This document shows positions 1 through 58,683 of a stretch of 58,683 bases of DNA, in pieces. The translations under genes and the position numbers were made by a program. How positions within the stretch are numbered: position 1 is the first letter of the stretch; every line of letters begins with the position of its first letter. Origin of the DNA: a virus (taxonomy: Duplodnaviria > Caudoviricetes); the IMG/VR virus record IMGVR_UViG_3300027754_002641, positions 1-58,683 of that record; one strand, written 5' to 3'. The notes below the pieces were generated by a model. The model saw nothing but the letters and a program-made list of their open reading frames with translations, did not search any database and was not told the origin of the DNA.

Positions 1-46
1 TGTGTTCGCGCACCTGGGTGATTCGGTGGAGCATGAGAGTGCTCAT
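1..46 (-). CDS. Partial hypothetical protein (N-terminus; runs off left edge)
   Basis: ATG at 44-46 overlaps the TGA of the 43..387 ORF (ATGA coupling); reads MSTLMLHRITQVREH to the edge. Confidence 0.5.
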   Translation of the reverse strand, partial: MSTLMLHRITQVREH

Positions 47-387
47 AAGGTTACTCCCGTGATGGTGGCGGTGAGGCGGGCCGTTGTCTGGGCGCGTAGG
101 TCGGGGGTCGGGCGGTAGCGGTCAAATGATCGGACCAGGCTGTCCGCGTTGGGTCGCGCGTGCTCGTCTGTGAGGTCGTCGGGCGAGACGGGATACCCGG
201 CGGCGTCTCGGGCGCTGATCCACAGCCCGGCGTCACAGTCCTCCTCCAGGTAAACCCAGCCGCCGTTCTGATAGCTGTACTTGCTGACTTGGTAAGCGAT
301 CCCCAGCGCGGTGATTTCGTCGCGGGGGACTTCTATCCAGCCGTGTCCAGGGTCTTGCAGGTAACGGTATCGGGCGAGCGGTTTCAT
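43..387 (-). CDS. Conserved phage hypothetical protein
   Basis: 114 aa ORF with DPGHGW and YLEEDCDA motifs typical of a small phage protein family; GGAG RBS upstream. Confidence 0.7.
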   Translation of the reverse strand: MKPLARYRYLQDPGHGWIEVPRDEITALGIAYQVSKYSYQNGGWVYLEEDCDAGLWISARDAAGYPVSPDDLTDEHARPNADSLVRSFDRYRPTPDLRAQTTARLTATITGVTL

Positions 388-439
388 GGGGGCGGCTCCG
401 ATTCGGTTGCGGTTAACCGGACAAAATGTCCGGGGGTGT

Positions 440-469
440 CCCGTAGCACGGTGGGGCGAGCCGGGGCAA
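440..469 (-). promoter_or_regulatory. Putative early promoter (TTGCCC-N18-TACGGG, with TG extension)
   Basis: Same architecture and spacing as the element at 2329-2358. Confidence 0.45.
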
Positions 470-550
470 TAGGGTGGAACGGGTGATTTATAGCTAATAA
501 GAAATGAGGGGGGTCAGACCTGAAAGGTCTAGTCTTATCAGTATGTTAGT

Positions 551-600
551 AATTAATATAATTAATAAATATATATATATACTCTCTCTCTCTCTCTCTC
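551..600. repeat. AT-rich tract with (AT)n and (CT)n microsatellites
   Basis: aattaatataattaataaatatatatatatactctctctctctctctctc in an otherwise GC-rich genome. Confidence 0.9.
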
Positions 601-907
601 CCTAGGGTTGTACGTGTATGTAGTACACTATTACAGGTTGTAAGGGGGTCTTAAGGGGGTACATCTATTTACAGGGTTAAAGGTCCGTACCCGCCCGCCC
701 CGAAATCTATAATTAAAATCTGTTATTAATTAACCTACTGAAAACAAACGATAAAAGTGCCATATTAGGGCGTATTGTCCGCAATTCTTAGCGGTGAATA
801 ATTCGGCGGGAGGCGGTTTACGGCTATACTAGGGCGATCTGTCCGTGTTACGGGGTCGGTGCTCCCTGGCATTGTGCCGGGGGGCCTAACATTGATGGAG
901 CTACCCA

Positions 908-1966
908 ATGAAGTACGGAAAAAGCCTCTCCGCCCTGGCGGCGGAGATTGATCGCCAGTCCAACGCAAAGAGGGATTTCGTCGCGGCTACTCGGTCGCTG
1001 TCGATGGTGGTCGATAACGGCGCGGCCAAGCTGGAGGTGCCCGGCGTCGGCCCGTTCGCAATCAACGGGCACGCGGCGGGCCAGGTCGCGGCGCATCTGG
1101 ACATCCCGAAACGGTACTTTGACCGGATGGCACAAAGCCGCCCGGCGCTGTTGGCTGAGAATGTGAACACCTGGTTGCAGGCCGAGGACAGCAAAACGCG
1201 GCGCATGGTCCGCACGTTGGATGGGGGCGCGCGGGCGTTCCTGTCTGATCGCTTCCAGCCGTTTGACAATGATCTGATCGCCAGCGCGGCGCTGGAGACG
1301 TTGCAGGAAGTGGCGCCCGGCATGGTGATCCGGTCGGCTGACCTGACGCCTACCAAGCTTTACATCAAGGCGTCGTTCCCCACGGTCCAGCGTGAGGTGA
1401 AAAAGGGGGATGTGGTCGAATCGGGCGTTTTGATTTCAAACAGTGAGGTTGGAGCGGGTGCGGTCGATGTGGCTCCGTTCAGCACTCGGCTCGTTTGTCT
1501 TAACGGGATGAAACACACTGCGTTCGGCGCTCGCCGGAACCATGTGGGCCGCGTCGTGGGTGGTCAGGATGGGGCTGAGATATTCCAGAGCGATACCCTG
1601 CGGGCTGACGTTCGGGCGTTCCTGTTGCGGCTGCGGGACGTTATCAAAGCGACGGTTGACCCGGTTCAGTTCGCGGCCATTGTCGAACAGATGGCGGAGT
1701 CCGCTGGCCAGCGTATCGAGGGGGACGTGGTCAAGGTGGTCGACGTTACCGCTAAGCGGCTCGCGTTGTCCGATGGTGAGAAGTCCGGCGTCCTGCGCCA
1801 TTTGATCGAAGGCGGTGATCTGTCTCGCTGGGGCCTCGCCAACGCCATCACCCGCGCGGCTGCTGACTGCGAGGACTATGATCGGGCGTCTGACCTTGAA
1901 GCGTTCGGGGGCCGGGTGGTTGAGATGCCGCAAGCGTCATGGCGGGAGATCGCCGTCGCGGCGTAG
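908..1966 (+). CDS. DUF932/DUF945-family phage/plasmid protein
   Basis: 352 aa; RAFLSDRF, SNSEVG, RLVCLNG motifs; GGAG RBS; terminator follows. Confidence 0.75.
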   Translation: MKYGKSLSALAAEIDRQSNAKRDFVAATRSLSMVVDNGAAKLEVPGVGPFAINGHAAGQVAAHLDIPKRYFDRMAQSRPALLAENVNTWLQAEDSKTRRMVRTLDGGARAFLSDRFQPFDNDLIASAALETLQEVAPGMVIRSADLTPTKLYIKASFPTVQREVKKGDVVESGVLISNSEVGAGAVDVAPFSTRLVCLNGMKHTAFGARRNHVGRVVGGQDGAEIFQSDTLRADVRAFLLRLRDVIKATVDPVQFAAIVEQMAESAGQRIEGDVVKVVDVTAKRLALSDGEKSGVLRHLIEGGDLSRWGLANAITRAAADCEDYDRASDLEAFGGRVVEMPQASWREIAVAA

Positions 1967-1992
1967 CCTGTCGCTTTAGGCTTCTCCGATCT

Positions 1993-2022
1993 GGGGGCCG
2001 CTCGAAAGGGCGGTCCCCTTTT
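1993..2022 (+). terminator. Rho-independent terminator
   Basis: GGGGGCCGCTC-GAAA-GGGCGGTCCCC-TTTT. Confidence 0.85.
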
Positions 2023-2039
2023 CGTTCCCCCAGACAGCC

Positions 2040-2066
2040 AAAAACCCCGCTGGTTTCCCGGCGGGG
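2040..2066 (-). terminator. Rho-independent terminator for convergent gene
   Basis: CCCCGCTGG-TTTC-CCGGCGGGG preceded by an A-run on the + strand. Confidence 0.75.
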
Positions 2067-2094
2067 CTGGCTTGGGAAAGGGGGTGGGGGCCGG

Positions 2095-2277
2095 TTATGC
2101 GGCGATGATGGCGGCGGTCTTGAGGAACGCCTTCTTGTGGAAGGTAGATGCTTTGGCGAGGGCGGCGAGGGCGGCTTCCTGAGAGGTGAAAGTCGTGGCG
2201 CGCTCGCGGTACTCAGTCACGATGGGGGAGCGCAGGAACCAAGTCTTGCCGTTCTGAGAGAGGGTGACGACGAACAT
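2095..2277 (-). CDS. Small hypothetical early protein (60 aa)
   Basis: ATG at 2277 with AGGAG RBS; own promoter and terminator. Confidence 0.65.
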   Translation of the reverse strand: MFVVTLSQNGKTWFLRSPIVTEYRERATTFTSQEAALAALAKASTFHKKAFLKTAAIIAA

Positions 2278-2328
2278 TGCGGTATCTCCTGTTTCGTTTG
2301 TTTCGTTTGGGATCGCATCGGGACCGAT

Positions 2329-2358
2329 CCCGTAACATGCGGGAACGGGTGCGGTCAA
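2329..2358 (-). promoter_or_regulatory. Putative early promoter TTGACC-N18-TACGGG
   Basis: Near-consensus -35; TGTTACGGG extended -10-like element shared with 440-469 and 843-860. Confidence 0.5.
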
Positions 2359-2538
2359 TATGTCCTGGTGTCTTTTGGTCGATTTATTTTGTGGGGGTGG
2401 GAAGCGCGCCCCCCTTTCCCCTGCCGCTCCTCGGGGCGCTGGTCCGCGAGGGCTGCGGATTATAGCCCGGCGGCTACCTAGGGCCTAGCCTGCGGGCGCC
2501 TCATCAAAACGGGTATATTTTTTTAGCACATCAATCAG

Positions 2539-2571
2539 ACATGTAAAAAAAACGCTGATATTTTTACATGT
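2539..2571. promoter_or_regulatory. Perfect 11-bp inverted repeat (operator-like)
   Basis: ACATGTAAAAA-N11-TTTTTACATGT. Confidence 0.55.
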
Positions 2572-2624
2572 TTAGCTAACGTGCGCTGCCGCCTGCCGCC
2601 TGTCGCGCGGCATCCCCCCGCTAC

Positions 2625-2686
2625 CCGATCGCTGCCAATCGCTGCCGATCCGCGTGCCTGGTCGCGTGCCTGGTCGCGTGCCTGGT
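2625..2686. repeat. Short tandem repeats (10-bp x2.5, 12-bp x3)
   Basis: CC[G/A]ATCGCTG units followed by CGCGTGCCTGGT x3. Confidence 0.85.
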
Positions 2687-2949
2687 ACGACAACCGATGG
2701 CTGTGCTGCGGTGCAGCATGGTTGTGGCCATGCGCCAATGGGCCAGCGCCAGACCGGGGCCGACCCCCACGGAGGCGGAACGGCGGGCCGGGGCCGGTGC
2801 CCAGTCCCAATCTCACCCCCTCCGCCCCGTTCCCAAATTTTTTTTACAAAACCGTTTCCAAATTTATTTACACAAATTAATTTCAAAAACCGTTTGACGG
2901 CTACACACTCAATGTGCAACGTGTGTGTATTGCAACGATGAGGTACGCC

Positions 2950-3372
2950 ATGCCCCCGACCAAGCTGAACGCGCAAATCCTAAAAGAGTTAAAGGGCCGG
3001 AGGGACATATGGCTGGATAACGTATCGGACGAGGCGGTTGAGTGCGGCTCGCCCGCGATTCGGGGTATTCAACTCCGGCGCGCTAAGGAGAGTGAGACGC
3101 GGGGTGCGGACGGGTATCACCCGTATCACTATGTTGGGTGGTTGTATTACGGCCAGGCGTTTGCGATCGAGACGGAGTTTCGCAACAGCAAGAATCCACT
3201 GACGCAGGTCCAGTTGGATTGGATGGATGATTTTTCAGCCAAGGGCGGGTTGTACATTGAGGCGCGTAATGTTGACGACGCGTTAGCGAAGGGCGCATTG
3301 GGGCGCAGCGAGCCGCAGCCGTGGAATGACTACGAGCGGCGTGTAACGGCGATTAAGATGCAGGACCGTTAA
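2950..3372 (+). CDS. VRR-NUC-like protein, catalytic motif degenerate
   Basis: AFAIETE...LTQVQLDW...KGGLYIEARNVDDA matches the VRR-NUC C-terminal pattern; start uncertain (2914-2950). Confidence 0.55.
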   Translation: MPPTKLNAQILKELKGRRDIWLDNVSDEAVECGSPAIRGIQLRRAKESETRGADGYHPYHYVGWLYYGQAFAIETEFRNSKNPLTQVQLDWMDDFSAKGGLYIEARNVDDALAKGALGRSEPQPWNDYERRVTAIKMQDR

Positions 3373-3719
3373 TGAGGGGACATTTTATGAAGTCGAAGAA
3401 GACGATGGAGAACAACCCGCCAGAGAAGGCGCGGGAGAAAGCCCGGCTCGATTATCTACAGAAGGGTAAGTACGCGTTTACGATCGGCAAAGGCCCTGGC
3501 CCTAATGAGGTGGGGGGAGCTACGCCCCCCTCCGGCCCGTCCCCTGTTACCGGCATGGCGACAGGCATTGTTTTCAAGAAAGGCCGTCCACTGACACGGG
3601 CGGTTAATTTGCCGCCGATTAAAGACCGGGAGAAGAAGATTCAGGAATTTCTCAATCGCAAGAAGGCGGAGCAGGCGGAGCGGGCTGCAACAGCGGCCCG
3701 GAAGAAGGAGGGCAAATGA
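3372..3719 (+). CDS. Basic hypothetical protein
   Basis: 115 aa Lys-rich ORF coupled to neighbours. Confidence 0.6.
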   Translation: MRGHFMKSKKTMENNPPEKAREKARLDYLQKGKYAFTIGKGPGPNEVGGATPPSGPSPVTGMATGIVFKKGRPLTRAVNLPPIKDREKKIQEFLNRKKAEQAERAATAARKKEGK

Positions 3720-3967
3720 CCACAGACACAACAAAAACCCGGCAGTCGATAAAAGGCCGCAATGATATTGAGGTGCTGGGAGAATGGGCATCCGTCGTGG
3801 AACACTTCTCCGGCTCGTTGAATACGGCGTCCATACTACTCTGCGACATCCTCGACGAACAACGGAAGTTGAATGACCACATGCGCGCGCTGGCGGACAA
3901 CATGGCGCTGTCCATGACGCCGATGATGATGGTCGACAGCGCCGGTCGCGGGCCGGGGGAGATATGA
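3716..3967 (+). CDS. Hypothetical protein
   Basis: ATGA overlap; AGGAGG RBS. Confidence 0.65.
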   Translation: MTTDTTKTRQSIKGRNDIEVLGEWASVVEHFSGSLNTASILLCDILDEQRKLNDHMRALADNMALSMTPMMMVDSAGRGPGEI

Positions 3968-4041
3968 CCTACGACCACTACCTTCTCTGGGCCATTATAT
4001 GTCTCGCCGTTATTCACCTTTGGCAGGTTCACAGCAAATGA
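3964..4041 (+). CDS. 25-aa hydrophobic peptide (not in ORF track)
   Basis: MTYDHYLLWAIICLAVIHLWQVHSK; ATGA overlaps at both ends. Confidence 0.5.
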   Translation: MTYDHYLLWAIICLAVIHLWQVHSK

Positions 4042-4214
4042 CCCCGGTATTCTGGCTGTATATTTTTTACTCAGGCCACGCGGTTGCGATTATTCCGCAG
4101 CCATACCCGACCGAGGCTGATTGCAGGGCGGCGGTTGCTGTTGTTAAAGAACACAAAAACGGGGGTGGCTATGCCGAGTGCATCCCTGGCTTCTGGTGGA
4201 CTGGTCCTAAATAA
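4038..4214 (+). CDS. Small hypothetical protein (hydrophobic N-terminus, two Cys)
   Basis: ATG 4038 coupled to upstream stop; stop abuts the next ATG. Confidence 0.55.
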   Translation: MTPVFWLYIFYSGHAVAIIPQPYPTEADCRAAVAVVKEHKNGGGYAECIPGFWWTGPK

Positions 4215-5351
4215 ATGAAATCCTGCACACGTTGCCTCAACACCGAGACGGCTGACACGATCTCATTCAACAAAGATGGGGCATGTAGCGTCTGTGTTCA
4301 GGTTGACCATAAGCTGACGGCGGTTGATTGGAACGAGCGCAAGATGGATTTGCACCGGCTCATCACCACGGCCCGTGCGCGCAATGGGCAGTACGATTGC
4401 ATTGTTCCGTTTAGCGGCGGCAAGGACTCGACGTATCAGCTTTGGTATGTGGTGACGCAGTTGCGATTGAGGCCGCTGGTTGTGCGATATAACCATTGGG
4501 GCAACCGTCCGCAGTTGGAGCGGAACAATGCGCGGGTGTTCAAACAATTGGGCGTTGAGGTGTTGGACTTCAAACCGAATTGGAAAGTTGTGCAGGCAAC
4601 GATGTTGGAGGCGCTGACGCGCAAGGGGGACTCCTGCTGGCATTGTCATACTGGGGTGTATTCGTTTCCGATGCACATGGCGATCAAGTTCGATACGCCG
4701 CTTATTTTTTGGGGAGAGAGCCTTAAGGAATACCAATCGTGGCTGGACCCAACTGCGCTGGAGAATGTTGACGAGGTGCGGTTTAACCGGGCGATGAATT
4801 TGGGGATGACTGCGGACGATATGTGGGAGTTTATCAAGGACTCGAACGCCAGCCTGGAACGGCGCGATTTGCATTGGCACGCGTACCCGCCGAAGGCTGA
4901 GTTGGATAAGTTGGGTGTGCAGTCGATTTGTTTAGGAGATTACATCCGGTGGGATACGCAGGGTCAGGTAGCGATCATTAAGGAGCACCTTGGGTGGGAG
5001 GGTGATGTTGTTGAGGGCATCCCGCCGGAGTTTGATTACGAGAAGATTGAGTGCCAGTTCCAGGGCGTTCGGGATTGGCTGAAGTACATCAAGCGCGGAT
5101 TTGGGCGGACGAATCATTTAGCGAACATTGAGATACGGCATGGCCGTATGACGCGGGACGCGGGTGAGAAACTGGCGCGTGAATACGATGGTAAGGAACC
5201 GGCCAGCTTGGGGTGGTTTTTGCAGACGGTTGGGATTACGCGGAATGATTTCTATGAGATTGCGTTGAGCCATGTGGTTGACCCGTGGGTGTTTGAAGGG
5301 TCTGCGTTTGAAACAGGGCCGGAGTTGCCGGATTTCAAACAATGGGTTTGA
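4215..5351 (+). CDS. N-acetyl sugar amidotransferase (WbuX/PseA/PtmG family)
   Basis: N-terminal CxxC...CxxC, YDCIVPFSGGKDS PP-loop, CWHCH, KRGFGR. Confidence 0.9.
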   Translation: MKSCTRCLNTETADTISFNKDGACSVCVQVDHKLTAVDWNERKMDLHRLITTARARNGQYDCIVPFSGGKDSTYQLWYVVTQLRLRPLVVRYNHWGNRPQLERNNARVFKQLGVEVLDFKPNWKVVQATMLEALTRKGDSCWHCHTGVYSFPMHMAIKFDTPLIFWGESLKEYQSWLDPTALENVDEVRFNRAMNLGMTADDMWEFIKDSNASLERRDLHWHAYPPKAELDKLGVQSICLGDYIRWDTQGQVAIIKEHLGWEGDVVEGIPPEFDYEKIECQFQGVRDWLKYIKRGFGRTNHLANIEIRHGRMTRDAGEKLAREYDGKEPASLGWFLQTVGITRNDFYEIALSHVVDPWVFEGSAFETGPELPDFKQWV

Positions 5352-5998
5352 AACGCCGGATCATTGCGAAGTTCCTGATCGAGGACGGCAAGCTTGTTAA
5401 GTACAAGCAGTTCACTCAAGCCCGCCGCACGGCTGGTAACGCCGTGTCTACGGCGCGTACATATGAAGACCTACGTGTCGATGAGATGTACTTCTGCGAC
5501 CTTGGGGTGATTGACCCGGCCATGATACGGGCGGTGACGGCAGATGTGTTCACCCCTGTTACGGTGGCCGGGTCGATCCACTCGATGCGGCAGGTAGACG
5601 AACTGATCCAAGACAGCGGCGCGGATAAGGTGGTCATTCTGCACCGCGCTCTGGCCGAGGCGGTTGCCCAAAAATATGGGCAGCAGGCTGTGGTGTGGCC
5701 TATTGACTATCACACGAAGTGTGTAGAAGATGTTCCAGATTGCGCGGGGGAAGTTCTGCTAACGGACATTGATCGCGACGGCATGGGCAAGGGATTCGAC
5801 TTGGACGTATTGAAGAAGCGGTGGGATGTGCCGGTTATCATTGCCGGTGGCTGCGGGAAGCTGGATCACGCTTTGCAGGCATTCAACGCTGGCGCGGACG
5901 CTGTTGCCATTAGCTCCATGTTTTTTTTCACTGACAAGAGTCCGATTAAGCTCAGAAGCTGGCTTGCCAGCGAGGGCGCGAATGTGAGGAACGTGTGA
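5342..5998 (+). CDS. hisF: HisF-like cyclase-family protein (WbuZ/HisF2 type)
   Basis: GLKRRII, GADKVVI, GEVLLTDIDRDGMGKGFD, PVIIAGGCG; adjacent to the amidotransferase. Confidence 0.85.
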   Translation: MGLKRRIIAKFLIEDGKLVKYKQFTQARRTAGNAVSTARTYEDLRVDEMYFCDLGVIDPAMIRAVTADVFTPVTVAGSIHSMRQVDELIQDSGADKVVILHRALAEAVAQKYGQQAVVWPIDYHTKCVEDVPDCAGEVLLTDIDRDGMGKGFDLDVLKKRWDVPVIIAGGCGKLDHALQAFNAGADAVAISSMFFFTDKSPIKLRSWLASEGANVRNV

Positions 5999-6279
5999 CC
6001 AACGAACCGACTGAGATGGAGTTGAGGGTGGCGCACGCGATATATGAACGAGCCACTGTAATGCCAAACGGTCAACTTCATTTGATGAAGAAGAAACCGT
6101 GGGAAAAACTTCAGAACATCAGCAGAGTAAAATATCTGAACGATGCCCGTGCCGCGATTCGGGCGATGCGGGAGCCGACAACGGAGATGAAAGATGCTGG
6201 TCATCCCGAAGATGGCCCACTTAAACCATATTTTGCGTGGACAGCTATGATCAACGCAGCCTCGCCGCAGGAGGAGTAG
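5995..6279 (+). CDS. Phage hypothetical protein (EPTEMELRV...AIRAMREPT family)
   Basis: GTG start overlapping upstream stop; paralog at 50105-50383. Confidence 0.65.
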   Translation: MTNEPTEMELRVAHAIYERATVMPNGQLHLMKKKPWEKLQNISRVKYLNDARAAIRAMREPTTEMKDAGHPEDGPLKPYFAWTAMINAASPQEE

Positions 6280-6801
6280 GTGATAGCCTCGCTCCCCATC
6301 CACAAATACGTCTGGGTTGATAGCAGCCATATCCGCACCAATGGCGTTGGCTTTGAGCCAGCCGTGTGGTTTGGCCTAGTCAGCCAGTATGGCCGCGCTT
6401 GGGGTCTGAACGTGATGTTGGAGTGCGGCGCAATTTACCGCAGCCTTCCTCCTCACGCGGTGGCGTTCCGCAAAGACCCAGAGCCGTGGACGATTCAAGA
6501 CGCACAGCTATGGGATTGTTACGCCGACAAATTTCAACTCCACGAATATGTCTACCTACGTGAGGCCCGTGTGAAGACCGGCAAACACAATGGCGTCTAC
6601 CTGTTCACCGCAGCCTTCATTGGAGATGCATTCACCCGCACACCTGAGCAGGGCAAGGAGTTTAGCTTCATCGAGTTGGAGAATGGCCGGTTAACGATCC
6701 AGCCGACGAACCGTACTTTGTTTGAAGACAGGTCATTCACGGTGGATACGGGTGTTCCGAAAGACTTGATGACGCAGACAAGAACATGGTCATGCGAATG
6801 A
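6280..6801 (+). CDS. Conserved phage hypothetical protein
   Basis: 173 aa, AGGAG RBS, abuts upstream stop. Confidence 0.7.
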   Translation: MIASLPIHKYVWVDSSHIRTNGVGFEPAVWFGLVSQYGRAWGLNVMLECGAIYRSLPPHAVAFRKDPEPWTIQDAQLWDCYADKFQLHEYVYLREARVKTGKHNGVYLFTAAFIGDAFTRTPEQGKEFSFIELENGRLTIQPTNRTLFEDRSFTVDTGVPKDLMTQTRTWSCE

Positions 6802-6938
6802 TCCCCGCCAAGTTCATCTGCCTGACAGATCACCCGCAGAACGTCCGATGGGGTGAGGGTTGCGGTAGAGAGTGGGTTGGGACTGGTGTGCGCGGTTGTC
6901 CGTTCTGCGGCGCGCTTTGGGTGAAGAGAATCAAATGA
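6798..6938 (+). CDS. 46-aa Zn-ribbon-like protein (not in ORF track)
   Basis: MIPAKFICLT...GCGREW...GCPFCGALWVKRIK; ATGA overlaps at both ends. Confidence 0.55.
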   Translation: MIPAKFICLTDHPQNVRWGEGCGREWVGTGVRGCPFCGALWVKRIK

Positions 6939-8023
6939 CTTTGTGGCCATATCATTCTGAAGACGAAATCAGCGCGGTAGCTGATGTGCTTCGTTCCGGT
7001 AAGACGAACTACTGGTCCGGCCCGAACGGGCAAGCGTTCGAGGCGGAGTTTGCTGCGTATACCGGGGCGAAGCACGGTCTTGCCGTTACCAACGGCACGA
7101 CGGCGCTGGAAGTTGCGCTTCATGGTTTGCGAATTGTGCCGGGGTCTGAGGTGATTGTTCCGTGCCGGACGTTCATGGCGACGGCGAGCGCGGTTATCAC
7201 CGAGGGCGCTCGGGTGATTCTGGCGGACATCGACCCGGCGACATTGAACGTGACGGTCGAGACGCTGGAGGAGCGGCGCACCACGAAGACGGCGGCCATC
7301 ATCGTTGTCCACTACGCCGGGCTTCCGTGTGACATGAAGGCGATTCGCGAGTGGGCGGACTTCCACAAGATCAGGATCATTGAGGACTGCGCCCACGCCC
7401 ACGGCTCGCGCATTGACGGGCAGCATGTCGGCACGTTTGGCGACATTGGGTGTTTCTCGTTCTGCGTTGGGAAGACCATGAGTACGGGCGGCGAGGGCGG
7501 CATGGTGATTACCAACAATGAGTGGGTACATCGTCGGATGGCTGCACGGCGCGATCACGGGCGGTATCAGATGGTCGGGTCCAAGGACATGACGCAATTC
7601 CAGTGGACGGTTGAGGAGTTTGGTACGAATTTGCGTATGACCGAGATGCAATCCGTCATTGGCCGGTTGCAGTTGAAGAAGCTGGACGGCTGGGTGAACC
7701 GGCGCAATCAGATCGCGACGGCGTATGACAATATTCTTGGCGGCATTCCGGTGCCGCATGGTCAGGTGCATGGCCGGTATATGTATATGTCGTTTGTGGA
7801 TGACCGCGATCGCAAGATGATTGCGTTGCAGGGCATGGGTGTGGCAGCGCGATTGGGCGGTTGCCCCAATATCGGCCATGAGGCCGTGTTCAAGAACGGT
7901 GCCGCGAAGTGCCCCCAGGCCGATGAGATTGGTTGTAGAACGTTGTCTCTGCCGGTGTACCCGACAATGACTGACCGCGATGTTGGGTTGGTCCTGAGCG
8001 CGCTGGAGAAGGTATGCGTTTAG
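6935..8023 (+). CDS. DegT/DnrJ/EryC1/StrS sugar aminotransferase (PglE/LegC role)
   Basis: NGTTAL, IIEDCAHAHG, FSFCVGKTMSTGGEGG PLP-lysine motif; start 6935 chosen by coupling. Confidence 0.92.
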   Translation: MTLWPYHSEDEISAVADVLRSGKTNYWSGPNGQAFEAEFAAYTGAKHGLAVTNGTTALEVALHGLRIVPGSEVIVPCRTFMATASAVITEGARVILADIDPATLNVTVETLEERRTTKTAAIIVVHYAGLPCDMKAIREWADFHKIRIIEDCAHAHGSRIDGQHVGTFGDIGCFSFCVGKTMSTGGEGGMVITNNEWVHRRMAARRDHGRYQMVGSKDMTQFQWTVEEFGTNLRMTEMQSVIGRLQLKKLDGWVNRRNQIATAYDNILGGIPVPHGQVHGRYMYMSFVDDRDRKMIALQGMGVAARLGGCPNIGHEAVFKNGAAKCPQADEIGCRTLSLPVYPTMTDRDVGLVLSALEKVCV

Positions 8024-8487
8024 ACGATCAATGCCTTCAACTCTACCGGCTCGCCCGCGCTGCATGGGCGAGGGGCGATGTTGAAGAGGCTTGTAGACTG
8101 TATGGCAGGCTCCGTGCCGAACACGGGTGCGAGCTTTTCTATGAGGTCAGTCTTCCGCCGGTACATTTGATGTTGGTGCATCCCATTGGGACTGTGCTGG
8201 GACGCGCTACGTACCACGACTATTTGTGCGTCTACCAGAACGTCGGCGTTGGGTCTGACATCGACGGCAACCGGCCTACGATCGGTAGGGGCGTTGTGCT
8301 GTACCCCGGCGCTAAGGTGCTGGGTAATACCATCATTGGGAACAACGTATTCATCACCGCCAACACGGTGGTGCAGAATGTTGTTGTGCCGGACAACAGC
8401 GTCGTGTTCCCAGATGTTAATTCATGCAATTGGAAGCCCACCAAGCGCGATGTTATCCGCGATATTTTCAAGGTGACGAATGAGTAA
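8014..8487 (+). CDS. Hexapeptide-repeat acetyltransferase (serine acetyltransferase-like)
   Basis: HPIGTVLG, YQNVGVG, PTIGRGVVLYPGAKVLGNTIIGNNVFI. Confidence 0.8.
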   Translation: MRLDDQCLQLYRLARAAWARGDVEEACRLYGRLRAEHGCELFYEVSLPPVHLMLVHPIGTVLGRATYHDYLCVYQNVGVGSDIDGNRPTIGRGVVLYPGAKVLGNTIIGNNVFITANTVVQNVVVPDNSVVFPDVNSCNWKPTKRDVIRDIFKVTNE

Positions 8488-8641
8488 GCACTTAAAAAAG
8501 ATGCGGATCAACATTACGATCACGCCGGATTTGCTAAAGCGGATTGATAAGGCTGTGACGCCGTATGAGCGCAGCCGGTTTATCAACGCGGCCTGCCAAG
8601 AAGCTCTCGATAAGATTGAAGCGGGTAAGGGGTCAAAATGA
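8480..8641 (+). CDS. Ribbon-helix-helix DNA-binding protein, 53 aa (not in ORF track)
   Basis: RINITITPDLLKRIDKAV...RSRFINAACQEAL; overlaps upstream gene end and is ATGA-coupled to neuA. Confidence 0.7.
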   Translation: MSKHLKKMRINITITPDLLKRIDKAVTPYERSRFINAACQEALDKIEAGKGSK

Positions 8642-9339
8642 GCGTTCTGTATCTCATCACAGCACGGGGCGGTTCCAAGGGCGTACCGGGGAAGAACCTG
8701 CGTAAGATCGGCGGGATGTCTCTGGTGGCGTGGAAGGCCAACGCGGCCAAGCAGGTTATCACGGGCAACGACCGGCTGGTTATCTCGACCGAGTGCCCCG
8801 AGATTCAGAAAGAGGCTCTTCGCAATAATGTTGAGGTGCCCTTCACTCGGCCAGCCGAGTTGGCGACCGACACGGCATCCAGCGCGGACGTTATCAAACA
8901 TGCGCTGCGTGCGCTGAACACTTACCACGACACTGTGGTTTTGCTGGAGCCGAGCGCGCCGTTTACGACGCCGGAACATTTTATAACGGCGCTGACGATG
9001 AAAGAGGCGAAGGACGCGCATTTGATTGTTGGGATGAAGCACACGGAGCCGCATACGACTTTTATCGGTGAGCAGCCCAATGATGATTTTGTAACGCCCA
9101 TCATTGTTAAGATGGACCGCGTTGGCCGCAATCTGCGCCGCCAGGATTTGCGTCAGGAGTGGACGATGAACGGCGCGTTGTACGTATTCGACACGGATAT
9201 GTTTATGGAAACCGGCAGCATTTACGGCGGAGCGCGCAATTACGGTTTGCTTATGGACCGCTGGAATAGTATTGAGATTGATACTCTGTACGACTTGGAA
9301 ATGGCTGAGTACGCCCACGGCAAGGGGTACGTGTTTTGA
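8638..9339 (+). CDS. neuA: CMP-nonulosonate synthetase (acylneuraminate cytidylyltransferase)
   Basis: ARGGSKGVPGKN, RPAELATD, NGALY, SIEIDT. Confidence 0.92.
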   Translation: MSVLYLITARGGSKGVPGKNLRKIGGMSLVAWKANAAKQVITGNDRLVISTECPEIQKEALRNNVEVPFTRPAELATDTASSADVIKHALRALNTYHDTVVLLEPSAPFTTPEHFITALTMKEAKDAHLIVGMKHTEPHTTFIGEQPNDDFVTPIIVKMDRVGRNLRRQDLRQEWTMNGALYVFDTDMFMETGSIYGGARNYGLLMDRWNSIEIDTLYDLEMAEYAHGKGYVF

Positions 9340-10028
9340 CGTTTATCATTGCGGAAGCTGGGATAAATCATTGCGGGTCTTTGGACCGCGCATTGAAGAT
9401 GGTCGAAGTCGCGGCGGACGCGGACGCTGACGCGGTTAAATTCCAGTCATTCACGGCGTCGAAGCTTGGGTATGACGCTGATGTCGTGAAGTGGCTCAGT
9501 GGCATGGAGTTGTCCAAGGACGACCACTACAAGCTTAAGGCCAAAGCAGAGCGTTGTGGGATTCAGTTTATGTCCACGCCGTTCAGCGAGGAGTGGGTGG
9601 ACTTCCTTGTTGAGATTGGCGTGAAGCGGCTGAAGATTTCATCCGGCAAGGCCAAGGAGCCAGCGTTCGTTGATTACGCCAGAAGGACCGGCCTGCCGTT
9701 AATCATCAGCACCGGCATGATTAATTACGCGCAGATGTTGGCTGTGACATGCCCAGAAGATTGGGTTCTCTATTGCGTGTCGAAATATCCGACGCCTCTC
9801 AACAAGGTTGATTTCAGGAACTTGTCCAGGCTTGAGAAGCTGTTCCCCATATGGGGGTTCTCGGATCATACGGTTGGGCACGGCGCTGCGGTTATTGCAG
9901 CCGCTTCCGGCGCGAAGGTGATCGAGAAGCACTTCACGATGGACCGGAAATTATTCGGGCCGGATCAAGTATGCAGCCTTGAGCCGGATGAACTGAAGCA
10001 GATGATTACGGAGATACGATCGGTATGA
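9336..10028 (+). CDS. neuB: Nonulosonate synthase, NeuB family (no C-terminal SAF domain)
   Basis: FIIAEAGINH, DAVKFQ, STPF, SDHT, IEKHFT; TTG start. Confidence 0.92.
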   Translation: MTFIIAEAGINHCGSLDRALKMVEVAADADADAVKFQSFTASKLGYDADVVKWLSGMELSKDDHYKLKAKAERCGIQFMSTPFSEEWVDFLVEIGVKRLKISSGKAKEPAFVDYARRTGLPLIISTGMINYAQMLAVTCPEDWVLYCVSKYPTPLNKVDFRNLSRLEKLFPIWGFSDHTVGHGAAVIAAASGAKVIEKHFTMDRKLFGPDQVCSLEPDELKQMITEIRSV

Positions 10029-10942
10029 TCCGCGACATTGACCTGAGAGATTTGCTGCCGCGCAGTCATGTCGTTCGCGATATGACGACGGTTGCTGAAA
10101 TGTTGAGGGGCAAGCGTGTTGTCGTGACCGGCGCGGGCGGGTCGATCGGGTCTGAGTTATCGCGACAGATCAGCCGGTTTTATCCGAAGGAATTGGTGCT
10201 GGTCGATAACTGCGAGTTCAATCTGTATTCGATCAGCGAGCAGATACCGTCCGCGACCGCGATTTATGCAGACATCAGGGATTCAAATTCCGTTTGCTTG
10301 TTCATTGGGAACAAAGCCGACCAGATTGTTTTCCATGCGGCTGCGATGAAGCATGTGCCGCTGGTAGAGGAAAACCAGGCAGAGGCCGTAAGGACTAACA
10401 TCTTAGGCACAACGAATGTTGCCGTGGCGTGTTTGAAGGTCAACACCCACCGGCTCGTTATGATTTCAACGGACAAGGCTGTTAAGCCGACTAGCTTTAT
10501 GGGCAAGACCAAGCGCGGGGCGGAGAACATTTGCCGGGAGGCTGGGTATACAGTTGTCCGGTTCGGCAATGTGCTCGGCTCTTCCGGCTCGGTTGTCCCG
10601 CTGTTTGAACGCCAGATTAAGAATGGTGGCCCGGTTACGGTGACGCATGAGGATGTTGAGCGGTACTTCATGTCGATTGATGAGGCTGTCAGTCTTGTGC
10701 TTCATGCGGCGACAGGTGAGCCGTCCACGTATGTTTTGGACATGGGCCAGCCGGTCAAGATCATGGACTTAGCGAAGGACATGATTCGCCTTGCGGGCAA
10801 GATGCCGGGGTCTGAGGTCGAGATAAAGATTGTGGGGATGCGCCCCGGTGAACGTCTTCAGGAGGAGTTGTTCTACGACTCAGAAGTTGTCGAGAAGTTC
10901 TCCGTGGACGGCATATGGAGGGTGAGAGATGACGCAGCGTAA
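10025..10942 (+). CDS. NDP-GlcNAc 4,6-dehydratase (PglF/CapD catalytic domain)
   Basis: TGAGGSIGSEL, FHAAAMKHVP, ISTDKAV, VRFGNVLGSSGSV, RPGE. Confidence 0.9.
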   Translation: MIRDIDLRDLLPRSHVVRDMTTVAEMLRGKRVVVTGAGGSIGSELSRQISRFYPKELVLVDNCEFNLYSISEQIPSATAIYADIRDSNSVCLFIGNKADQIVFHAAAMKHVPLVEENQAEAVRTNILGTTNVAVACLKVNTHRLVMISTDKAVKPTSFMGKTKRGAENICREAGYTVVRFGNVLGSSGSVVPLFERQIKNGGPVTVTHEDVERYFMSIDEAVSLVLHAATGEPSTYVLDMGQPVKIMDLAKDMIRLAGKMPGSEVEIKIVGMRPGERLQEELFYDSEVVEKFSVDGIWRVRDDAA

Positions 10943-11546
10943 TGTGCTGATTACGGGGAGCGCCGGACACCTTGGGCGTGCGCTGCGGGCTGCGTTTGAG
11001 GCGCAGGGGGATGTTGTGACGGGTGTTGATACGCACAATGCGGAATTTTTATGTGACCTAGAAAGCATGACTCCTGTCGGAAATATTTACAAACATTTTC
11101 CAACTGACAAGTTCGACATTGTTGTTTGCAATGCCAAACTTAAAAGCTGGATTTCTCATAACCGGCTTGCGGGCTTTGCCACATCCTCCATCATCAACAT
11201 CGCCTCCATCTACGGCGCTCTCGGCCCCGATCCCATGATGTACTACGGCACGGAGATCGAGCAGACGCCCGCATGGTACGCCGCTAGTAAGGGCGCGATG
11301 ATTGCGCTGACAAAACACCAGGCCACAACGCTGGCTCCTGTGCGGAGCAATGCCATCATCCTTGGCGGCATCTTCCGCGACCACAGCGACGTTTTCCGCG
11401 AGCGGTATGAGGCTAAGGTGCCACTGTGTCGCATGGCGACTGAGCAGGACGCGGTAGACCTGTGCCTGTTCCTGGCGAGCGATAAGGCGAGCTACATCAC
11501 TGGCGCGTGTATCCCGTGCGACGGCGGACTGAGTGCAATGGCATGA
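10929..11546 (+). CDS. Short-chain dehydrogenase/reductase (PtmA/ElaC-like)
   Basis: TGSAGHLG, NIASIYG, YAASK, SYITG...DGG. Confidence 0.85.
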   Translation: MTQRNVLITGSAGHLGRALRAAFEAQGDVVTGVDTHNAEFLCDLESMTPVGNIYKHFPTDKFDIVVCNAKLKSWISHNRLAGFATSSIINIASIYGALGPDPMMYYGTEIEQTPAWYAASKGAMIALTKHQATTLAPVRSNAIILGGIFRDHSDVFRERYEAKVPLCRMATEQDAVDLCLFLASDKASYITGACIPCDGGLSAMA

Positions 11547-11836
11547 CGATGAACGAATCGGAAATTTTGGATAAGATTGACGACACAAAATCCAGAAAGA
11601 GAGTTGCCGAGCGCGAGCTTAGTGTTTTTGACGAATCCATTATTACCGCCAACATTTATTCTGATCGTCTGACTGTCGCGAAGTTGAGAAGCGGGTGGAA
11701 AAGAGTCAAAGCTGCAAAAAAGCTAAGAGAGCCGTTTCAAAAAAATGTTGAGCAAATCAGCGTTGATCTTTTTTGTCTAAGGGCTGAGTTGAACCGGGTC
11801 ACTAACCTGAAGAAATATTTAAGATCGCGGAAATGA
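11543..11836 (+). CDS. Hypothetical basic/coiled-coil protein
   Basis: ATGA overlaps at both ends; lower GC. Confidence 0.6.
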   Translation: MTMNESEILDKIDDTKSRKRVAERELSVFDESIITANIYSDRLTVAKLRSGWKRVKAAKKLREPFQKNVEQISVDLFCLRAELNRVTNLKKYLRSRK

Positions 11837-12387
11837 CTGATATTGCCGTAGCCATCATTGGGAGCGGTAGCCATGCGAAATTATTGCAGAATTTTTTCGA
11901 TGGTAAGGCCGTTCTTTGCGCGCCGTCTGCGGTGCCGAAGGACACCTTTGTCTGTATCGGTATCGGGAATGTACCGGAAATCGGTAAAAGCGATTTGAAG
12001 ACAAGGCGTACCATTTATCAAAAGTTTGAAAACCGGATGCTTGGTGTTCAATATAAACATTCGGTAATTCTTGGGAACGTCCACGACAGTTGCCAGATCA
12101 TGCCGGGTGCGATCGTTAACCACGGTGCGAATGTGCATGAAAACGTTATTCTCAACACCGGCTCGATTGTCGAGCATGACTGCTCGATCGGCGCTCATTG
12201 CCACATCGCCCCCGGTGCGGTTGTGCTTGGCGGTGTCCGCATTGGGGAAGAGACTCATGTCGGCGCGAACAGCGTTATTTTGCCGGGGATGAGAATCGGT
12301 CGCGGGTGTGTTATCGGGGCTGGCGCGGTTGTGACTGATGATATGGATGATTACCAAACTTGGATCGGGCATAAGCTCTATGAGTGA
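11833..12387 (+). CDS. neuD: Sugar acetyltransferase, NeuD/PglD family
   Basis: IIGSGSHAK, ILNTGSIVEHDC, hexapeptide repeats, IGAGAVV. Confidence 0.88.
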   Translation: MTDIAVAIIGSGSHAKLLQNFFDGKAVLCAPSAVPKDTFVCIGIGNVPEIGKSDLKTRRTIYQKFENRMLGVQYKHSVILGNVHDSCQIMPGAIVNHGANVHENVILNTGSIVEHDCSIGAHCHIAPGAVVLGGVRIGEETHVGANSVILPGMRIGRGCVIGAGAVVTDDMDDYQTWIGHKLYE

Positions 12388-13399
12388 TTTCAGCCAAGTC
12401 GTTGTCGTATCCCCCACCCGCGCTGAAGACGGGCCGCTGAAGTCTGTGATCGCGGAGATGCCGGGATGCTCCGTGGCCCAGTTTGATTCAGAGGGTATGT
12501 CGCCCGATGTCGCTGTGGCCCGTGCTATTACGTACTTTACGGTTGTCTTCAAATCTAACAACCCGAAGCTGGTTGTTGTGCTAGGCGACCGCTATGAGAC
12601 ACATGCGGCGGCGCTCGCGGCGCACTTTTTGCGGATACCGATTGGGCATATTCATGGGGGCGAGACGACGACGGGGGCGTTTGACGATGCGTTGCGGCAT
12701 GGGATTACGCATATGGCGGGAAACGACGGGCTGCACTTTGTGGCGCACCATCCTGCGTGGCTGCGCGTCATGGACATGGTGCCGTTTGCCAAGAATGTTC
12801 ATACGTTCGGTGCCCCCGGCCTCGACACCATCGCGCAAGGGAGCGCAACGCGGGGCCAGAAGGGATGGCGAAAAATTATGGGAGTCAAGACGATTGTGGT
12901 GAGCTATTACTCCGAAACATGCTCGCCCGATTGCGGTCTGGCTAACCTTGAATCAATGCTAAAGGCATTGGTTAAATATACAGGCGATCACGCGATCTTC
13001 TTTAGCCGGGTGAATAACGACCCCGGCTCGGATGCTATTGAGGACGGCATCAATGCTTTTATCAAAACGTATCCAACGTCCGCTTCTTGGATTTCTCCCA
13101 ACACCCGCGAGCAGTACCTGCATCTGCTGGAGCACGCCGTTTTTGCAATTGGCAACTCTAGCTCGCTGGTGATCGAGTGCCCGTGGATTGGGGTGCCGAG
13201 TGTGTTGGTGGGGCTACGCCAGGACGGTAGGCCGATGGCGAACTCTGTGTTTCAATCAAACTATGGCAGCGTCACTGAAACCGAAGCCGCAATTAACAGT
13301 GCGATGGTATTCACCAAGGCGTTTGGCCCCATCTACAAAGGCGGCTCTGCCCACAAGATCGCCGGAGTCATCAGGGGGTGGCTAGATGAGAAAGCCTGA
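12380..13399 (+). CDS. neuC: Hydrolysing UDP-GlcNAc 2-epimerase family (NeuC/LegG)
   Basis: TRAE, LGDRYE, HIHGGE, DDALRHGIT, GAPGLD, GNSSS, GLRQDGR. Confidence 0.9.
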   Translation: MSDFSQVVVVSPTRAEDGPLKSVIAEMPGCSVAQFDSEGMSPDVAVARAITYFTVVFKSNNPKLVVVLGDRYETHAAALAAHFLRIPIGHIHGGETTTGAFDDALRHGITHMAGNDGLHFVAHHPAWLRVMDMVPFAKNVHTFGAPGLDTIAQGSATRGQKGWRKIMGVKTIVVSYYSETCSPDCGLANLESMLKALVKYTGDHAIFFSRVNNDPGSDAIEDGINAFIKTYPTSASWISPNTREQYLHLLEHAVFAIGNSSSLVIECPWIGVPSVLVGLRQDGRPMANSVFQSNYGSVTETEAAINSAMVFTKAFGPIYKGGSAHKIAGVIRGWLDEKA

Positions 13400-13553
13400 C
13401 GGGCTAACTCAATTAAACACTAGAGTTGCTATCGGCTTAATTGACGAATTGGATAAATTTTGCGATGATAACTTGCTGTACAAAAAGAACGTAATCGAAT
13501 TAGCGATACGAAGATTTCTAGCTGCTGAGAAGAGCAAGGTTGGGAAATCTTAA
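13386..13553 (+). CDS. Ribbon-helix-helix protein, 55 aa (not in ORF track)
   Basis: TQLNTRVAIGLIDELDKFC...KKNVIELAIRRFL; overlaps the neuC end. Confidence 0.65.
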   Translation: MRKPDGLTQLNTRVAIGLIDELDKFCDDNLLYKKNVIELAIRRFLAAEKSKVGKS

Positions 13554-13642
13554 ACCCAGCGATAGCACCCCGCTGGGGCGACCGAGAGAACGGTGCCCCC
13601 CACCGTCCCGCCCTCTTGGTCGCACACTTTTAGGAAAGCAAC

Positions 13643-14131
13643 ATGCTGTCGATCCCGGTTGATTTAGAAAAAGACGCTCTGTTTGTAAAAATCTTTTTGC
13701 AAACTGGCGATGCCTTGGATGCGTGTAAGCGCGCTGGATTTATTGTGCATGGGTACAACGATCGCATCGTTGCTGAATACCTACTCGACCGGCCCGACAT
13801 CCAAGTTGCGCTGCGGGCGGCTAAAGAATCAGAAACCCGCAAGACGGCTCCGGTAGACATAACTCGCGAAAGCATCATTTCTGATTTGGACGTTATCCAT
13901 CAGTCCGCGATGATCGAGAAAGACTATACGCCAGCGATCGCCGCTAAGAAATTGCAGGCAACTTTGATGGGGATGGTTCAGGAGAACATACAGATTACGC
14001 ATAATCTGGATGTGACCCGTATGACTGACGCGCAATTGGTACAGATGATTGCTGCCAAATCGCGGCAGGAAGACCTGAAAATGATTGATGTGACCCCGGT
14101 TGGTCTGGGGCAGATTAGTGTCTCAAAGTGA
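13643..14131 (+). CDS. Terminase small subunit
   Basis: HTH-like DACKRAGF, ITRESIISDL; directly upstream of TerL; AGGA RBS. Confidence 0.7.
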   Translation: MLSIPVDLEKDALFVKIFLQTGDALDACKRAGFIVHGYNDRIVAEYLLDRPDIQVALRAAKESETRKTAPVDITRESIISDLDVIHQSAMIEKDYTPAIAAKKLQATLMGMVQENIQITHNLDVTRMTDAQLVQMIAAKSRQEDLKMIDVTPVGLGQISVSK

Positions 14132-15662
14132 GCTAACTTTAGACCAACTGGCCGCAGAGCTTTTGCGGCGGCGTCATGCGCGAGAGAACTTCTCTGATTT
14201 CATGGCGTACATGCACGGCATAGCTCCGCCGCGTCATATGAAGTTCCTGTGCGATAAGCTGCAAGAGAAGATGGAGCGCAAGGGCGACCGTATGTTGGTC
14301 TGCTTCCCGCCGGGGCATGGAAAATCTACGGTTTCGTCGCTTTATTATCCGGCGTTCTATTTGTCCAAGAACCCGACGCACAACATCATTGTCGTCAGCC
14401 ATACGGAATCGTTCGCTGAACAGTGGGGCCGTAAGGTCCGCAATCTGATGATGTCGGACGAGTACAAGCTTTTGTTCCCAGAGATTGAGGTGTCGGACGA
14501 CAGCCGCTCCGCTGGCCGGTGGGACCTGAAGCAAGGCGGCTCGTACTACGCGACGGGCGTGGGCGGCACGGTGACTGGGCGAAGGGCAGACTGCGTAATC
14601 TGCGACGATTTGCTCAAAGGTATTGACGACGCAGAATCAAAAACTGTCCGCGATAATATGTGGGACTGGTGGGGCTCGGACTTATCAACCCGCCTGAAAC
14701 CTAGCGGCATCATGGTTGTGATTGGGACGCGGTGGCATCTTGATGACATCATTGGCCGGATCATGGCTGCTGAAAAGCAGAAGGGCGGCGACAAGTGGGA
14801 GAAGGTTGTTCTGCCCGCTTTGGCGAAAGAGAAAGACCCGTTAGGCCGCAAGCCCGGTGAGGCCCTTTGGCCGGAGTGGGAGAACGAGAAGGCCCTAGCC
14901 CGTAGACGGGCACAGCCGTCCATGACGGCCCGCCAGTGGGAAAGCCTGTACCAGCAAAGCCCGGTGCTTGAGTCCGGTAACGTCATCAAGCGCGAGTGGA
15001 TCAAGATTTGGAATCAGAAAGACCCGCCGAAGTGCAGCTTCATTGTCCAGAGTTGGGACACGGCGATCACGGCGAAGAACAAAAGCGCGTTTTCGGTCTG
15101 CCTGACCTTCGGTGTGTTTAAGGAAGACAAGACCGATTTGCCGTCCGTGATCCTGTTGTCCCGTTGGCGGGGGCGTGTGGATTACCCAGAACTGCGTAAG
15201 ATGGCCCAACGGCTCGCGATTAACTATCTGGACGACAACATGGAAGTTCCCATGTCTGGGAACCGTAAAAAGCCGCCGGATATGATCCTGATTGAAGCTA
15301 AGGCTACGGGCGAGCCGTTGATTGCTGACCTTAACCGGGCGGGGATTTCTGCAACCCGGTTTAATCCGAATAAGCACGGGGATAAGAACGCCCGCTTGAT
15401 GCTGGTTACGGACATATTTGAGAACGGTCGGTTTTATGCCCCCGGCCTGCCGCCGATGTACACGCTTCCAAGGCGGTGGGCGGAGGAATATATTAATTCC
15501 CTGCTTGCCTTCCCAGCGTCCGACTCAAGGGACGATGCCGACGCGACCAGCCAGGCTATTATTCGGATGAAGACCAGTGGCTGGATTAAAAACAGTTTAG
15601 ATGTTATTGATGAAGCACCATTTCGCTACACTGAGCGCGCATCTGGGGCACTTTACGGGTAA
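14118..15662 (+). CDS. terL: Terminase large subunit
   Basis: PPGHGKS Walker A, ICDD Walker B, GTRWHLDD, QSWDTA and DDADA nuclease motifs. Confidence 0.93.
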   Translation: MSQSELTLDQLAAELLRRRHARENFSDFMAYMHGIAPPRHMKFLCDKLQEKMERKGDRMLVCFPPGHGKSTVSSLYYPAFYLSKNPTHNIIVVSHTESFAEQWGRKVRNLMMSDEYKLLFPEIEVSDDSRSAGRWDLKQGGSYYATGVGGTVTGRRADCVICDDLLKGIDDAESKTVRDNMWDWWGSDLSTRLKPSGIMVVIGTRWHLDDIIGRIMAAEKQKGGDKWEKVVLPALAKEKDPLGRKPGEALWPEWENEKALARRRAQPSMTARQWESLYQQSPVLESGNVIKREWIKIWNQKDPPKCSFIVQSWDTAITAKNKSAFSVCLTFGVFKEDKTDLPSVILLSRWRGRVDYPELRKMAQRLAINYLDDNMEVPMSGNRKKPPDMILIEAKATGEPLIADLNRAGISATRFNPNKHGDKNARLMLVTDIFENGRFYAPGLPPMYTLPRRWAEEYINSLLAFPASDSRDDADATSQAIIRMKTSGWIKNSLDVIDEAPFRYTERASGALYG

Positions 15663-15697
15663 CTTAGCCCGTCTTTTTGTATTTTAGGCAAGTCTGT

Positions 15698-18112
15698 ATG
15701 GCGTTAGACCGCGCAACGACTTCTGGCTTAGGACTTAACGACATTACCGGCGAGAACGCTGGCGGCGAGGACGTTAATGTCCCGCAAGACGACCTGAAGT
15801 TTGCCGAAGGCGCGTCTTTTACACCGGAAGAGGACGGCGGCGAAACGATCGATTTCGCACCGGAAGAAGAAAGCACTGAGCCGGTGGCTCACGACGATAA
15901 TTTGGCTGAACATATGGAGGATTCCGACCTCCAGGCGATCGCCAACGACATTATCGACTACGTTAAGGAAGATCGGGACACTCGTTCCGACTGGGAAAGC
16001 ATGTTGTCCCAGGGCCTGACGTATCTTGGCCTGAAGATTGAAGATCGATCGATCCCGTTTAAGGGTTCTGCGGGCGTTTTTGACCCGATTTTGCTTGAAG
16101 CGGTTATCCGCTGGCACGCCACCGCCAGCGCGGAGTTGATGCCAGCCAGCGGGCCGGTGAAAACGCAGATTATCGGCCAGCCCAGCAGGGAAATGGAAGA
16201 GAAGGCGTCTCGCGTTAAAGAATTTATGAACTACTACCTGATGGAAGGTGCGCCGGAGTGGGTTGAGCAGAACGACCAGATGCTGTTCTGGCTCCCCCTT
16301 GTTGGCTGTACGTTCAAAAAGACCTACCAAGACCCAATCCTTAACCGGGTTGTCAGCCCATTTATCCTTCCACAGGATTTTGTTGTCTCGTTTAGCACTA
16401 CCGATTTAGATACCTGCCCGCGAGCGACACATATCATCTCGATGTCCCCAAAGGACATGAAGATGCGCCAACTCAGCGGTTTTTACCGCGATGTGGAGCT
16501 AAAAGACCCCACTTATGAAGCCGAAGACCCTTCATCTTTGGATGAAAAGTCTACCCAAACGCAGGGTTTGACCAAGCCAACCGAGTCGGACGAAGCCCCG
16601 TTTGAGGTGTATGAGTGCCACTTAGACCTTGATTTGAAGGGTTTTGAGCATAAGGACGACAACGGCGAAGAAGGCGAAGGGGAGCCTACGGAAACGGGCC
16701 TTCCGCTGCCTTACATCGTTACGATCGAAACCGGCTCGAAACAGGTTCTCTCCATCCGGCGTAACTGGAAGGAAGAAGACCAGACCTACGCCAAAATTCA
16801 GTATTTCACTCACTTCAAGTTTGTCCCCGGTCTGGGGTTCTATGGCATTGGCTACGCCCATATCCTTGGTAATACGGCCAAGGGGGCAACGTCCCTTCAG
16901 CGTCAGATGATAGACGCTGCTACGCTCGAAATGTTCCCCGGCGGACTCAAAGTTAAAGGCATGAGGGGGGACGACAACAACGTGATGATCGGTCCCTGCG
17001 AGTTCAGGGAGCTTGATACCGGCGGGATGCCAATCCAGCAGGCCATTATGACGATGCCCTATAAGGGTCCGTCGCCTGTGTCTATGGAGCTATGGCGGGC
17101 CACCCGTGAGAACGGCGAGCGGCTTGGCGGCATGACTGAGGTGGCTGTCGGAGAAGGCCGTCAGGACGCCCCTGTGGGCACCACAGTGGCCCTTCTTGAG
17201 GCGGCTAACCGAGCACAGTCCGCTACGCTGAAAGCGGCCCACCGGGCTTACAGGCGCGAATTTAAGCTGATCGCTGCCCTGTTCGGGCAGTTCCTGCCGG
17301 ATACGCCTTATCCGTGGCCGGTTGCCGGTGGTCCTAATTCGATCATGCGGACGGACTTTTCTGACCATATCAACGTCATTCCGGTCAGCGATCCCAATAT
17401 CACATCGTCTGCCCAGCGCATGATGCGGGCGGAAGCCCTGCTCAGGTTCGCGACCCAAGCGCCCGATTTGCATGACCAGTACCAGGCATTCCGGCAGATG
17501 TACGAAGAGATGGGTGTGGACACGAAGCGGATTGATGCGCTTCTACCGCCCAAGGCCGACGCGCAGCCGCTGGACCCGCTGACAGAAAACCAGAACCTGC
17601 TCAACGGCAAGCCTGTCAAAGTCGGCCCGTATCAGGACCATGACGCTCACATCTCTGCTCATACGTCGCTGATGAACCAGAAGCCGGACCTTGTAACGGT
17701 CCCGGCGCATATTGCTGAACACGAAGCCGCCAAGATGCGGGTTCAGGTTGAACAGATTCTGGGTCAATCGCTGCCCCCGGCTGGTCAACAGTTGCCGCCG
17801 GAAGTGGAAAACCAGATCGCTGTCTTGGTCGCCAAGGCGATGCAGCAGATTGCTCAGTCTCAAGGTGGCGAAGACCCCACCCCAGGCCAGATTGCTATGG
17901 AGCAAATCAAGGTCGAGGCCGCGAAGGTCCAGGCCAAGCTGCAAGAAATCCAAGCCAACACAAGCAGCAAGGCGTTTACGGAAACGCTTAAACTAAAATC
18001 TAGCCGCGAGGATCGCCTGAGCCGCGAGCGGATTGCTATGCTGAATTATCACAAGGACAGGCAGAAGCAATCGGACAAACCCAAGACATTCGGTACAAGG
18101 AGCACGTTCTAA
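15698..18112 (+). CDS. Portal protein
   Basis: ~800 aa after TerL; GCTFKK, PGLGFYGIG, APVGTTVALLE; coiled-coil C-terminus. Confidence 0.85.
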   Translation: MALDRATTSGLGLNDITGENAGGEDVNVPQDDLKFAEGASFTPEEDGGETIDFAPEEESTEPVAHDDNLAEHMEDSDLQAIANDIIDYVKEDRDTRSDWESMLSQGLTYLGLKIEDRSIPFKGSAGVFDPILLEAVIRWHATASAELMPASGPVKTQIIGQPSREMEEKASRVKEFMNYYLMEGAPEWVEQNDQMLFWLPLVGCTFKKTYQDPILNRVVSPFILPQDFVVSFSTTDLDTCPRATHIISMSPKDMKMRQLSGFYRDVELKDPTYEAEDPSSLDEKSTQTQGLTKPTESDEAPFEVYECHLDLDLKGFEHKDDNGEEGEGEPTETGLPLPYIVTIETGSKQVLSIRRNWKEEDQTYAKIQYFTHFKFVPGLGFYGIGYAHILGNTAKGATSLQRQMIDAATLEMFPGGLKVKGMRGDDNNVMIGPCEFRELDTGGMPIQQAIMTMPYKGPSPVSMELWRATRENGERLGGMTEVAVGEGRQDAPVGTTVALLEAANRAQSATLKAAHRAYRREFKLIAALFGQFLPDTPYPWPVAGGPNSIMRTDFSDHINVIPVSDPNITSSAQRMMRAEALLRFATQAPDLHDQYQAFRQMYEEMGVDTKRIDALLPPKADAQPLDPLTENQNLLNGKPVKVGPYQDHDAHISAHTSLMNQKPDLVTVPAHIAEHEAAKMRVQVEQILGQSLPPAGQQLPPEVENQIAVLVAKAMQQIAQSQGGEDPTPGQIAMEQIKVEAAKVQAKLQEIQANTSSKAFTETLKLKSSREDRLSRERIAMLNYHKDRQKQSDKPKTFGTRSTF

Positions 18113-19098
18113 TGGACTCTATGCGGCGCAATGCCCAGAAAATGATGCCCCACGTTATGGCTTTGAATAAGAAGCCGGACACGGGGTTGAAGAACAACAA
18201 CCAACCGGCACGCGGCATGAGCAATGTCACGGCGTTTGCGAAGGGTGGGAAGGTTTCCATGAAGAAGTGGGAAAACTCCGCCACGGACAAGGCGCAGGAC
18301 AAGAAGCTAGCTGCGAAGCACGGCATGACGTTTAAGAAATGGGAAAAGTCCATTTTGGACGTTCAGCACGACAAGCAGCAGTCCCCCAAGGGCCTGAAGA
18401 GCGGTGGTAAGCCGAAGAAGTATGCGAACGGCGAGGGCGTTTATACCCCCGGCAAGTTTTATACCCCCGGCAAGTTCAGCGAGAGCGCGTCTAACTCCCT
18501 TGTCGGTAGGGACACGACCCAAAAGAACCGTCTGGCCGATCCTAGAGCTATTAGAGTTACCGCCAAGAAAATGGACAATCTTGATGAGGGCCTGAGTTCA
18601 GCGCCAGCAAGCGAACCCACGGAAGACGAAGATTCGATCAAGGTAACTGCCCGACAGGAAATCCCGGTCGTTGCGAAGAAATCTACCGCGAAGATTCGCA
18701 AGAAGGTCGATTACGACAAGATGAGTTCCGACGATGCGGTCGCCAGGTGGAACAAGAAGCATAACAAAGATTATGTTGGAGACAGTTATACGCCTAGCGG
18801 TTTTGCCAAAGGTGGTAAGACAAAGAAGGCCGGAAGCAAGAAGGTGATGGGCACGGTAGACGAGGCAAAGAACCTCGTAGCCGCTCTCGGCAATGCGCGG
18901 AGCCAGATGGCTGCGCCCGCCGGTATGGGTATGCCGCCGCGTATGGCACCGCGTATGGCCCCTGGTATGGGCATGTCGCCCCCGATGAAGAAGGGCGGCA
19001 AGGTCATGAAGAAGGCCGCTGGCGGCGCTGCTAAGATGCGCCGGTCGTCCCCGACGCCGGATAAGATTAAGAAAGTCCCATACGTGAATGGAGGTTGA
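18112..19098 (+). CDS. Lys-rich virion-associated protein with repeated xxxGG motifs
   Basis: FAKGG x2, LKSGG, MKKGG, AAGG; internal 18-bp duplication encoding YTPGKF x2. Confidence 0.7.
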   Translation: MDSMRRNAQKMMPHVMALNKKPDTGLKNNNQPARGMSNVTAFAKGGKVSMKKWENSATDKAQDKKLAAKHGMTFKKWEKSILDVQHDKQQSPKGLKSGGKPKKYANGEGVYTPGKFYTPGKFSESASNSLVGRDTTQKNRLADPRAIRVTAKKMDNLDEGLSSAPASEPTEDEDSIKVTARQEIPVVAKKSTAKIRKKVDYDKMSSDDAVARWNKKHNKDYVGDSYTPSGFAKGGKTKKAGSKKVMGTVDEAKNLVAALGNARSQMAAPAGMGMPPRMAPRMAPGMGMSPPMKKGGKVMKKAAGGAAKMRRSSPTPDKIKKVPYVNGG

Positions 19099-19099
19099 T

Positions 19100-19165
19100 A
19101 TGTCGCGACCTGTAAAAGATATCCGTCTGAAGCCGAAAGGCACTAAGAAGGGCAAGGGAAAATAG
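19100..19165 (+). CDS. 21-aa basic peptide (not in ORF track)
   Basis: MSRPVKDIRLKPKGTKKGKGK with GGAGG RBS; fills the intergenic gap. Confidence 0.5.
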   Translation: MSRPVKDIRLKPKGTKKGKGK

Positions 19166-19167
19166 CA

Positions 19168-19461
19168 ATGAGTGCTGACCTGCTGGCAAGGAAGGTCACG
19201 GCAAGGTTGCGAGAGGCGAGAGAGGAAAAGATCAACTCTCTCAGGCGATGCAAACCCCGCGCCCCAATGATTGTTGAGGGCGCGGCGATCGCCGCAGCTA
19301 CGGCTGAAGAAATAGCGTTCTTCGCAATCGACACCAACGCGACGATAGATGCGTTCAATATCGCTATGTCGATCATTGAGGAAGAGTACAAAAAAATCAC
19401 CAGTCCAGAACAACCGGACGATGATAAACCCCCACAGGCAAGGACAGTTAACTATGGCTAG
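19168..19461 (+). CDS. Hypothetical protein
   Basis: 97 aa ORF in head operon. Confidence 0.65.
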   Translation: MSADLLARKVTARLREAREEKINSLRRCKPRAPMIVEGAAIAAATAEEIAFFAIDTNATIDAFNIAMSIIEEEYKKITSPEQPDDDKPPQARTVNYG

Positions 19462-19942
19462 TCTCAAAACCTTACCATTCGTGCAAGAAAGCGAAGTCTC
19501 CGAAGCGGAGACTTTGATTAACAAGATGTTTCTGGACATGCCCGGCGGCAAGCCGTTTGAACTCCGCCCGGCTGGCTACATGATCGCGACGAAGATTTAC
19601 GTTCGTCCCGATGAGTTAATGGTTATTGATATGCCGGACGGGTCGAAGAAAACACTTTGGACGCCGGAAGTAAGCAAGACGCACGACAAGTTTGATTCTG
19701 TTTCTGCGTTGGTTTGTGCGGTCGGCCCGCAGGCTTACAAGGGGTTTAACCAAGATGGCACCAGCCGGTATCCCGAGGGGCCTTGGTGCCGTGTCGGGGA
19801 CTGGATTGTGATCCCGCGCCAATCTGCGTTTGTCTGCCACTATCATGGAGTGGCGATGGCGATTCTGCCGGACGATAAGGTTATCGCGGTTATCCAAGAC
19901 CCAACAGATGTTTCGACTGTCTACATGGCACCGAAAGTTTGA
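19454..19942 (+). CDS. groES: GroES/Cpn10-like co-chaperonin
   Basis: VCAVGPQAY, PWCRVGDWIV, AILPDDKVIAVI pattern of phage GroES-like proteins. Confidence 0.75.
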   Translation: MASLKTLPFVQESEVSEAETLINKMFLDMPGGKPFELRPAGYMIATKIYVRPDELMVIDMPDGSKKTLWTPEVSKTHDKFDSVSALVCAVGPQAYKGFNQDGTSRYPEGPWCRVGDWIVIPRQSAFVCHYHGVAMAILPDDKVIAVIQDPTDVSTVYMAPKV

Positions 19943-19954
19943 TAGGCAAGAATC

Positions 19955-21073
19955 ATGTATAAACTTCCAACACCCACATACGCGCAAGAAGGTACAGGTG
20001 CTGCTGCGCCTGAACCGGCACAGGTTCCGAAAAATCTAACGGGGCAAGAGGAGTTTCCTGAAGAGGAAATTGATCTGCCTAATGAAGACGGCTCAGAGCC
20101 GGAGGCACAAGAGACACCGGCAGAGCCGGACCCCGCTAAAACGTTTAAGCGTAGAGGGCCGAAGCGTTATGCGACTTTGACCCATGAGCGTGATGAGGCG
20201 CGTGGGTACGCCGCACAACTCCAGGCCGAATTGGAAATTGAGCGTAGCCGCGCGGCTGAGTTGGAGGCCAAGGCTAACGAGGCGTCCAGCATTGCGATGC
20301 AAAGTTACGCGGCCAAGTCAGAGTCCGATCTGCGCGAGGCCCGCGCCGCGCTTTCTGCGGCCATTGAAAGCGGTGATCCAGGCAAGATCACCGAAGCCTC
20401 CGAACAGTTGTCGTCAGCCAAGGCTACGATGGATGACGTTGAGGTTTGGAAGAAGTCAGAGCAAGCCAAGCAAAACGCACACGCACCCCCACGGCAGGCC
20501 GCGCCACAGCCCCAGGCGGCGCAAATCCCAGAACTTCCAGATGAAGTTAAGGGCTGGGTTATGGAGAATCGCTACTTCGATTTTGTCCAGCGAGACAGCG
20601 GCGGGAATGTCGTTTTCGACCGTAGCGGCAAGCCGATGCGTAATCCAGATTACGACGACACTATGCACACCGAGGCAACGCTATTCGCTACAAACCTTGA
20701 GCGAAAGATTTCTGATGGTCGCCTTAATTATAAGGTTTCTTCACCGGAGTATTTTAAGGCCGTTGAAGAGCATATGCGTGACCAGTTTCCTGACTACTTT
20801 GACGAAGAAGAACAAGAGCAACCCGCAGCCCCTGTCCGCAGGGGGTCACCAGTTGCTGCTCCGACTCGATCAATGTCTTCGGGTGGTCAGGCGGTACAGA
20901 ACCCATCCAAGTTCAAGCTAACCAGCGATCAGCTACGGTTTGTTAAACGAATGGTCGATAACGGCGGTGGACCGAAGTATCCGCAGGGTCATGCTCGGCA
21001 ATTCCAGCCGATGAGCTACGATGACGCTAAGGTCAGTTACGCTCGCCGTATTATGAAAACAAACAACCAGTAG
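19955..21073 (+). CDS. Probable capsid scaffolding protein
   Basis: Acidic N-terminus, long coiled coil, position before capsid genes. Confidence 0.65.
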   Translation: MYKLPTPTYAQEGTGAAAPEPAQVPKNLTGQEEFPEEEIDLPNEDGSEPEAQETPAEPDPAKTFKRRGPKRYATLTHERDEARGYAAQLQAELEIERSRAAELEAKANEASSIAMQSYAAKSESDLREARAALSAAIESGDPGKITEASEQLSSAKATMDDVEVWKKSEQAKQNAHAPPRQAAPQPQAAQIPELPDEVKGWVMENRYFDFVQRDSGGNVVFDRSGKPMRNPDYDDTMHTEATLFATNLERKISDGRLNYKVSSPEYFKAVEEHMRDQFPDYFDEEEQEQPAAPVRRGSPVAAPTRSMSSGGQAVQNPSKFKLTSDQLRFVKRMVDNGGGPKYPQGHARQFQPMSYDDAKVSYARRIMKTNNQ

Positions 21074-21084
21074 GATGATTCATC

Positions 21085-21582
21085 ATGGGTCGTAAACCTC
21101 GTAGTTCTGAAGCCCGCGACAGCAACACGCGCGCTGCGGAGTCTCGTCAAGAAGCCAAGACAACTCACCAATCTCGCTTTTACATTCCGCCGAATGTTAT
21201 TCCGCGTGGCGTGACTTATGCGTGGGTCGCCGTGGCATTTGATAACGCCGGTACGTTTAATAAGGATAATTGGAACAATAAGTTCCGCGCTGGCTGGCGT
21301 CCGGTGCCGCGCGATCGCCATCCTGAATTGTTTCCGCCTGTGCCGAATATCGGTTTCGGTTCTGACGACGACCGTTATATTAATGAGGGCGGACTTATTC
21401 TTTGTGAAAAGCCAACGGTAGATGTCCGGCGCGATCGCGATGCGCTGGAACGTCTGGCACGGCAACAGATGGAAGGGCAGAAATGGACGCAGGCACAGGG
21501 GGCCAATCCGTTTGCACAGACCATGCCGCGCTTTGATGAGTCTAAGACTGAGTTTGGGCACTCTGCCCAGTTTAAGGAATAA
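21085..21582 (+). CDS. Conserved head-region hypothetical protein
   Basis: YAWV, GWRPVP...HPE, GGLILCEKP. Confidence 0.7.
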   Translation: MGRKPRSSEARDSNTRAAESRQEAKTTHQSRFYIPPNVIPRGVTYAWVAVAFDNAGTFNKDNWNNKFRAGWRPVPRDRHPELFPPVPNIGFGSDDDRYINEGGLILCEKPTVDVRRDRDALERLARQQMEGQKWTQAQGANPFAQTMPRFDESKTEFGHSAQFKE

Positions 21583-21586
21583 ATAC

Positions 21587-21622
21587 GGGGTGGCTGGGGT
21601 TAAGGAACCCTGGCCCACCTTT
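21587..21622 (+). terminator. Long GC hairpin, possible terminator
   Basis: GGTGG-CTGGGGTT-AAGG-AACCCTGG-CCCACC followed by TTT. Confidence 0.45.
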
Positions 21623-21722
21623 CCCTTGCCGGAGGAGTGACGGGGCCAATCCTGGCCACCCCACCATGATAAGGGGGCTTACAACGCCTCTGAATTGTGG
21701 TAATTTAAGTATTAATTGCGAT

Positions 21723-21823
21723 CCTGCAACGCAGGTTATCGACGCCAATCACGTATTTGGCCGGGTTATTAGACCCGTTATCGAAGTGCAGTCACGTATC
21801 TGCTCCGTGCCGTCGCAACGGCA
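21723..21823 (+). ncRNA. Candidate cis-regulatory structured RNA (tandem hairpin units)
   Basis: Two copies of hairpin-TTATCGA-stem[TCACGTAT loop] with different but pairing stems. Confidence 0.5.
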
Positions 21824-21870
21824 ATCAGTGATTTTCGCACCGTTTAGGGTGCATCTGACAGGAGCAAAAC

Positions 21871-22467
21871 ATGGCTTACGGCGCGAGCGGAGGCTTTGGC
21901 CTTCAACCGCTTAATAGCGGTAACGGTGTTACCTTCAATGGCATCACCAATCAATACAATCTTCCGGCGACGGGTGGACAGAGCATTTTCCAGGGCGACC
22001 CTGTGGCTCTTTCGACCGTTGGCGTGATCGTCCGAGGCACCGCGTCCATTCCGGCGCTTGGTGTCTTCCAGGGCTGCAAGTTTCAGGACACCGCCGGTGT
22101 CTGGCAGTTCACCAACTACTTCGCTGGCGCGACGGCTTTCCTTGCTGGCAACACGCCGGTCGCACTCGTCATCGACGATCCGATGGCCCAGTACACCATC
22201 ACAGAGGGTGATGCGACTGGCGCTTCCGGTACTCCGCTTACGTCTGCCGCCCCCGGCCTGAACGCCAACTTCGTTTACACGGCGGGCAGCACGCGTACCG
22301 GCCTTTCTGCCGTCACGCTGAACAACGCTACGGCGAGCACGGCTTCCAGCCAGAATCTGCGAATTACTGCTCTTGATCCCCGTGTCGGAAATGCGGTTGG
22401 CGCGTTCGCCAACTGGGTTGTCCAAATCAACAACGGCCAGCGTTCCGCTGGCACGCCGCGTCCTTAG
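21871..22467 (+). CDS. Capsid decoration/minor capsid protein
   Basis: FGLQP, IFQGDPV, GVFQGC, VIDDP; strong AGGAG RBS; precedes the MCP gene. Confidence 0.7.
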   Translation: MAYGASGGFGLQPLNSGNGVTFNGITNQYNLPATGGQSIFQGDPVALSTVGVIVRGTASIPALGVFQGCKFQDTAGVWQFTNYFAGATAFLAGNTPVALVIDDPMAQYTITEGDATGASGTPLTSAAPGLNANFVYTAGSTRTGLSAVTLNNATASTASSQNLRITALDPRVGNAVGAFANWVVQINNGQRSAGTPRP

Positions 22468-22491
22468 TAGCATAGGACCAGGAGCAGAAAC

Positions 22492-23397
22492 ATGACCATT
22501 AATACCAGTCAAATCCAGCAGCTTCTCCGCCCCGGCTTGGCAGAAGTGTTCGGTGATTATCCGATGTACCCGGCTGAATATACCGAAATCTTCAGCACCC
22601 ATACTTCGGACAAAGCAGTCGAAATCGAAGTCGAAATGAAGCTGCTCGGGCTTGCGGCCACTAAGGCCGAAGGCGCTCCGACGCAGTTCCAAGACATGGG
22701 ACAGCGCGTAATCAGCACCTACTACCATCGCTACACCAGCGTTGGCTTTATGATTACTCGCCAGGCGATGAAGGATAACCTTTACGAGTCGCAGTTCCCG
22801 CAGCAGGCGCAGTCTCTCCGTAACTCGATGCTGCAAAGCAAAGAAGTTAACGGCGCGTCTGTTATCAACAACGGCTACTCGGCATCGTTCCCCGGCGGCG
22901 ATGGTGTGGCGCTCTTCTCGACCGCTCACCCGATCGACACCGGCACGTTCGCGAATACGCCGTCCGTTCAGGTGGACCTGAATGAATCGTCTCTGCAAGA
23001 TGCGATCGTAACCATCTCGCAGTTCCGCGATCAGGCTGGCCTCATCACGATGACCAAGCCGACCAAGTTGATCGTTCCGCCGCAGCTTCAGTTCACGGCG
23101 GATCGTATCCTGCACTCGCAGTTCCGCACTGGTACTGCGAACAACGACATTAACGCCGTGTACAATATCGGCGCTGTGCCGCAGGGCTATCGGGTCAATC
23201 ACTTCCTGACCGATACCAACGCCTGGACCTTGATGACCGACGCCCCGAATGGTCTGAAGCACTATGTCCGTGAAGCTCTCGAAACGGATGTTTTCACTGA
23301 CTTCACCAGCGATAACCTGCTCGCGAAGGCCATCGAACGGTACTCGTTCGGCTGGTCTAACTCGCGTGGCGCTTATGGTAGCTCTGGCGCTACCTAA
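22492..23397 (+). CDS. Major capsid protein
   Basis: LLRPGL, GDGVALFSTAHP, LIVPP, NDIN, NHFLTD, ERYSFGW; strong RBS; terminator follows. Confidence 0.88.
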   Translation: MTINTSQIQQLLRPGLAEVFGDYPMYPAEYTEIFSTHTSDKAVEIEVEMKLLGLAATKAEGAPTQFQDMGQRVISTYYHRYTSVGFMITRQAMKDNLYESQFPQQAQSLRNSMLQSKEVNGASVINNGYSASFPGGDGVALFSTAHPIDTGTFANTPSVQVDLNESSLQDAIVTISQFRDQAGLITMTKPTKLIVPPQLQFTADRILHSQFRTGTANNDINAVYNIGAVPQGYRVNHFLTDTNAWTLMTDAPNGLKHYVREALETDVFTDFTSDNLLAKAIERYSFGWSNSRGAYGSSGAT

Positions 23398-23426
23398 TAA
23401 GGTGCTAGAGGGCTGAATAGAAAATT

Positions 23427-23462
23427 GGCCATCGTGCCGCAAAGGGTGCGGTGGCCTTTTTC
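23427..23462 (+). terminator. Rho-independent terminator
   Basis: GGCCATCGTGCC-GCAAAG-GGTGCGGTGGCC-TTTTT. Confidence 0.8.
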
Positions 23463-23484
23463 ACAACGAAAGTGAGGCATCCTC

Positions 23485-24240
23485 ATGACTTCTTTTTTCG
23501 ATAACGTTAAGATTGGTCGGGCGGCTTATAACCGCAATCTTACGCCTCCGACAGGCTATGCCGAGGACGAGATTTACGGCATCCCGCTGACGCAGACTTA
23601 CGTTTACCAAGCTGGCACGGCATCCACCTCCCTGGCGAGCGGCGTGTTTTATGCGTCTTCCGCTGTGGCGGGAACGCTGACCGGCACGGGCGTGTTGGTA
23701 AGTGGTGGCGTTGCCACCTTTGACGTTCCCCGTAGCGTGCAGATCACGGCTTCCAGCAACATGGCAACGGTCACGTTTACCATCCGTGGTACGGATGCGT
23801 ATGGTGCGCCGCTTACGTGGGCTGGTGTCGGCCCGACCGGCAATACCCTTGGCGCTGCCGGTTCTTATGTCGTCAGCCTCTCCGCGTTCAAAACCATGAC
23901 TACGGCGTCATGCGATGGCGCGGCGACCGGGGCGCTGACCATTGGTACTTCGGATACTTTCGGAATGCCGTTCCGTATTCCCAATGTCGGTTATGGCATG
24001 GGGGTTCACATCAACGGCGAGAGTGCTACCGTCCCGGCTACGTGGACGGCTGGCTTGGCTGCCACGGGCGTTGCGACGGCCACCACAGCCGATGTCAGGG
24101 GCACTGTGGCCCTGGCTACAACTGTTCTAAGCAACGGCTCTCGTTATTTTAGCTTTGAGTTCATTACTCCAAATACCGGCATTGCGGCTGGCGCTGATAC
24201 GAAGGAAAATAGCTACGGCGTTACGCCGTTTACGTCGTAA
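23485..24240 (+). CDS. Thr/Ala/Gly-rich virion structural protein
   Basis: DVPRSVQIT...GTDAYG, ADVRGT; shares a domain with 25162-25818. Confidence 0.7.
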   Translation: MTSFFDNVKIGRAAYNRNLTPPTGYAEDEIYGIPLTQTYVYQAGTASTSLASGVFYASSAVAGTLTGTGVLVSGGVATFDVPRSVQITASSNMATVTFTIRGTDAYGAPLTWAGVGPTGNTLGAAGSYVVSLSAFKTMTTASCDGAATGALTIGTSDTFGMPFRIPNVGYGMGVHINGESATVPATWTAGLAATGVATATTADVRGTVALATTVLSNGSRYFSFEFITPNTGIAAGADTKENSYGVTPFTS

Positions 24241-24246
24241 TATAAA

Positions 24247-24284
24247 GCCAGGGCACACACCGCCGTGCCCTGGCCTTTCCTTTC
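24247..24284 (+). terminator. Probable terminator
   Basis: GCCAGGGCAC-N8-GTGCCCTGGC-CTTTCCTTT. Confidence 0.6.
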
Positions 24285-24311
24285 TGGCGGCTACTAGGCA
24301 AGGATATAATT

Positions 24312-25202
24312 ATGGAACAATCCGCTCAGTCGATGCCCACGCCTATTTCGCTCATGCCTAATCGTAAGGCCGTGAACATTATCGCTATGGGTTCGAGCCG
24401 AAATGACTTCTTCCAGGCGCAGCTTATGGAAAGCCGCCCCGATATTCTTCAGAACGCCGAGATTTGGTGCATCAACTACATGGGCGGGCAGATTCGCTGC
24501 GACCGCATTATTCACGTTGATCCCGTCCACGCGTTTCTTGGGCACCCGATTGTGCGCGATATGTGTGAATACGCGTTGAAGGACAACATCCCGTTCTACA
24601 CCTCGCACCCGCACCCGAAGTACAATAACCATGTGGTGTATCCGTTCGCCCGTGTTTCGGCTGCTTTCGGCGGCATCACATATTTCAACACCAGTGTGTC
24701 GTATGCGATCGCGCTGGCGCTGGCTGACGGTTTCACAGAAATCGGCCTGTTTGGCTGCGACTTCTCGTACCCAGATGTCCATATGGCTGAATCTGGCCGC
24801 GCTTGTTGCGAGTTTTATATCGGCATCGGCACTCAGCGCGGCGTTCGGTTTGCCGTCGCTCAAGGCTCGACGCTGATGGATATGTACAACGGCCAACAGC
24901 CCTACGGCTGGTTCTCCAACCCGAATCTGCCGCCCGCCAATGGCGGTAAGCTGATGAACGCCCGTGAAATCTTGGCGCATGAAGAACGTGTGAAAAATCC
25001 GCCGAAGTTTTCTGACCTCATCCAAACCGTTAAAATGTCCACGCCTATTCAGCAGGTCAGTCCGATTGCGGTCGGCTCTGGCGGCGAAAACGCTATTTAC
25101 ACGAATTTGCTGGGCGGGCCGCTCCCACTGAAAAATGGCCAAGACTCTTTAGGAGTACAATATGCGCCCCACGGTAATCTCGTTCCCGGCCCCATCAGTT
25201 AA
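24312..25202 (+). CDS. Putative nonulosonate transferase (CstII/GT42-Maf-like fold)
   Basis: VNIIAMGSS, IWCIN, TSVSYAIALALADGFTEIGLFGCDFSY parallel the CstII motifs VIIAGNGPS, VFRCN, TSGVYMCAVAIALGYKEIYLSGIDFY. Confidence 0.65.
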   Translation: MEQSAQSMPTPISLMPNRKAVNIIAMGSSRNDFFQAQLMESRPDILQNAEIWCINYMGGQIRCDRIIHVDPVHAFLGHPIVRDMCEYALKDNIPFYTSHPHPKYNNHVVYPFARVSAAFGGITYFNTSVSYAIALALADGFTEIGLFGCDFSYPDVHMAESGRACCEFYIGIGTQRGVRFAVAQGSTLMDMYNGQQPYGWFSNPNLPPANGGKLMNAREILAHEERVKNPPKFSDLIQTVKMSTPIQQVSPIAVGSGGENAIYTNLLGGPLPLKNGQDSLGVQYAPHGNLVPGPIS

Positions 25203-25818
25203 CGCGGTCTGCGCGACACAGACCACGACTGCTGCGAACCAGGCGCTTACGCTCAACGGGAGCCTGTCTAATATTGCACTGAGTAACGGCCAGGGGTATT
25301 CGCCCCTGGTTGTTTTCCCAGGCATCCAACGTGCGATCAGTGTAACGAGCACTGGCAATATCAGTACGTCTACTATTTCGATTACTGGGTATGACACCAG
25401 AAGCGTGCTCTTCACGACCACGCTTACTGGTCCCAACAACACGACCGTCAACACCACGACAGAGTTTAACAAGATCACAGCGGTCAGCGTTGGCACGCTT
25501 GCCAGCAGCACGTTTACTGTTGGTACGAGCGCCACCGGGTCTAGCACATGGGTTCAGGGTGATTCGTTTATCAGCCCGTTTGCTGTGACTGTTACGGTAG
25601 AAACCGTGACTTCTGCCCCGATCACAATTCAAGATACGCCGAATGATGTTCAGGCTGCTGCTCCGTCGATTATCTTTAATCACTCGACCTTGGCAACGGT
25701 GACTGTTTCGGCTGAGTCCAACTACGCCTTCCCGGCGCGTTTCATGCGGTTTATCTGCACCGCTAGTGCGACTGCTACGGGGAACTCGCAAGTGACCTTT
25801 ATCCAGGCTGGGTGGTAG
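25162..25818 (+). CDS. Ser/Thr-rich virion structural protein
   Basis: About 30% Ser+Thr by manual count; paralogous segment to 23485-24240. Confidence 0.7.
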   Translation: MRPTVISFPAPSVNAVCATQTTTAANQALTLNGSLSNIALSNGQGYSPLVVFPGIQRAISVTSTGNISTSTISITGYDTRSVLFTTTLTGPNNTTVNTTTEFNKITAVSVGTLASSTFTVGTSATGSSTWVQGDSFISPFAVTVTVETVTSAPITIQDTPNDVQAAAPSIIFNHSTLATVTVSAESNYAFPARFMRFICTASATATGNSQVTFIQAGW

Positions 25819-25820
25819 TC

Positions 25821-25982
25821 ATGGGCATTAGCGGCCTTTCAATGACGGGTACGTCCTCGATCGACGCAGAGGCCGTTCTTAAACTTCTTTCTAATCCAGA
25901 ATCTTTGAAGGCCAATATCGAAGCGTACAACGTCGCTAAGAAGGCGGCTGAAGACGCTGTGGCCGTGGCAGGCAATCTTTGA
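25821..25982 (+). CDS. 53-aa hypothetical protein (not in ORF track)
   Basis: MGISGLSMTG...AVAVAGNL fills the gap between structural genes. Confidence 0.5.
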   Translation: MGISGLSMTGTSSIDAEAVLKLLSNPESLKANIEAYNVAKKAAEDAVAVAGNL

Positions 25983-26003
25983 AGGCATGGGACGAATCAC
26001 GTA

Positions 26004-26258
26004 ATGGCGCGCGCCAAAACTGACCAGATGCGCGGAATGACGGTCTCAGGCGGCTACAAGCTGCCTGCGTCGAAGGGCGCTGGCCTGACGGCAAAGGGCC
26101 GCGCGTCCATCAATCGGCGCACCGGCAGCAATCTTAAGCCGCCTGCGCCGCACCCCAAGACTGAGGCGGACGCTGGCCGCAAGAAAAGCTTCTGCGCTAG
26201 GTCGCAGGGGTGGACTGGTGAGCGCGGCAAGGCTGCTCGCAAGCGGTGGGAATGTTAA
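26004..26258 (+). CDS. Basic conserved phage protein (DUF6321-like)
   Basis: GLTAKGR, NLKPP, RKKSFCAR, KRWEC. Confidence 0.75.
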   Translation: MARAKTDQMRGMTVSGGYKLPASKGAGLTAKGRASINRRTGSNLKPPAPHPKTEADAGRKKSFCARSQGWTGERGKAARKRWEC

Positions 26259-26942
26259 ATGACCCTCACCGGAACGTATGATTTCGGCGTTAATACCGAA
26301 CTCGACAGCGTAATTGTCGAGGCATACGAGCGTTTGGGCCGTGAGGCTTCTGAACTGTCGGCCAATGACGTTCAGAGCGCCATCCGTAGCCTTAACTACG
26401 TCTTCGCGGACTGGGCCAACAGGGGCATTAACCTTTGGGAAGTGACTCTCAATAACACCGCCCTAACTCAGGGCCAGCAGAGTTTTGTGCTAAACTCTAA
26501 GAACGTCGATGTATTTCAGGTTTACCGGCGTACCACTAGCGGCGGTATTAATACGGATGTCGTTCTGTCCTCGATTAGCCGCGCAGATTATTCGTCCATC
26601 CCGAATAAGCAGCAGCAGGCTCCGCCGACCCAGTATTACTTTGAGCGCACAATTACCCCGACTTTGTACCTTTGGCCAACGCCTGACAGCGCGGCATATA
26701 CGCTGTACTATTACAGCATGAACTTCACTCAAGACCCTGGAAATCCTACCAATACGCTGGATGTACCGCAGCGTTGGTTTGATGCAATGGCTTCTGCAAT
26801 GGCGGTCAGACTGGCCGTGAAGTGGGCACCTGATAGGGTGCAGATGTTGCAGCCGCTGGCTGATATTGCGTATCAGGTAGCCTCGGCGGAAGACACTGAG
26901 AATGTCGTTACCGTTATCAAACCCAACCTGTTTTTTGGCTAA
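26259..26942 (+). CDS. Head-tail adaptor-like protein
   Basis: WANRGINLW, YSSIPNK, PTQYYFER, LYLWPTPD. Confidence 0.7.
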   Translation: MTLTGTYDFGVNTELDSVIVEAYERLGREASELSANDVQSAIRSLNYVFADWANRGINLWEVTLNNTALTQGQQSFVLNSKNVDVFQVYRRTTSGGINTDVVLSSISRADYSSIPNKQQQAPPTQYYFERTITPTLYLWPTPDSAAYTLYYYSMNFTQDPGNPTNTLDVPQRWFDAMASAMAVRLAVKWAPDRVQMLQPLADIAYQVASAEDTENVVTVIKPNLFFG

Positions 26943-26948
26943 ATAGAA

Positions 26949-27362
26949 ATGAGCCGTCTAAGCCCACTTCGCCTTAAATCCCGAGCGCCGATTACGATCG
27001 ACGTGAAGAATCCACGCTCGGTCGGCGTTTGCGATGGCTGTGGATTTTGGACGATGCACCCCAGCTTGGTGGAAAAGAAGGAGTTCCGTGGTGGCGCGGC
27101 TCCCGTTGGTACGGGTTTTTACGTATGTGGGGTTTGCGACGATGTTCCCAATCCGTACTACTCCAAAATGGTTCTCCCGCCGGACCCGGTGCCGATCAAG
27201 AACGCGCGTCCTGAGAACTACTCCCTTGATCCAGAGCCTATGCTTTTTATTATTGCAGACTACAATATCCCTATCATAACTGGCGTTAACCCGCAGGATG
27301 CGACCAATGGTGGCTTTAACTTTCTAAGCGCCAATAACCCGTCCCTGATCCCGGTGCCCTGA
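26949..27362 (+). CDS. Conserved Zn-finger virion-region protein
   Basis: CDGCGF...VCGVCD, DPVPIKNARP. Confidence 0.65.
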   Translation: MSRLSPLRLKSRAPITIDVKNPRSVGVCDGCGFWTMHPSLVEKKEFRGGAAPVGTGFYVCGVCDDVPNPYYSKMVLPPDPVPIKNARPENYSLDPEPMLFIIADYNIPIITGVNPQDATNGGFNFLSANNPSLIPVP

Positions 27363-27943
27363 TGCCTAGCGTCCTTATCAGCGAACTAGACACATCTCCG
27401 GCGCTTGTCGGCACTGACATGCTGATGGTGCAGCATTCGGCTGGGCCTCCGGCTGAAGTCTGCACGGTGTCCCAAGTGGCGACTTATATGACGTTGGCTC
27501 ATGTTTTCGCTTATATTTCTGCCCCGGCTGCGACCACGGTTACAAGTCAAAATACCTTTTATAAGGTGGCCGGGACGACGACGCTCGGCAACGCCACACT
27601 GTTTACGATGCCAGCCAACAACCGCGTCCTTTATTCGGGAACGGCGGCGCGGGATGTGTTCCTTAACTGCTCGATCACTTTTAATTGTAGCGCAAATGCT
27701 CAAACTATTGGTTTTCAGGTCTGGAAGTTTACAGCCGCTACCAATAGCGGCGCGTACTTGACCAGCAGTTTTATGGCCAGAACGATCACGGTCGGGGCAA
27801 ATTCCGTATTCATTAGCTTGTGCGTTTCTGACACCGCGAGCACTGGCGATTATTTTGAAATCCACACCAACAACGCGACATCTGGCGGGGCTACGGTAAC
27901 TGCTCAGTATATGTCTCTAATGGTACAGGCAACATTGCAATGA
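27362..27943 (+). CDS. Thr/Ser-rich structural protein
   Basis: ISELD N-terminal motif, beta-rich composition; coupled. Confidence 0.65.
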   Translation: MPSVLISELDTSPALVGTDMLMVQHSAGPPAEVCTVSQVATYMTLAHVFAYISAPAATTVTSQNTFYKVAGTTTLGNATLFTMPANNRVLYSGTAARDVFLNCSITFNCSANAQTIGFQVWKFTAATNSGAYLTSSFMARTITVGANSVFISLCVSDTASTGDYFEIHTNNATSGGATVTAQYMSLMVQATLQ

Positions 27944-28284
27944 GTTTCACAGCAACACAGTACCTATTTAAGGCGCAATCCCTGACGGCCACGACCACGG
28001 CCACTGTCGGCGGATATACGGTTCCTGCCGCAACGCGGTTCTCCATCGTCGCGATGACTGTGGCGAATAGCTCGACCACGAACATCACCAATTACGTTGA
28101 TGTCTCGGCCTATGACGGCTCGGTGGCGTATCCGATCGTTGTGAAGATGCCGGTGTATCCAGGCGGCGCTGAAATCATCGAGGGTATTCAGAAGCACATT
28201 CTCCCGACCGGCGGCGGGATGTACGTTACGGCGTATGCCACGGCTGGCGTTTCAGTCGTGATGAGCGGAATAGAGGTGACATAA
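27940..28284 (+). CDS. Thr-rich small structural protein
   Basis: YTVPAAT...MTVAN...SGIEVT jelly-roll-like phage protein. Confidence 0.65.
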   Translation: MSFTATQYLFKAQSLTATTTATVGGYTVPAATRFSIVAMTVANSSTTNITNYVDVSAYDGSVAYPIVVKMPVYPGGAEIIEGIQKHILPTGGGMYVTAYATAGVSVVMSGIEVT

Positions 28285-28673
28285 TGGCAATCGGTAGAGG
28301 TAATAACGCGGGACCGGCGTCTGACCTGTTCCCGTTGTCTGGAGCCACAGCCTCCTCGCCAGGAATCTTGATTACGGCTACCACGGCGACTGGTGGTGGC
28401 ACTGTCGCGCACACGGCGGACGCCAACGCAACTGATGTGCCGTATATGATTATTAGCAATGTCAGCGCGGCGTCAGTGACGGTCTACGGCAACCTCGGTT
28501 CTCTCGCGACGACCGGGCAGCGATCTTGGTCTATCGCAGCCGGAGCGTTTACACCGGCCTACAGCTACGACGTTGGCATGTCTAAAAGCGGAACGTTCAG
28601 CTTTTGGTCATCGGCCACGGCTGGGGTTTACGTCACGGGTATTACCTCCCGAATTTACACGGCGACATCATAA
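28284..28673 (+). CDS. Thr/Ser-rich small structural protein
   Basis: 129 aa, coupled at both ends. Confidence 0.65.
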   Translation: MAIGRGNNAGPASDLFPLSGATASSPGILITATTATGGGTVAHTADANATDVPYMIISNVSAASVTVYGNLGSLATTGQRSWSIAAGAFTPAYSYDVGMSKSGTFSFWSSATAGVYVTGITSRIYTATS

Positions 28674-29875
28674 TGACCTTCCCTCCGCAGCCAAACTTCC
28701 CGACCCCAGCGGGCCAGCCGAATGGCCCATTGTGTTTAGTTCAGTGGTACGGAACCGGCTGTCCGCCATCGACCTTGACGGTCCCGCTGTGGGCTACCCG
28801 TGCATGGATAGGTGTGATGAGCGCCGGTGGCGGCGGCGGTGGGTCCAATACTGCAACTGACAGATGCTCCGGCGGCGGCGGCGGCGCATACGCGGAGGCT
28901 GTAAAAACAGTTTCGCCCGGCGGCACGTTGACCATCACCGTTGGCGCGGGCGGAGCGGGTGGCGCTAACGCCGCTGGGTCACAGGGCGGGACAAGCTCTG
29001 TGGCAAGCTCGTCTTTTACTACCATTAGCTGCACTGGCGGCGGTGGCGGCAATAAATCGGCTGGCACAGCCGCAGCAGCGGCGGGTGGCGCTGCGACGGG
29101 TGGCGACCTTAACTCTACCGGCGGCGCGTCTGGCGCTGTTTCCGCCAATAGTGGTGCTTCCGGCGGCGGTGCGCCCGGCCATCCAAAGGGGACCGGGGGC
29201 GCGTCTGGATTAATCAGCGCGGCTGGCCCCGCCGCCACTGGTGGTGCCGGATTGCAAGGCACATCTGGCGCTATTACGGCGGTGACAACCGCTGCTGCGA
29301 CAGGTGGCGGCGGCGTTAATTTTGGTTCCGGCTTGGTTTCTAGCGGTGCAAACACGAAGACTGCCGGTGGTGGCGCGTTCGGCGCGAGCGCGGCCAACAG
29401 TACATCCGGTGGGCTTGGATCAGTTTTAGGTGGCGCGTCTGCAAGTGGTGACAACAACACTGGCTCGGCCAACGTATCACCCACCAACAGCAACAGCGGC
29501 AGCGTCCCGCTGATCTATTTTGCGCTGACGCAGACTGGTTTTGGCAGCAATACCAACACCGTCATCACTTACGCACCGGGCGGTGGTGGTGGTAACGGGC
29601 AGACCAATTCAGCGCAAATAAGCGGGACAAACGGTATCGGCGGAGGCGGCGGCGGATCAGCCAGCAGCACAACAAATGCCAACGCGCAGACGAACACAAA
29701 TGCCACTGTGGGGCCATCGCCATTCGGCGGAGGCGGCGGTGCGTGTTCAACTTCTGGCGGCAATGGTGTCGGCGGATTTGGTGGCCTTGGCGGCGGCGGC
29801 GGCGCAGGTGTTGGGGCCGTGGGCACTGGCGGCACTGGCGGCGATGGTTACATTTTTATTCTGTTCATGGTGTAA
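28673..29875 (+). CDS. Glycine-rich tail fibre/adhesin
   Basis: Many GGGGG and GGxG motifs, VSPGGTLTITVGAGG, GGDG C-terminus. Confidence 0.8.
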   Translation: MTFPPQPNFPTPAGQPNGPLCLVQWYGTGCPPSTLTVPLWATRAWIGVMSAGGGGGGSNTATDRCSGGGGGAYAEAVKTVSPGGTLTITVGAGGAGGANAAGSQGGTSSVASSSFTTISCTGGGGGNKSAGTAAAAAGGAATGGDLNSTGGASGAVSANSGASGGGAPGHPKGTGGASGLISAAGPAATGGAGLQGTSGAITAVTTAAATGGGGVNFGSGLVSSGANTKTAGGGAFGASAANSTSGGLGSVLGGASASGDNNTGSANVSPTNSNSGSVPLIYFALTQTGFGSNTNTVITYAPGGGGGNGQTNSAQISGTNGIGGGGGGSASSTTNANAQTNTNATVGPSPFGGGGGACSTSGGNGVGGFGGLGGGGGAGVGAVGTGGTGGDGYIFILFMV

Positions 29876-29876
29876 C

Positions 29877-30323
29877 ATGCCGAGATACGCACACATTGAA
29901 AACAAATACGTCATTGATCCATATGACGCGCCGACTATCGAAGATTACAAATACCGCTTCGGAGATTTGGCTAATAGCTGGAACATCATTATTGTCCCAG
30001 AAGGGACAGAGCCGTCTGCTATTGATAACGGCGACGGTACATACACCAACCCGCCGTCTCCTCAAGCTCATGACCCTGTATACAAGGCCACCACTGAAAT
30101 CGAGTTTATCATTCTGTGCCAAGACGCTGGCGGGATGACAGACAATATGCTGGTCGCCTGCCAGGATGATCCGCGATGCAAAGCGATGTGGATTAAATTT
30201 AAGGCGTCAACGACGTTGAGCAAAGACAACGCGCTTGTTCAGTCTGGCCTGACTTCAATCGCGCAATACGGCTATCTCCCTAATGGTGTCGCGGCGGTTA
30301 ATGCTGCGTGGCCGGTGGTATAA
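29877..30323 (+). CDS. Tail fibre-associated protein
   Basis: MPRYAHIEN N-terminus, DGTYTNP; follows the Gly-rich fibre gene. Confidence 0.6.
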   Translation: MPRYAHIENKYVIDPYDAPTIEDYKYRFGDLANSWNIIIVPEGTEPSAIDNGDGTYTNPPSPQAHDPVYKATTEIEFIILCQDAGGMTDNMLVACQDDPRCKAMWIKFKASTTLSKDNALVQSGLTSIAQYGYLPNGVAAVNAAWPVV

Positions 30324-30986
30324 ATGCCTACTGCGATGACCTTTGCCAGTTTGCAAGACGACGTTCGCTCTTATTGTGAACGCGGCGGGTCATCTGTAGA
30401 CGCGCAGTTTAACGTCCAGCTTCCTGGATTTATCAATCTCAGGGAGCGCCAGATTGCTCGCGAGCTAAAAATCCAGGGGTTCATTAATAACGCAAACTCG
30501 GCGTTCACGACATCGCTGGGCGTTTACCCCAAGCCGACCGGATGGCGCGAGACAATCAGTATCAACGTCGGGACAAATATCGGCACGGCGACGACGTTTA
30601 ATACCCGCGTTTCTGTTTTGCCGCGTTCGTATGAATACGCCCGCACGTACTGGCCGGATGACGCCCAGACGGGAACGCCGAAATACTACGCGGACTATGA
30701 TTACGACCATCTTATTTTTGTGCCGACTCCATCGACCACGTTTCCGTATGAAATCAATTACTGGCAACTCCCGCCGTTGCTCGATGATACAACGCAGACG
30801 AATTGGCTGACCGAGTACGCACCCAACGCCCTACTCCACGGCACGTTGGTTGAGGCGTTCACATACCTAAAGAATCCAGAACAAGCCGCCGCTTGGTCAC
30901 AGGCTTACGACCGCGATTTGTCTGGATTGAATAACGAAGATTTGCAGAAAATTCTCGACCGTGCTCAGAAAAGGAATACGGCGTGA
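30324..30986 (+). CDS. Second adaptor/tail tubular-like protein
   Basis: GTPKYYA, FVPTP, TNWLTEYAPNALLHGTL. Confidence 0.7.
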   Translation: MPTAMTFASLQDDVRSYCERGGSSVDAQFNVQLPGFINLRERQIARELKIQGFINNANSAFTTSLGVYPKPTGWRETISINVGTNIGTATTFNTRVSVLPRSYEYARTYWPDDAQTGTPKYYADYDYDHLIFVPTPSTTFPYEINYWQLPPLLDDTTQTNWLTEYAPNALLHGTLVEAFTYLKNPEQAAAWSQAYDRDLSGLNNEDLQKILDRAQKRNTA

Positions 30987-32140
30987 CAAGTTTTACAAAC
31001 GTATTTGGCGGCGGAACGCTCGACCCGGCGCAGCCTAGCTATAAGGCTTACACGGCGTCTACCAGCATTACGTCTGTGTGGCCGATTGAAGCCGCTTCCA
31101 GCCAGAATGTTGTCGCCGCGATCAACGACATCAGTTTCACCGCTGGCTCTCTGACGTTTACACTTCCTCCGGCCAATCAGGTTTCGGTTGGCTACAATGC
31201 GCTGTTCAACAACGTCGGGTCCAACCAATTCACGGTGCTGGATAACGCCGGTAACGTCGTCGTTACGGCGACCTCCGGCGCGGCTTGGTCGGCGTATGTC
31301 ACTGACAACACCACGGCGTCAGGCGCGTACAGAACGTATCAGATGGGCGCTGGCACCTCGTCCGCCTCACCCGCTGCATTGGCTGGCCTTGGCATTAAGG
31401 CCATCACCACCACGTTGAACCAAGAGTACCCGTGCGGGTTCTCTTACAGTTCTACGCCGCAGACCATGACTACGGCCCAGCGGGCCGCGTTGGTGATCTG
31501 GACCGGCGGCGCTGGCATCTTTAACTTTAGCGCGCTGGCTACGCTTACAAGCGGCTGGTTCACAAATATCACCAACCAGGGCACTGGGGCGCTTGTACTA
31601 ACGCCGCCGAGTGGCTTGATTGACGGCGGCGCGACGAAGACGTTGAACCCCGGCGATACGGTTATCATCATTACTGATGGTAGCAATATGTATACCGTTG
31701 GTTTTGGCCAGAGCCCGGTGTTTGCGTTTAGCTACTTGACCGTCAGCCTTGCTGGGTTGAGCGGGACTTATACGTTGAGCGGCCTTGAGCTTAACAAGAC
31801 GGCGATTAAGTTTACCGGCGCTTTGGCTGGCAACATTGACGTTATCGTCCCGTCCACCGTGCAGCAGTATTGGGTTGATAACTCAACAACCGGCGCATTT
31901 ATCTTTGGCGTCAGGACGATAACCCAGGCGAGCCCTGGCGTTTCTATTACAAACTCATCGACAAGATCAATTCTTTACTCCAACGGAACGGATGTAATCC
32001 TCGCTGAGACTCTGGGACTTGGCACACCAATCCCGATTACTCAGGGCGGCACAGGCGCGACCACGGCGACCGGCGCGCAGGCAAACCTCAATGTGCCTAG
32101 CACGATTGACGCCTTTAGTTATGTGAGAATGTTCAGCTAA
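30983..32140 (+). CDS. Tail structural protein
   Basis: Beta-rich, Thr-rich; PITQGGTGATT motif. Confidence 0.65.
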   Translation: MTSFTNVFGGGTLDPAQPSYKAYTASTSITSVWPIEAASSQNVVAAINDISFTAGSLTFTLPPANQVSVGYNALFNNVGSNQFTVLDNAGNVVVTATSGAAWSAYVTDNTTASGAYRTYQMGAGTSSASPAALAGLGIKAITTTLNQEYPCGFSYSSTPQTMTTAQRAALVIWTGGAGIFNFSALATLTSGWFTNITNQGTGALVLTPPSGLIDGGATKTLNPGDTVIIITDGSNMYTVGFGQSPVFAFSYLTVSLAGLSGTYTLSGLELNKTAIKFTGALAGNIDVIVPSTVQQYWVDNSTTGAFIFGVRTITQASPGVSITNSSTRSILYSNGTDVILAETLGLGTPIPITQGGTGATTATGAQANLNVPSTIDAFSYVRMFS

Positions 32141-33981
32141 TGGCTGACCTGACGCCTCTCAAGGTAGCCTCTCAGCCTGGGTGTAAACGCGACGGTACAC
32201 TTCTGGAGGGGGAGAACTATGTCGATACGCAATGGTGCCGCTTCCAGTTACGTAAGGGCCTGCCGCGCAAGATGGGCGGCTATCGCCGTCTAACGGATGA
32301 ACTGTCTGGGATTTCCAGAGGGCTCAACGTCTTTAACAGCGACACAAATACTTACACCCACACCGGCTGGTCCGGCGGGGTGCAACGGTTTTTGATAAAC
32401 CAAACCGGCGGCGTATCTGCCATCGCGGATAGAACGCCAGTCGGGTTCGCGGTTAGCGATAACAATGTTTGGCAGTTCGACACGCTATATGACGGGGCAG
32501 CTACAAGCTCTGTTCTGCTTGCTCACGCTGGGCCGAACCTGGCTGACATAACATCCTCCACTGATACCCCCGTTTATTACGGCGACGTTCTTACTTCCAC
32601 AGCCTTAGTGGCTACTGGGTCGCCCTCGGTGGCTGGCGGCGTATTTGCGCTCAATCCGTTTGCCGTCAGCTATGGACATGATGGCGTTGTGAACGTAAGC
32701 CTCGAAAATGATGTGGTGACACCATGGCCCAACTCGTACCGGCCAACGGCGTCTAAGCTGGTGTACGGATTGCCTGTGCGGGCCGGTGCGGGCAACGGCC
32801 CTTCCGGCTTGATCTGGGGCGTCGAATCCCTTGTCCGCATGACGTATGTGGGCGGCACTACGTTGTTCAACTTCGACAACATCACCTCCGCCTATAGCTT
32901 GCTATCCTCACAGTCCGTCATTGAGTACGACGGCATTTATTACTGGGCTGGCATAGATCACTTTTTGAGTTTTAACGGCGTTATTCAAGAACTTGAAAAC
33001 GGCATGAACCTTAATTGGTTCTACGACAACCTGAATTACAACCAGTCCCAGAAGGTGTTTGCCTTCAAGATTCCGCGTTGGGGTGAAATCTGGTGGTGCT
33101 ATCCGCGTGGTGATGCTACGGAATGTACCCATGCCGTAATTTACAACGTGCGGCTTTCGCGCATTTTGGGGTATGCGGTTTGGTACGACACCGAACTCCC
33201 GAACGCGGGCCGCTCCACCGGCCAGTTCGCGCGGGTGTTCCGTTCGCCGTTGATGACCGGTGTTGATCCGGTCCCCAACAAGGCTGTCGTGTCCTTGGCG
33301 GTTACGACTGCCAGCACGTCCGCTGCCAGTTACAATATCGTCCTTAACGGCGCAACAGCCGTTAATGTTACGGCGACCAACAACGGCTCGCTGACGACTA
33401 CGGCGCAGCAAATTGCGGCGGGCACCTACTCCGGCTGGACGGCTGTGCAAAATGCCACATCCGTTATCTTTACCTCCACAACCGCTGGGTCAAAGACCGG
33501 CTCTTACAGCCTTGCCCAATCCGGCGCTGGCGTACCAGCCGTGGGGACATTTACAACCATTAATTCCGGCGCTTCACGGTACAAGCTTTGGCAGCAGGAA
33601 TTTGGCACCGACGAAGTGGACGGCATTCAAACCCTGGCCGTGCAGTCGTACTTTGAAACCAACGCTATCTGGCCAGCCGAGATGCAGGGCAGTAGCAATA
33701 AGGGCTTGTACGTTGATTACTTTGAGCCGGATTTTGTGCAATCGGGGGATATGACCGTCCAAGTTACCGGCTCGTATTCCAATGCCCGCGCTCCACAGGC
33801 CAGTAGCGACCCCATAACGTTCCCCGCGACGGCGACCTCGGCTGATGAACAGGTTGTTTACATCCGTGAGCAACGCCGCCAGATGCGGTTTAGATTTGAA
33901 AGCAACGTCGTGGGCGGCAACTACGAGATGGGAGATACGGTGGCCCAAGTCCGCCCGGCGGACGGCAGGATCACCTCCTAA
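32140..33981 (+). CDS. Tail nozzle/stabilisation protein (P22 gp10-like) with inserted domain
   Basis: PGCKRDGT, GLPRKMGG, EIWWCYP, FEPDFVQSG, DGR C-terminus. Confidence 0.7.
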   Translation: MADLTPLKVASQPGCKRDGTLLEGENYVDTQWCRFQLRKGLPRKMGGYRRLTDELSGISRGLNVFNSDTNTYTHTGWSGGVQRFLINQTGGVSAIADRTPVGFAVSDNNVWQFDTLYDGAATSSVLLAHAGPNLADITSSTDTPVYYGDVLTSTALVATGSPSVAGGVFALNPFAVSYGHDGVVNVSLENDVVTPWPNSYRPTASKLVYGLPVRAGAGNGPSGLIWGVESLVRMTYVGGTTLFNFDNITSAYSLLSSQSVIEYDGIYYWAGIDHFLSFNGVIQELENGMNLNWFYDNLNYNQSQKVFAFKIPRWGEIWWCYPRGDATECTHAVIYNVRLSRILGYAVWYDTELPNAGRSTGQFARVFRSPLMTGVDPVPNKAVVSLAVTTASTSAASYNIVLNGATAVNVTATNNGSLTTTAQQIAAGTYSGWTAVQNATSVIFTSTTAGSKTGSYSLAQSGAGVPAVGTFTTINSGASRYKLWQQEFGTDEVDGIQTLAVQSYFETNAIWPAEMQGSSNKGLYVDYFEPDFVQSGDMTVQVTGSYSNARAPQASSDPITFPATATSADEQVVYIREQRRQMRFRFESNVVGGNYEMGDTVAQVRPADGRITS

Positions 33982-34226
33982 TGGGCGTCAACGTCATATC
34001 CCCACAGGGGCTTAATGCCGTGGAATGGACCGGGGCTATGGCCATGTATATGGACGAGTTTGGTGTTTTGCCGTCCATCCAGAGGCCGGAGGACTGGCGA
34101 ATCTGGGGGTCTGCGGCGTTACTTTTATCTTCTTTGAATGGTATAGTTCTGCCCAATCCATACGACTTTTCGGACTTTGATACCTGGGCGCAACGATTTA
34201 TCCAAATCTTAGCGAGTAAGCCATGA
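33981..34226 (+). CDS. Conserved hypothetical protein
   Basis: PEDWRIWG, PNPYDFSDFDTWAQRF. Confidence 0.65.
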   Translation: MGVNVISPQGLNAVEWTGAMAMYMDEFGVLPSIQRPEDWRIWGSAALLLSSLNGIVLPNPYDFSDFDTWAQRFIQILASKP

Positions 34227-35557
34227 CTATGGGATTGGTAGACGCCGCGCAGCAGATCGAGCAGCAGGGGCGCGGACCCGACACAAGCCTCGCGCACATC
34301 TCGCCTGACGAGTCCGCGATGCTGGATTACATGCAGGGCGGTCGCCGGACCAACCCCGTGACCGGGCTGGCCGAATACAGCCTGTTCGGGAAGATTCTAA
34401 AGGCCGTAGCCAAGATCGGCGCGTCAGCGGTCGGCTTTATGTACGGTGGTCCCTTGGGTGCTGCCGCTGCCAGTGCGGCGGTTTCCAAGCTCACTGGCGA
34501 CTCTTGGAAGGGCGCTCTTACCACAGGTGCCATCTCGGGCCTAACGGCTGGGCTGGGCAGCTACGCGGCGGGGACGAAATTTGCCGATCTGGCGACGACT
34601 ACTGGCAACAACATTGTTTCCAATGCGGCTAGTTCCGGCGCACTAGCTGCCTCGCAGGGCGCGGCGAGTGGCACGGCTGGAGCAGCCGCAGCCGCGCCGG
34701 GGTCATCTTTGTCGAGTGGGCTGACTGATTGGGGGACGTTAGCCGCCCCTGCCTCCTCCCCAGGGGCATTTGCAGCCGGAGCCGCTCCGTACACTGTCCC
34801 CGCTTCGCTCAGCGCAGCCGCGCCTAGCGCATCGTCTAGTATTTTAACAGCCGGTGCTCCCACACTTACCGCCCCTGGAGCCACTGCCGGAGCAGCCGCG
34901 TCCGCCGCCAAGGAAGCGCCGCTGGCGGTATCTCAATCTGCTATGAATGCTGCCGGAGCGGCTTCCCCCTCATTTGGCCAGACGCTTACCAACACCGGCA
35001 CGTTTGCCCGGCTTAACCCGCTTACGTCATTGAGCATGGCTGCGCCCCCGGTTATGGAGGCGTTCCAGAACAACGGTAACGGTCCACCGCCGTCTGGCCT
35101 GCTTGCGGCGCTGCCATATGATCCTAGTGCGGTTGCGCCTTGGCAACGCGGCGGCGACACTGAATTGCGTAGATACCTCTCGCAGCAGCCCCAGCAGCCA
35201 TCTCCAATGGATACTTTCCAGAGCTTGGGTGGTGGGTACGCCGATGGCGGCGATGTTGGTCTGGGTATGCCGCCGTCTGCCGCAATCCCGCAATCAGTTC
35301 GCTTTAACACCCGCCACGGCGGAACCGTTAAGGGCGCTGGCGACGGCAAGAGCGACGACATTCCGGCGATGCTGTCGAACGGCGAGCATGTTTTCGACGC
35401 GGCTACGGTTTCCGATTTGGGTAACGGCGACAACGATACGGGCCAGAAGCGGCTTGAGGAAATCAAACAAAAGATTCGCAGCAATGCTGGTCGCAAGAAT
35501 CCCAAAACTGCATCGCCTAAGCAAAAGGGACTTGGTTCCCTTTTGAGAACTGGTTGA
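34223..35557 (+). CDS. Internal virion/ejection protein 1
   Basis: GRGPDTSLAHI...NPVTGLAEY; hydrophobic Gly/Ala segments; GDGKSDDIPAMLSNGEHV. Confidence 0.7.
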   Translation: MTMGLVDAAQQIEQQGRGPDTSLAHISPDESAMLDYMQGGRRTNPVTGLAEYSLFGKILKAVAKIGASAVGFMYGGPLGAAAASAAVSKLTGDSWKGALTTGAISGLTAGLGSYAAGTKFADLATTTGNNIVSNAASSGALAASQGAASGTAGAAAAAPGSSLSSGLTDWGTLAAPASSPGAFAAGAAPYTVPASLSAAAPSASSSILTAGAPTLTAPGATAGAAASAAKEAPLAVSQSAMNAAGAASPSFGQTLTNTGTFARLNPLTSLSMAAPPVMEAFQNNGNGPPPSGLLAALPYDPSAVAPWQRGGDTELRRYLSQQPQQPSPMDTFQSLGGGYADGGDVGLGMPPSAAIPQSVRFNTRHGGTVKGAGDGKSDDIPAMLSNGEHVFDAATVSDLGNGDNDTGQKRLEEIKQKIRSNAGRKNPKTASPKQKGLGSLLRTG

Positions 35558-35572
35558 GCGTAGGAGTCGATA

Positions 35573-37360
35573 ATGGGTACTAATACTAATTACGACGTTC
35601 AAACGCAAACCACGACGGCGTTGCCCGATCCGGCAACGCAAGCGTTTCGCAATTCTATTTTCCCAACGATTACGTCGCTGGCTCAGGCTACTCCCACGGT
35701 TTACGGCGCTACTTGGGGCGAGAATAAGCCGAAGATGGGTGCAGACGGCAACCAAGTTTTAGATCAAAAAGGGCGTCCCGTTTTTGTAGACGCGCAGGGT
35801 AATGATACTACCGTAACGGGAAATTGGGCGCAAAATGCAAACCAGCACCTTACGGCTGAGACCAACGACGCTACATTGGCTGGTCAGCAGGCCCTTCGTG
35901 GTCTGTCTGGTGGCAACGCCGCGCCTTATGGTGCGGCTGCGAGTGCCTATCAGAACGCTGGGAATACGGACATCTACGGCGCTGGCGCTCCGTCCTATGG
36001 GCAGGCGTCTGACTATTATAAACAGGCAGCAGCCGGACAGTCAGGACTAGCGGGACAGGGCCAGTTCGATCAAGCGACCGGCCTATATAACCAGGCGGCA
36101 GGCACTAATACGGCCAACGTGTTTAGCCCTTACGCAGCCCAAGCGCAGGGCTTATACGGGCAGGCTGTTGGACAGTATGGTCAGGCTGTTGGACAGTATG
36201 GTCAGGCTGCTGGACAGTATGGTCAGGCTGCTAATATGTATGGCCAGTCAACAAACGCTCTAGGGCTGTCCTCGGCGTCCCCGTACCTGCAAGCTGCGGG
36301 ACAGACATCCGCTCAACAGGTTGGCCAGTACATGAATCCGTACAACCAAGCCGTTACGGATCAGATCGCCAAGCTTGGCGCTCGCAATTTGTCTGAGAAT
36401 ATCCTGCCTCAGATTAGCAGCGACTTTATCAAGGCTGGCGGCTACGGCTCGACCCGTCAACGCGATCTGGTCGGGCGCGCTGCGCGTGACACGCAGGAGA
36501 GCATCCTTAACCAGCAGGCCCAAGCCTTGCAGTCTGGATACGGACAGGCCCTCGGTGCGTCTTCGGCCGACCTGGCGCGTCAGGCGCAGCTTGCCGGTAC
36601 GGCGGGCGGTTTGGGTACGCAGCAGCAGCAGATTCTACAGGGTGCCGCTGGTGGCTACGGCAACGTAGCGTCCGGCTACGGCAACGTAGCGTCCGGCCTT
36701 GGCAACGTAGCGTCCGGCCTTGGCAACCTTGGCAGCGCCAATGCCGCGCTTGGCTCTACCGCAGCCGGGCTTGTCGGGTCAGACGCCAACCGTCAGTTAC
36801 AGGCCGGGCAGGGCATCCAGAGCATTGGTCAGGCTAACATCCAGGCTAGCCAAAACGACTTGGCCCGCGCCCTTGCGGCTGGTCAGGGGATGGCCGGTGT
36901 CGGTGCAGGGTTGGGTAATCTGGCACAGGCTAACCAATCCGGTCAGTTGGCTGTGGGCGCTGGCCAAGTTGGCCTTGCTGAATCTCAAGGCGCTGCGGAC
37001 CTGCGCCGAGCGGGTGGCCTGACGGCGGCTGGAGAGAGCATCCAGGGGCAAGCCCAGCGTGTGATCGACGCTGACCGGGGATTGGTCTCGGCAGAGCAGC
37101 AAGCTCCGTTTTATAACGTTGGGCAGGCTACTTCTATTGCTGGCGGAGCACCTGCTTCTGGGACGAATACAACTCAAACCACATCAACGCCGTCCGCCAG
37201 TTTGTCCAGCACCCTGTTAGGTGCGGGCGCTACGATCGCGGGCGGTGTGTTGGCCGCTAGAAAGGCCAAGGGTGGGGCGATCAAGAAAGGCTCGTTAAAA
37301 AAGGCCAGCTACGGCAATCTCCCTAGCCGTGGTCTTGGCATGTTTGCGAGGGCTTCATAA
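35573..37360 (+). CDS. Internal virion/ejection protein 2 (Gln/Gly/Ala-rich)
   Basis: YMNPYNQAV, AGGYGSTRQ; heptad tandem repeats. Confidence 0.7.
   Translation: MGTNTNYDVQTQTTTALPDPATQAFRNSIFPTITSLAQATPTVYGATWGENKPKMGADGNQVLDQKGRPVFVDAQGNDTTVTGNWAQNANQHLTAETNDATLAGQQALRGLSGGNAAPYGAAASAYQNAGNTDIYGAGAPSYGQASDYYKQAAAGQSGLAGQGQFDQATGLYNQAAGTNTANVFSPYAAQAQGLYGQAVGQYGQAVGQYGQAAGQYGQAANMYGQSTNALGLSSASPYLQAAGQTSAQQVGQYMNPYNQAVTDQIAKLGARNLSENILPQISSDFIKAGGYGSTRQRDLVGRAARDTQESILNQQAQALQSGYGQALGASSADLARQAQLAGTAGGLGTQQQQILQGAAGGYGNVASGYGNVASGLGNVASGLGNLGSANAALGSTAAGLVGSDANRQLQAGQGIQSIGQANIQASQNDLARALAAGQGMAGVGAGLGNLAQANQSGQLAVGAGQVGLAESQGAADLRRAGGLTAAGESIQGQAQRVIDADRGLVSAEQQAPFYNVGQATSIAGGAPASGTNTTQTTSTPSASLSSTLLGAGATIAGGVLAARKAKGGAIKKGSLKKASYGNLPSRGLGMFARAS
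36153..36245 (+). repeat. 21-bp coding tandem repeat (GQAVGQY)
   Basis: ggtcaggctgttggacagtat-like units, about 4 copies. Confidence 0.85.
36653..36727 (+). repeat. 21-bp coding tandem repeat (G[Y/L]GNVAS)
   Basis: ggcaacgtagcgtccggc units x3. Confidence 0.85.
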
Positions 37361-38919
37361 TGCCGGTTAATCAGATGCAGCCGCAGATGTCGCCAGACAT
37401 GCTGATGGCAATGATGACTGATCCAAGAGGCACCCCGCAACAGCGTATGGCAGCGATGAACGCGCTGAACGCAATGCGTGGTGGGGCTAACGCGCCCGTA
37501 CCGCCGCAGATGGAAGGCGGCGCGGCACCACCGCAGATGACCGGAGACAGCACTGGTGTAAGCCAGATGAGTCCTGCATTCATGGCCGCTGTGCGGCAGG
37601 AAATGATGGGGCAAGGGCCGGAAGAGAAGCCTGAGATTAAACAGCGTAAGGCACCGCCGGAAGCGGAGCAGAACCCGACAACCGCAGCCCTGATGTCAGG
37701 TGCCGCCGATGCCGGTAAGGTCGCCGCCATGGCCCGTGGTGGGGCGGTGAGGGGGTATAACGAAGGCGGTCCTCCCGCGAGCGTGTCGGCTTACCTAAAA
37801 CAATTGGTACAACCCCAAAGCGACGACCCCCTTGCGTTTATCAAAATGCAGCTTGGAGAGGGGAATTTTGAAGTCGGTACCGATGGGCGGCTGAGACTGC
37901 CGCCTCAAACGCAGTCGTATCCCAAGCCGGATGTTCCACAGCAATCTTTGATGGCTGGGCCGGACGAGGCACTTGGTAACTCATCCTCCGCACCCATTCC
38001 TCCGCCTTCTGCACCGATTGCTGCGCCCGTTAAGGTGCGCGCTGCTCCGCCAACCGACATCGTACCTCCGCCGCCGCCCAAGCCGGAAGTGCCCGCAGAA
38101 CCGGGGGAAGACAAGGCGGCTCTAAAGGCTCGGATGCAGGCTGAGTCGGACGACTATAAAGAGCGTATTAATAAGTTGATGAGCGACGACCAACCGTTGT
38201 CCAACAGGGACAATGGCATGGCGTTGATGCGGGCTGGCGCTGCCATTATGGCGGGGAAGTCACCGAACGCGATGATGAACATTGGCGAGGGCGTTAAGGC
38301 GGGCGTCGAGGGCTTGAATGAAATGCGCGAGAAGCGCGCCATACATAACATGAAGCAAGCCACATTTATGCAGGCACAGCGCAATGAGCAGCTAACTCAA
38401 GAGGCGCGTAATCGTCAGTTGGATATTTCTGAGGGCGCTTTAGGTGTTGAGAAAAGAGGCATTGCTCTTAAAGAGCAAGAGAATGACCCGACCTCTCCAA
38501 TGGGCAAAGCTAAGTTAGACAATGCAATAGCAATGACTGATTATTACAAAGCCGTAGCCATTAAGTCTGCGCGTCCAGAAAAAGCGTCTGAAGCTGTAGA
38601 TAAATTTAAATTGCTTACGGGACCAGGCGGCATGAAGCCTGAAGACGCCGCTCTTGTGATAGCCGGTCAGACTCCAAAAGGCATGAGTGAAGATCAAAAG
38701 AAATCCATTGCTTTGAAGCAAGCTATGGACGCACACAAAGAGTTTTTGGCCAGCCCAATGGCCGCTACTCTAAAAGCAAAAGACGTAACCGAAAGAGCAG
38801 AGAAAATCTATAGAGACAGCTATTTAAGGGCGTTAAATCTTCTCAACGAAGATGTTACGGATGGAAAGGCCGGAGGCACACTGCCGCCGCCCAAGTCGTT
38901 GTCTGAGTTTGGTAAATAG
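37360..38919 (+). CDS. Internal virion/ejection protein 3
   Basis: Pro/Met/Gln-rich N-terminus, MARGG/YNEGG, ALMRAGAAIMAG segment. Confidence 0.7.
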   Translation: MPVNQMQPQMSPDMLMAMMTDPRGTPQQRMAAMNALNAMRGGANAPVPPQMEGGAAPPQMTGDSTGVSQMSPAFMAAVRQEMMGQGPEEKPEIKQRKAPPEAEQNPTTAALMSGAADAGKVAAMARGGAVRGYNEGGPPASVSAYLKQLVQPQSDDPLAFIKMQLGEGNFEVGTDGRLRLPPQTQSYPKPDVPQQSLMAGPDEALGNSSSAPIPPPSAPIAAPVKVRAAPPTDIVPPPPPKPEVPAEPGEDKAALKARMQAESDDYKERINKLMSDDQPLSNRDNGMALMRAGAAIMAGKSPNAMMNIGEGVKAGVEGLNEMREKRAIHNMKQATFMQAQRNEQLTQEARNRQLDISEGALGVEKRGIALKEQENDPTSPMGKAKLDNAIAMTDYYKAVAIKSARPEKASEAVDKFKLLTGPGGMKPEDAALVIAGQTPKGMSEDQKKSIALKQAMDAHKEFLASPMAATLKAKDVTERAEKIYRDSYLRALNLLNEDVTDGKAGGTLPPPKSLSEFGK

Positions 38920-38921
38920 AA

Positions 38922-41900
38922 ATGCCGCCGTTTGATGTATCTGGTGCAAAAGCCGCTGGGTATAGCGATGATGAAATCATCGGCCACCTTGTCAAGACTC
39001 GCAAATTTGATGCCGAGGGCGCAAAGAAAGCTGGATATTCCAGCCAAGAAATACTCAATCATTTACTAACCATACCAACTGAGCCTGAAATTGGCACCGG
39101 ACAAGGGCGCGTCAGTAAATCACTAGAGCGCGGGTATGAGGGCTTAAAGTCTACAGGCTATGGCCTTGCTGCGTTGGGGGCCGATGTCGTTGGTGCCGAA
39201 GATTTCGGCACATCAATGATTGAGAAGTACAAACAAACAGAAGCCAACGCCCAGGCACTGGCCTCTGATGTCCCGACATACAAAGACATCCACAGTTTTG
39301 GTGACGCCGGTAAATACGCAGTCGATAATCTATTTGAAAACCTGCCAATGCTTATACCGTCACTTGTCAGCGGCGGCGTCGGCGCTGCCGTGGCGCGTAA
39401 GGGCGCTGAAAAATTAGTAGCCGGTATGGTTGCTAAGAAAATGGGTGAGGGATTAAGCAAAGAGGCCGCAGAAAAAGCGGCTGCGTCTATGGTTGCGAAG
39501 CGCGTAGCTGTTGGCTCTGCCGCTGGCGCATATGTTCCGTCAGCCGGTATGGAAATCGGTTCTATCTATAATGACATCGTAGACGAAACTGGGGAGCGCG
39601 GCGGCAAGGGTGTGGCTGCTGCGGTAGCTGGTGGGTTGGTTGCCGGTGCCCTTGATGTTGTTGCTGAAGTGCCAATCTTGGGGAAGATGTTTGGCGAAAG
39701 CTCCAAGATCATTGCCGGTGGCCTTATCAAAAGGCTCGGTGTAACAGGCGCTAAACAGTTCCTGCTTGAGGGCGGCACTGAAGGTCTTCAAACAGTTGTC
39801 GAGCAATTGTCTGCCCAAGCTGGCGGATCAAACAAGGCGCTCGACTGGGATGAAGTTATAGACGCTACCTTAAAGGGCGGGATATTTGGCGTTGGAATTG
39901 GTTCCGGCACCGAGTTGCTGTTTGGTCATGGCGCAAAGCAGACCACAGATAATAACCCCCCCGGCCCGCTCGGTTCTAACATTGGCGAAGACATTGCAGA
40001 CCCGACAAAGATCGGCTTCAAGCCTGTTGGCACTACGATCGGGATTAAGGACGACCAGGGTAGTGTAAGGGTCGCCACCATCGACAGCGTTAAGGACGTT
40101 GGCGGTGTGCCCTTTGCTCAATTCACTTACCATGATGATACAAACCCCGCGCTTCCCGCTGAGAGCGGCAACGCCAGGGTCGAAGACCTTCTGCCTAGCA
40201 TGGTCGATACGAATATCGCCCCGCTGAAGCCGCAGACTGACGTGAATGCGGAAGCACCGCCGGTTGACCTTGAGCAGATGGACGTTGAGCGTACCTCAGA
40301 GAGACAGGTAGAACGCCAGAAGCCCAAGCCCGTAGACACGGCGACGACTCTGCCTATTACGGGGCTGGATAACGTAGCTCCGTTGAGGGAAAACGCTGAC
40401 AAAAACGAGATGGACGCTCTGAGAATTATAGGGCGCTCCGGCAAAGACATAACGCCGCAAAATCAAAAGCTGGTCGATAACCTCAAAGCCCTGGCTGCTC
40501 AACAGCGCGAGCAAGCGCGGCTGCTTGAGGAGAAGTACGGACACCAGCCGGTAGATACCACGGGTGTGCCCGCCGCCGTGCGGCCCGTAGCGCCGGTTAC
40601 AGCGCCAACCGATTTGCTGCAAACGGAAGCGAACAAAGGCCAGGGCGCTCCTGACGTTACGGTCCCTGGCAGAACGTATGAAAAGCACGGGAAGCTGCCC
40701 CCCCTTGGCCCGATCCCGTTATCTACCTCGCCAATCACGCTGCATAAATACATACGTGAGCAAGGCGGCATCAGCCCCGACAGCCCGAACATCGATGACA
40801 TTGGCGGCGCGGCGCTACTTAAAAGGCTCGGGCTTCTTGCGCCAAAGGGAAGCGGCATAACGGTTTACGAAGCCACCAGCCGGGCGGAGCAAGAAGGCTA
40901 CCTCGGTCCAGTAAAAGAGATCGGCGAGAATGAAGCCTACACTAAGCAAGATATAAACGCGCTTGCTGCTGTTTTGCCTAATGCAAGGCAAACAATCAGC
41001 AATATGTACTCGCAAGAAGGCGCTATTAATGCAAGAGCGGCGGAGATGGACCGTCGCAAAACCATGAAAGACATTTTTGGGGTCGAAGGTTCTAAAAACC
41101 GCGCAGATACCATTCAGTACCGTGAGGCCCTGCATACGGACTTTGGTATTCCTATTACTGAAACCAAAAAACTAAACGACTCTCAAGTTAAAGAGAGACA
41201 TGAGCAGCTATGGCGTGAGAGGGAAGTAGCTAGGCAGCTAGATGAATCTCAGCGCGCTAGAAAGTTGGAAGAAGAGCGCCGTGCTGCTGAGAACGCACGT
41301 TCCGAAAAGCCGAATACGGAAACCGACGATACGCTCACTGATGAGCAGATCGCAGCCAGCCCTAATGGGACTGATGTGCTGGATATTGGGTCGGGAGCGG
41401 CTAAAGAATCTGCGACAAGAATTGGTAAAGTTGAGGATGTAAATCCTAATGATTTGGTTTTTTTAGAAAACGAACAAAATAATACAGAAGATATTAAAAA
41501 AATGTTCCCAAAGGGGGAGGGTTATTATCCGATTGTCTTAAAGGAAGATGAAGACGGGAGCCTTTCAATTTTAGACGGCCATAACCGCGCAGCGGTAGCG
41601 ATTGAACGTGGAGACAATATACCATCTGTCAGGATCACACAGAAAGAGTACGACTTTCTTAAATCAAAAGGATTTGACGACCAGGAGATTAGCTACGCTG
41701 CGCTGACCGACGCTAGACAAGACGACGCCGCCAGTGGCATCGCACAAAAGTTTCGGGGTGCTGATGTCCACGGGCCGGGGGGGGAAGCTGCTAATTTGTT
41801 AGACGACCTAAGATTGATGGAGAAGCTGCCCAAGCAGAAGCGTTTTGCAGAGCCTATAAGGGCTCCAGAAGAGCCTGGGCAAATGACCCTTGAAGAGCAA

Positions 41901-44900
41901 CATGCTGAAGCCAACAGGCTGTTCAACGATCTGCAATCCCAAATCCCGCAGGACAGGTCTGCGGCTCGCCGTGACGGTGGTGAAGATGCCGCTCATCAGT
42001 ACAGCACACCAGCGAATAACGATCGCAAGCGTGTAGGTAACGTCCGTGAGCTTATTGCAAAACGAGTGCTTCCCTATGTCGGGACGACGTTCGATCGCGC
42101 GCAGCGCGCTGTGCTAAATAAGATTGACGCCTGGGTGTCGCGCGTTGTGCCGGATGTGCCCGTGTATGTCGTGTCGAAGGCTATCGCCAAGCAGCATCTG
42201 GGGAACGTCGGAGGCGGTTGGTATGATCCAGTAGAACACGCGATATATTTGGTTCGCGGAAATTACGATTCCAAGACGCTGTTGCATGAAGCCGTTCATG
42301 CCGCGCTGGTGCGCGAGCTACATAATAATCCTGCGCTCTTCAATTACACCGAACGTCTGCGCCAGTTTGTAGAGTCGAGCGACACGAACAAAGATTTCTA
42401 TGGGCTAAAGGATGTCCATGAATTTCTGGCAGAAGCAATGTCTAACCGGAAATTTCAGAAATACTTGGCAGAAATGCCTGCGCCGAAATGGGCTATCACA
42501 AATTTGATGACGCCAGGCGTAAGCGGCGAGCACCGCTCTATGTGGGATGCGCTGGTCGGTGCTGTCGCGAAGTTCGTGCGAAACCTGCAATCTGGCGGCG
42601 GTGACATCCACAGTGTCCTAGATGCGGTCATGCGTGTTCCTGAAGCCATCGACGCCATTGTTGAAGGCAGAAACGAATACGGCGAGATGATTGATGGTCG
42701 GCAGATATTGGCAGAGCGACCGTCAGGAGTTGAAGACCCGTTCCGTGATCTTGGTGCAGGAGAATACGAACGTGCCGTTGCGAGCGGCGCTCTGGCTGAC
42801 GCGAAGGCACCCCTTGCCGATCGTCGCACAGGAACGCTCCGCAACAAAGACGGCTCAGAAAAAACGACAGCACAGGTCAGCAACACGGTTAACCGGGTCA
42901 ACCGGATAACGGGTGGGAAGCCGAAGTTGGCGTCTGAGACAATCTCCCGGCCCGCACTGTGGTTCGCCATGATGCAGGGAGTGGGTCGCAAGTTCCCGGT
43001 GATTGCTGAGTTTCAGCACTGGCTACAGTCTGAAGCGGAGAGAGAAACGGTTCTCGTTAAGGAAGGCGAGAAGACGATCGAGCGTATGACTCAGCTAGAT
43101 TACAAGCCTCGCAAGATGATCGAGGCTGTGATGGAGTTTGCGCGTCTTACCAACACCAACGTTGTCCCCAGAAATGGGCGCATTACCGTTGTTATGCCGG
43201 AGAACTATCAAGGTTCGCTCGGTCGCCCCGGCGAAGTCTTCATGCTTGATAAGAACCAATCTGAAATCTTCATGGGGATGAAGGACTACTTCAAAAAACG
43301 TTGGGAGGATCACGGCAAAGCCATCGCTAAAAATCTGGAGTACGAGGGCGCGTGGAACGCTGGCGCGATCCAATCCGCGCTGTCAGAAGCTCAAGCGCAG
43401 GGCAACAACCAGCGCGCTAAAAAACTAGAGTTCGTTAACGCCATCTTTGAAGACGCCAAAAGGCGCGAGAACTACGTGCCGTTTAGCCGGTCGGGTGACG
43501 AGGGCTTTAAGGTTAAAGACACGACAACCGGCAAAGTTGAATACTTTGAAATGGTTAACACAAAGAATGTGTGGGGTGGACTCACAGGTTCTAACGTTAA
43601 GAAGAACGAAGTCATCACGAATAAGTTCAAGGAACTCAGAAAAAAGTTTCCTGACGACAAACGCTACGATATTACAAACGATCCAATCGTATCAAAAGAC
43701 ATTGAGGAGCTTGACGTTTCTCTCATCGAGAAGCTGTTAGCGGCTACGAATATTGCGGACAAGAAAGACCGCAATAGCGCGATGAACAATATTCTGAACG
43801 CGCTCAAGGGCGTTGGATTGGGGGCGAAAGACGTTAAGAACGCTATGCGAGAAACCTTCATTGACCAAGTTAATAAGGCGCAGCGCGCCGGGTTCACTAA
43901 GGAATCTCACAACACTCCTGGGTATTCGACAGACTTCCTGCAATCAATCATTGATTACAACCGCGCATCTGCAAGCGTTGTGTCAGGCGTTGAACATTCC
44001 AGAGTAAAGAAAGATGCCTACAATCGCACACAGGATGCTCTCAATGTTCCTGAAAACATCAGGAACTATGCAAATCGCATCAACAATTATCTCGACAGCG
44101 ACGAGAAGTTGATCGGGCAACTAAAGCAATACGGATTCTGGTCTAGCCTGTGGGGGTCCGCGTCTTCGGCGCTTGTGAACCTTACGCAAACACCGACCGT
44201 CACAGCGGCGCAGATCGCTGGCTGGGCTGGGGTGCCCGCCGCTGGACGAGTGATGAGGCTTTCGTTGGGTGTGGCGCGGGCTTTGTCGTTTGATAAACGC
44301 AAAGGCATTTACCTCAACCCGAATAAAATTAAGTTCAACAGCCCGCAAGAGCGGGTCGCGTTTATGGACGCGCATAACAGAGGGCGCATCAACCCCACTG
44401 TTACACAAGACCTACACGGCTCGTCACCTGATAACTGGCAGGAGGTGACTAAGAAGATCGGCAACGACGCATCTTCCAAAATACAAAAAGTTCTTTGGAA
44501 TATATTCGACGTTGGAACGTCGGCGTTTAACGGCGCTGAACAGGTAAACCGTGCGACCGCATGGCTGGCTGCGTATAGAGAAGCGCAAGCGCCGGGTGCA
44601 ATAGCTAAGTTTAAGAAGATGTACGCCAATGATGCGCGGGTTGCTCTTATAGAAAAGCAATCCGGCTTAACGCCCGCCGCTATTGCTGACTTCTTTGTGA
44701 ACGAAACCCAGTTCATTGGCGGCAAGATCGACCGGCCAGAAGTCCTGCGCGGTGTCGGCGGTATTGCGTTCCAGTTCAAGCAATACCCGATGAACTATCT
44801 GCGTATTCTCAAAAGCAACATGACCAGCGCGGGACCGGAAGGCAAGGTTGCTGGGACTATGATGCTGATGGCGCTTGTCGCATTTGGTGGCGCATTTGGC

Positions 44901-45737
44901 CTGCCGTTTGCCGACGATCTTGTTGATGCTTACGAATTTGCAATGAAGCATTTGACCGGCATCGACCCGATGATCGAGTACGAAATCCGCCATACGCTTG
45001 AAGGAATCGGCATGAGTCCGGCATGGGCTGAAGCCATGACGCGCGGGCCTGCTAGGTTCATGGGCATTGATGTGTCGAAGCGTATCGGGCAGGGGCAGAT
45101 ACTGCCTGATGCAAACCCGATTATGAACATACCTATTCTGTCTGCGACAGTCGGAAAGGCTATGGCGGCTTACAAAAGATTTGATTCAGGTCAGCCGATG
45201 GGCGGAGCGATCGACTTGGCTTCAATCGTCATTCCAAAAGGACCGTCTGATATGTTGCGCGGTCTATTTCAATTGCCTTCGGAAGGATACCGCACCCAAG
45301 GCGGTGACATGAAAGTCGCAGAGCCTAACATTGGGCAGCGTGTCGCCAAGACTGCTGGGTTCCAGCCGACTAAATTCGCGTCTGAACAAGAGCGCGACTA
45401 TTTTGCACGGCGCTTGAAGTACAGGACGAAAGAGGCGGAGGACAATTTAAGCACAGAGCTATCCTCTAACCTTATGAACATCATGCTCGCCAGAGAAAAG
45501 GGTGATGAACAGAAGGCTGAAAAGCTGACAAAGAATTTTGCGGACAGATACCAGAGGGCGGCTGCTAACTTCGCTAACCCGAGTGTCCCGCTGGATGAAA
45601 AGGTTCAGCTACCGTCAGCCACTTCTATAAAGAACCGCGCCGTGTTGATGATGCACCCAGAACTTATCGTTAAGAACGCCAGGAAACTAAAGCGGCCAGC
45701 TTTGTACGATTTGTACAACCCTAAAGAAGAGGATTAA
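38922..45737 (+). CDS. Large polyvalent internal virion protein (ParB-like, zincin HExxH, PLxRFG-like domains)
   Basis: 2271 aa; ILDGHNR, LLHEAVH...HEFLAE, YVPFSRSG. Confidence 0.8.
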   Translation: MPPFDVSGAKAAGYSDDEIIGHLVKTRKFDAEGAKKAGYSSQEILNHLLTIPTEPEIGTGQGRVSKSLERGYEGLKSTGYGLAALGADVVGAEDFGTSMIEKYKQTEANAQALASDVPTYKDIHSFGDAGKYAVDNLFENLPMLIPSLVSGGVGAAVARKGAEKLVAGMVAKKMGEGLSKEAAEKAAASMVAKRVAVGSAAGAYVPSAGMEIGSIYNDIVDETGERGGKGVAAAVAGGLVAGALDVVAEVPILGKMFGESSKIIAGGLIKRLGVTGAKQFLLEGGTEGLQTVVEQLSAQAGGSNKALDWDEVIDATLKGGIFGVGIGSGTELLFGHGAKQTTDNNPPGPLGSNIGEDIADPTKIGFKPVGTTIGIKDDQGSVRVATIDSVKDVGGVPFAQFTYHDDTNPALPAESGNARVEDLLPSMVDTNIAPLKPQTDVNAEAPPVDLEQMDVERTSERQVERQKPKPVDTATTLPITGLDNVAPLRENADKNEMDALRIIGRSGKDITPQNQKLVDNLKALAAQQREQARLLEEKYGHQPVDTTGVPAAVRPVAPVTAPTDLLQTEANKGQGAPDVTVPGRTYEKHGKLPPLGPIPLSTSPITLHKYIREQGGISPDSPNIDDIGGAALLKRLGLLAPKGSGITVYEATSRAEQEGYLGPVKEIGENEAYTKQDINALAAVLPNARQTISNMYSQEGAINARAAEMDRRKTMKDIFGVEGSKNRADTIQYREALHTDFGIPITETKKLNDSQVKERHEQLWREREVARQLDESQRARKLEEERRAAENARSEKPNTETDDTLTDEQIAASPNGTDVLDIGSGAAKESATRIGKVEDVNPNDLVFLENEQNNTEDIKKMFPKGEGYYPIVLKEDEDGSLSILDGHNRAAVAIERGDNIPSVRITQKEYDFLKSKGFDDQEISYAALTDARQDDAASGIAQKFRGADVHGPGGEAANLLDDLRLMEKLPKQKRFAEPIRAPEEPGQMTLEEQHAEANRLFNDLQSQIPQDRSAARRDGGEDAAHQYSTPANNDRKRVGNVRELIAKRVLPYVGTTFDRAQRAVLNKIDAWVSRVVPDVPVYVVSKAIAKQHLGNVGGGWYDPVEHAIYLVRGNYDSKTLLHEAVHAALVRELHNNPALFNYTERLRQFVESSDTNKDFYGLKDVHEFLAEAMSNRKFQKYLAEMPAPKWAITNLMTPGVSGEHRSMWDALVGAVAKFVRNLQSGGGDIHSVLDAVMRVPEAIDAIVEGRNEYGEMIDGRQILAERPSGVEDPFRDLGAGEYERAVASGALADAKAPLADRRTGTLRNKDGSEKTTAQVSNTVNRVNRITGGKPKLASETISRPALWFAMMQGVGRKFPVIAEFQHWLQSEAERETVLVKEGEKTIERMTQLDYKPRKMIEAVMEFARLTNTNVVPRNGRITVVMPENYQGSLGRPGEVFMLDKNQSEIFMGMKDYFKKRWEDHGKAIAKNLEYEGAWNAGAIQSALSEAQAQGNNQRAKKLEFVNAIFEDAKRRENYVPFSRSGDEGFKVKDTTTGKVEYFEMVNTKNVWGGLTGSNVKKNEVITNKFKELRKKFPDDKRYDITNDPIVSKDIEELDVSLIEKLLAATNIADKKDRNSAMNNILNALKGVGLGAKDVKNAMRETFIDQVNKAQRAGFTKESHNTPGYSTDFLQSIIDYNRASASVVSGVEHSRVKKDAYNRTQDALNVPENIRNYANRINNYLDSDEKLIGQLKQYGFWSSLWGSASSALVNLTQTPTVTAAQIAGWAGVPAAGRVMRLSLGVARALSFDKRKGIYLNPNKIKFNSPQERVAFMDAHNRGRINPTVTQDLHGSSPDNWQEVTKKIGNDASSKIQKVLWNIFDVGTSAFNGAEQVNRATAWLAAYREAQAPGAIAKFKKMYANDARVALIEKQSGLTPAAIADFFVNETQFIGGKIDRPEVLRGVGGIAFQFKQYPMNYLRILKSNMTSAGPEGKVAGTMMLMALVAFGGAFGLPFADDLVDAYEFAMKHLTGIDPMIEYEIRHTLEGIGMSPAWAEAMTRGPARFMGIDVSKRIGQGQILPDANPIMNIPILSATVGKAMAAYKRFDSGQPMGGAIDLASIVIPKGPSDMLRGLFQLPSEGYRTQGGDMKVAEPNIGQRVAKTAGFQPTKFASEQERDYFARRLKYRTKEAEDNLSTELSSNLMNIMLAREKGDEQKAEKLTKNFADRYQRAAANFANPSVPLDEKVQLPSATSIKNRAVLMMHPELIVKNARKLKRPALYDLYNPKEED

Positions 45738-45740
45738 GTT

Positions 45741-46001
45741 GTGATGACCGAGAAGCGCCCCTTCAAGGAAGCCTTAATGAACGGGCCGGGTACGGTCATT
45801 TCCCGGCTTTTCGTCATTATCGGCATCCCGGCTTGTATCGGGATGGGGGCGTGGATCGGCAACCGGCTCGTCGGGCAACTCGACCATATGGCTACTCTGA
45901 TGGCTACCCAGCATGAAGATACCGTGAAGTCCATCAACGTGCTGGATATCCGCCTTTCCGTGACTGAACGCGACATTAAGTACCTTGGCGAGCGGCGATG
46001 A
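45741..46001 (+). CDS. Membrane protein, possible holin/antiholin
   Basis: One TM segment plus coiled coil, immediately before the endolysin. Confidence 0.55.
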   Translation: MMTEKRPFKEALMNGPGTVISRLFVIIGIPACIGMGAWIGNRLVGQLDHMATLMATQHEDTVKSINVLDIRLSVTERDIKYLGERR

Positions 46002-46399
46002 GCCTGCGCGACGATCTGATTGCCGAAGAGGGCATACGGCTCAAGCCGTACCTGTGCCCCGCCGGGAAGACTACAATCGGTGTTGGTCGCAATCTCGATG
46101 ACGTTGGCATTACTGAATCTGAAGCTATGGCTATGCTGGATAACGACATCAGCCGGGTTAACGCCCAACTTGCCAAGGCGCTCCCCTGGCTGGGTAGCGC
46201 CCCTCCTGGCGTCCAGCGGGCCGTGGGTAACATGACCTTCCAGATGGGCCTGGGGGCGCTCCTGAAGTTCCAGAAGATGCTGGCTGCATTGCAGGGGCGG
46301 AATTACAATACGGCACGTAGAGAGGCCCTGGACAGCGCCTGGGCCAAGCAGACTCCGCAGCGGGCGAACCGCGTCGTTTTACTCTTTACAGAACAATAG
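45998..46399 (+). CDS. Endolysin, T4-type lysozyme (GH24)
   Basis: EEGIRLKPYLCPAGKTTIGVGRN, NMTFQMG, SAWAKQTPQRA. Confidence 0.9.
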   Translation: MSLRDDLIAEEGIRLKPYLCPAGKTTIGVGRNLDDVGITESEAMAMLDNDISRVNAQLAKALPWLGSAPPGVQRAVGNMTFQMGLGALLKFQKMLAALQGRNYNTARREALDSAWAKQTPQRANRVVLLFTEQ

Positions 46400-46408
46400 G
46401 AGCTAACC

Positions 46409-46588
46409 ATGGATACCAAGTCGATTCTCTTTTCCAAGACGATCTGGACAAATATCGTCGCAGTCGGCGCATCCTTCGCGGCCAGCAAACTGGGCGTTGA
46501 GATTGACGCTGGAACGCAGATCGCCATCCTTGGCGTTCTCAATCTCATCCTCCGTGTTGTGACCAAGCAGCCGGTTGCCTTTTCGTGA
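46409..46588 (+). CDS. Probable holin, 59 aa (not in ORF track)
   Basis: MDTKSILFSKTIW...two TM segments...LRVVTKQPV; AGGAG RBS. Confidence 0.65.
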   Translation: MDTKSILFSKTIWTNIVAVGASFAASKLGVEIDAGTQIAILGVLNLILRVVTKQPVAFS

Positions 46589-46794
46589 TCTGGGCAATAC
46601 TTGCCTTCGCCGCGATCGGCTTTATCACTTGGGTTTTGATCCAGTGGAAAGCCGGTGCGGTTGCGGGCGAGCAGGTGAAGAAGGCGACCCAAGATGTTGA
46701 AGCCGCAGCGCGCATCGGTCAAATCCTCGTTGATAGCCCTCACGATAAGCGTTCTGTTGTTGAGCGGCTGTCAGACCCGAAGCGGCAACTGTGA
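46585..46794 (+). CDS. i-spanin (Rz-like)
   Basis: N-terminal TM helix; overlapped by a lipoprotein gene. Confidence 0.65.
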   Translation: MIWAILAFAAIGFITWVLIQWKAGAVAGEQVKKATQDVEAAARIGQILVDSPHDKRSVVERLSDPKRQL

Positions 46795-46972
46795 CCTGAT
46801 TCCGATCGCGTCATACGACCAAGCGTTTAAGGAGAAACTAAATGGCGAAGTTTCAATCATGGCTGACGACAGCGCGAGCGTCCGGTTTATTGGTGACAGT
46901 ATTGGCTTACGCGATGCTGTGCGGGCCTGCCAGGGCAACGCCCCCGGCGCAGGCTCTGTTCGGCACAATTAA
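46694..46972 (+). CDS. o-spanin (Rz1-like lipoprotein)
   Basis: Lipobox LLLSGC; overlaps the i-spanin in another frame. Confidence 0.7.
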   Translation: MLKPQRASVKSSLIALTISVLLLSGCQTRSGNCDLIPIASYDQAFKEKLNGEVSIMADDSASVRFIGDSIGLRDAVRACQGNAPGAGSVRHN

Positions 46973-46984
46973 CGGCCAGGTACG

Positions 46985-47329
46985 TTAGTACGGTATTTCC
47001 TCCAGCCTCATAGCCTTAGTGGCTAGGTTATCCATGCCTTCGACGTAGCCTGTCACGATCACTTCAATAAGATCGGACCACTCTTGCTTATTGAACTCGG
47101 CCATGTCGGTCTTCTTCAACCATTCCAGATACTCGCCAGCTTTTTGGCTGGCGATTTCCATAGCCTTCTTCTCATTCTTGGTCGGGTCAATCATCCGGCT
47201 CTCCATACATTTCATTGAGCAAAAGTGCAGCACCGGGCCGGGGAGATTGATGGCCTTCGGGTTAAACCGAAAGCCGCGTCTCTCCCTCCGGCATACGTAG
47301 CACATCAAATTCAAAACTGGTAATTTCAT
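46985..47329 (-). CDS. DUF6511-like protein
   Basis: CxxC...FCS Zn motif; AGEYL...KTDMA...EW...IVTGY. Confidence 0.65.
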   Translation of the reverse strand: MKLPVLNLMCYVCRRERRGFRFNPKAINLPGPVLHFCSMKCMESRMIDPTKNEKKAMEIASQKAGEYLEWLKKTDMAEFNKQEWSDLIEVIVTGYVEGMDNLATKAMRLEEIPY

Positions 47330-48890
47330 CGTACTTGCCGTTCTTCTTAATCTGTATAGACACCGGCACCTTTAGCTCTCCGCGCCGCTCAAGGGCTTCA
47401 GCAACATTCTCCGGCGGCAGGTTGGATGTGCGCTTGCGCCACCAGATGTTTGCCTTCTGCTTTGCATAACCTTCATGGTTAAAGCAGACCCACTCGCTAT
47501 ATTTAAGAAAGCCGCAGAAGTAAGTCACCCTCATGCTAGCTGGCTTCCCGGCCTTGTTATGCAGGGAATACGTAACATCATCGACATTCACCCAGACCTT
47601 GGGTATCGCGGTCGATAGGACAGGCAGAACGCTGGCCGTAGAAACAATCTTAATCTCCTGCGGGAACTCATACCCACAGTCCAGACATTGCCGCGCCGAA
47701 AGGTGAACAACGCTTTTGCATTCAGGGCATGTCTTAACAAGCGCACCTTCGCCTTCTCCTGTGCGATTCACATGAGGGCCGCGTTGGGTTTGCGCCGCAT
47801 CTACCGGCCCGTGCCGTTGGATATTCCTGGCAAAGTCTAGGATCAGGCAATCCTTTTTGCCGTCAGCCATTCTCATGCCGCGCCCAACGATCTGGACGTA
47901 CAGGCCGGGGGATTGGGTGGGTCGCAGCATGGCTATTAGGTCTACGTTCGGCGCGTTGAACCCTGTGGTCAGCACACCCATCGAGCATAGGGCTTGGACT
48001 TCTCCGCGTTTGAACTCGTCAATGATCTGGGCGCGATCTTCTTTGGGTGTGTCGCCAAAGATTGTTTCGCAGACAATGTTCCTGCGTAAGAAGTGGTCCT
48101 GCAAATGGCGGCAATGTTCTACGCCCGAGCCGAAGACCAACCACGATCGGCGGTCTTTGCCCCATTCGATAATCTCATCGACTGCCAGCCGGTTAGTTTC
48201 ATCCACATCCACGGCGTTCTGAAGTTCGGACTGTATAAACTCGCCGCCTCTGGTGTGAACCCCGGCTGTGTTGAGGCCGACACGGGTGTTCTTGGTCACA
48301 AGGTTGGACAGGTAGCCCTGTTGAATTGCGTCAAGGACGCTGTATTCGTAACAGATGCCGTCAAACAAAGCGCCGTCGCCGGTATGTAGCATACCGCTAT
48401 CCATTCGGTATGGGGTAGCTGTCAGACCAATGATCTTTATATGCGGGTTGGCTACACGAAGGCTGCTGAGAAACCTCTGGTACATCGTGCTTGTGTTACG
48501 AGGTATTAAATGGCACTCATCAACGATTACGAAATCCACCTTCTGGAACAGGTGGGCCTTTGAGTGAACGGATTGAATGCCACAGAACACCACGGCTGGT
48601 GTGTGCTGGCGTTTACCAATGCCAGCCGAGTAGATGCCGGTGTCAGCTTCGGGCCACTGGCGCACCATCTCCGCATGGTTCTGGGCTATAAGCTCCATGA
48701 CATGCGTGACGACCACGATCTTCATCTCGCCGTATTCAGCGATAGATCGACGGCATATCTCGGACAGTACGAGGCTCTTGCCGGTTCCGGTGGGGAGAAC
48801 GATCAGCGGGTTGGAGTCGTGCCCGCCATCCTCAAACCACTCGAATACCGAATCAACCGCCTGCTGTTGGTAGGGACGTAACTGTAGCAT
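47262..48890 (-). CDS. SF2 DEAD/DEAH-box helicase (RadD/YejH-like)
   Basis: LRPYQ, PTGTGKS, DECH, GLTATP, QIVGRGMR, C-terminal CxxC/CxxC. Confidence 0.92.
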   Translation of the reverse strand: MLQLRPYQQQAVDSVFEWFEDGGHDSNPLIVLPTGTGKSLVLSEICRRSIAEYGEMKIVVVTHVMELIAQNHAEMVRQWPEADTGIYSAGIGKRQHTPAVVFCGIQSVHSKAHLFQKVDFVIVDECHLIPRNTSTMYQRFLSSLRVANPHIKIIGLTATPYRMDSGMLHTGDGALFDGICYEYSVLDAIQQGYLSNLVTKNTRVGLNTAGVHTRGGEFIQSELQNAVDVDETNRLAVDEIIEWGKDRRSWLVFGSGVEHCRHLQDHFLRRNIVCETIFGDTPKEDRAQIIDEFKRGEVQALCSMGVLTTGFNAPNVDLIAMLRPTQSPGLYVQIVGRGMRMADGKKDCLILDFARNIQRHGPVDAAQTQRGPHVNRTGEGEGALVKTCPECKSVVHLSARQCLDCGYEFPQEIKIVSTASVLPVLSTAIPKVWVNVDDVTYSLHNKAGKPASMRVTYFCGFLKYSEWVCFNHEGYAKQKANIWWRKRTSNLPPENVAEALERRGELKVPVSIQIKKNGKYDEITSFEFDVLRMPEGETRLSV

Positions 48891-49818
48891 TTTGATTCCT
48901 AATTATGTTTCCGTTGTTGAGTTTGTATTCAATCCAGCCGTCGCCTGCATCAGTCTGCGTTCCTGGCATTAAGCCTGGGTTGAATAGATGATCCTTACAG
49001 CCGGTCTTTTGCGCTTCGTAACTGAGTTCCTGGGTGTGCAGTTCACACACCCATTTGCTATTTTCAATAGCCGTCGAATGAACGCATGTGCGGCAATTCA
49101 GTTCTGCCACTTTACCGCCGTGACAGTTATCTGGGAACGGGCACATCTTGCACTGGAACCATGCCGCGTTTTCTGAGATACGCGGCGGTGGCTTGTCGGC
49201 ACTGGCGATCTTCTTGGCTTTGTCGATGTAATGGTTTGCCGCTTCAGCGTTGTATGCCGTAATGCACGATGTCTCATCCCGGCTACCGGGAGTGCAGACC
49301 GTCAGGTAATGCCACATGATGTTGAAATAGTGCATATATAGCTGGGCTTGCGCGTAGTAAATCTCGTCCCATTCCAGCAAAGCATTTGGCTCGTCGTGGA
49401 CCTTTAGCTTCAAAAGCTTGCCAAACTTCTCGACGTTTACGCACTTGTGTTCCCAGACATGCTTTTCTGGATTGTATTCCAGCCCTTGCATGATGCCGTC
49501 CAGATGTCCGCGAATGTGGCCGTCTTCAAACCCAAACTGTTTGCCGTTCTCCTGGTGAGTGTGAAGCGAGATGCCGTCAACCAACCGCAACCGGCCCGCC
49601 ATAATCTCTTCGCTGTAGTGACCGTCCGCGATCGCCTTGAGGGACTTGGCAGTCATCTTCTCCGCGTTGACCCAGTGGAATTGATTCCATATGCGCCGCT
49701 CGCACGCCGCACCAATCGAGGACGCGCCAATGTATCCACGCTGCTCCGAGACATGCTGCGCCTCAAGGGCTTCGTTCATACGCGTGAGCGTGTTGTCTGG
49801 CAGGTTTATGGGGACCAT
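48853..49818 (-). CDS. Cas4-like PD-(D/E)xK exonuclease
   Basis: YIGASSIG-C, GHLDG, WEHK, YYAQAQLYM, C-terminal Cys cluster. Confidence 0.8.
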   Translation of the reverse strand: MVPINLPDNTLTRMNEALEAQHVSEQRGYIGASSIGAACERRIWNQFHWVNAEKMTAKSLKAIADGHYSEEIMAGRLRLVDGISLHTHQENGKQFGFEDGHIRGHLDGIMQGLEYNPEKHVWEHKCVNVEKFGKLLKLKVHDEPNALLEWDEIYYAQAQLYMHYFNIMWHYLTVCTPGSRDETSCITAYNAEAANHYIDKAKKIASADKPPPRISENAAWFQCKMCPFPDNCHGGKVAELNCRTCVHSTAIENSKWVCELHTQELSYEAQKTGCKDHLFNPGLMPGTQTDAGDGWIEYKLNNGNIIRNQNATVTSLPTAGG

Positions 49819-50108
49819 TACTTCTTCCTTAATATCAGTTCCAGCCGCGCCATTGCGTTCCATGCGGCGTGGGTAGCGTGGAGCATGGCGCTCTCGGGGT
49901 CTGTGCCGTCCTTCATTAGATGCCGCGCCAGGGCCTCGCTGTACCTTTCCAGTGCGTCAGGCACAGTCTCCCAGCCGCGCCATGTGTACTTGGCCGCGCC
50001 AAACTCCGACGCCCGCGCCACCTCCTCAACGGCTCGCGGGAATTGTTTCAGAAACCCGCGCAACACCAGAGGCTTGCCAGCGTCGTGTTTAATGCCGAAG
50101 TCGGTCAT
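49818..50108 (-). CDS. dATP/dGTP diphosphohydrolase-domain protein (DUF5664-like)
   Basis: KHDAGKP, FGAAKY, ALARHL, DPES..LH..HAAWNA. Confidence 0.75.
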   Translation of the reverse strand: MTDFGIKHDAGKPLVLRGFLKQFPRAVEEVARASEFGAAKYTWRGWETVPDALERYSEALARHLMKDGTDPESAMLHATHAAWNAMARLELILRKK

Positions 50109-50383
50109 TTACTCACCTCGCTGGATGGGCTGGCTTCGTCGATCATAACTCGCCAGATATTCGCGGGCACGACGGAATGGTCATCTCCAGCGTTGTTCAT
50201 GTCCGCTGTAGGCTCACGCATTGCGCGGATTGCGGTGCGGGCTAGGTCTACCGTGTCGAACTTTGCTTCGGTGTGTTCGCGGAACCAGACCTCAATGCGC
50301 TCATCTAGTGCGGCAGAGACACGCAACTCCATCTCCGTAGGCTCCCGCGCAGCGGCGCTTACATCCTTATCTGTGGTGGTCAT
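50105..50383 (-). CDS. Hypothetical protein, paralog of 5995-6279
   Basis: EPTEMELRV, AIRAMREPT. Confidence 0.65.
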   Translation of the reverse strand: MTTTDKDVSAAAREPTEMELRVSAALDERIEVWFREHTEAKFDTVDLARTAIRAMREPTADMNNAGDDHSVVPANIWRVMIDEASPSSEVSK

Positions 50384-50386
50384 GTC

Positions 50387-50854
50387 CTATTCTCCGGTAG
50401 GAGGGATGAGGGGGTTTGCCGCTGCGCGGGGCTGGCCGGTGGCCTTGGCGAGAGCGGCGCGTGCCTTCAACACGGGCTCAATATCGCGTTCATACCGGCG
50501 GCGTTCGCTCGGATACTCCTTGGTCTTTTCGTAGTAGGCTTCGACGTATTCAGCCAATCCGTCAGCGCACTCTTTCAGCGCCTCGTATATCTCAGGAGCG
50601 GCGGCGATTAGGCGGGCGTTGGCCTCAAGCTCAGGGCCACTCCGCCAGAGAGCAAAGTTGGCGTCAGTCACTCCACCAGCGTCCGCGTCACCGATTCCAA
50701 TCATGACGCGCGTACCAGGAGGCAACCCGGTTTCTGGCGGATAAGTGACCGAGGCGCGGTAAACTGCCCACGGCCCCGGAGTGAACGCAGGCGCTTCATC
50801 TTGCACCGCCAGACCCCGCGTAGCGGCCTTCCCCATATCCATTTCCTCTACCAT
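50387..50854 (-). CDS. Phage hypothetical protein (TPGPW/ANARLIAAAP family)
   Basis: FTPGPW, EANARLIAAAPE, ARAALAKA motifs. Confidence 0.7.
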   Translation of the reverse strand: MVEEMDMGKAATRGLAVQDEAPAFTPGPWAVYRASVTYPPETGLPPGTRVMIGIGDADAGGVTDANFALWRSGPELEANARLIAAAPEIYEALKECADGLAEYVEAYYEKTKEYPSERRRYERDIEPVLKARAALAKATGQPRAAANPLIPPTGE

Positions 50855-50895
50855 CTACACATCCCCCTTTATGTTGATCAGCGCGGCGAGGGAGG

Positions 50896-51111
50896 TCATC
50901 GCAGCACCGCCCGCACTGAATTGCAGATCAGCGCCAATCCGATTTTGAACGCCACGCCCGGTGGTAATGATACCCACTTGCCAGGATTGGCCGTCTCATC
51001 AATGGGCGTAATCGACAAAGTGACATTGCCGTCCTCGGGGCCAGTTCGCACGACAAGCGTTTGCCCGTCGTTATACTTTTTCAGGCCGGGGAGCGTGTTG
51101 CACCAACTCAT
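50896..51111 (-). CDS. Hypothetical protein
   Basis: 71 aa ORF abutting its upstream neighbour. Confidence 0.5.
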   Translation of the reverse strand: MSWCNTLPGLKKYNDGQTLVVRTGPEDGNVTLSITPIDETANPGKWVSLPPGVAFKIGLALICNSVRAVLR

Positions 51112-51309
51112 CTACTTAACTCCTTGAACAAGAACTTTACGGACGCTTGCTCGGTCCTGGATTACACAGACTTCCCAAACATATTTGCGCGGCTCCACGT
51201 AAGCTCGGATTGCAAGCCATCGTGTGCGACGGATTGATTCTAGGTACGGACGGCCAATTGAGTCATGAACCGCCCATGCCTTTACCGGCTTTTTCTTCGT
51301 GCCCATCAC
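51112..51309 (-). CDS. Hypothetical protein
   Basis: 65 aa, VKAWAV motif, coupled. Confidence 0.55.
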   Translation of the reverse strand: MMGTKKKPVKAWAVHDSIGRPYLESIRRTRWLAIRAYVEPRKYVWEVCVIQDRASVRKVLVQGVK

Positions 51310-51602
51310 TTAATCTCCCGCCGTATGGCCTGGGCTATGTCTTTGGCTGACTGCGCTCGCGCATTCCAGCGTAACCACTCTTCTCCGCGCTCAATCGTGC
51401 GGTCGAGGACATCAGCAAAATGCTTTTGTCGTTCCTCCGCAATCTCCGCCGCTCTCTCCAGCCCTGCGTTGCGGGCGGTGGTGAGGACAATGGCGATATA
51501 GACGCGGGCGCGGTCGTATTCCAACGCGTCCAGCGTGCCGTCATTTTCAATGCGTTCAATCACACGCTCAACAATGTCACGAGCCAGCTTCTCAGCGTCC
51601 AT
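51306..51602 (-). CDS. Hypothetical protein
   Basis: RNAGLERAAEIA...IAQAIR phage motif. Confidence 0.65.
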   Translation of the reverse strand: MDAEKLARDIVERVIERIENDGTLDALEYDRARVYIAIVLTTARNAGLERAAEIAEERQKHFADVLDRTIERGEEWLRWNARAQSAKDIAQAIRREIK

Positions 51603-52131
51603 CGGTGCTCTCCTGCTCTGTGGTCTCCAGCCCTGCGTCCCAAAGCCTCTCCCACACCTCTTGTGGGCCGATTACTCCGCCCTCCCTCTCCCTCGCCAGC
51701 TTGTGGAGGAGGGATTGAACGGCCTGAGCCAAGACATACTCATTAGAAAATGAGCGTGCGTATTGCTTGTTCGCGTACTTCTCCCAAGCATTGTCTGAAC
51801 TTTGAACAGTCTTCGCCGCCAACTCCGCCCAACTTTGCTCATCGGCGGGAGGGGTGGTGGGAACGGGGTCCATCTTGGCGCACGCGCTTTTGCATTCCGG
51901 GCAGTGCTGTTTCACGGGGAAGCCTTGCCACACCTCCAACTGCGTCTCTTGCCACTCTCGTTTGCAGTTCACGCAGCGATGCGTCGGGGTGGTAGGAACG
52001 GGGAGCCGGAAACCGGCGGAGAGGATGGCGGCGACTTGCTCCGACGCGTAAATATCGAACGGTGACGCAGACCAAGCCGCGTCAATGATCCGCGCTAACC
52101 GCTCACGCTCGTCTGTGGATGGGGTGGTCAT
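51592..52131 (-). CDS. Hypothetical protein with Zn ribbon
   Basis: CVNC...CPEC flanked by duplicated PVPTTP. Confidence 0.6.
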   Translation of the reverse strand: MTTPSTDERERLARIIDAAWSASPFDIYASEQVAAILSAGFRLPVPTTPTHRCVNCKREWQETQLEVWQGFPVKQHCPECKSACAKMDPVPTTPPADEQSWAELAAKTVQSSDNAWEKYANKQYARSFSNEYVLAQAVQSLLHKLAREREGGVIGPQEVWERLWDAGLETTEQESTDGR

Positions 52132-52135
52132 TCTC

Positions 52136-52342
52136 TCACTCCATGTCCTTAGTCTCGTTCAAAGACCGCGCCAACGCCTTTTCGAAGGCCGCGCGCTGCT
52201 CATCTGTCAGTGGCGTGCGGTTGCCTCTGGGATCCTCGTTGTAGCCCTCGCCGATGCTCGTGGTGAAGGTTCCGCCAATGCCGCGCGACATCGATCCTGA
52301 AAGCATGGTCCGGCGCACGCCCTTCGTTGATGGGGTGGTCAT
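52136..52342 (-). CDS. Hypothetical protein
   Basis: Start MTTPSTKG at 52342, ATGA-coupled to upstream ORF. Confidence 0.55.
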   Translation of the reverse strand: MTTPSTKGVRRTMLSGSMSRGIGGTFTTSIGEGYNEDPRGNRTPLTDEQRAAFEKALARSLNETKDME

Positions 52343-52449
52343 GTGCGTTTCTCCAATGCGATGGCAATACGCCAAAGCACAATAAAGATCGAAAACAGTA
52401 TCAGGGTTATGGCGAATAGACTGAGGCAGACTGGGGTAAGGTCCATCAT
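52339..52449 (-). CDS. 36-aa single-TM peptide (not in ORF track)
   Basis: MMDLTPVCLSLFAITLILFSIFIVLWRIAIALEKRT; AAGGAGG RBS. Confidence 0.6.
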   Translation of the reverse strand: MMDLTPVCLSLFAITLILFSIFIVLWRIAIALEKRT

Positions 52450-52473
52450 TTTTCCTCCTTAACTTCTGGCGTG

Positions 52474-52500
52474 AAAAGCCGGGGGCGTTACACCCCCGGC
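52474..52500 (-). terminator. Rho-independent terminator
   Basis: GCCGGGGG-TGTAACG-CCCCCGGC-TTTT on the - strand. Confidence 0.8.
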
Positions 52501-52508
52501 CTCGCTTG

Positions 52509-52985
52509 CTACTTTTCCCAAGGCTTCTTCTTGGGACCGCCAGAGTTGCTCGCCGCTGGTTTGGTGGACGCAGCCGGAGCATCGCTGATGGGCTTGTAGC
52601 GCACCGTATTCTGATCCTCGCCGGTATCCTTGCGCTTGGACATGCCGATCTTCAACTTCACCGGAATGCCGTGAAGCATATTGGTGTTGTTGCAGGATTC
52701 GTTGGGCTTGCCGATCGCCCGCATCAAATCCTTCATAGAAGCATTGGCGATGTCCATTGCCATCTGGTTCTCATGCCGGACATTGAGACGGTCCCAATAC
52801 TTACGGCCAGCGTAATCGCCGTCGAGAATGGTAAATTCAAGCTCGATGAACTTTCCGTTGCCGGATTTGGTCGTCTTGTAATCGCTGCCGGTAACTTCTG
52901 CGATGTATTCGCCAACCGGAAACGGCGTGTAATCAACACGATCCGCAACAACGTTCGGATCGAATACGAAATCAAGTTCAGCCAT
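52509..52985 (-). CDS. DUF669 family ssDNA-binding protein
   Basis: PVGEY, TKSGNGKFIELEF, GRKYWDRLN, C-terminal KPW. Confidence 0.8.
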   Translation of the reverse strand: MAELDFVFDPNVVADRVDYTPFPVGEYIAEVTGSDYKTTKSGNGKFIELEFTILDGDYAGRKYWDRLNVRHENQMAMDIANASMKDLMRAIGKPNESCNNTNMLHGIPVKLKIGMSKRKDTGEDQNTVRYKPISDAPAASTKPAASNSGGPKKKPWEK

Positions 52986-52989
52986 TTGC

Positions 52990-53760
52990 TTATTCCTTTG
53001 TGTCGAGTTGTGGTTGCATTGCGGTTACGAGTGCTTCGGTGAAGGCTGCGTAATCCAGCGGCATGGTATCTGGCAGCGCCCACCGTGATTTAGCAACCCA
53101 GCCGGGGCGCTCTTGGGTATGGAGTACGCGAGAGCCTGACCCGATTGCCCTGGTTTTCTTTTGGCTGAAGCCGATATCGTTCTTCACGGTCGTCACTGTG
53201 TAGTTTGCGAAAACGAGACAGTCACACCATTCAGAAATGATAGCGGCAGCACCCTTATGCAAGTCGAGCATATAGCGATCGTAGCTGTCGTTCAGCGGAT
53301 CGTCATAACGCTTGATTTGCGTATGAGCCAGAAGAATGACCTGCATGTTTTTCTCGTTACGCAGCAGGTCAAAACCTTCCAACACATTTCTCCATAGCTC
53401 CACGGCGAAGGCATAGCCCTTGCCGAAGCCGATGTCATCGATGCTGCTGACCTTATTGTTCTTGGCAACTTGCTTGTGGATAAGCTGCTCCAGCCAGTCG
53501 GCGCTATCGAGCACCACAGTGCCAAAGTTGTGGTCTTCATTGAAGAGGGACTGGATTGCCTCCATGACTTCTTCATAGGACTGAGACTTCGGGAAAGCGG
53601 TGACTGAGAGTGCATCCAAACCTTCTTCTGTCTGGATGAACACAGGCCGATCGGCCTGTGATGCGAACGAGCTTTTGCCGACGCCGTGCGTACCGTACAA
53701 CACGATACGCGGCGGGTGGGTGACGCTCGTTTTGCGTAGTGATTTTAGATTAATTGCCAT
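52990..53760 (-). CDS. AAA_24 / Sak4-like ATPase (recombinase)
   Basis: YGTHGVGKS, VLDSADWLE, GFGKGY, AKSR. Confidence 0.85.
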   Translation of the reverse strand: MAINLKSLRKTSVTHPPRIVLYGTHGVGKSSFASQADRPVFIQTEEGLDALSVTAFPKSQSYEEVMEAIQSLFNEDHNFGTVVLDSADWLEQLIHKQVAKNNKVSSIDDIGFGKGYAFAVELWRNVLEGFDLLRNEKNMQVILLAHTQIKRYDDPLNDSYDRYMLDLHKGAAAIISEWCDCLVFANYTVTTVKNDIGFSQKKTRAIGSGSRVLHTQERPGWVAKSRWALPDTMPLDYAAFTEALVTAMQPQLDTKE

Positions 53761-53761
53761 C

Positions 53762-54166
53762 TTACTTTTCCGTTCTGATTACAGTTACCGATGTCTTGGC
53801 GGGTTCGATGGTCATCGCTTTGCAGAAGGTGTTGTAGAACCTCGGCTCGTTGTTCTCCAGATAGCGCAATCCTTTCATGTCGAGTTCAGGCTTTTGTTTC
53901 ACGGGCAGCATGGCTTCGGGAATGTTGAGTTTCGGCACCGCATCCCAATCGATCTTGCGATTGAGTTTGCCGGTCAGCGTGACTTTGTAGGGTCCGACTT
54001 GATGGGACTCGCTGCCCTCAGTCTTTGCTGGTAGGAAACCGAGAAGCTCTTCCTCGATTTCAATGCGGCGCTTGTTTGCCGCGCTTTCTTCGTTCTTGGC
54101 ATCCATCCAATCGGCTGCGGCGTCTTCGACAGTACGGTTGGAAAACATCTTCGGTTTGAAGTTCAT
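53762..54166 (-). CDS. Conserved recombination-module protein
   Basis: AADWMDAK..E..A...R..IEE pattern; upstream of AAA_24 gene. Confidence 0.7.
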   Translation of the reverse strand: MNFKPKMFSNRTVEDAAADWMDAKNEESAANKRRIEIEEELLGFLPAKTEGSESHQVGPYKVTLTGKLNRKIDWDAVPKLNIPEAMLPVKQKPELDMKGLRYLENNEPRFYNTFCKAMTIEPAKTSVTVIRTEK

Positions 54167-54208
54167 GGGTTCCTCTGTTTTGCTGCGGTTTATGTTTTGA
54201 GCATTTGG

Positions 54209-54237
54209 ACATTGCGATGCGCCGCACGTTATGTCAA
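54209..54237 (-). promoter_or_regulatory. Leftward promoter in divergent control region
   Basis: TTGACA-N17-CAATGT on the - strand. Confidence 0.5.
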
Positions 54238-54265
54238 ACGTATTTTCCCGATAAAGGAGATTTTT

Positions 54266-54460
54266 ATGAAACTACGAAAGTGGCTGAACCAGCAGAAGCT
54301 CACAAACCGCGCTTTTGCAGAGATGATTCAGGCGTCTGAGTCGGCTGTGCATATGTGGACACGGGTGGATCGCCTGGGAAGAATGCCGCGTCCGCACCAT
54401 ATGATGGCAATACAAAAAGCCACCAACGGCAAAGTTCGCCCGCAGGATTTCTATTCGTGA
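54266..54460 (+). CDS. Cro-like HTH regulator
   Basis: MKLRKWL...AFAEMI...AVHMW...P...AIQKATNGKVRPQDF; AAGGAG RBS. Confidence 0.8.
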   Translation: MKLRKWLNQQKLTNRAFAEMIQASESAVHMWTRVDRLGRMPRPHHMMAIQKATNGKVRPQDFYS

Positions 54461-54876
54461 GAACCGTATCGTTCACCGTACCGGGACAACCTGTAGCGAA
54501 GGGACGCGCCAGGGTGTCTACATATGGTGGTCATGTACGTTCTTACACACCGGAGAAAACACGCCGGTATGAGAATCAGGTGGCGGCATACGCTGCCGAA
54601 TCCATGAACGGCGCGCTGCCGATCGGCGGGCCGGTTGAAGTTGTGGTGCAGGCGTTTATGCTGGTGCCCGCCTCATGGTCGTTGAAGAAAAGACTTTCGG
54701 CCATAGCGGGTCAAATCAAACCGACAACCAAGCCGGACTTAGACAACATTGTTAAGGCGCTTGATGGCATCAACGGCATTGTCGTTGTTGACGACTCGCA
54801 GATCGTTAAGCTGACTGCAACCAAGCAGTATTCCGAGCTACCGCAACTGATCGTAACGGTTATAGGGCAAGAATGA
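54457..54876 (+). CDS. rusA: RusA Holliday junction resolvase
   Basis: PVAKGRAR, KPDLDNIVKALDG, DDSQIV. Confidence 0.88.
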   Translation: MRTVSFTVPGQPVAKGRARVSTYGGHVRSYTPEKTRRYENQVAAYAAESMNGALPIGGPVEVVVQAFMLVPASWSLKKRLSAIAGQIKPTTKPDLDNIVKALDGINGIVVVDDSQIVKLTATKQYSELPQLIVTVIGQE

Positions 54877-57143
54877 CCGATTTCATCACGACCGCTACCC
54901 GGCTCGTTGAGCGGGGGTACAGCGTCATCCCCATTATCCCCGGTGAAAAGCGCCCCGGCGAGCATAAGGGCGACCAGTGGGTCGGGATGGCTAAATGGCA
55001 GCGGTACTGCGATCGCTCGCCTACGAGGTTTGAATTGGACCTGTGGGCCAAATGGCCTGGGAAATCCATCTGCCTGGCGCTGGGGCGGGCCAGTAACGTC
55101 ACCGCCATAGACTTCGACTACGGCTCGCCGGAAGTGCGGACGGCTCTGGAAGCCTGCCTGCCGCCGTCGCCGGTCAAGAAGATGGGGGCTAAGGGGTACA
55201 CGGCGTTCTACCGTGGCTTTTCTGTCGCATCTAAAAAATATTTGCTGGACGGCGTTAGCGTTGTTGAGGTGCTGGCCCACGGTAAGCAAACCGTGTTGCC
55301 GCCAAGCGTTCATCCTGATGGCATGAATTACCAATGGACAACGCCCGACACGCTGGAGGATTTGACCGCCTCCGAACTGCCGGAACTGCCGCACGACATA
55401 CACGATAGGATTGCAAAGGCCCTAGAGCCTTTTCTACCAAAGGTGGAGGCAGCGGCGGTCAATGGGACTGCCGTTCACGGGCTTGTCGTGGGCGGTGGGA
55501 GTGCTGGCGTCCTTAGCGACAATGATAGCTATTGGCGTGATATCAATGATAAGGCATTGTTAAACCTTGATGTTTGGGTTCCAAGGCTTTTCCCAAACGC
55601 TGGGCGTGGGTCTGACGGTGGCTACAGGGTAGACCCCATCTGGCGGGGTGTGACGAAGATGACCAAGAAGGTGGGCATCCACCCGAGCGGCATCCGTGAC
55701 TTCGGCACGGACCAAAGCATGACCCCCATAGACTTGGTTATGGCGGCTACAGGCGCTGATCTTGAAGCGGCCAGCACATATCTGCGGGATGCGCTAGGGA
55801 TCGCCCATGAGGCTGTATTCCGGCCTGGTGAGGGGTGCGTTGAGATAAACCCTGTTTGGGAACACGCCGCCCCCGCCCAAGCGAAAAAGGCTGCTCCAAA
55901 GCGGGTGGCTTTTCCAACCGGCCAGGGGTGTGTGGGGCTGCTCGCGCAGTACATCAATGAAACCGCCATCCGGCCCCAGCCGGTGCTGGCTGTGGCGGCG
56001 GCGTTGTGCGCCATAGGCACTCTGGCGGGCCGCAAATATCGCTCGCCTACAAACCTGCGGACCAATCTGTACGTGGTCAGCTTGGCGGATTCGGGGGCTG
56101 GTAAAAACCACAGCCGTCAGGTTATCAGCCGCATCTTCAGCGATCTGATCGGCTGCGACGATCGTCTGGGCGGCGGGAAGATTGCCTCCGGCACGGGCTT
56201 GCTGACGGCGCTGTTGCGTAGCCCCAGCATCTTGTTCCAGTTGGATGAGTTCGGGATGTTCTTGACGGCGGTGGCGGACAAGAAGCGCAGCCCGCGCCAT
56301 CTGACCGAGATTATCGAGCACATGACCGAATTGTTCACCAGCAGCAACGATGTGTACCGGGGCATCGAGTACGCCGACCAACGCGACAGGCCGCGCAAGT
56401 CCATCATCCAGCCGTGTTTAAGCATCCACGGCACGACCGTGCCGGGGCACTTCTGGAAGGCGCTTGAATCCAGTAGCGCGGTGGACGGCTCGCTTGCTCG
56501 CTTCATCATTTGCGAGAGTGAGAACCATTACCCTGACAGCCAGCATCCTCCCGAGCGGCAACCGCCGGAACAGTTGTTGGATTTGATGCGGCGTATCGCT
56601 ACGCCGATTGGCGGCGCTTCGGCTATTCAATTGAACGGCGAACATCCGCCGGGAGAGATTATGACCGTGCCATACAGTGAAGCGGCGACGGCCTTTATCA
56701 AGAGCTTGGAAAAGAAGACGACCGAGAAGCTGAACGCCGTGAAGGGTACGCCTTACACGGCGCTGTGGGCACGGCGCGACGAACTTAGTATCAAGGTTGC
56801 GCTTGTCCACGCCATAGGGCGCAATCCTGAAGAGCCAGTGATCGACATGGTGGATTTCGATTTCGCTTTGAAGATTGTTGAAAATTCTATTCATCTGATG
56901 GTTGAAGGTATTGAGCGGTTTGTTTCCGATAACGTCGCGGAGTCTTATACCAAGCGCGTTCTTGAGGTGATCCGTAAGGCTGGCGGCGTTATGGACAAGT
57001 CGGCTTTGTATAAACAGACGCTGTTCTTGGGTCGTGACAGAGACACAACGATCAAAGCGTTGATAGGTTCCGAGGATTTGATTGAAGAGATTGTCCCGCC
57101 CCAAGGGCCGGGCCGACCGAAGACAATTTACCGGGCGGTTTAG
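54873..57143 (+). CDS. Bifunctional primase-polymerase fused to DUF3987-type helicase
   Basis: GYSVIPI, AIDFD, QTVLPPSVHPD; SGAGKN Walker A, LDEFG. Confidence 0.85.
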   Translation: MTDFITTATRLVERGYSVIPIIPGEKRPGEHKGDQWVGMAKWQRYCDRSPTRFELDLWAKWPGKSICLALGRASNVTAIDFDYGSPEVRTALEACLPPSPVKKMGAKGYTAFYRGFSVASKKYLLDGVSVVEVLAHGKQTVLPPSVHPDGMNYQWTTPDTLEDLTASELPELPHDIHDRIAKALEPFLPKVEAAAVNGTAVHGLVVGGGSAGVLSDNDSYWRDINDKALLNLDVWVPRLFPNAGRGSDGGYRVDPIWRGVTKMTKKVGIHPSGIRDFGTDQSMTPIDLVMAATGADLEAASTYLRDALGIAHEAVFRPGEGCVEINPVWEHAAPAQAKKAAPKRVAFPTGQGCVGLLAQYINETAIRPQPVLAVAAALCAIGTLAGRKYRSPTNLRTNLYVVSLADSGAGKNHSRQVISRIFSDLIGCDDRLGGGKIASGTGLLTALLRSPSILFQLDEFGMFLTAVADKKRSPRHLTEIIEHMTELFTSSNDVYRGIEYADQRDRPRKSIIQPCLSIHGTTVPGHFWKALESSSAVDGSLARFIICESENHYPDSQHPPERQPPEQLLDLMRRIATPIGGASAIQLNGEHPPGEIMTVPYSEAATAFIKSLEKKTTEKLNAVKGTPYTALWARRDELSIKVALVHAIGRNPEEPVIDMVDFDFALKIVENSIHLMVEGIERFVSDNVAESYTKRVLEVIRKAGGVMDKSALYKQTLFLGRDRDTTIKALIGSEDLIEEIVPPQGPGRPKTIYRAV

Positions 57144-57466
57144 GTTTCGGGCTTATACAGCCCGACTCGGTGGCATTCACGGATGATCCAAGTCATAACG
57201 TCTTGGTTATCCACTCCGGTGCGGCACCGCTTAGGGTGGCGTGATCGCCAATAGCTCATGTCTGGGTACAGGCTGGTCATAAATGCCAGCCCGTGCATTT
57301 GTATGGGGCGCAGTATCATTATGCTGCCGTCTTCTCTGCGGACGACATAGCGACGTTCCCCGGCTTTCGTGGTTGCTTCCACGAAGCCGAGGCATTCAAA
57401 CGCTGGCGCGTAGCGTTTGACGATCGTCACGTTATTGGCAGAACCGGCTGAGATATTCTTTCTCAA
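57140..57466 (-). CDS. Hypothetical protein
   Basis: 108 aa, convergent with the primase gene. Confidence 0.55.
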   Translation of the reverse strand: MRKNISAGSANNVTIVKRYAPAFECLGFVEATTKAGERRYVVRREDGSIMILRPIQMHGLAFMTSLYPDMSYWRSRHPKRCRTGVDNQDVMTWIIRECHRVGLYKPET

Positions 57467-57644
57467 CGTTTGGGTGGCGTGTGAAGATTTCCATCATACG
57501 CAGGATCGCGATCGGAATGGACGTTTCACCATGCGCATAGCGGCGCATGGTTCTGACGTTCACGCCGAATAGAACGCATAGAATGTGGCGCTTGAGAGCC
57601 GGGTGTTTCTCGCACCATTTGTTGAATTGATCTCTGTCGCTCAT
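57432..57644 (-). CDS. Small HTH protein
   Basis: LFGVNVRTMRRYAHGETSIP. Confidence 0.65.
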   Translation of the reverse strand: MSDRDQFNKWCEKHPALKRHILCVLFGVNVRTMRRYAHGETSIPIAILRMMEIFTRHPNVEKEYLSRFCQ

Positions 57645-57799
57645 CGTCCGGTCACATCAGTTGTTTTGTGCATGTGTTGCATGATAAGGCGCGGGCACAG
57701 TACGAGGTTGGCAACGTGCGGCGGCAGAGGCTTGGCGTTCGGGTACTCGGGCCGTAGCCACAGCTTGAAGCGGTCGAGCAGGGTCATGGTGCTTATCAT
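57641..57799 (-). CDS. 52-aa hypothetical protein (not in ORF track)
   Basis: MISTMTLLDRFKLWLRP...; ATGA overlaps at both ends. Confidence 0.5.
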   Translation of the reverse strand: MISTMTLLDRFKLWLRPEYPNAKPLPPHVANLVLCPRLIMQHMHKTTDVTGR

Positions 57800-58029
57800 T
57801 TTGGTTCTAATGCGCGCATTGCGCGGTATATGTCAGGGAGAAAGTAAAGCGTGTTCCAACCTAGGGAGAGTTTGTACACTTTTGCACCAGCATCAACCAT
57901 TGCGTCCGTTACGGTATATTGTGGAGGTGACGCGTAGGCGTAACTCCATGCGTCGTCATAACTTACCCCTTCATGGTGTCTGAGGTATTCCAAAAAACGT
58001 GCGGTAACTTGATTGTTGGGCATGTTCAT
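57796..58029 (-). CDS. Hypothetical protein
   Basis: VTDAMVDAG...IYRAM phage motif. Confidence 0.6.
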   Translation of the reverse strand: MNMPNNQVTARFLEYLRHHEGVSYDDAWSYAYASPPQYTVTDAMVDAGAKVYKLSLGWNTLYFLPDIYRAMRALEPK

Positions 58030-58268
58030 TTTCCATCCTTCGCGGCGCGAATTAATTCCATGTATCCGTCCAAACCTTCAACATCCCAATGAGGTTCGGC
58101 TAGCATCCCTTCTGTTGGGGTTTCCAATGCGTCGAGGGCGGCCTCTGCCATTGTTTTGTATTGCTCCCAACGCGGGCCGCTTAACGCGTTCCCGCTGAAC
58201 GGCGCGTCTGGATTGCTGTAGCCGTCGGCCACGCACATCGCCCGCGCTATCTTTTCAATCATGTTCAT
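58026..58268 (-). CDS. Hypothetical protein
   Basis: MIEKIARAMC...AEAALDALETPTEGM. Confidence 0.65.
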   Translation of the reverse strand: MNMIEKIARAMCVADGYSNPDAPFSGNALSGPRWEQYKTMAEAALDALETPTEGMLAEPHWDVEGLDGYMELIRAAKDGK

Positions 58269-58540
58269 TTCCACCACCATTTTTTATCGATGCACCGGCC
58301 AATGATTGAAAACGTGACGGCGCAGCAAACGAAAAACATGGCTGCGGTCAGGGTCCATTGGCTGAACGAGTTGTGCATCAGGCCAAGCCGGACAAGATGG
58401 CGCGTCAGCATATCGGACAGGGTGGAGAAGAACACGACAGACGATATGAGAACGCAACACAGTCCGCCCATTGTGGCGACGGCTTGCAGGTCGTCGCGGA
58501 ATATCTCCCATCGTGTTGGGACGTTGGGGTAGTCGATCAT
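58265..58540 (-). CDS. Two-TM membrane protein
   Basis: Two hydrophobic segments; ATGA coupling. Confidence 0.6.
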   Translation of the reverse strand: MIDYPNVPTRWEIFRDDLQAVATMGGLCCVLISSVVFFSTLSDMLTRHLVRLGLMHNSFSQWTLTAAMFFVCCAVTFSIIGRCIDKKWWWK

Positions 58541-58683
58541 GTCGCAGCCTCCAAAAGTTCAATGAGCTTTTCGGCCATGCGAGAATAAGCCGCCGCATAA
58601 GCCGCCGCATCAGCCGCATCAGCCGCCGCATCAGCCGCCGCATCAGCCGCATCAGCCGCCGCATCAGCCGCATAAGCCGCCGC
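58537..58683 (-). CDS. Partial Ala-rich repeat protein (C-terminus)
   Basis: AAAYAADAAAD...YSRMAEKLIELLEAAT*, in frame from the window edge. Confidence 0.7.
   Translation of the reverse strand, partial: AAAYAADAAADAADAAADAAADAADAAAYAAAYSRMAEKLIELLEAAT
58586..58683. repeat. 9/12-bp tandem repeat encoding AAD/AAAY
   Basis: (gccgccgcatca / gccgcatca / gccgccgcataa) units run to the end of the window. Confidence 0.9.

Follow-up and report, generated by a model that had tools for sequence, protein, structure and literature searches.

Can a tailed phage make a nonulosonate and attach it to its own particle? The question is raised by a 58.7-kb viral record (the window, meaning the whole stretch of DNA analysed), which a sequence-only reading had interpreted as holding a candidate self-contained glycosylation system, one that would coat the virion with a legionaminic-type sugar. 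The enzymes for a CMP-activated nine-carbon sugar, proposed to lie in an operon leading into the terminase and portal genes, were recovered there by Pfam and NCBIfam scans as a co-directional block (4215-13399), with all genes on the + strand, directly 5' of the terminase and portal genes (Table 1). Six enzyme classes scored above the Pfam gathering scores: 4,6-dehydratase, 4-aminotransferase, N-acetyltransferase, NeuC-type 2-epimerase, NeuB-type synthase and CMP-synthetase.

Table 1. Features of the sugar cassette and head module, with positions in the window
Feature	Position	Strand	Evidence
WbuX-type N-acetyl-sugar amidotransferase (acetamidino formation)	4215-5351	+	TIGR03573, 326.4 bits (cut-off 203.2)
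HisF/WbuZ-like cyclase-type partner of amidotransferase	5342-5998	+	PF00977, E 6e-27
Small ORF in cassette, 94 aa	5995-6279	+	
Small ORF in cassette, 173 aa	6280-6801	+	phrog_3704 'ferredoxin', E 1.5e-19
PLP-dependent sugar 4-aminotransferase (DegT/PglE/PseC/LegC class)	6872-8023	+	PF01041, E 1e-94
Left-handed beta-helix (LbH; hexapeptide) acyltransferase	8014-8487	+	PF00132, E 5.5e-8
CMP-nonulosonate synthetase (NeuA/LegF/PseF class)	8638-9339	+	PF02348, E 1.2e-13
Nonulosonate synthase (NeuB family), short, SAF-less	9336-10028	+	PF03102, E 9.6e-59
UDP-GlcNAc 4,6-dehydratase (PglF/PseB class)	10025-10942	+	PF02719, E 9.3e-97
Short-chain dehydrogenase/reductase (SDR)	10929-11546	+	PF13561, E 4e-18
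109-aa ORF and NeuD/PglD-family N-acetyltransferase (11833-12387)	11507-12387	+	PF00132, E 2e-18
NeuC-type hydrolysing UDP-sugar 2-epimerase	12338-13399	+	PF02350, E 4e-42
Candidate small terminase	13643-14131	+	directly 3' of sugar cassette
Large terminase	14100-15662	+	TerL phrog_38, E 1.7e-100
Portal	15677-18112	+	phrog_1216, E 2.6e-33
Major capsid protein	22492-23397	+	PF25209, E 2e-8; PF10124, E 3e-8; phrog_371
Strong hairpin and T-run 3' of capsid gene	23427-23456	+	12-bp stem, 8 GC pairs
Ser/Thr-rich all-beta protein, paralogue A, candidate acceptor	23485-24240	+	S+T 24.7%
Second strong hairpin, between paralogue A and mini-Maf genes	24247-24274	+	10-bp stem, 8 GC pairs
Mini-Maf, single-domain Maf/GT42-fold putative CMP-nonulosonate:protein transferase, disordered C-terminal tail	24312-25202	+	
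Ser/Thr-rich beta protein, paralogue B, candidate acceptor	25162-25818	+	S+T 31.2%

As to which sugar would be made, none of the 40 ORFs scanned matched a PseG-type (Glyco_tran_28_C) or GNAT (PseH) domain, and in place of these pseudaminic-route enzymes the cassette carries the NeuC-type epimerase and LbH acetyltransferases. The NeuB scores 234 bits against NeuB_NnaB and 176 bits against PseI, and its homologues bear the JGI automatic name N,N'-diacetyllegionaminate synthase. It is 230 aa long, its match stops at position 232 of the 241 of the PF03102 profile, no SAF-like segment (SAF being the antifreeze-like domain at the C terminus of NeuB/LegI/PseI synthases) occurs in any of the six reading frames across the window, and it falls within a clade of SAF-less homologues of 230-246 aa whose conservation extends to 47% identity. 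The genes present fit a cassette that would cover every step from UDP-GlcNAc to a CMP-5,7-diamino-nonulosonate of legionaminic type, with a capacity for acetamidino formation; legionaminic acid and its epimers read alike, because stereochemistry is invisible in sequence. The CMP-legionaminic route of the Legionella/Acinetobacter type (PglF/E/D-like steps, NeuC, NeuB, NeuA), together with WbuX/Y/Z, uses the same enzyme classes, here gathered in one co-directional block. The phage version differs in the missing SAF domain of NeuB, in carrying an SDR and an acyltransferase beyond that set, in that no HisH-like subunit (HisH-type glutaminase or glutamine amidotransferase domain) was found in the Pfam and NCBIfam scans, and in that among the pathway enzymes WbuX alone passes its NCBIfam equivalog cut-off. 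Scores below the respective cut-offs were obtained for the WbuZ-like protein (TIGR03572, 144.6 against 299.7 bits), the aminotransferase (PseC model 239 bits, LegC family 179 bits), the CMP-synthetase (PseF model TIGR03584, 106.9 bits), the SDR (top NCBIfam match NF006619, 77 bits), the NeuD/PglD-type protein (TIGR03570, 129.6 against 160.8 bits) and the NeuC-type epimerase (TIGR03568, 206.9 against 235.9 bits, compared with 35 bits for WecB).

The relatives G001 and G002 carry a syntenic cassette of 49-91% identity, with 88% identity for the WbuX-type gene and 65% for the acyltransferase at 8014-8487, the only one kept in relatives; the 109-aa ORF and the NeuD/PglD-type gene had no tblastn match in either genome. 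Neither small ORF matched a Pfam or NCBIfam model, and the 173-aa ORF, 84% identical in G001, had no relative in a PDB search.

The second element of the sequence-only reading, a CstII/Maf-fold protein among the capsid genes, is encoded just 3' of the major capsid gene, between two paralogous genes for Ser/Thr-rich beta proteins. This protein, mini-Maf, comprises ~235 structured residues, with a core that begins at about residue 17 of 296, and a tail (residues 255-296) that is modelled as disordered (pLDDT <50) and varies among relatives. Its predicted structure has the fold of the CMP-sugar-binding domain of GT42 (CstII/Cst-I), and the best 14 Foldseek matches listed were all bacterial sialyltransferases (CstII, Cst-I and one Pasteurella enzyme), with a best E of 5e-5 for CstII. 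By sequence, the window protein reached no Pfam (E <= 0.01), NCBIfam or PHROG model and matched neither PF20157 (Maf_flag10_N) nor PF06002 (GT42), and phmmer and profile searches of the PDB were empty, giving no sequence match to CstII/Cst-I. Relatives scored 24.2, 20.5, 23.3 and 19.4 bits against PF01973, all under the cut-off of 34.6, and one matched PF06002 below threshold (E 0.0054). Among cellular proteins, the closest relatives come from spirochaetes and pass both PF01973 (107 bits) and PF20157 (30.6 bits); hhalign of the mini-Maf family against them gave 96.5% (E 7.6e-10, 130 columns), in an alignment that ends in a common ...FG(C/A)DFSYP motif. These data support the assignment of the 24312 protein as a Maf/GT42-fold relative with a homologous central MptE-like/Maf core.

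The available parts of two accounts describe Maf enzymes as working in the cytoplasm, where they O-glycosylate Ser/Thr on the flagellin surface with nonulosonates (PMC11339370, PMC4065374). These flagellin glycosyltransferases (PF01973 core, structure 5mu5) also have a Maf_flag10_N domain and a C-terminal helical/TPR domain or GlfM partner, which confer acceptor recognition, whereas mini-Maf corresponds to the catalytic core only and, unlike Maf, stays under the PF01973 threshold. No GlfM-like factor or four-helix-bundle gene was recognised near mini-Maf. It is phage-encoded in a head module, and its acceptor is presumably a virion protein rather than flagellin. The Campylobacter jejuni GT42 enzymes (CstII/Cst-I) offer another comparison, CstII acting on lipooligosaccharide glycans and not on proteins.

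Many Ser/Thr-rich proteins in the structural module, the third element, were likewise found: S+T reaches 21.3-31.2% in six of them (the two paralogues and the products of 27362-27943, 24.9%; 27940-28284, 22.8%; 28284-28673, 27.9%; and 28604-29875, 21.3%) against a mean of 13.7% over the 40 ORFs scored and 10.1% in mini-Maf, a richness that is by itself weak evidence because beta-rich structural proteins of phages often show it, and that is similar in a relative without sugar genes (G004). Paralogue A, modelled as all beta (pLDDT 83) with no fold match in the PDB, has relatives that sit after a capsid gene and is a probable abundant head-associated protein; the hairpins on either side of its gene suggest abundant production of this protein and weaker production of the enzyme. 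Paralogue B, whose start overlaps the 3' end of the mini-Maf gene by 41 nt, is tied to the family of paralogue A by jackhmmer. Because genes for an activated sugar accompany a stripped-down Maf placed between Ser/Thr-rich capsid-module genes, the phage probably sugar-coats its own particle, a plausible but unproven reading in which attachment to the virion is the inferred step.

The nonulosonate might instead be destined for the host (LPS, capsule, pili or flagellin), for instance to block superinfection or keep progeny off debris, with mini-Maf targeting a host protein or being unconnected. Prophage-borne enzymes do alter Acinetobacter capsule nonulosonates, according to the accessible portions of two reports (PMC12053666, PMC6586298), and the known Maf acceptor, flagellin, is a host protein (PMC11339370, available part). 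We consider this destination unlikely, as a scan of 70 ORFs detected no integrase, repressor, Wzx/Wzy or lipid-linked transferase, late expression is implied by a cassette that leads into the terminase genes, the sole transferase candidate belongs to the head module both here and in other lineages, and mini-Maf has no counterpart of the flagellin/FliS-like C-terminal domain of Maf.

We also weighed whether the two parts are linked at all. Outside the window's lineage, the mini-Maf family occurs in 14 of 45 NeuB-bearing viral records, in 11 groups, whereas none of 41 randomly chosen viral contigs of at least 20 kb has it (Fisher p = 4.5e-5), a comparison between sets whose habitats and phage types may not match; NeuB was in none of the 41 either. 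The mini-Maf relative lies within ~3 kb of NeuB in four of the 14 records and in some adjoins NeuB or a HisF-like gene. The family is thus statistically tied to NeuB in viral contigs, and in several phage lineages it lies within a virion gene module. Five of seven more distant loci scanned, all HK97-type, carry a major capsid protein, a Ser/Thr-rich protein of ~140 aa and mini-Maf in that order, and the four with flanks long enough have a portal and then a prohead protease just 5' of the capsid gene. Median S+T is 0.227 in the upstream neighbour of mini-Maf and 0.124 in the remaining ORFs (p 5e-4, 18 clusters), and the mini-Maf gene, where present, starts -387 to +213 nt from the end of the beta-protein match; 46 of 72 beta-protein-family loci have no mini-Maf within 5 kb.

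The co-occurrence check proposed with the sequence-only reading gives a mixed result. Close relatives (at least 75% identity) hold both mini-Maf and NeuB. That co-occurrence does not extend to G004, a complete, 63%-identical relative, or to 14 other long contigs, so that, of the 20 long contigs in which the family occurs, 15 are devoid of NeuB, among them 3 of the 5 that are complete, and neither G004 nor G007 has any sugar genes. Both parts are present in the window, but the system is therefore not always self-contained; because complete relatives keep mini-Maf without sugar genes and most beta-protein relatives are without mini-Maf, the parts are accessory and separable. Mini-Maf could accordingly use a host donor (CMP-Kdo or a host nonulosonate) on virion proteins while the cassette serves another destination, and Maf enzymes accept several CMP-ulosonates, including CMP-Kdo and CMP-Neu5Ac, in the available text of PMC11339370. 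Given the enrichment with NeuB, the adjacent genes in some contigs and no second transferase candidate found in the window, we rate such independence as somewhat more unlikely than a host-surface destination.

There is a slimmer chance that the 24312 protein is no glycosyltransferase but an MptE/TPK-like pyrophosphokinase, another nucleotide-dependent enzyme or a head assembly factor. In fold comparisons it scores as highly against MptE HPPK, SteA and TPK as against Maf and CstII, and the SAM-methyltransferase domains fused to 15 of 25 long representatives fit other chemistries too; set against this are the profile homology to Maf proteins that bear the Maf N-terminal domain, a GT2 domain fused to one relative, the association with NeuB and the sialyltransferases at the top of the Foldseek ranking among the matches listed. 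That the nonulosonate is put on phage DNA bases is very improbable: DNA-decorating phage glycosyltransferases are known (bioRxiv 2023.12.21.572611; PMC13326640) and a gene with a dATP/dGTP diphosphohydrolase-type domain lies at 49818-50108, but neither source mentions nonulosonic, pseudaminic, legionaminic or sialic sugars, ORF scans showed no thymidylate-synthase-like or hydroxymethylase gene, and the transferase gene is placed with the head genes rather than with those for replication.

On balance, we lean towards an accessory two-part system with which the phage glycosylates its own proteins from a CMP-nonulosonate. The late-operon cassette would start from host UDP-GlcNAc and proceed through 4,6-dehydration, 4-amination, N-acetylation, hydrolysing 2-epimerisation and PEP condensation to a 5,7-diamino-nonulosonate of legionaminic type, probably then amidinated by WbuX/WbuZ and perhaps tailored further by the SDR and second acyltransferase, and would activate it with CTP. 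Cytoplasmic mini-Maf, a Maf core without the N- and C-terminal domains, would then transfer the sugar from its CMP donor to Ser/Thr residues of phage structural proteins, either ahead of assembly or while it proceeds, the likeliest acceptors being the two flanking beta proteins and the likely benefit a charged glycan shield on the particle. The legionaminic virion coat of the sequence-only reading is thus partly supported, by gene content, the Maf/GT42 fold, the homology to Maf, the tie to NeuB and the position in a virion module, while the identity of the sugar, what the enzymes do, the virion acceptor and the advantage to the phage are what we infer.

Our literature search turned up no report of a tailed phage that both synthesises a nonulosonate and attaches it. 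The spike glycan of Halorubrum pleomorphic virus 1, an archaeal, enveloped virus, ends in a legionaminic acid derivative, and this N-linked glycan is made by host machinery, not virus genes; here, an uncultured tailed phage has its own sugar genes. Mycobacteriophages likewise act on the virion with phage-encoded transferases, of different families, and reportedly use host nucleotide-sugars. The glycans that these transferases add to subunits of the capsid and tail tube act as a shield for the particle (Freeman et al. 2023, Cell Host Microbe, as told in PMC12619734), an account whose available part mentions no nonulosonate or phage-encoded sugar pathway. The system described here would be a variant of Maf-type glycosylation encoded by a tailed phage, which is plausible but unproven.

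All three parts of the self-contained virion glycosylation system proposed in the sequence-only reading, namely sugar genes of a nonulosonate pathway, a sialyltransferase-like gene and Ser/Thr-rich proteins, are present in the sequence. The window, which takes in the entire 58,683 bp of its IMG/VR virus record and has no end repeats (CheckV estimate 81%), carries the tailed-phage genes for terminase, an SU10-like portal with adaptors, lysozyme, Prim-Pol/helicase and RusA, as well as a major capsid protein of the Mu-gpT/Phage_capsid_4 type; no integrase was found among the 70 ORFs scanned, no tRNA genes were found in the window, and its promoter-like sites were in no excess over shuffled sequence. 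Close relatives of the phage measure 60-62 kb, and one has direct terminal repeats. As read from the sequence, the cassette of sugar genes, which abut or overlap and end 244 nt before the terminase genes, provides the enzymes that lead from UDP-GlcNAc to a 5,7-diamino-nonulosonate, with the WbuX-type amidotransferase as the sole cassette enzyme over an NCBIfam equivalog cut-off; a PDB search with the 173-aa cassette ORF gave no match. The cassette encodes LbH acetyltransferases and an epimerase of the NeuC type, the window ORFs scanned include no protein of the PseG or PseH type, and NeuB reaches a higher score with its own model than with that of PseI; taken together, the genes point to a product on the legionaminic rather than the pseudaminic side, stereochemistry itself not being readable from sequence. 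The cassette is syntenic in the relative phage contigs G001 and G002 (49-91% protein identity), which lack the NeuD/PglD gene and the ORF preceding it, so the cassette is mosaic; NeuC is 49-50% identical in these two contigs, compared with 88% for WbuX. Elsewhere in the genome, the ORF that closes the structural module may encode a giant internal or ejection protein, and a small minus-strand gene with a PF18909 match hints at nucleotide-pool manipulation or DNA base modification.

Positions of features in the window and, in the last two rows, of relatives at other loci
Feature	Position	Strand	Description
Sugar cassette	4215-13399	+	In order: WbuX-type amidotransferase; HisF/WbuZ-like protein; two small proteins without assigned role; DegT aminotransferase; hexapeptide acyltransferase; CMP-sugar cytidylyltransferase; NeuB; Polysacc_synt_2 4,6-dehydratase; SDR; 109-aa ORF without assigned role; NeuD/PglD-type acetyltransferase; NeuC-type 2-epimerase
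NeuB	9336-10028	+	230 aa
109-aa ORF and NeuD/PglD gene	11507-12387	+	Segment missing in G001 and G002
Hairpin	23427-23456		After capsid gene
23485 gene	23485-24240		Ser/Thr-rich protein, candidate acceptor
Hairpin	24247-24274		Before mini-Maf
mini-Maf	24312-25202	+	296 aa, putative transferase
mini-Maf C-terminus	25050-25202	+	Disordered, Pro-rich; ends in short motif NG[HQ]D..GV..AP....P
25162 gene	25162-25818		Ser/Thr-rich protein, candidate acceptor
21-nt repeat	36134-36238		4 copies, within gene 35573-37360
Giant ORF	38922-45737		2,271 aa, closes structural module, without Pfam match
Small gene	49818-50108	-	PF18909, N-terminal domain of dATP/dGTP diphosphohydrolases, E 1.7e-19
Tandem 9/12-nt repeat	58573-58683		Reaches the very end of the record, within a minus-strand ORF
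Spirochaete tandem Maf pairs	L340:3872-7014; L326:3846-7011; L360:3666-6897		
mini-Maf relatives with SAM-methyltransferase fusion	L040:2539-3888; L033:9407-10771; L174:1459-3075		Also P0252 and others

The cassette NeuB lacks the C-terminal antifreeze-like (SAF) domain usual in this enzyme, and no detached SAF-like segment was found anywhere in the window. It belongs to a conserved clade of SAF-less homologues of 230-246 aa (47-96% identical) on phage-sized contigs, the nearest SAF-bearing relatives being about 44% identical, and a tblastn search of 50,697 deposited phage records matched 3 of them. A synthase of this kind may be able to work without SAF, or may do so with a partner not yet recognised, and the clade challenges the usual view of synthase architecture.

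The putative CMP-nonulosonate:protein transferase encoded in the head module, here called mini-Maf, had no match by sequence in Pfam, NCBIfam or PHROGs, and PDB searches with the single sequence and with a profile gave nothing useful. Its AlphaFold model, built on an alignment of homologues (pLDDT 83), has a confident alpha/beta core and is disordered from residue 255, and the top 14 Foldseek matches listed are bacterial sialyltransferases (CstII, with the best E value of 5e-5, Cst-I and one Pasteurella enzyme). Residues D150, Y153, E160 and R163 are invariant in the family. The deposited phage records gave one partial tblastn match, a Microcystis phage gene annotated as methyltransferase. A collection of 5.8 billion proteins held 116 homologues, none with a Pfam domain, and a profile of 40 homologues matched 3,888 clusters at 50% identity; the Atlas clusters nearest mini-Maf are 94-100% viral. 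The motif that ends the C-terminus may be a docking peptide; a loose pattern and inspection by eye place it in roughly a dozen relatives out of the 40 in the alignment.

Cellular relatives, sought with the conserved motifs of the family in 185,579 species genomes, came to 53 loci: four closer ones on MAG contigs (33-42% identity), with phage capsid or adaptor genes in both of the two scanned, and 49 weak matches, every one of them spirochaetal, Treponema included. These spirochaete proteins of 550-570 aa occur as tandem pairs of Maf paralogues and pass the Pfam MptE-like model; two match the Maf N-terminal model, one of them (at locus L340) over its cut-off. When the phage family was compared by hhalign with 16 spirochaete proteins, 130 columns were aligned (96.5% probability, E 7.6e-10), and the aligned region closes with a nearly identical FG(C/A)DFSYP motif in both families. 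By this homology, mini-Maf is a Maf core that lacks both flanking domains, the N-terminal and the C-terminal one. In Maf itself, the latter domain is described as FliS- or flagellin-like or as an acceptor-selecting TPR (PMC11339370; bioRxiv 2023.12.03.569772), and the crystallised Maf N-terminal domain bears a weak resemblance to methyltransferases (PMC11339370). A SAM-methyltransferase domain, N- or C-terminal, is present in 15 of the 25 long representatives of the mini-Maf family, which were chosen for length, and one relative carries a fused GT2 domain.

Within the head module the capsid gene is followed by a hairpin, the 23485 gene, a second hairpin, mini-Maf and the 25162 gene, the last two genes overlapping by 41 nt; both hairpins are strong and GC-rich with T-rich tails and bracket the 23485 gene. 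Terminator-like sites number 34 in the region 18000-30000, where shuffled sequence predicts 13.4. The 23485 and 25162 proteins are paralogues. The 23485 protein, for which the deposited phage records gave one partial tblastn match, is all-beta in its model, with no known fold recognised, and an ESM Atlas structure search returned, below viral clusters, bacterial clusters of FliD at TM 0.59 (by query) and of flagellin at 0.48. Given these matches, the modelled candidate acceptor may be similar to the outer beta domains found in flagellar proteins, the natural substrates of Maf enzymes. In five of seven more distant loci scanned, all HK97-type, the major capsid protein is followed by a Ser/Thr-rich phrog_5707 protein of some 140 aa, to which no function is assigned, and then by mini-Maf; the four loci with long enough flanks have the portal and then the prohead protease just upstream of the capsid gene, and one of them shows a recognisable head-tail connector further downstream. 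The relative G007 carries a methyltransferase-mini-Maf fusion amid tail-fibre-like genes. Across 18 clusters, the upstream neighbour of the mini-Maf family has a median Ser+Thr fraction of 0.227 while the remaining ORFs of these loci have 0.124 (p 5e-4), and enrichment was not significant for the downstream neighbour (0.168, p 0.18), in a test that used crude gene calling on structural modules that are Ser/Thr-rich anyway.

The beta-protein family is wider than mini-Maf, which occurs in 26 of 72 loci with room downstream, always starting between -387 and +213 nt from the end of the beta-protein match, and in 12 of the 58 with beta-protein relatives below 60% identity. Among 12 loci examined that have no mini-Maf, three show a capsid gene of the Phage_capsid_4 or Mu-gpT kind ahead of the beta-protein gene, as its immediate neighbour or one gene further up, and a fourth has a sub-threshold SU10 capsid match upstream; in seven of the other eight, the upstream gene encodes a protein of about 350 aa without Pfam match. 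The picture suggested by these gene orders is that of a core head-module protein to which the gene for a modifying enzyme was added in some lineages.

The test of co-occurrence of transferase and sugar genes suggested in the sequence-only reading gave a mixed outcome, with both parts present in close relatives and mini-Maf often found without NeuB in more distant ones. Among 20 long contigs, the longest of 80 mini-Maf loci listed, NeuB was present in five, all from the subgroup of at least 75% identity, and in two of five complete genomes. No sugar-pathway genes were found in two complete relatives, G004 (38 ORFs scanned), whose mini-Maf is 63% identical and which has its structural module in common with the window, and G007 (23 ORFs scanned), which makes the pathway accessory and confined to a single subclade. 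At least 562 IMG/VR contigs have a NeuB relative, and a profile search of 49 contigs of about 22 kb or more, from 80 NeuB loci listed, detected the mini-Maf family in 17; without four own-lineage records it was detected in 14 of 45, which fall into 11 groups by transferase similarity. Restricting the count to NeuB-bearing records with a completeness of 90% or more gave 6 of 10, and 5 of 9 once the own-lineage G002 was set aside. Control contigs, 41 viral sequences of at least 20 kb drawn with an arbitrary 14-mer, contained neither the mini-Maf family (0/41) nor NeuB (0/41), giving Fisher p values for mini-Maf of 4.5e-5 overall and 8.8e-4 for complete records. In four NeuB-bearing records no more than about 3 kb separates a mini-Maf relative from NeuB, and one of these relatives adjoins a HisF-like gene. 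The mini-Maf family is enriched with NeuB and the direction is clear, the size of the effect being uncertain because the NeuB and control sets may differ in habitat or phage type.

The association with NeuB, the Maf homology and the position in the head module argue for glycosylation of the virion, and the complete relatives without cassette argue against it. The interpretation given in the sequence-only reading is thus supported in part, and on balance we lean, by a little, towards a phage that glycosylates its own virion through the cassette and mini-Maf; what the enzymes do, which sugar is made, which protein accepts it and what the phage gains are inferred. In the proposed mechanism, the cassette would produce, late in infection, a legionaminic-type sugar that is activated with CMP and probably bears an acetamidino group, which mini-Maf would transfer in the cytoplasm to Ser/Thr residues of the flanking beta proteins before assembly, and perhaps to other Ser/Thr-rich virion proteins. 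Relatives without cassette would draw on host CMP-ulosonates as donors, which is plausible because Maf enzymes take CMP-Neu5Ac and CMP-Kdo (PMC11339370).

Foremost among the alternatives, yet unlikely, is remodelling of the host surface; in its favour, prophage enzymes that tailor capsule nonulosonates are known (PMC12053666, PMC6586298), and against it stands the place of mini-Maf among head genes. There is a slimmer chance that mini-Maf and the cassette are two unrelated, independent parts, with G004 and G007 on one side and the enrichment with NeuB on the other. The chance of a non-transferase function of mini-Maf is slimmer still; its fold scores for MptE- and TPK-like enzymes equal those for Maf and CstII, and its profile homology is to Maf proteins. 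Modification of DNA is hardly credible, nonulosonate sugars being unmentioned in papers on DNA glycosylation (bioRxiv 2023.12.21.572611, PMC13326640).

The systems closest to the virion glycosylation proposed here are the pathways by which bacteria make nonulosonates and the glycosylation of flagellin that depends on Maf. Bacterial nonulosonates provide charge, protease resistance and immune mimicry on flagella, capsules and LPS. To our knowledge, glycosylation of the virion by a phage's own genes has been established for some mycobacteriophages and for no other phages, and there it blunts antibody recognition. Phage-encoded glycosylation of mycobacteriophage virions is described in PMC12619734. 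In the open-access full texts searched, no tailed phage was reported that makes and attaches its own nonulosonate. Such a phage, if the reading is true, would represent a new kind of particle surface chemistry. It would matter for how phages adsorb, are grazed and decay in water and for how the immune system clears therapeutic phages, and glyco-engineering could gain a compact O-sialylation tool from a minimal Maf core paired with a beta-sandwich acceptor. We propose, tentatively and as the lesser prospect, that mini-Maf founds a huge, almost purely viral clade of single-domain Maf-core transferases that would act as a general machinery for virion O-glycosylation in tailed phages, adjoining Ser/Thr-rich capsid- or fibre-associated targets and using phage CMP-nonulosonates or host CMP-ulosonates. 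A family of thousands of unannotated viral proteins gains a testable function, and, if the general machinery exists, sialic-acid-like phage coats would be common in nature and unrecognised.

Follow-up and report, generated by a model that had tools for sequence, protein, structure and literature searches.

A conserved structured leader RNA, probably acting in cis, upstream of the capsid genes of an uncultured freshwater phage

The DNA analyzed herein (the window) is a linear IMG/VR viral record of 58.7 kb (58,683 nucleotides) that is estimated to be ~81% complete and whose source is an uncultured freshwater phage. Its head and tail module lies on the + strand and includes the large terminase (14100-15662) and an SU10-type portal (15677-18112), followed on the same strand by several unknown proteins, the gene of a 198-aa protein (21871-22467, phrog_37556) and that of the major capsid protein (22492-23397, + strand, Phage_capsid_4 / Mu gpT-like). 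The 198-aa product is possibly a capsid cement or decoration protein; among the named Atlas clusters, those of phage cement proteins come closest, at only 0.81–0.83, which we take as a lead only. The start codon of its gene (21871-21873) is preceded by the ribosome-binding site (RBS) GGAG at 21861-21864 (+ strand). The gap in front of the gene (21583-21870) measures 288 nt, in line with the ~290 nt reported in an earlier note made from the sequence of the window, and within it lies a tandem array of hairpins.

By direct reading, the array (21723-21823) consists of two tandem units, each made of a hairpin, a linker TTATCGA and a second hairpin with the loop TCACGTAT, and of a fifth hairpin that follows them, all given here on the + strand. 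The first unit comprises H1 (CCTGC-AAC-GCAGG, 21723-21735), a 5-bp hairpin with a variable loop that would lie ~10 nt from the 5′ end of the transcript; the linker L1 (TTATCGA(C), 21736-21743), the core CGA of which is invariant; and H2 (GCCAA-TCACGTAT-TTGGC, 21744-21761), a 5-bp hairpin with an 8-nt loop. The second unit abuts H2 directly and comprises H3 (CGGGT(T)-ATTA-(G)ACCCG, 21762-21777), with 5–6 bp and a variable loop; the linker L2 (TTATCGA(AGT), 21778-21787), in which AUCG is invariant; and H4 (GCAG-TCACGTAT-CTGC, 21788-21803), which has 4 bp here, whereas in most relatives a G-U closing pair brings it to 5 bp. An anti-Shine-Dalgarno candidate, GCTCCG (21802-21807), shares bases with the 3′ arm of H4, and immediately after this comes H5 (TGCCGT-CGCA-ACGGCA, 21808-21823), a 6-bp hairpin. 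The strings and coordinates that the earlier note gave for all five hairpins and both linkers were correct; its distance of ~50 nt to the RBS was not, as the RBS begins 38 nt after H5. The element is also longer than described there and includes, besides a promoter-like site upstream, two more helices detected with RNAalifold, namely H7 (TCAG/CTGA, 21825-21828 with 21855-21858, + strand), which ends 2 nt before the RBS, and H6 (GCACC/GGTGC, 21837-21841 with 21848-21852, + strand), which H7 encloses.

The window contains two copies of the composite motif TATCGA-N(4-12)-TCACGTAT, each of them within the element (0.00 expected from 100 shuffles), while TCACGTAT alone occurs four times against an expectation of 1.02, and exact-motif searches of the window returned no further site in a leader position. 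All five hairpins are present in the minimum-energy fold of 21715-21830 (z = −2.0), and 5 of 200 shuffled sequences fold as well as the original. Such folding of a single sequence is suggestive and not decisive, and it is the comparative evidence that decides.

Homologous leaders were collected through a search with the capsid protein, which yielded 53 loci from viral contigs, and a search with the 198-aa protein, which yielded 18 further loci from metagenome contigs. The element was found in all loci whose capsid protein is at least 89% identical, as well as in two more distant ones, L094 and, weakly, L026 (65%), and the 44 matches comprise 20 distinct leader versions including that of the window. 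A covariance model was built from 19 of these versions (171 positions and 33 pairs), with L026 left out of the build. It gave exactly one match per locus, in each case in + orientation and with its end at the 198-aa start codon; in the window this site alone scores, and L026, from outside the build, was matched with 13.7 bits (E = 0.028). In the model-fitted alignment, standard pairs occupy 88.9% of the cells as compared to 73.7 ± 0.9% in column shuffles, and pairing falls to 33.5–42.4% once the partners are slid by 1–3 columns. Changes on both sides were seen in 20 of the 33 pairs (12.0 ± 1.9 in the shuffles, with 0/500 as high), and none of five covariation measures was reached by any of the 500 shuffles. 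Being fitted to the model, this alignment also has the wrong register for H4 in six rows and for H5 in many, so that some of the per-pair counts are overestimates in the case of H4 and underestimates in that of H5.

As an alignment-free check, each helix segment of every version was folded alone. Hairpins H1–H4 each form at least 4 bp in 20/20 versions and H5 does so in 18 of the 19 scorable segments, where the exception (L025) has a segment shortened by the alignment and carries a 7-bp hairpin in its core fold. These stems are built from many different sequences: 10 for H1, 8 for H2, 9 for H3, 6 for H4, and 8 for H5. In H1, all five pairs change on both sides; H2 is paired in 100% of the cells, with compensatory changes in 5/5 pairs, and H3 in 97%, with compensatory changes in 2/5. 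H4 is the weakest hairpin (−4.2 to −8.9 kcal/mol) and folds not clearly better than its shuffles (median fraction 0.10), while H5 is paired in 57.9% of the cells of the model-fitted alignment, which mis-registers this helix. H6 contributes one compensatory pair, and H7 is invariant in most versions, reading UUCAA/UUGAA in L082 and AACAA/UUGUU in L026. The earlier note had read the differing but still pairing stems as a signature of selection on structure, and the homologues bear this out, as they keep both the pairing and the loop, with H1–H4 retained in 20/20 versions and compensatory changes in excess of both controls. The observation is real, and the stems are preserved by compensatory substitution. 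We consider it very likely that the element is a conserved structured leader RNA that acts in cis.

The type of wobble informs on strand and molecule. Across the helices there are 40 G-U cells and 13 A-C cells, which favors the + strand, and the closing pair of H4 is G-U in 16/20 versions. Together with the position of the element between a promoter-like site and an RBS, the excess of G-U over A-C argues for RNA rather than single-stranded DNA or the minus strand. The same comparison bears on the view that the conserved entity is the DNA itself, in the form of operator palindromes, an N4-like hairpin promoter, a T7-like promoter pair, a replication origin or a packaging site. Every hairpin is necessarily an inverted repeat in the DNA, the succession TTATCGAC...TCACGTAT loosely resembles the T7 promoter, and T7-like phages do have promoters before their capsid genes. 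However, operators keep the sequence of their palindromes, whereas here the arms vary freely and pairing alone is kept; the G-U pairs are one-stranded (40 to 13), no phage RNA polymerase was found in the record, and the composite motif has no further copy in the genome. We rejected a promoter of the T7 or N4 type on the grounds that the search for an RNA polymerase gene in the record found none and that covariation of stems is not expected of a promoter. A terminal packaging site does not apply either, because in a relative with direct terminal repeats (a 60.4-kb record) the element lies ~10 kb from the nearest end. Overall, we regard a DNA-level element as very improbable.

Translation of the region as an 82-codon open reading frame (21666-21914) was the explanation that the earlier note had set against its own. 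The frame is open in the window and in two further versions (L002 and L082), and it is broken by one to five stops in the other 17 of the 20; moreover, the indels among the versions are not multiples of three, and the ORF has no family match. We give this reading next to no chance.

The surroundings of the element point to a compact transcription unit. A candidate sigma-70-like promoter lies upstream at 21678-21706 (+ strand), with a −35 hexamer CTTACA (21678-21683), a 17-nt spacer containing TG at 21698-21699, and a −10 hexamer TAATTT (21701-21706), from which we infer a transcript start near 21712-21714. The site is weak by consensus (7/12 plus TG), and a stricter promoter scan did not list it. 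Its score in our own hexamer scoring is 8.5, and 19/20 versions score at least 8.5 within the 70 nt before H1, as do 9.8% of 2000 random 73-nt windows; in 15 of those 19 versions the −10 hexamer is found 16–17 nt before the end of the scanned stretch. At the other end, an intrinsic terminator-like hairpin (23427-23461, + strand; 12 bp, 8 of them G-C, then TTTTT) closes the two-gene unit, and a second one is found at 24247-24274. As there is no terminator between the element and the coding region, the element is not a free-standing ncRNA. A contig from a lake metatranscriptome library, 100% identical to the window over 21730-21909, links the element with the start of the coding sequence, at a depth of 2.5; libraries of this kind can contain DNA. 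The RNA-library run X19 has no contig on 21000-21729, even though a contig begins at 21730, and given that contigs cannot show transcript ends and that depth was very low, this carries no evidence. Taken as a whole, the locus probably encodes a short, highly expressed and late transcript consisting of its own promoter, the leader, the cement-like 198-aa protein, the major capsid protein and the terminator.

A purely passive leader could also suffice for such a discrete unit, which runs from promoter to terminator and encodes the most abundant proteins of the virion. Protection of mRNA by 5′ stem-loops is established for the ompA leader and the T7 gene 10 leader, and here, too, the 5′-proximal hairpins together with the 3′ terminator hairpin might shield the capsid mRNA from 5′-end-dependent RNases, or else mark a site of RNase cleavage, without any regulator in trans. 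The position of H1, ~10 nt from the putative 5′ end, fits this explanation, as does the presence of other hairpin or pseudoknot arrays at this position in sister clades, as if any stable structure would serve. However, simple stabilizers need no invariant single-stranded sequence, and in this element the linker AUCGA, the loop ACG, UCCG and AAUCAG are all conserved while the stems drift. Stabilization or processing would furthermore leave unexplained both the duplicated unit and the invariant GCUCCG that faces the RBS. We therefore consider a passive role to be rather unlikely, if still a serious contender, and favor a leader that regulates translation.

The conserved unpaired nucleotides follow the duplication. 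An alignment of both units from all versions identifies H1-L1-H2 and H3-L2-H4 as homologous copies, with a unit consensus of a hairpin, then G-UUAUCGA, then a 5-bp hairpin whose loop is centered on (A/U)CG(U). All aligned units (27/27) share the linker CG, and the CG in the H2 loop is likewise invariant. In total, ~40 conserved unpaired nucleotides stand beside freely varying stems, and they include five single-stranded motifs centered on CG, namely AUCGA (once per linker), ACGU (once in the H2 loop and once in the H4 loop) and UCCG (following H4). The conservation of CG motifs amid varying stems suggests, at the level of sequence, that they are recognized in a sequence-specific manner. The H4 loop departs from this pattern, as it has eight forms and is missing ACGU in 7/20 versions, which is more variation than a strict protein site would suggest.

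Some of the unpaired motifs could also pair with one another. The palindrome UCGA may allow L1 to pair with L2, which would enclose H2 and H3 in a junction, and this pairing is present in the predicted minimum-energy fold of 11 of the 19 comparable cores. Its three central pairs are invariant, the outer U-A is found in 15/20 versions and the inner U-A in 6/20 in a complementary pattern, and every close version allows at least four contiguous L1:L2 pairs. A kissing interaction between the two loops (ACGU:ACGU) would be possible in the window; it is not supported, as it is lost without a matching change in L004, L015, L016, L019, and L082. Inspection for pseudoknots between linker and loop found no complementarity.

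The 3′ end of the second unit connects the array to the RBS. The sequence GCUCCG (21802-21807) is invariant in 19/19 close versions, and its first two bases are the last two of the H4 stem in the window (CTGC, 21800-21803), while in most relatives a third base, U, is drawn into H4 through the G-U closing pair. When the leader plus 20 nt of coding sequence was folded for the 20 versions, GGAG paired with a CUCC in 17 of the minimum-energy folds, and in 16 of them this was the CUCC of GCUCCG; in L026, the partner of GGAG is instead a CUCC within the loop of H3. No such pairing is seen in the folds of L004, L019, and L017, the last of which reads GUAG at this site. The median cost of opening the RBS and the start codon is 5.6 kcal/mol (range 1.5–9.7). 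In 16/20 versions, GGAG has a mean unpaired probability below 0.04, as compared to shuffle means of 0.18–0.34, although three or fewer of 60 shuffles are as occluded in only 11/20 versions and the window itself is matched by 15/60. An occluded RBS is nothing unusual in a G+C-rich leader. On the 5′ side of GGAG, the adjacent base varies (A in the window, U in L019) with GCUCCG unchanged alongside, and because the pairing involves only invariant bases, covariation neither supports nor tests it.

These features can be combined into a model in which a structured 5′ leader of ~160 nt (~21712 to 21870, + strand), composed of the two tandem units, H5 and an H7 that encloses H6, would act in cis on the initiation of translation. 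In the putative open state, the hairpins form an array with H4 intact and the RBS free; in the closed state, as seen in the predicted folds, the 3′ arm of H4 and the adjoining CCG would pair with the RBS. Whatever holds H4 and the tandem units as hairpins would hence keep the RBS open, and the holder would most likely be a sequence-specific RNA-binding factor, its existence and nature both being predictions of the model. Because the units are duplicated, such a factor could be dimeric or cooperative, and pairing between the linker palindromes would possibly assist it. The leader probably controls the amount of cement and coat proteins made. For the statement as a whole, which combines a cis leader of the capsid transcript with an RBS switch and a predicted factor, we see the chances as evenly divided.

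The holder in such a switch could alternatively be a small molecule or ion. The leader would then be a self-contained sensor and not a protein site, in which a pseudo-symmetric tandem aptamer pairs its two halves via UCGA and ACGU upon ligand binding, thereby locking H4 and freeing the RBS. The ~40 conserved unpaired nucleotides beside varying stems, with CG invariant at all four sites, would suit an aptamer, as would the L1:L2 pairing (11/19 core folds, with at least four contiguous pairs kept in every close version), and the overlap of the anti-Shine-Dalgarno candidate with H4 resembles an expression platform. There is also a precedent in guanidine-II, which has two hairpins with a kissing loop C and G plus an anti-Shine-Dalgarno sequence, as far as the accessible text of PMC5558903 describes it. 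On the other hand, a row of hairpins like beads on a string is more typical of protein-binding RNAs; the loops are of 7–10 nt and are not tetraloops; the loop-loop pairing does not covary, with ACGU lost from the H4 loops of the five versions named above; and the three core L1:L2 pairs never vary. In addition, no metabolic gene is controlled, and no Rfam riboswitch matched at E up to 10. A riboswitch is, in our view, quite improbable. If it were one, it would be a new riboswitch class on a virion structural operon, timing or scaling coat synthesis to the state of the infected cell, and the different tandem pseudoknot units of the sister clades would be alternative sensors at the same place.

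The location of the element directly downstream of a promoter-like site is likewise what one would expect of a processive antitermination signal. In phage lambda, nut combines a boxA linear element with a boxB hairpin that are bound by the arginine-rich-motif protein N and host Nus factors, while the put sites of HK022 are two promoter-proximal stem-loops that make RNA polymerase terminator-resistant without a protein factor. The leader resembles both as a promoter-proximal cis RNA of linear motif and/or stem-loops, and each of its units, a conserved linear motif plus a hairpin with a conserved loop, recalls boxA and boxB in duplicate. It could thus act directly, like put, or via a phage protein, like nut, and allow read-through into the tail genes past the terminator-like hairpins at 23427-23456 and 24247-24274, beyond which late genes in the same orientation extend over more than 20 kb and promoter-like sites are few. 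A conserved 165-aa protein encoded just upstream of the element has an arginine-rich N-terminus, which may be counted here as a lead only.

In contrast to nut and put, however, the leader reaches the RBS and carries a complement to it, which points to translation, and it precedes late capsid genes and not an early operon. A terminator after a coat gene commonly sets protein ratios and need not be overridden. No N-, Q- or Nus-like protein or Nus-recruiting feature was recognized among the ~75 ORFs of the record, the 165-aa protein has no informative fold match, and the element has no Rfam match. We find antitermination a quite improbable explanation and return to translational control by a predicted RNA-binding factor. 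A survey of the same ~75 ORFs recognized no RNA-binding protein or domain, antiterminator, sigma factor or RNA polymerase, and the record is ~81% complete. The 165-aa protein was considered as a candidate for the binding factor, and this idea found no support: its AlphaFold model has a mean pLDDT of 68.6, no PDB entry matches below E = 1.5, KH-domain rows came at a probability of 0.04–0.08, which is noise, and Atlas gave unnamed clusters only.

The element appears to be confined to this phage group. Each related record carries one full copy, and two weak partial model matches in relatives (E 0.22 and 0.38) are at chance level. A strict sequence pattern retrieved 21 stretches from viral contigs, of which 17 belong to this phage group and four are due to chance, while 596 Gb of bacterial and archaeal genomes gave 47 pattern matches, of which none reaches E below 0.1 with the model. 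A genome set of 185,579 species contains no relative of the major capsid protein, and cultured phages share only short stretches of capsid-gene similarity; these searches thus returned no cultured phage or prophage relative. With Rfam 15 (4227 models) at gathering thresholds, there were zero matches in the whole window and zero in 20 related loci, and at E up to 10 the stretch 21560-21900 gave two chance-level matches only, on the opposite strand and upstream of the element. Among the functions proposed in the earlier note (a protein-binding operator, a processing site or a new ncRNA class), we favor an operator or switch that acts in cis, and we describe the element as a new RNA family of a known general kind, the mechanism of which is inferred.

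How tailed phages regulate their coat proteins post-transcriptionally is poorly understood, and for uncultured lineages there is next to no knowledge of it. The present element is unusually testable in this respect, owing to its covariation, its duplicated unit with invariant CG motifs, its complement to the RBS and its relatives with different tandem units, and the alignment gives a direct basis for the design of both point and compensatory mutations. Should a factor or ligand be found, the leader would offer a new handle on late gene control and maybe a compact, portable part for translational control; should it only be a stabilizer, it would be one more among the thousands of structured leaders predicted in viral metagenomes.

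Several known RNA systems share individual traits with the leader. The sponges CsrB and RsmZ, which act in trans, repeat GGA motifs in loops and linkers; the leader, too, repeats a short motif in loops and single-stranded linkers, but its motif is centered on CG and it lies in cis. Among phage RNAs, translational operators and activator sites include the operators of T4 gp43 and gp32, the RegA sites and the site of Mu Com on the mom leader. Like them, the element consists of short hairpins with specific loops near the RBS of a phage mRNA, and the operators are bound by a phage protein that closes or opens the structure; they are single sites with known proteins, whereas the element has two units plus three helices located ~60–140 nt upstream of the RBS. 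In terms of data source and kind of object, the leader is comparable to the csRNAs of PMC10690425, where 8495 novel covarying intergenic csRNAs were reported from IMG/VR, including 879 within 25 nt upstream of genes and five upstream of a major capsid protein family. The accessible text of PMC10690425 describes no tandem-unit architecture or anti-Shine-Dalgarno sequence for such an element, and a search of its supplementary lists by contig numbers and a 22-nt string did not return the leader, which may or may not already be in that catalog.

The guanidine-II riboswitch (mini-ykkC) is a translational on-switch in which an anti-Shine-Dalgarno sequence competes with two folded hairpins (PMC5558903). 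The leader likewise has two similar hairpins with loops centered on a self-complementary CG and a predicted anti-Shine-Dalgarno sequence. Measured against guanidine-II as far as the accessible text of PMC5558903 presents it, the differences are nevertheless considerable: the ACGR tetraloops contrast with loops of 7–10 nt that mostly have U as the fourth base, and the two conserved G-C pairs below the loop contrast with an H2 closing pair that is A-U in 10/20 versions and G-C in 10/20, next to a pair that is A-U, G-C, U-A or C-G. The leader moreover adds an extra hairpin and a conserved linker per unit, is not matched by the Rfam model, and precedes capsid genes as opposed to the guanidine carboxylase/SugE-type genes that guanidine-II controls. 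By analogy of working principle, the systems that appear nearest to the leader are the phage translational operators and activator sites together with the guanidine-II riboswitch.

The structured leader that precedes the 198-aa gene, a possible cement or decoration protein, is absent from sister clades whose capsid protein is 54-69% identical (loci L023, L032, L034, L040, L042, L043, L044, L047 and L051, from viral or metagenome contigs). At the position of the element, within ~220 nt upstream of their counterpart of the 198-aa gene, these clades carry another, candidate unit in one or two copies. It consists of a short hairpin with a loop that could pair with nucleotides lying 4-8 nt downstream, in a pseudoknot-like arrangement. 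Loop and tail co-vary between clades, with the pairs GACAG/CUGUC, GACC/GGUC, GCGA/UCGC, UACCG/CGGUA and GACCG/CGGUC. The sister-clade loci had no match in Rfam, and a descriptor search for their units also returned many chance matches.

Where the leader itself is found, its units seem to be shuffled as modules by recombination. One related locus (L007:2095-2263) is a mosaic in which hairpins H1-H3 are of the type seen in another locus, L006, and H4-H5 are of the window type, and a DNA contig from sequencing run X2 matches the window up to 21765 and continues from 21766 with an H3 of the type of locus L003. The related viral record G003 (61.8 kb) holds two non-identical leader copies, one at each end (L148, 723-891, 184.5 bits; L144, 61568-61737, 191.4 bits), and the simplest explanation is that two strains occurring together were joined in a wrap-around assembly. 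A further variant concerns the ribosome-binding site, where GTAG in one version (L017:2370-2385) replaces the GGAG that is invariant in the others; a sequencing error could account for this, as could a naturally occurring down-mutation.

The window also contains, at 21587-21662, a second block that is both structured and conserved; it begins after the 165-aa gene has ended and precedes the putative capsid promoter. Its outer helix, 15 bp and rich in G-U pairs (21587-21601 with 21648-21662), encloses an invariant 15-mer, TTTCCCTTGCCGGAG (21620-21634), which occurs only once within the window. Seven of the 23 predicted pairs of the block show changes on both sides, among others in locus L082, in which the outer-helix arms differ in sequence. 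An alternative fold places a hairpin before TTTCCCTT, like the terminator-like site at 24247-24274. An Rfam search with the block gave no match. The 165-aa gene (21085-21582), directly upstream of the leader region, encodes a protein with an arginine-rich N-terminus and keeps this position in all clades examined, at a protein identity of 26-78%; the AlphaFold model of the protein (mean pLDDT 68.6) found no fold match in the PDB.

Elsewhere in the window, a tail-region ORF of 2271 aa (38922-45737) had no Pfam or PHROG match. This phage genome also carries, at 4215-13399, a sugar-nucleotide gene cluster with NeuB, a DegT-type aminotransferase, a cytidylyltransferase, a UDP-GlcNAc 2-epimerase, a Polysacc_synt_2 dehydratase and hexapeptide acetyltransferases, a set that is typical of nonulosonic (sialic-like) acid synthesis.
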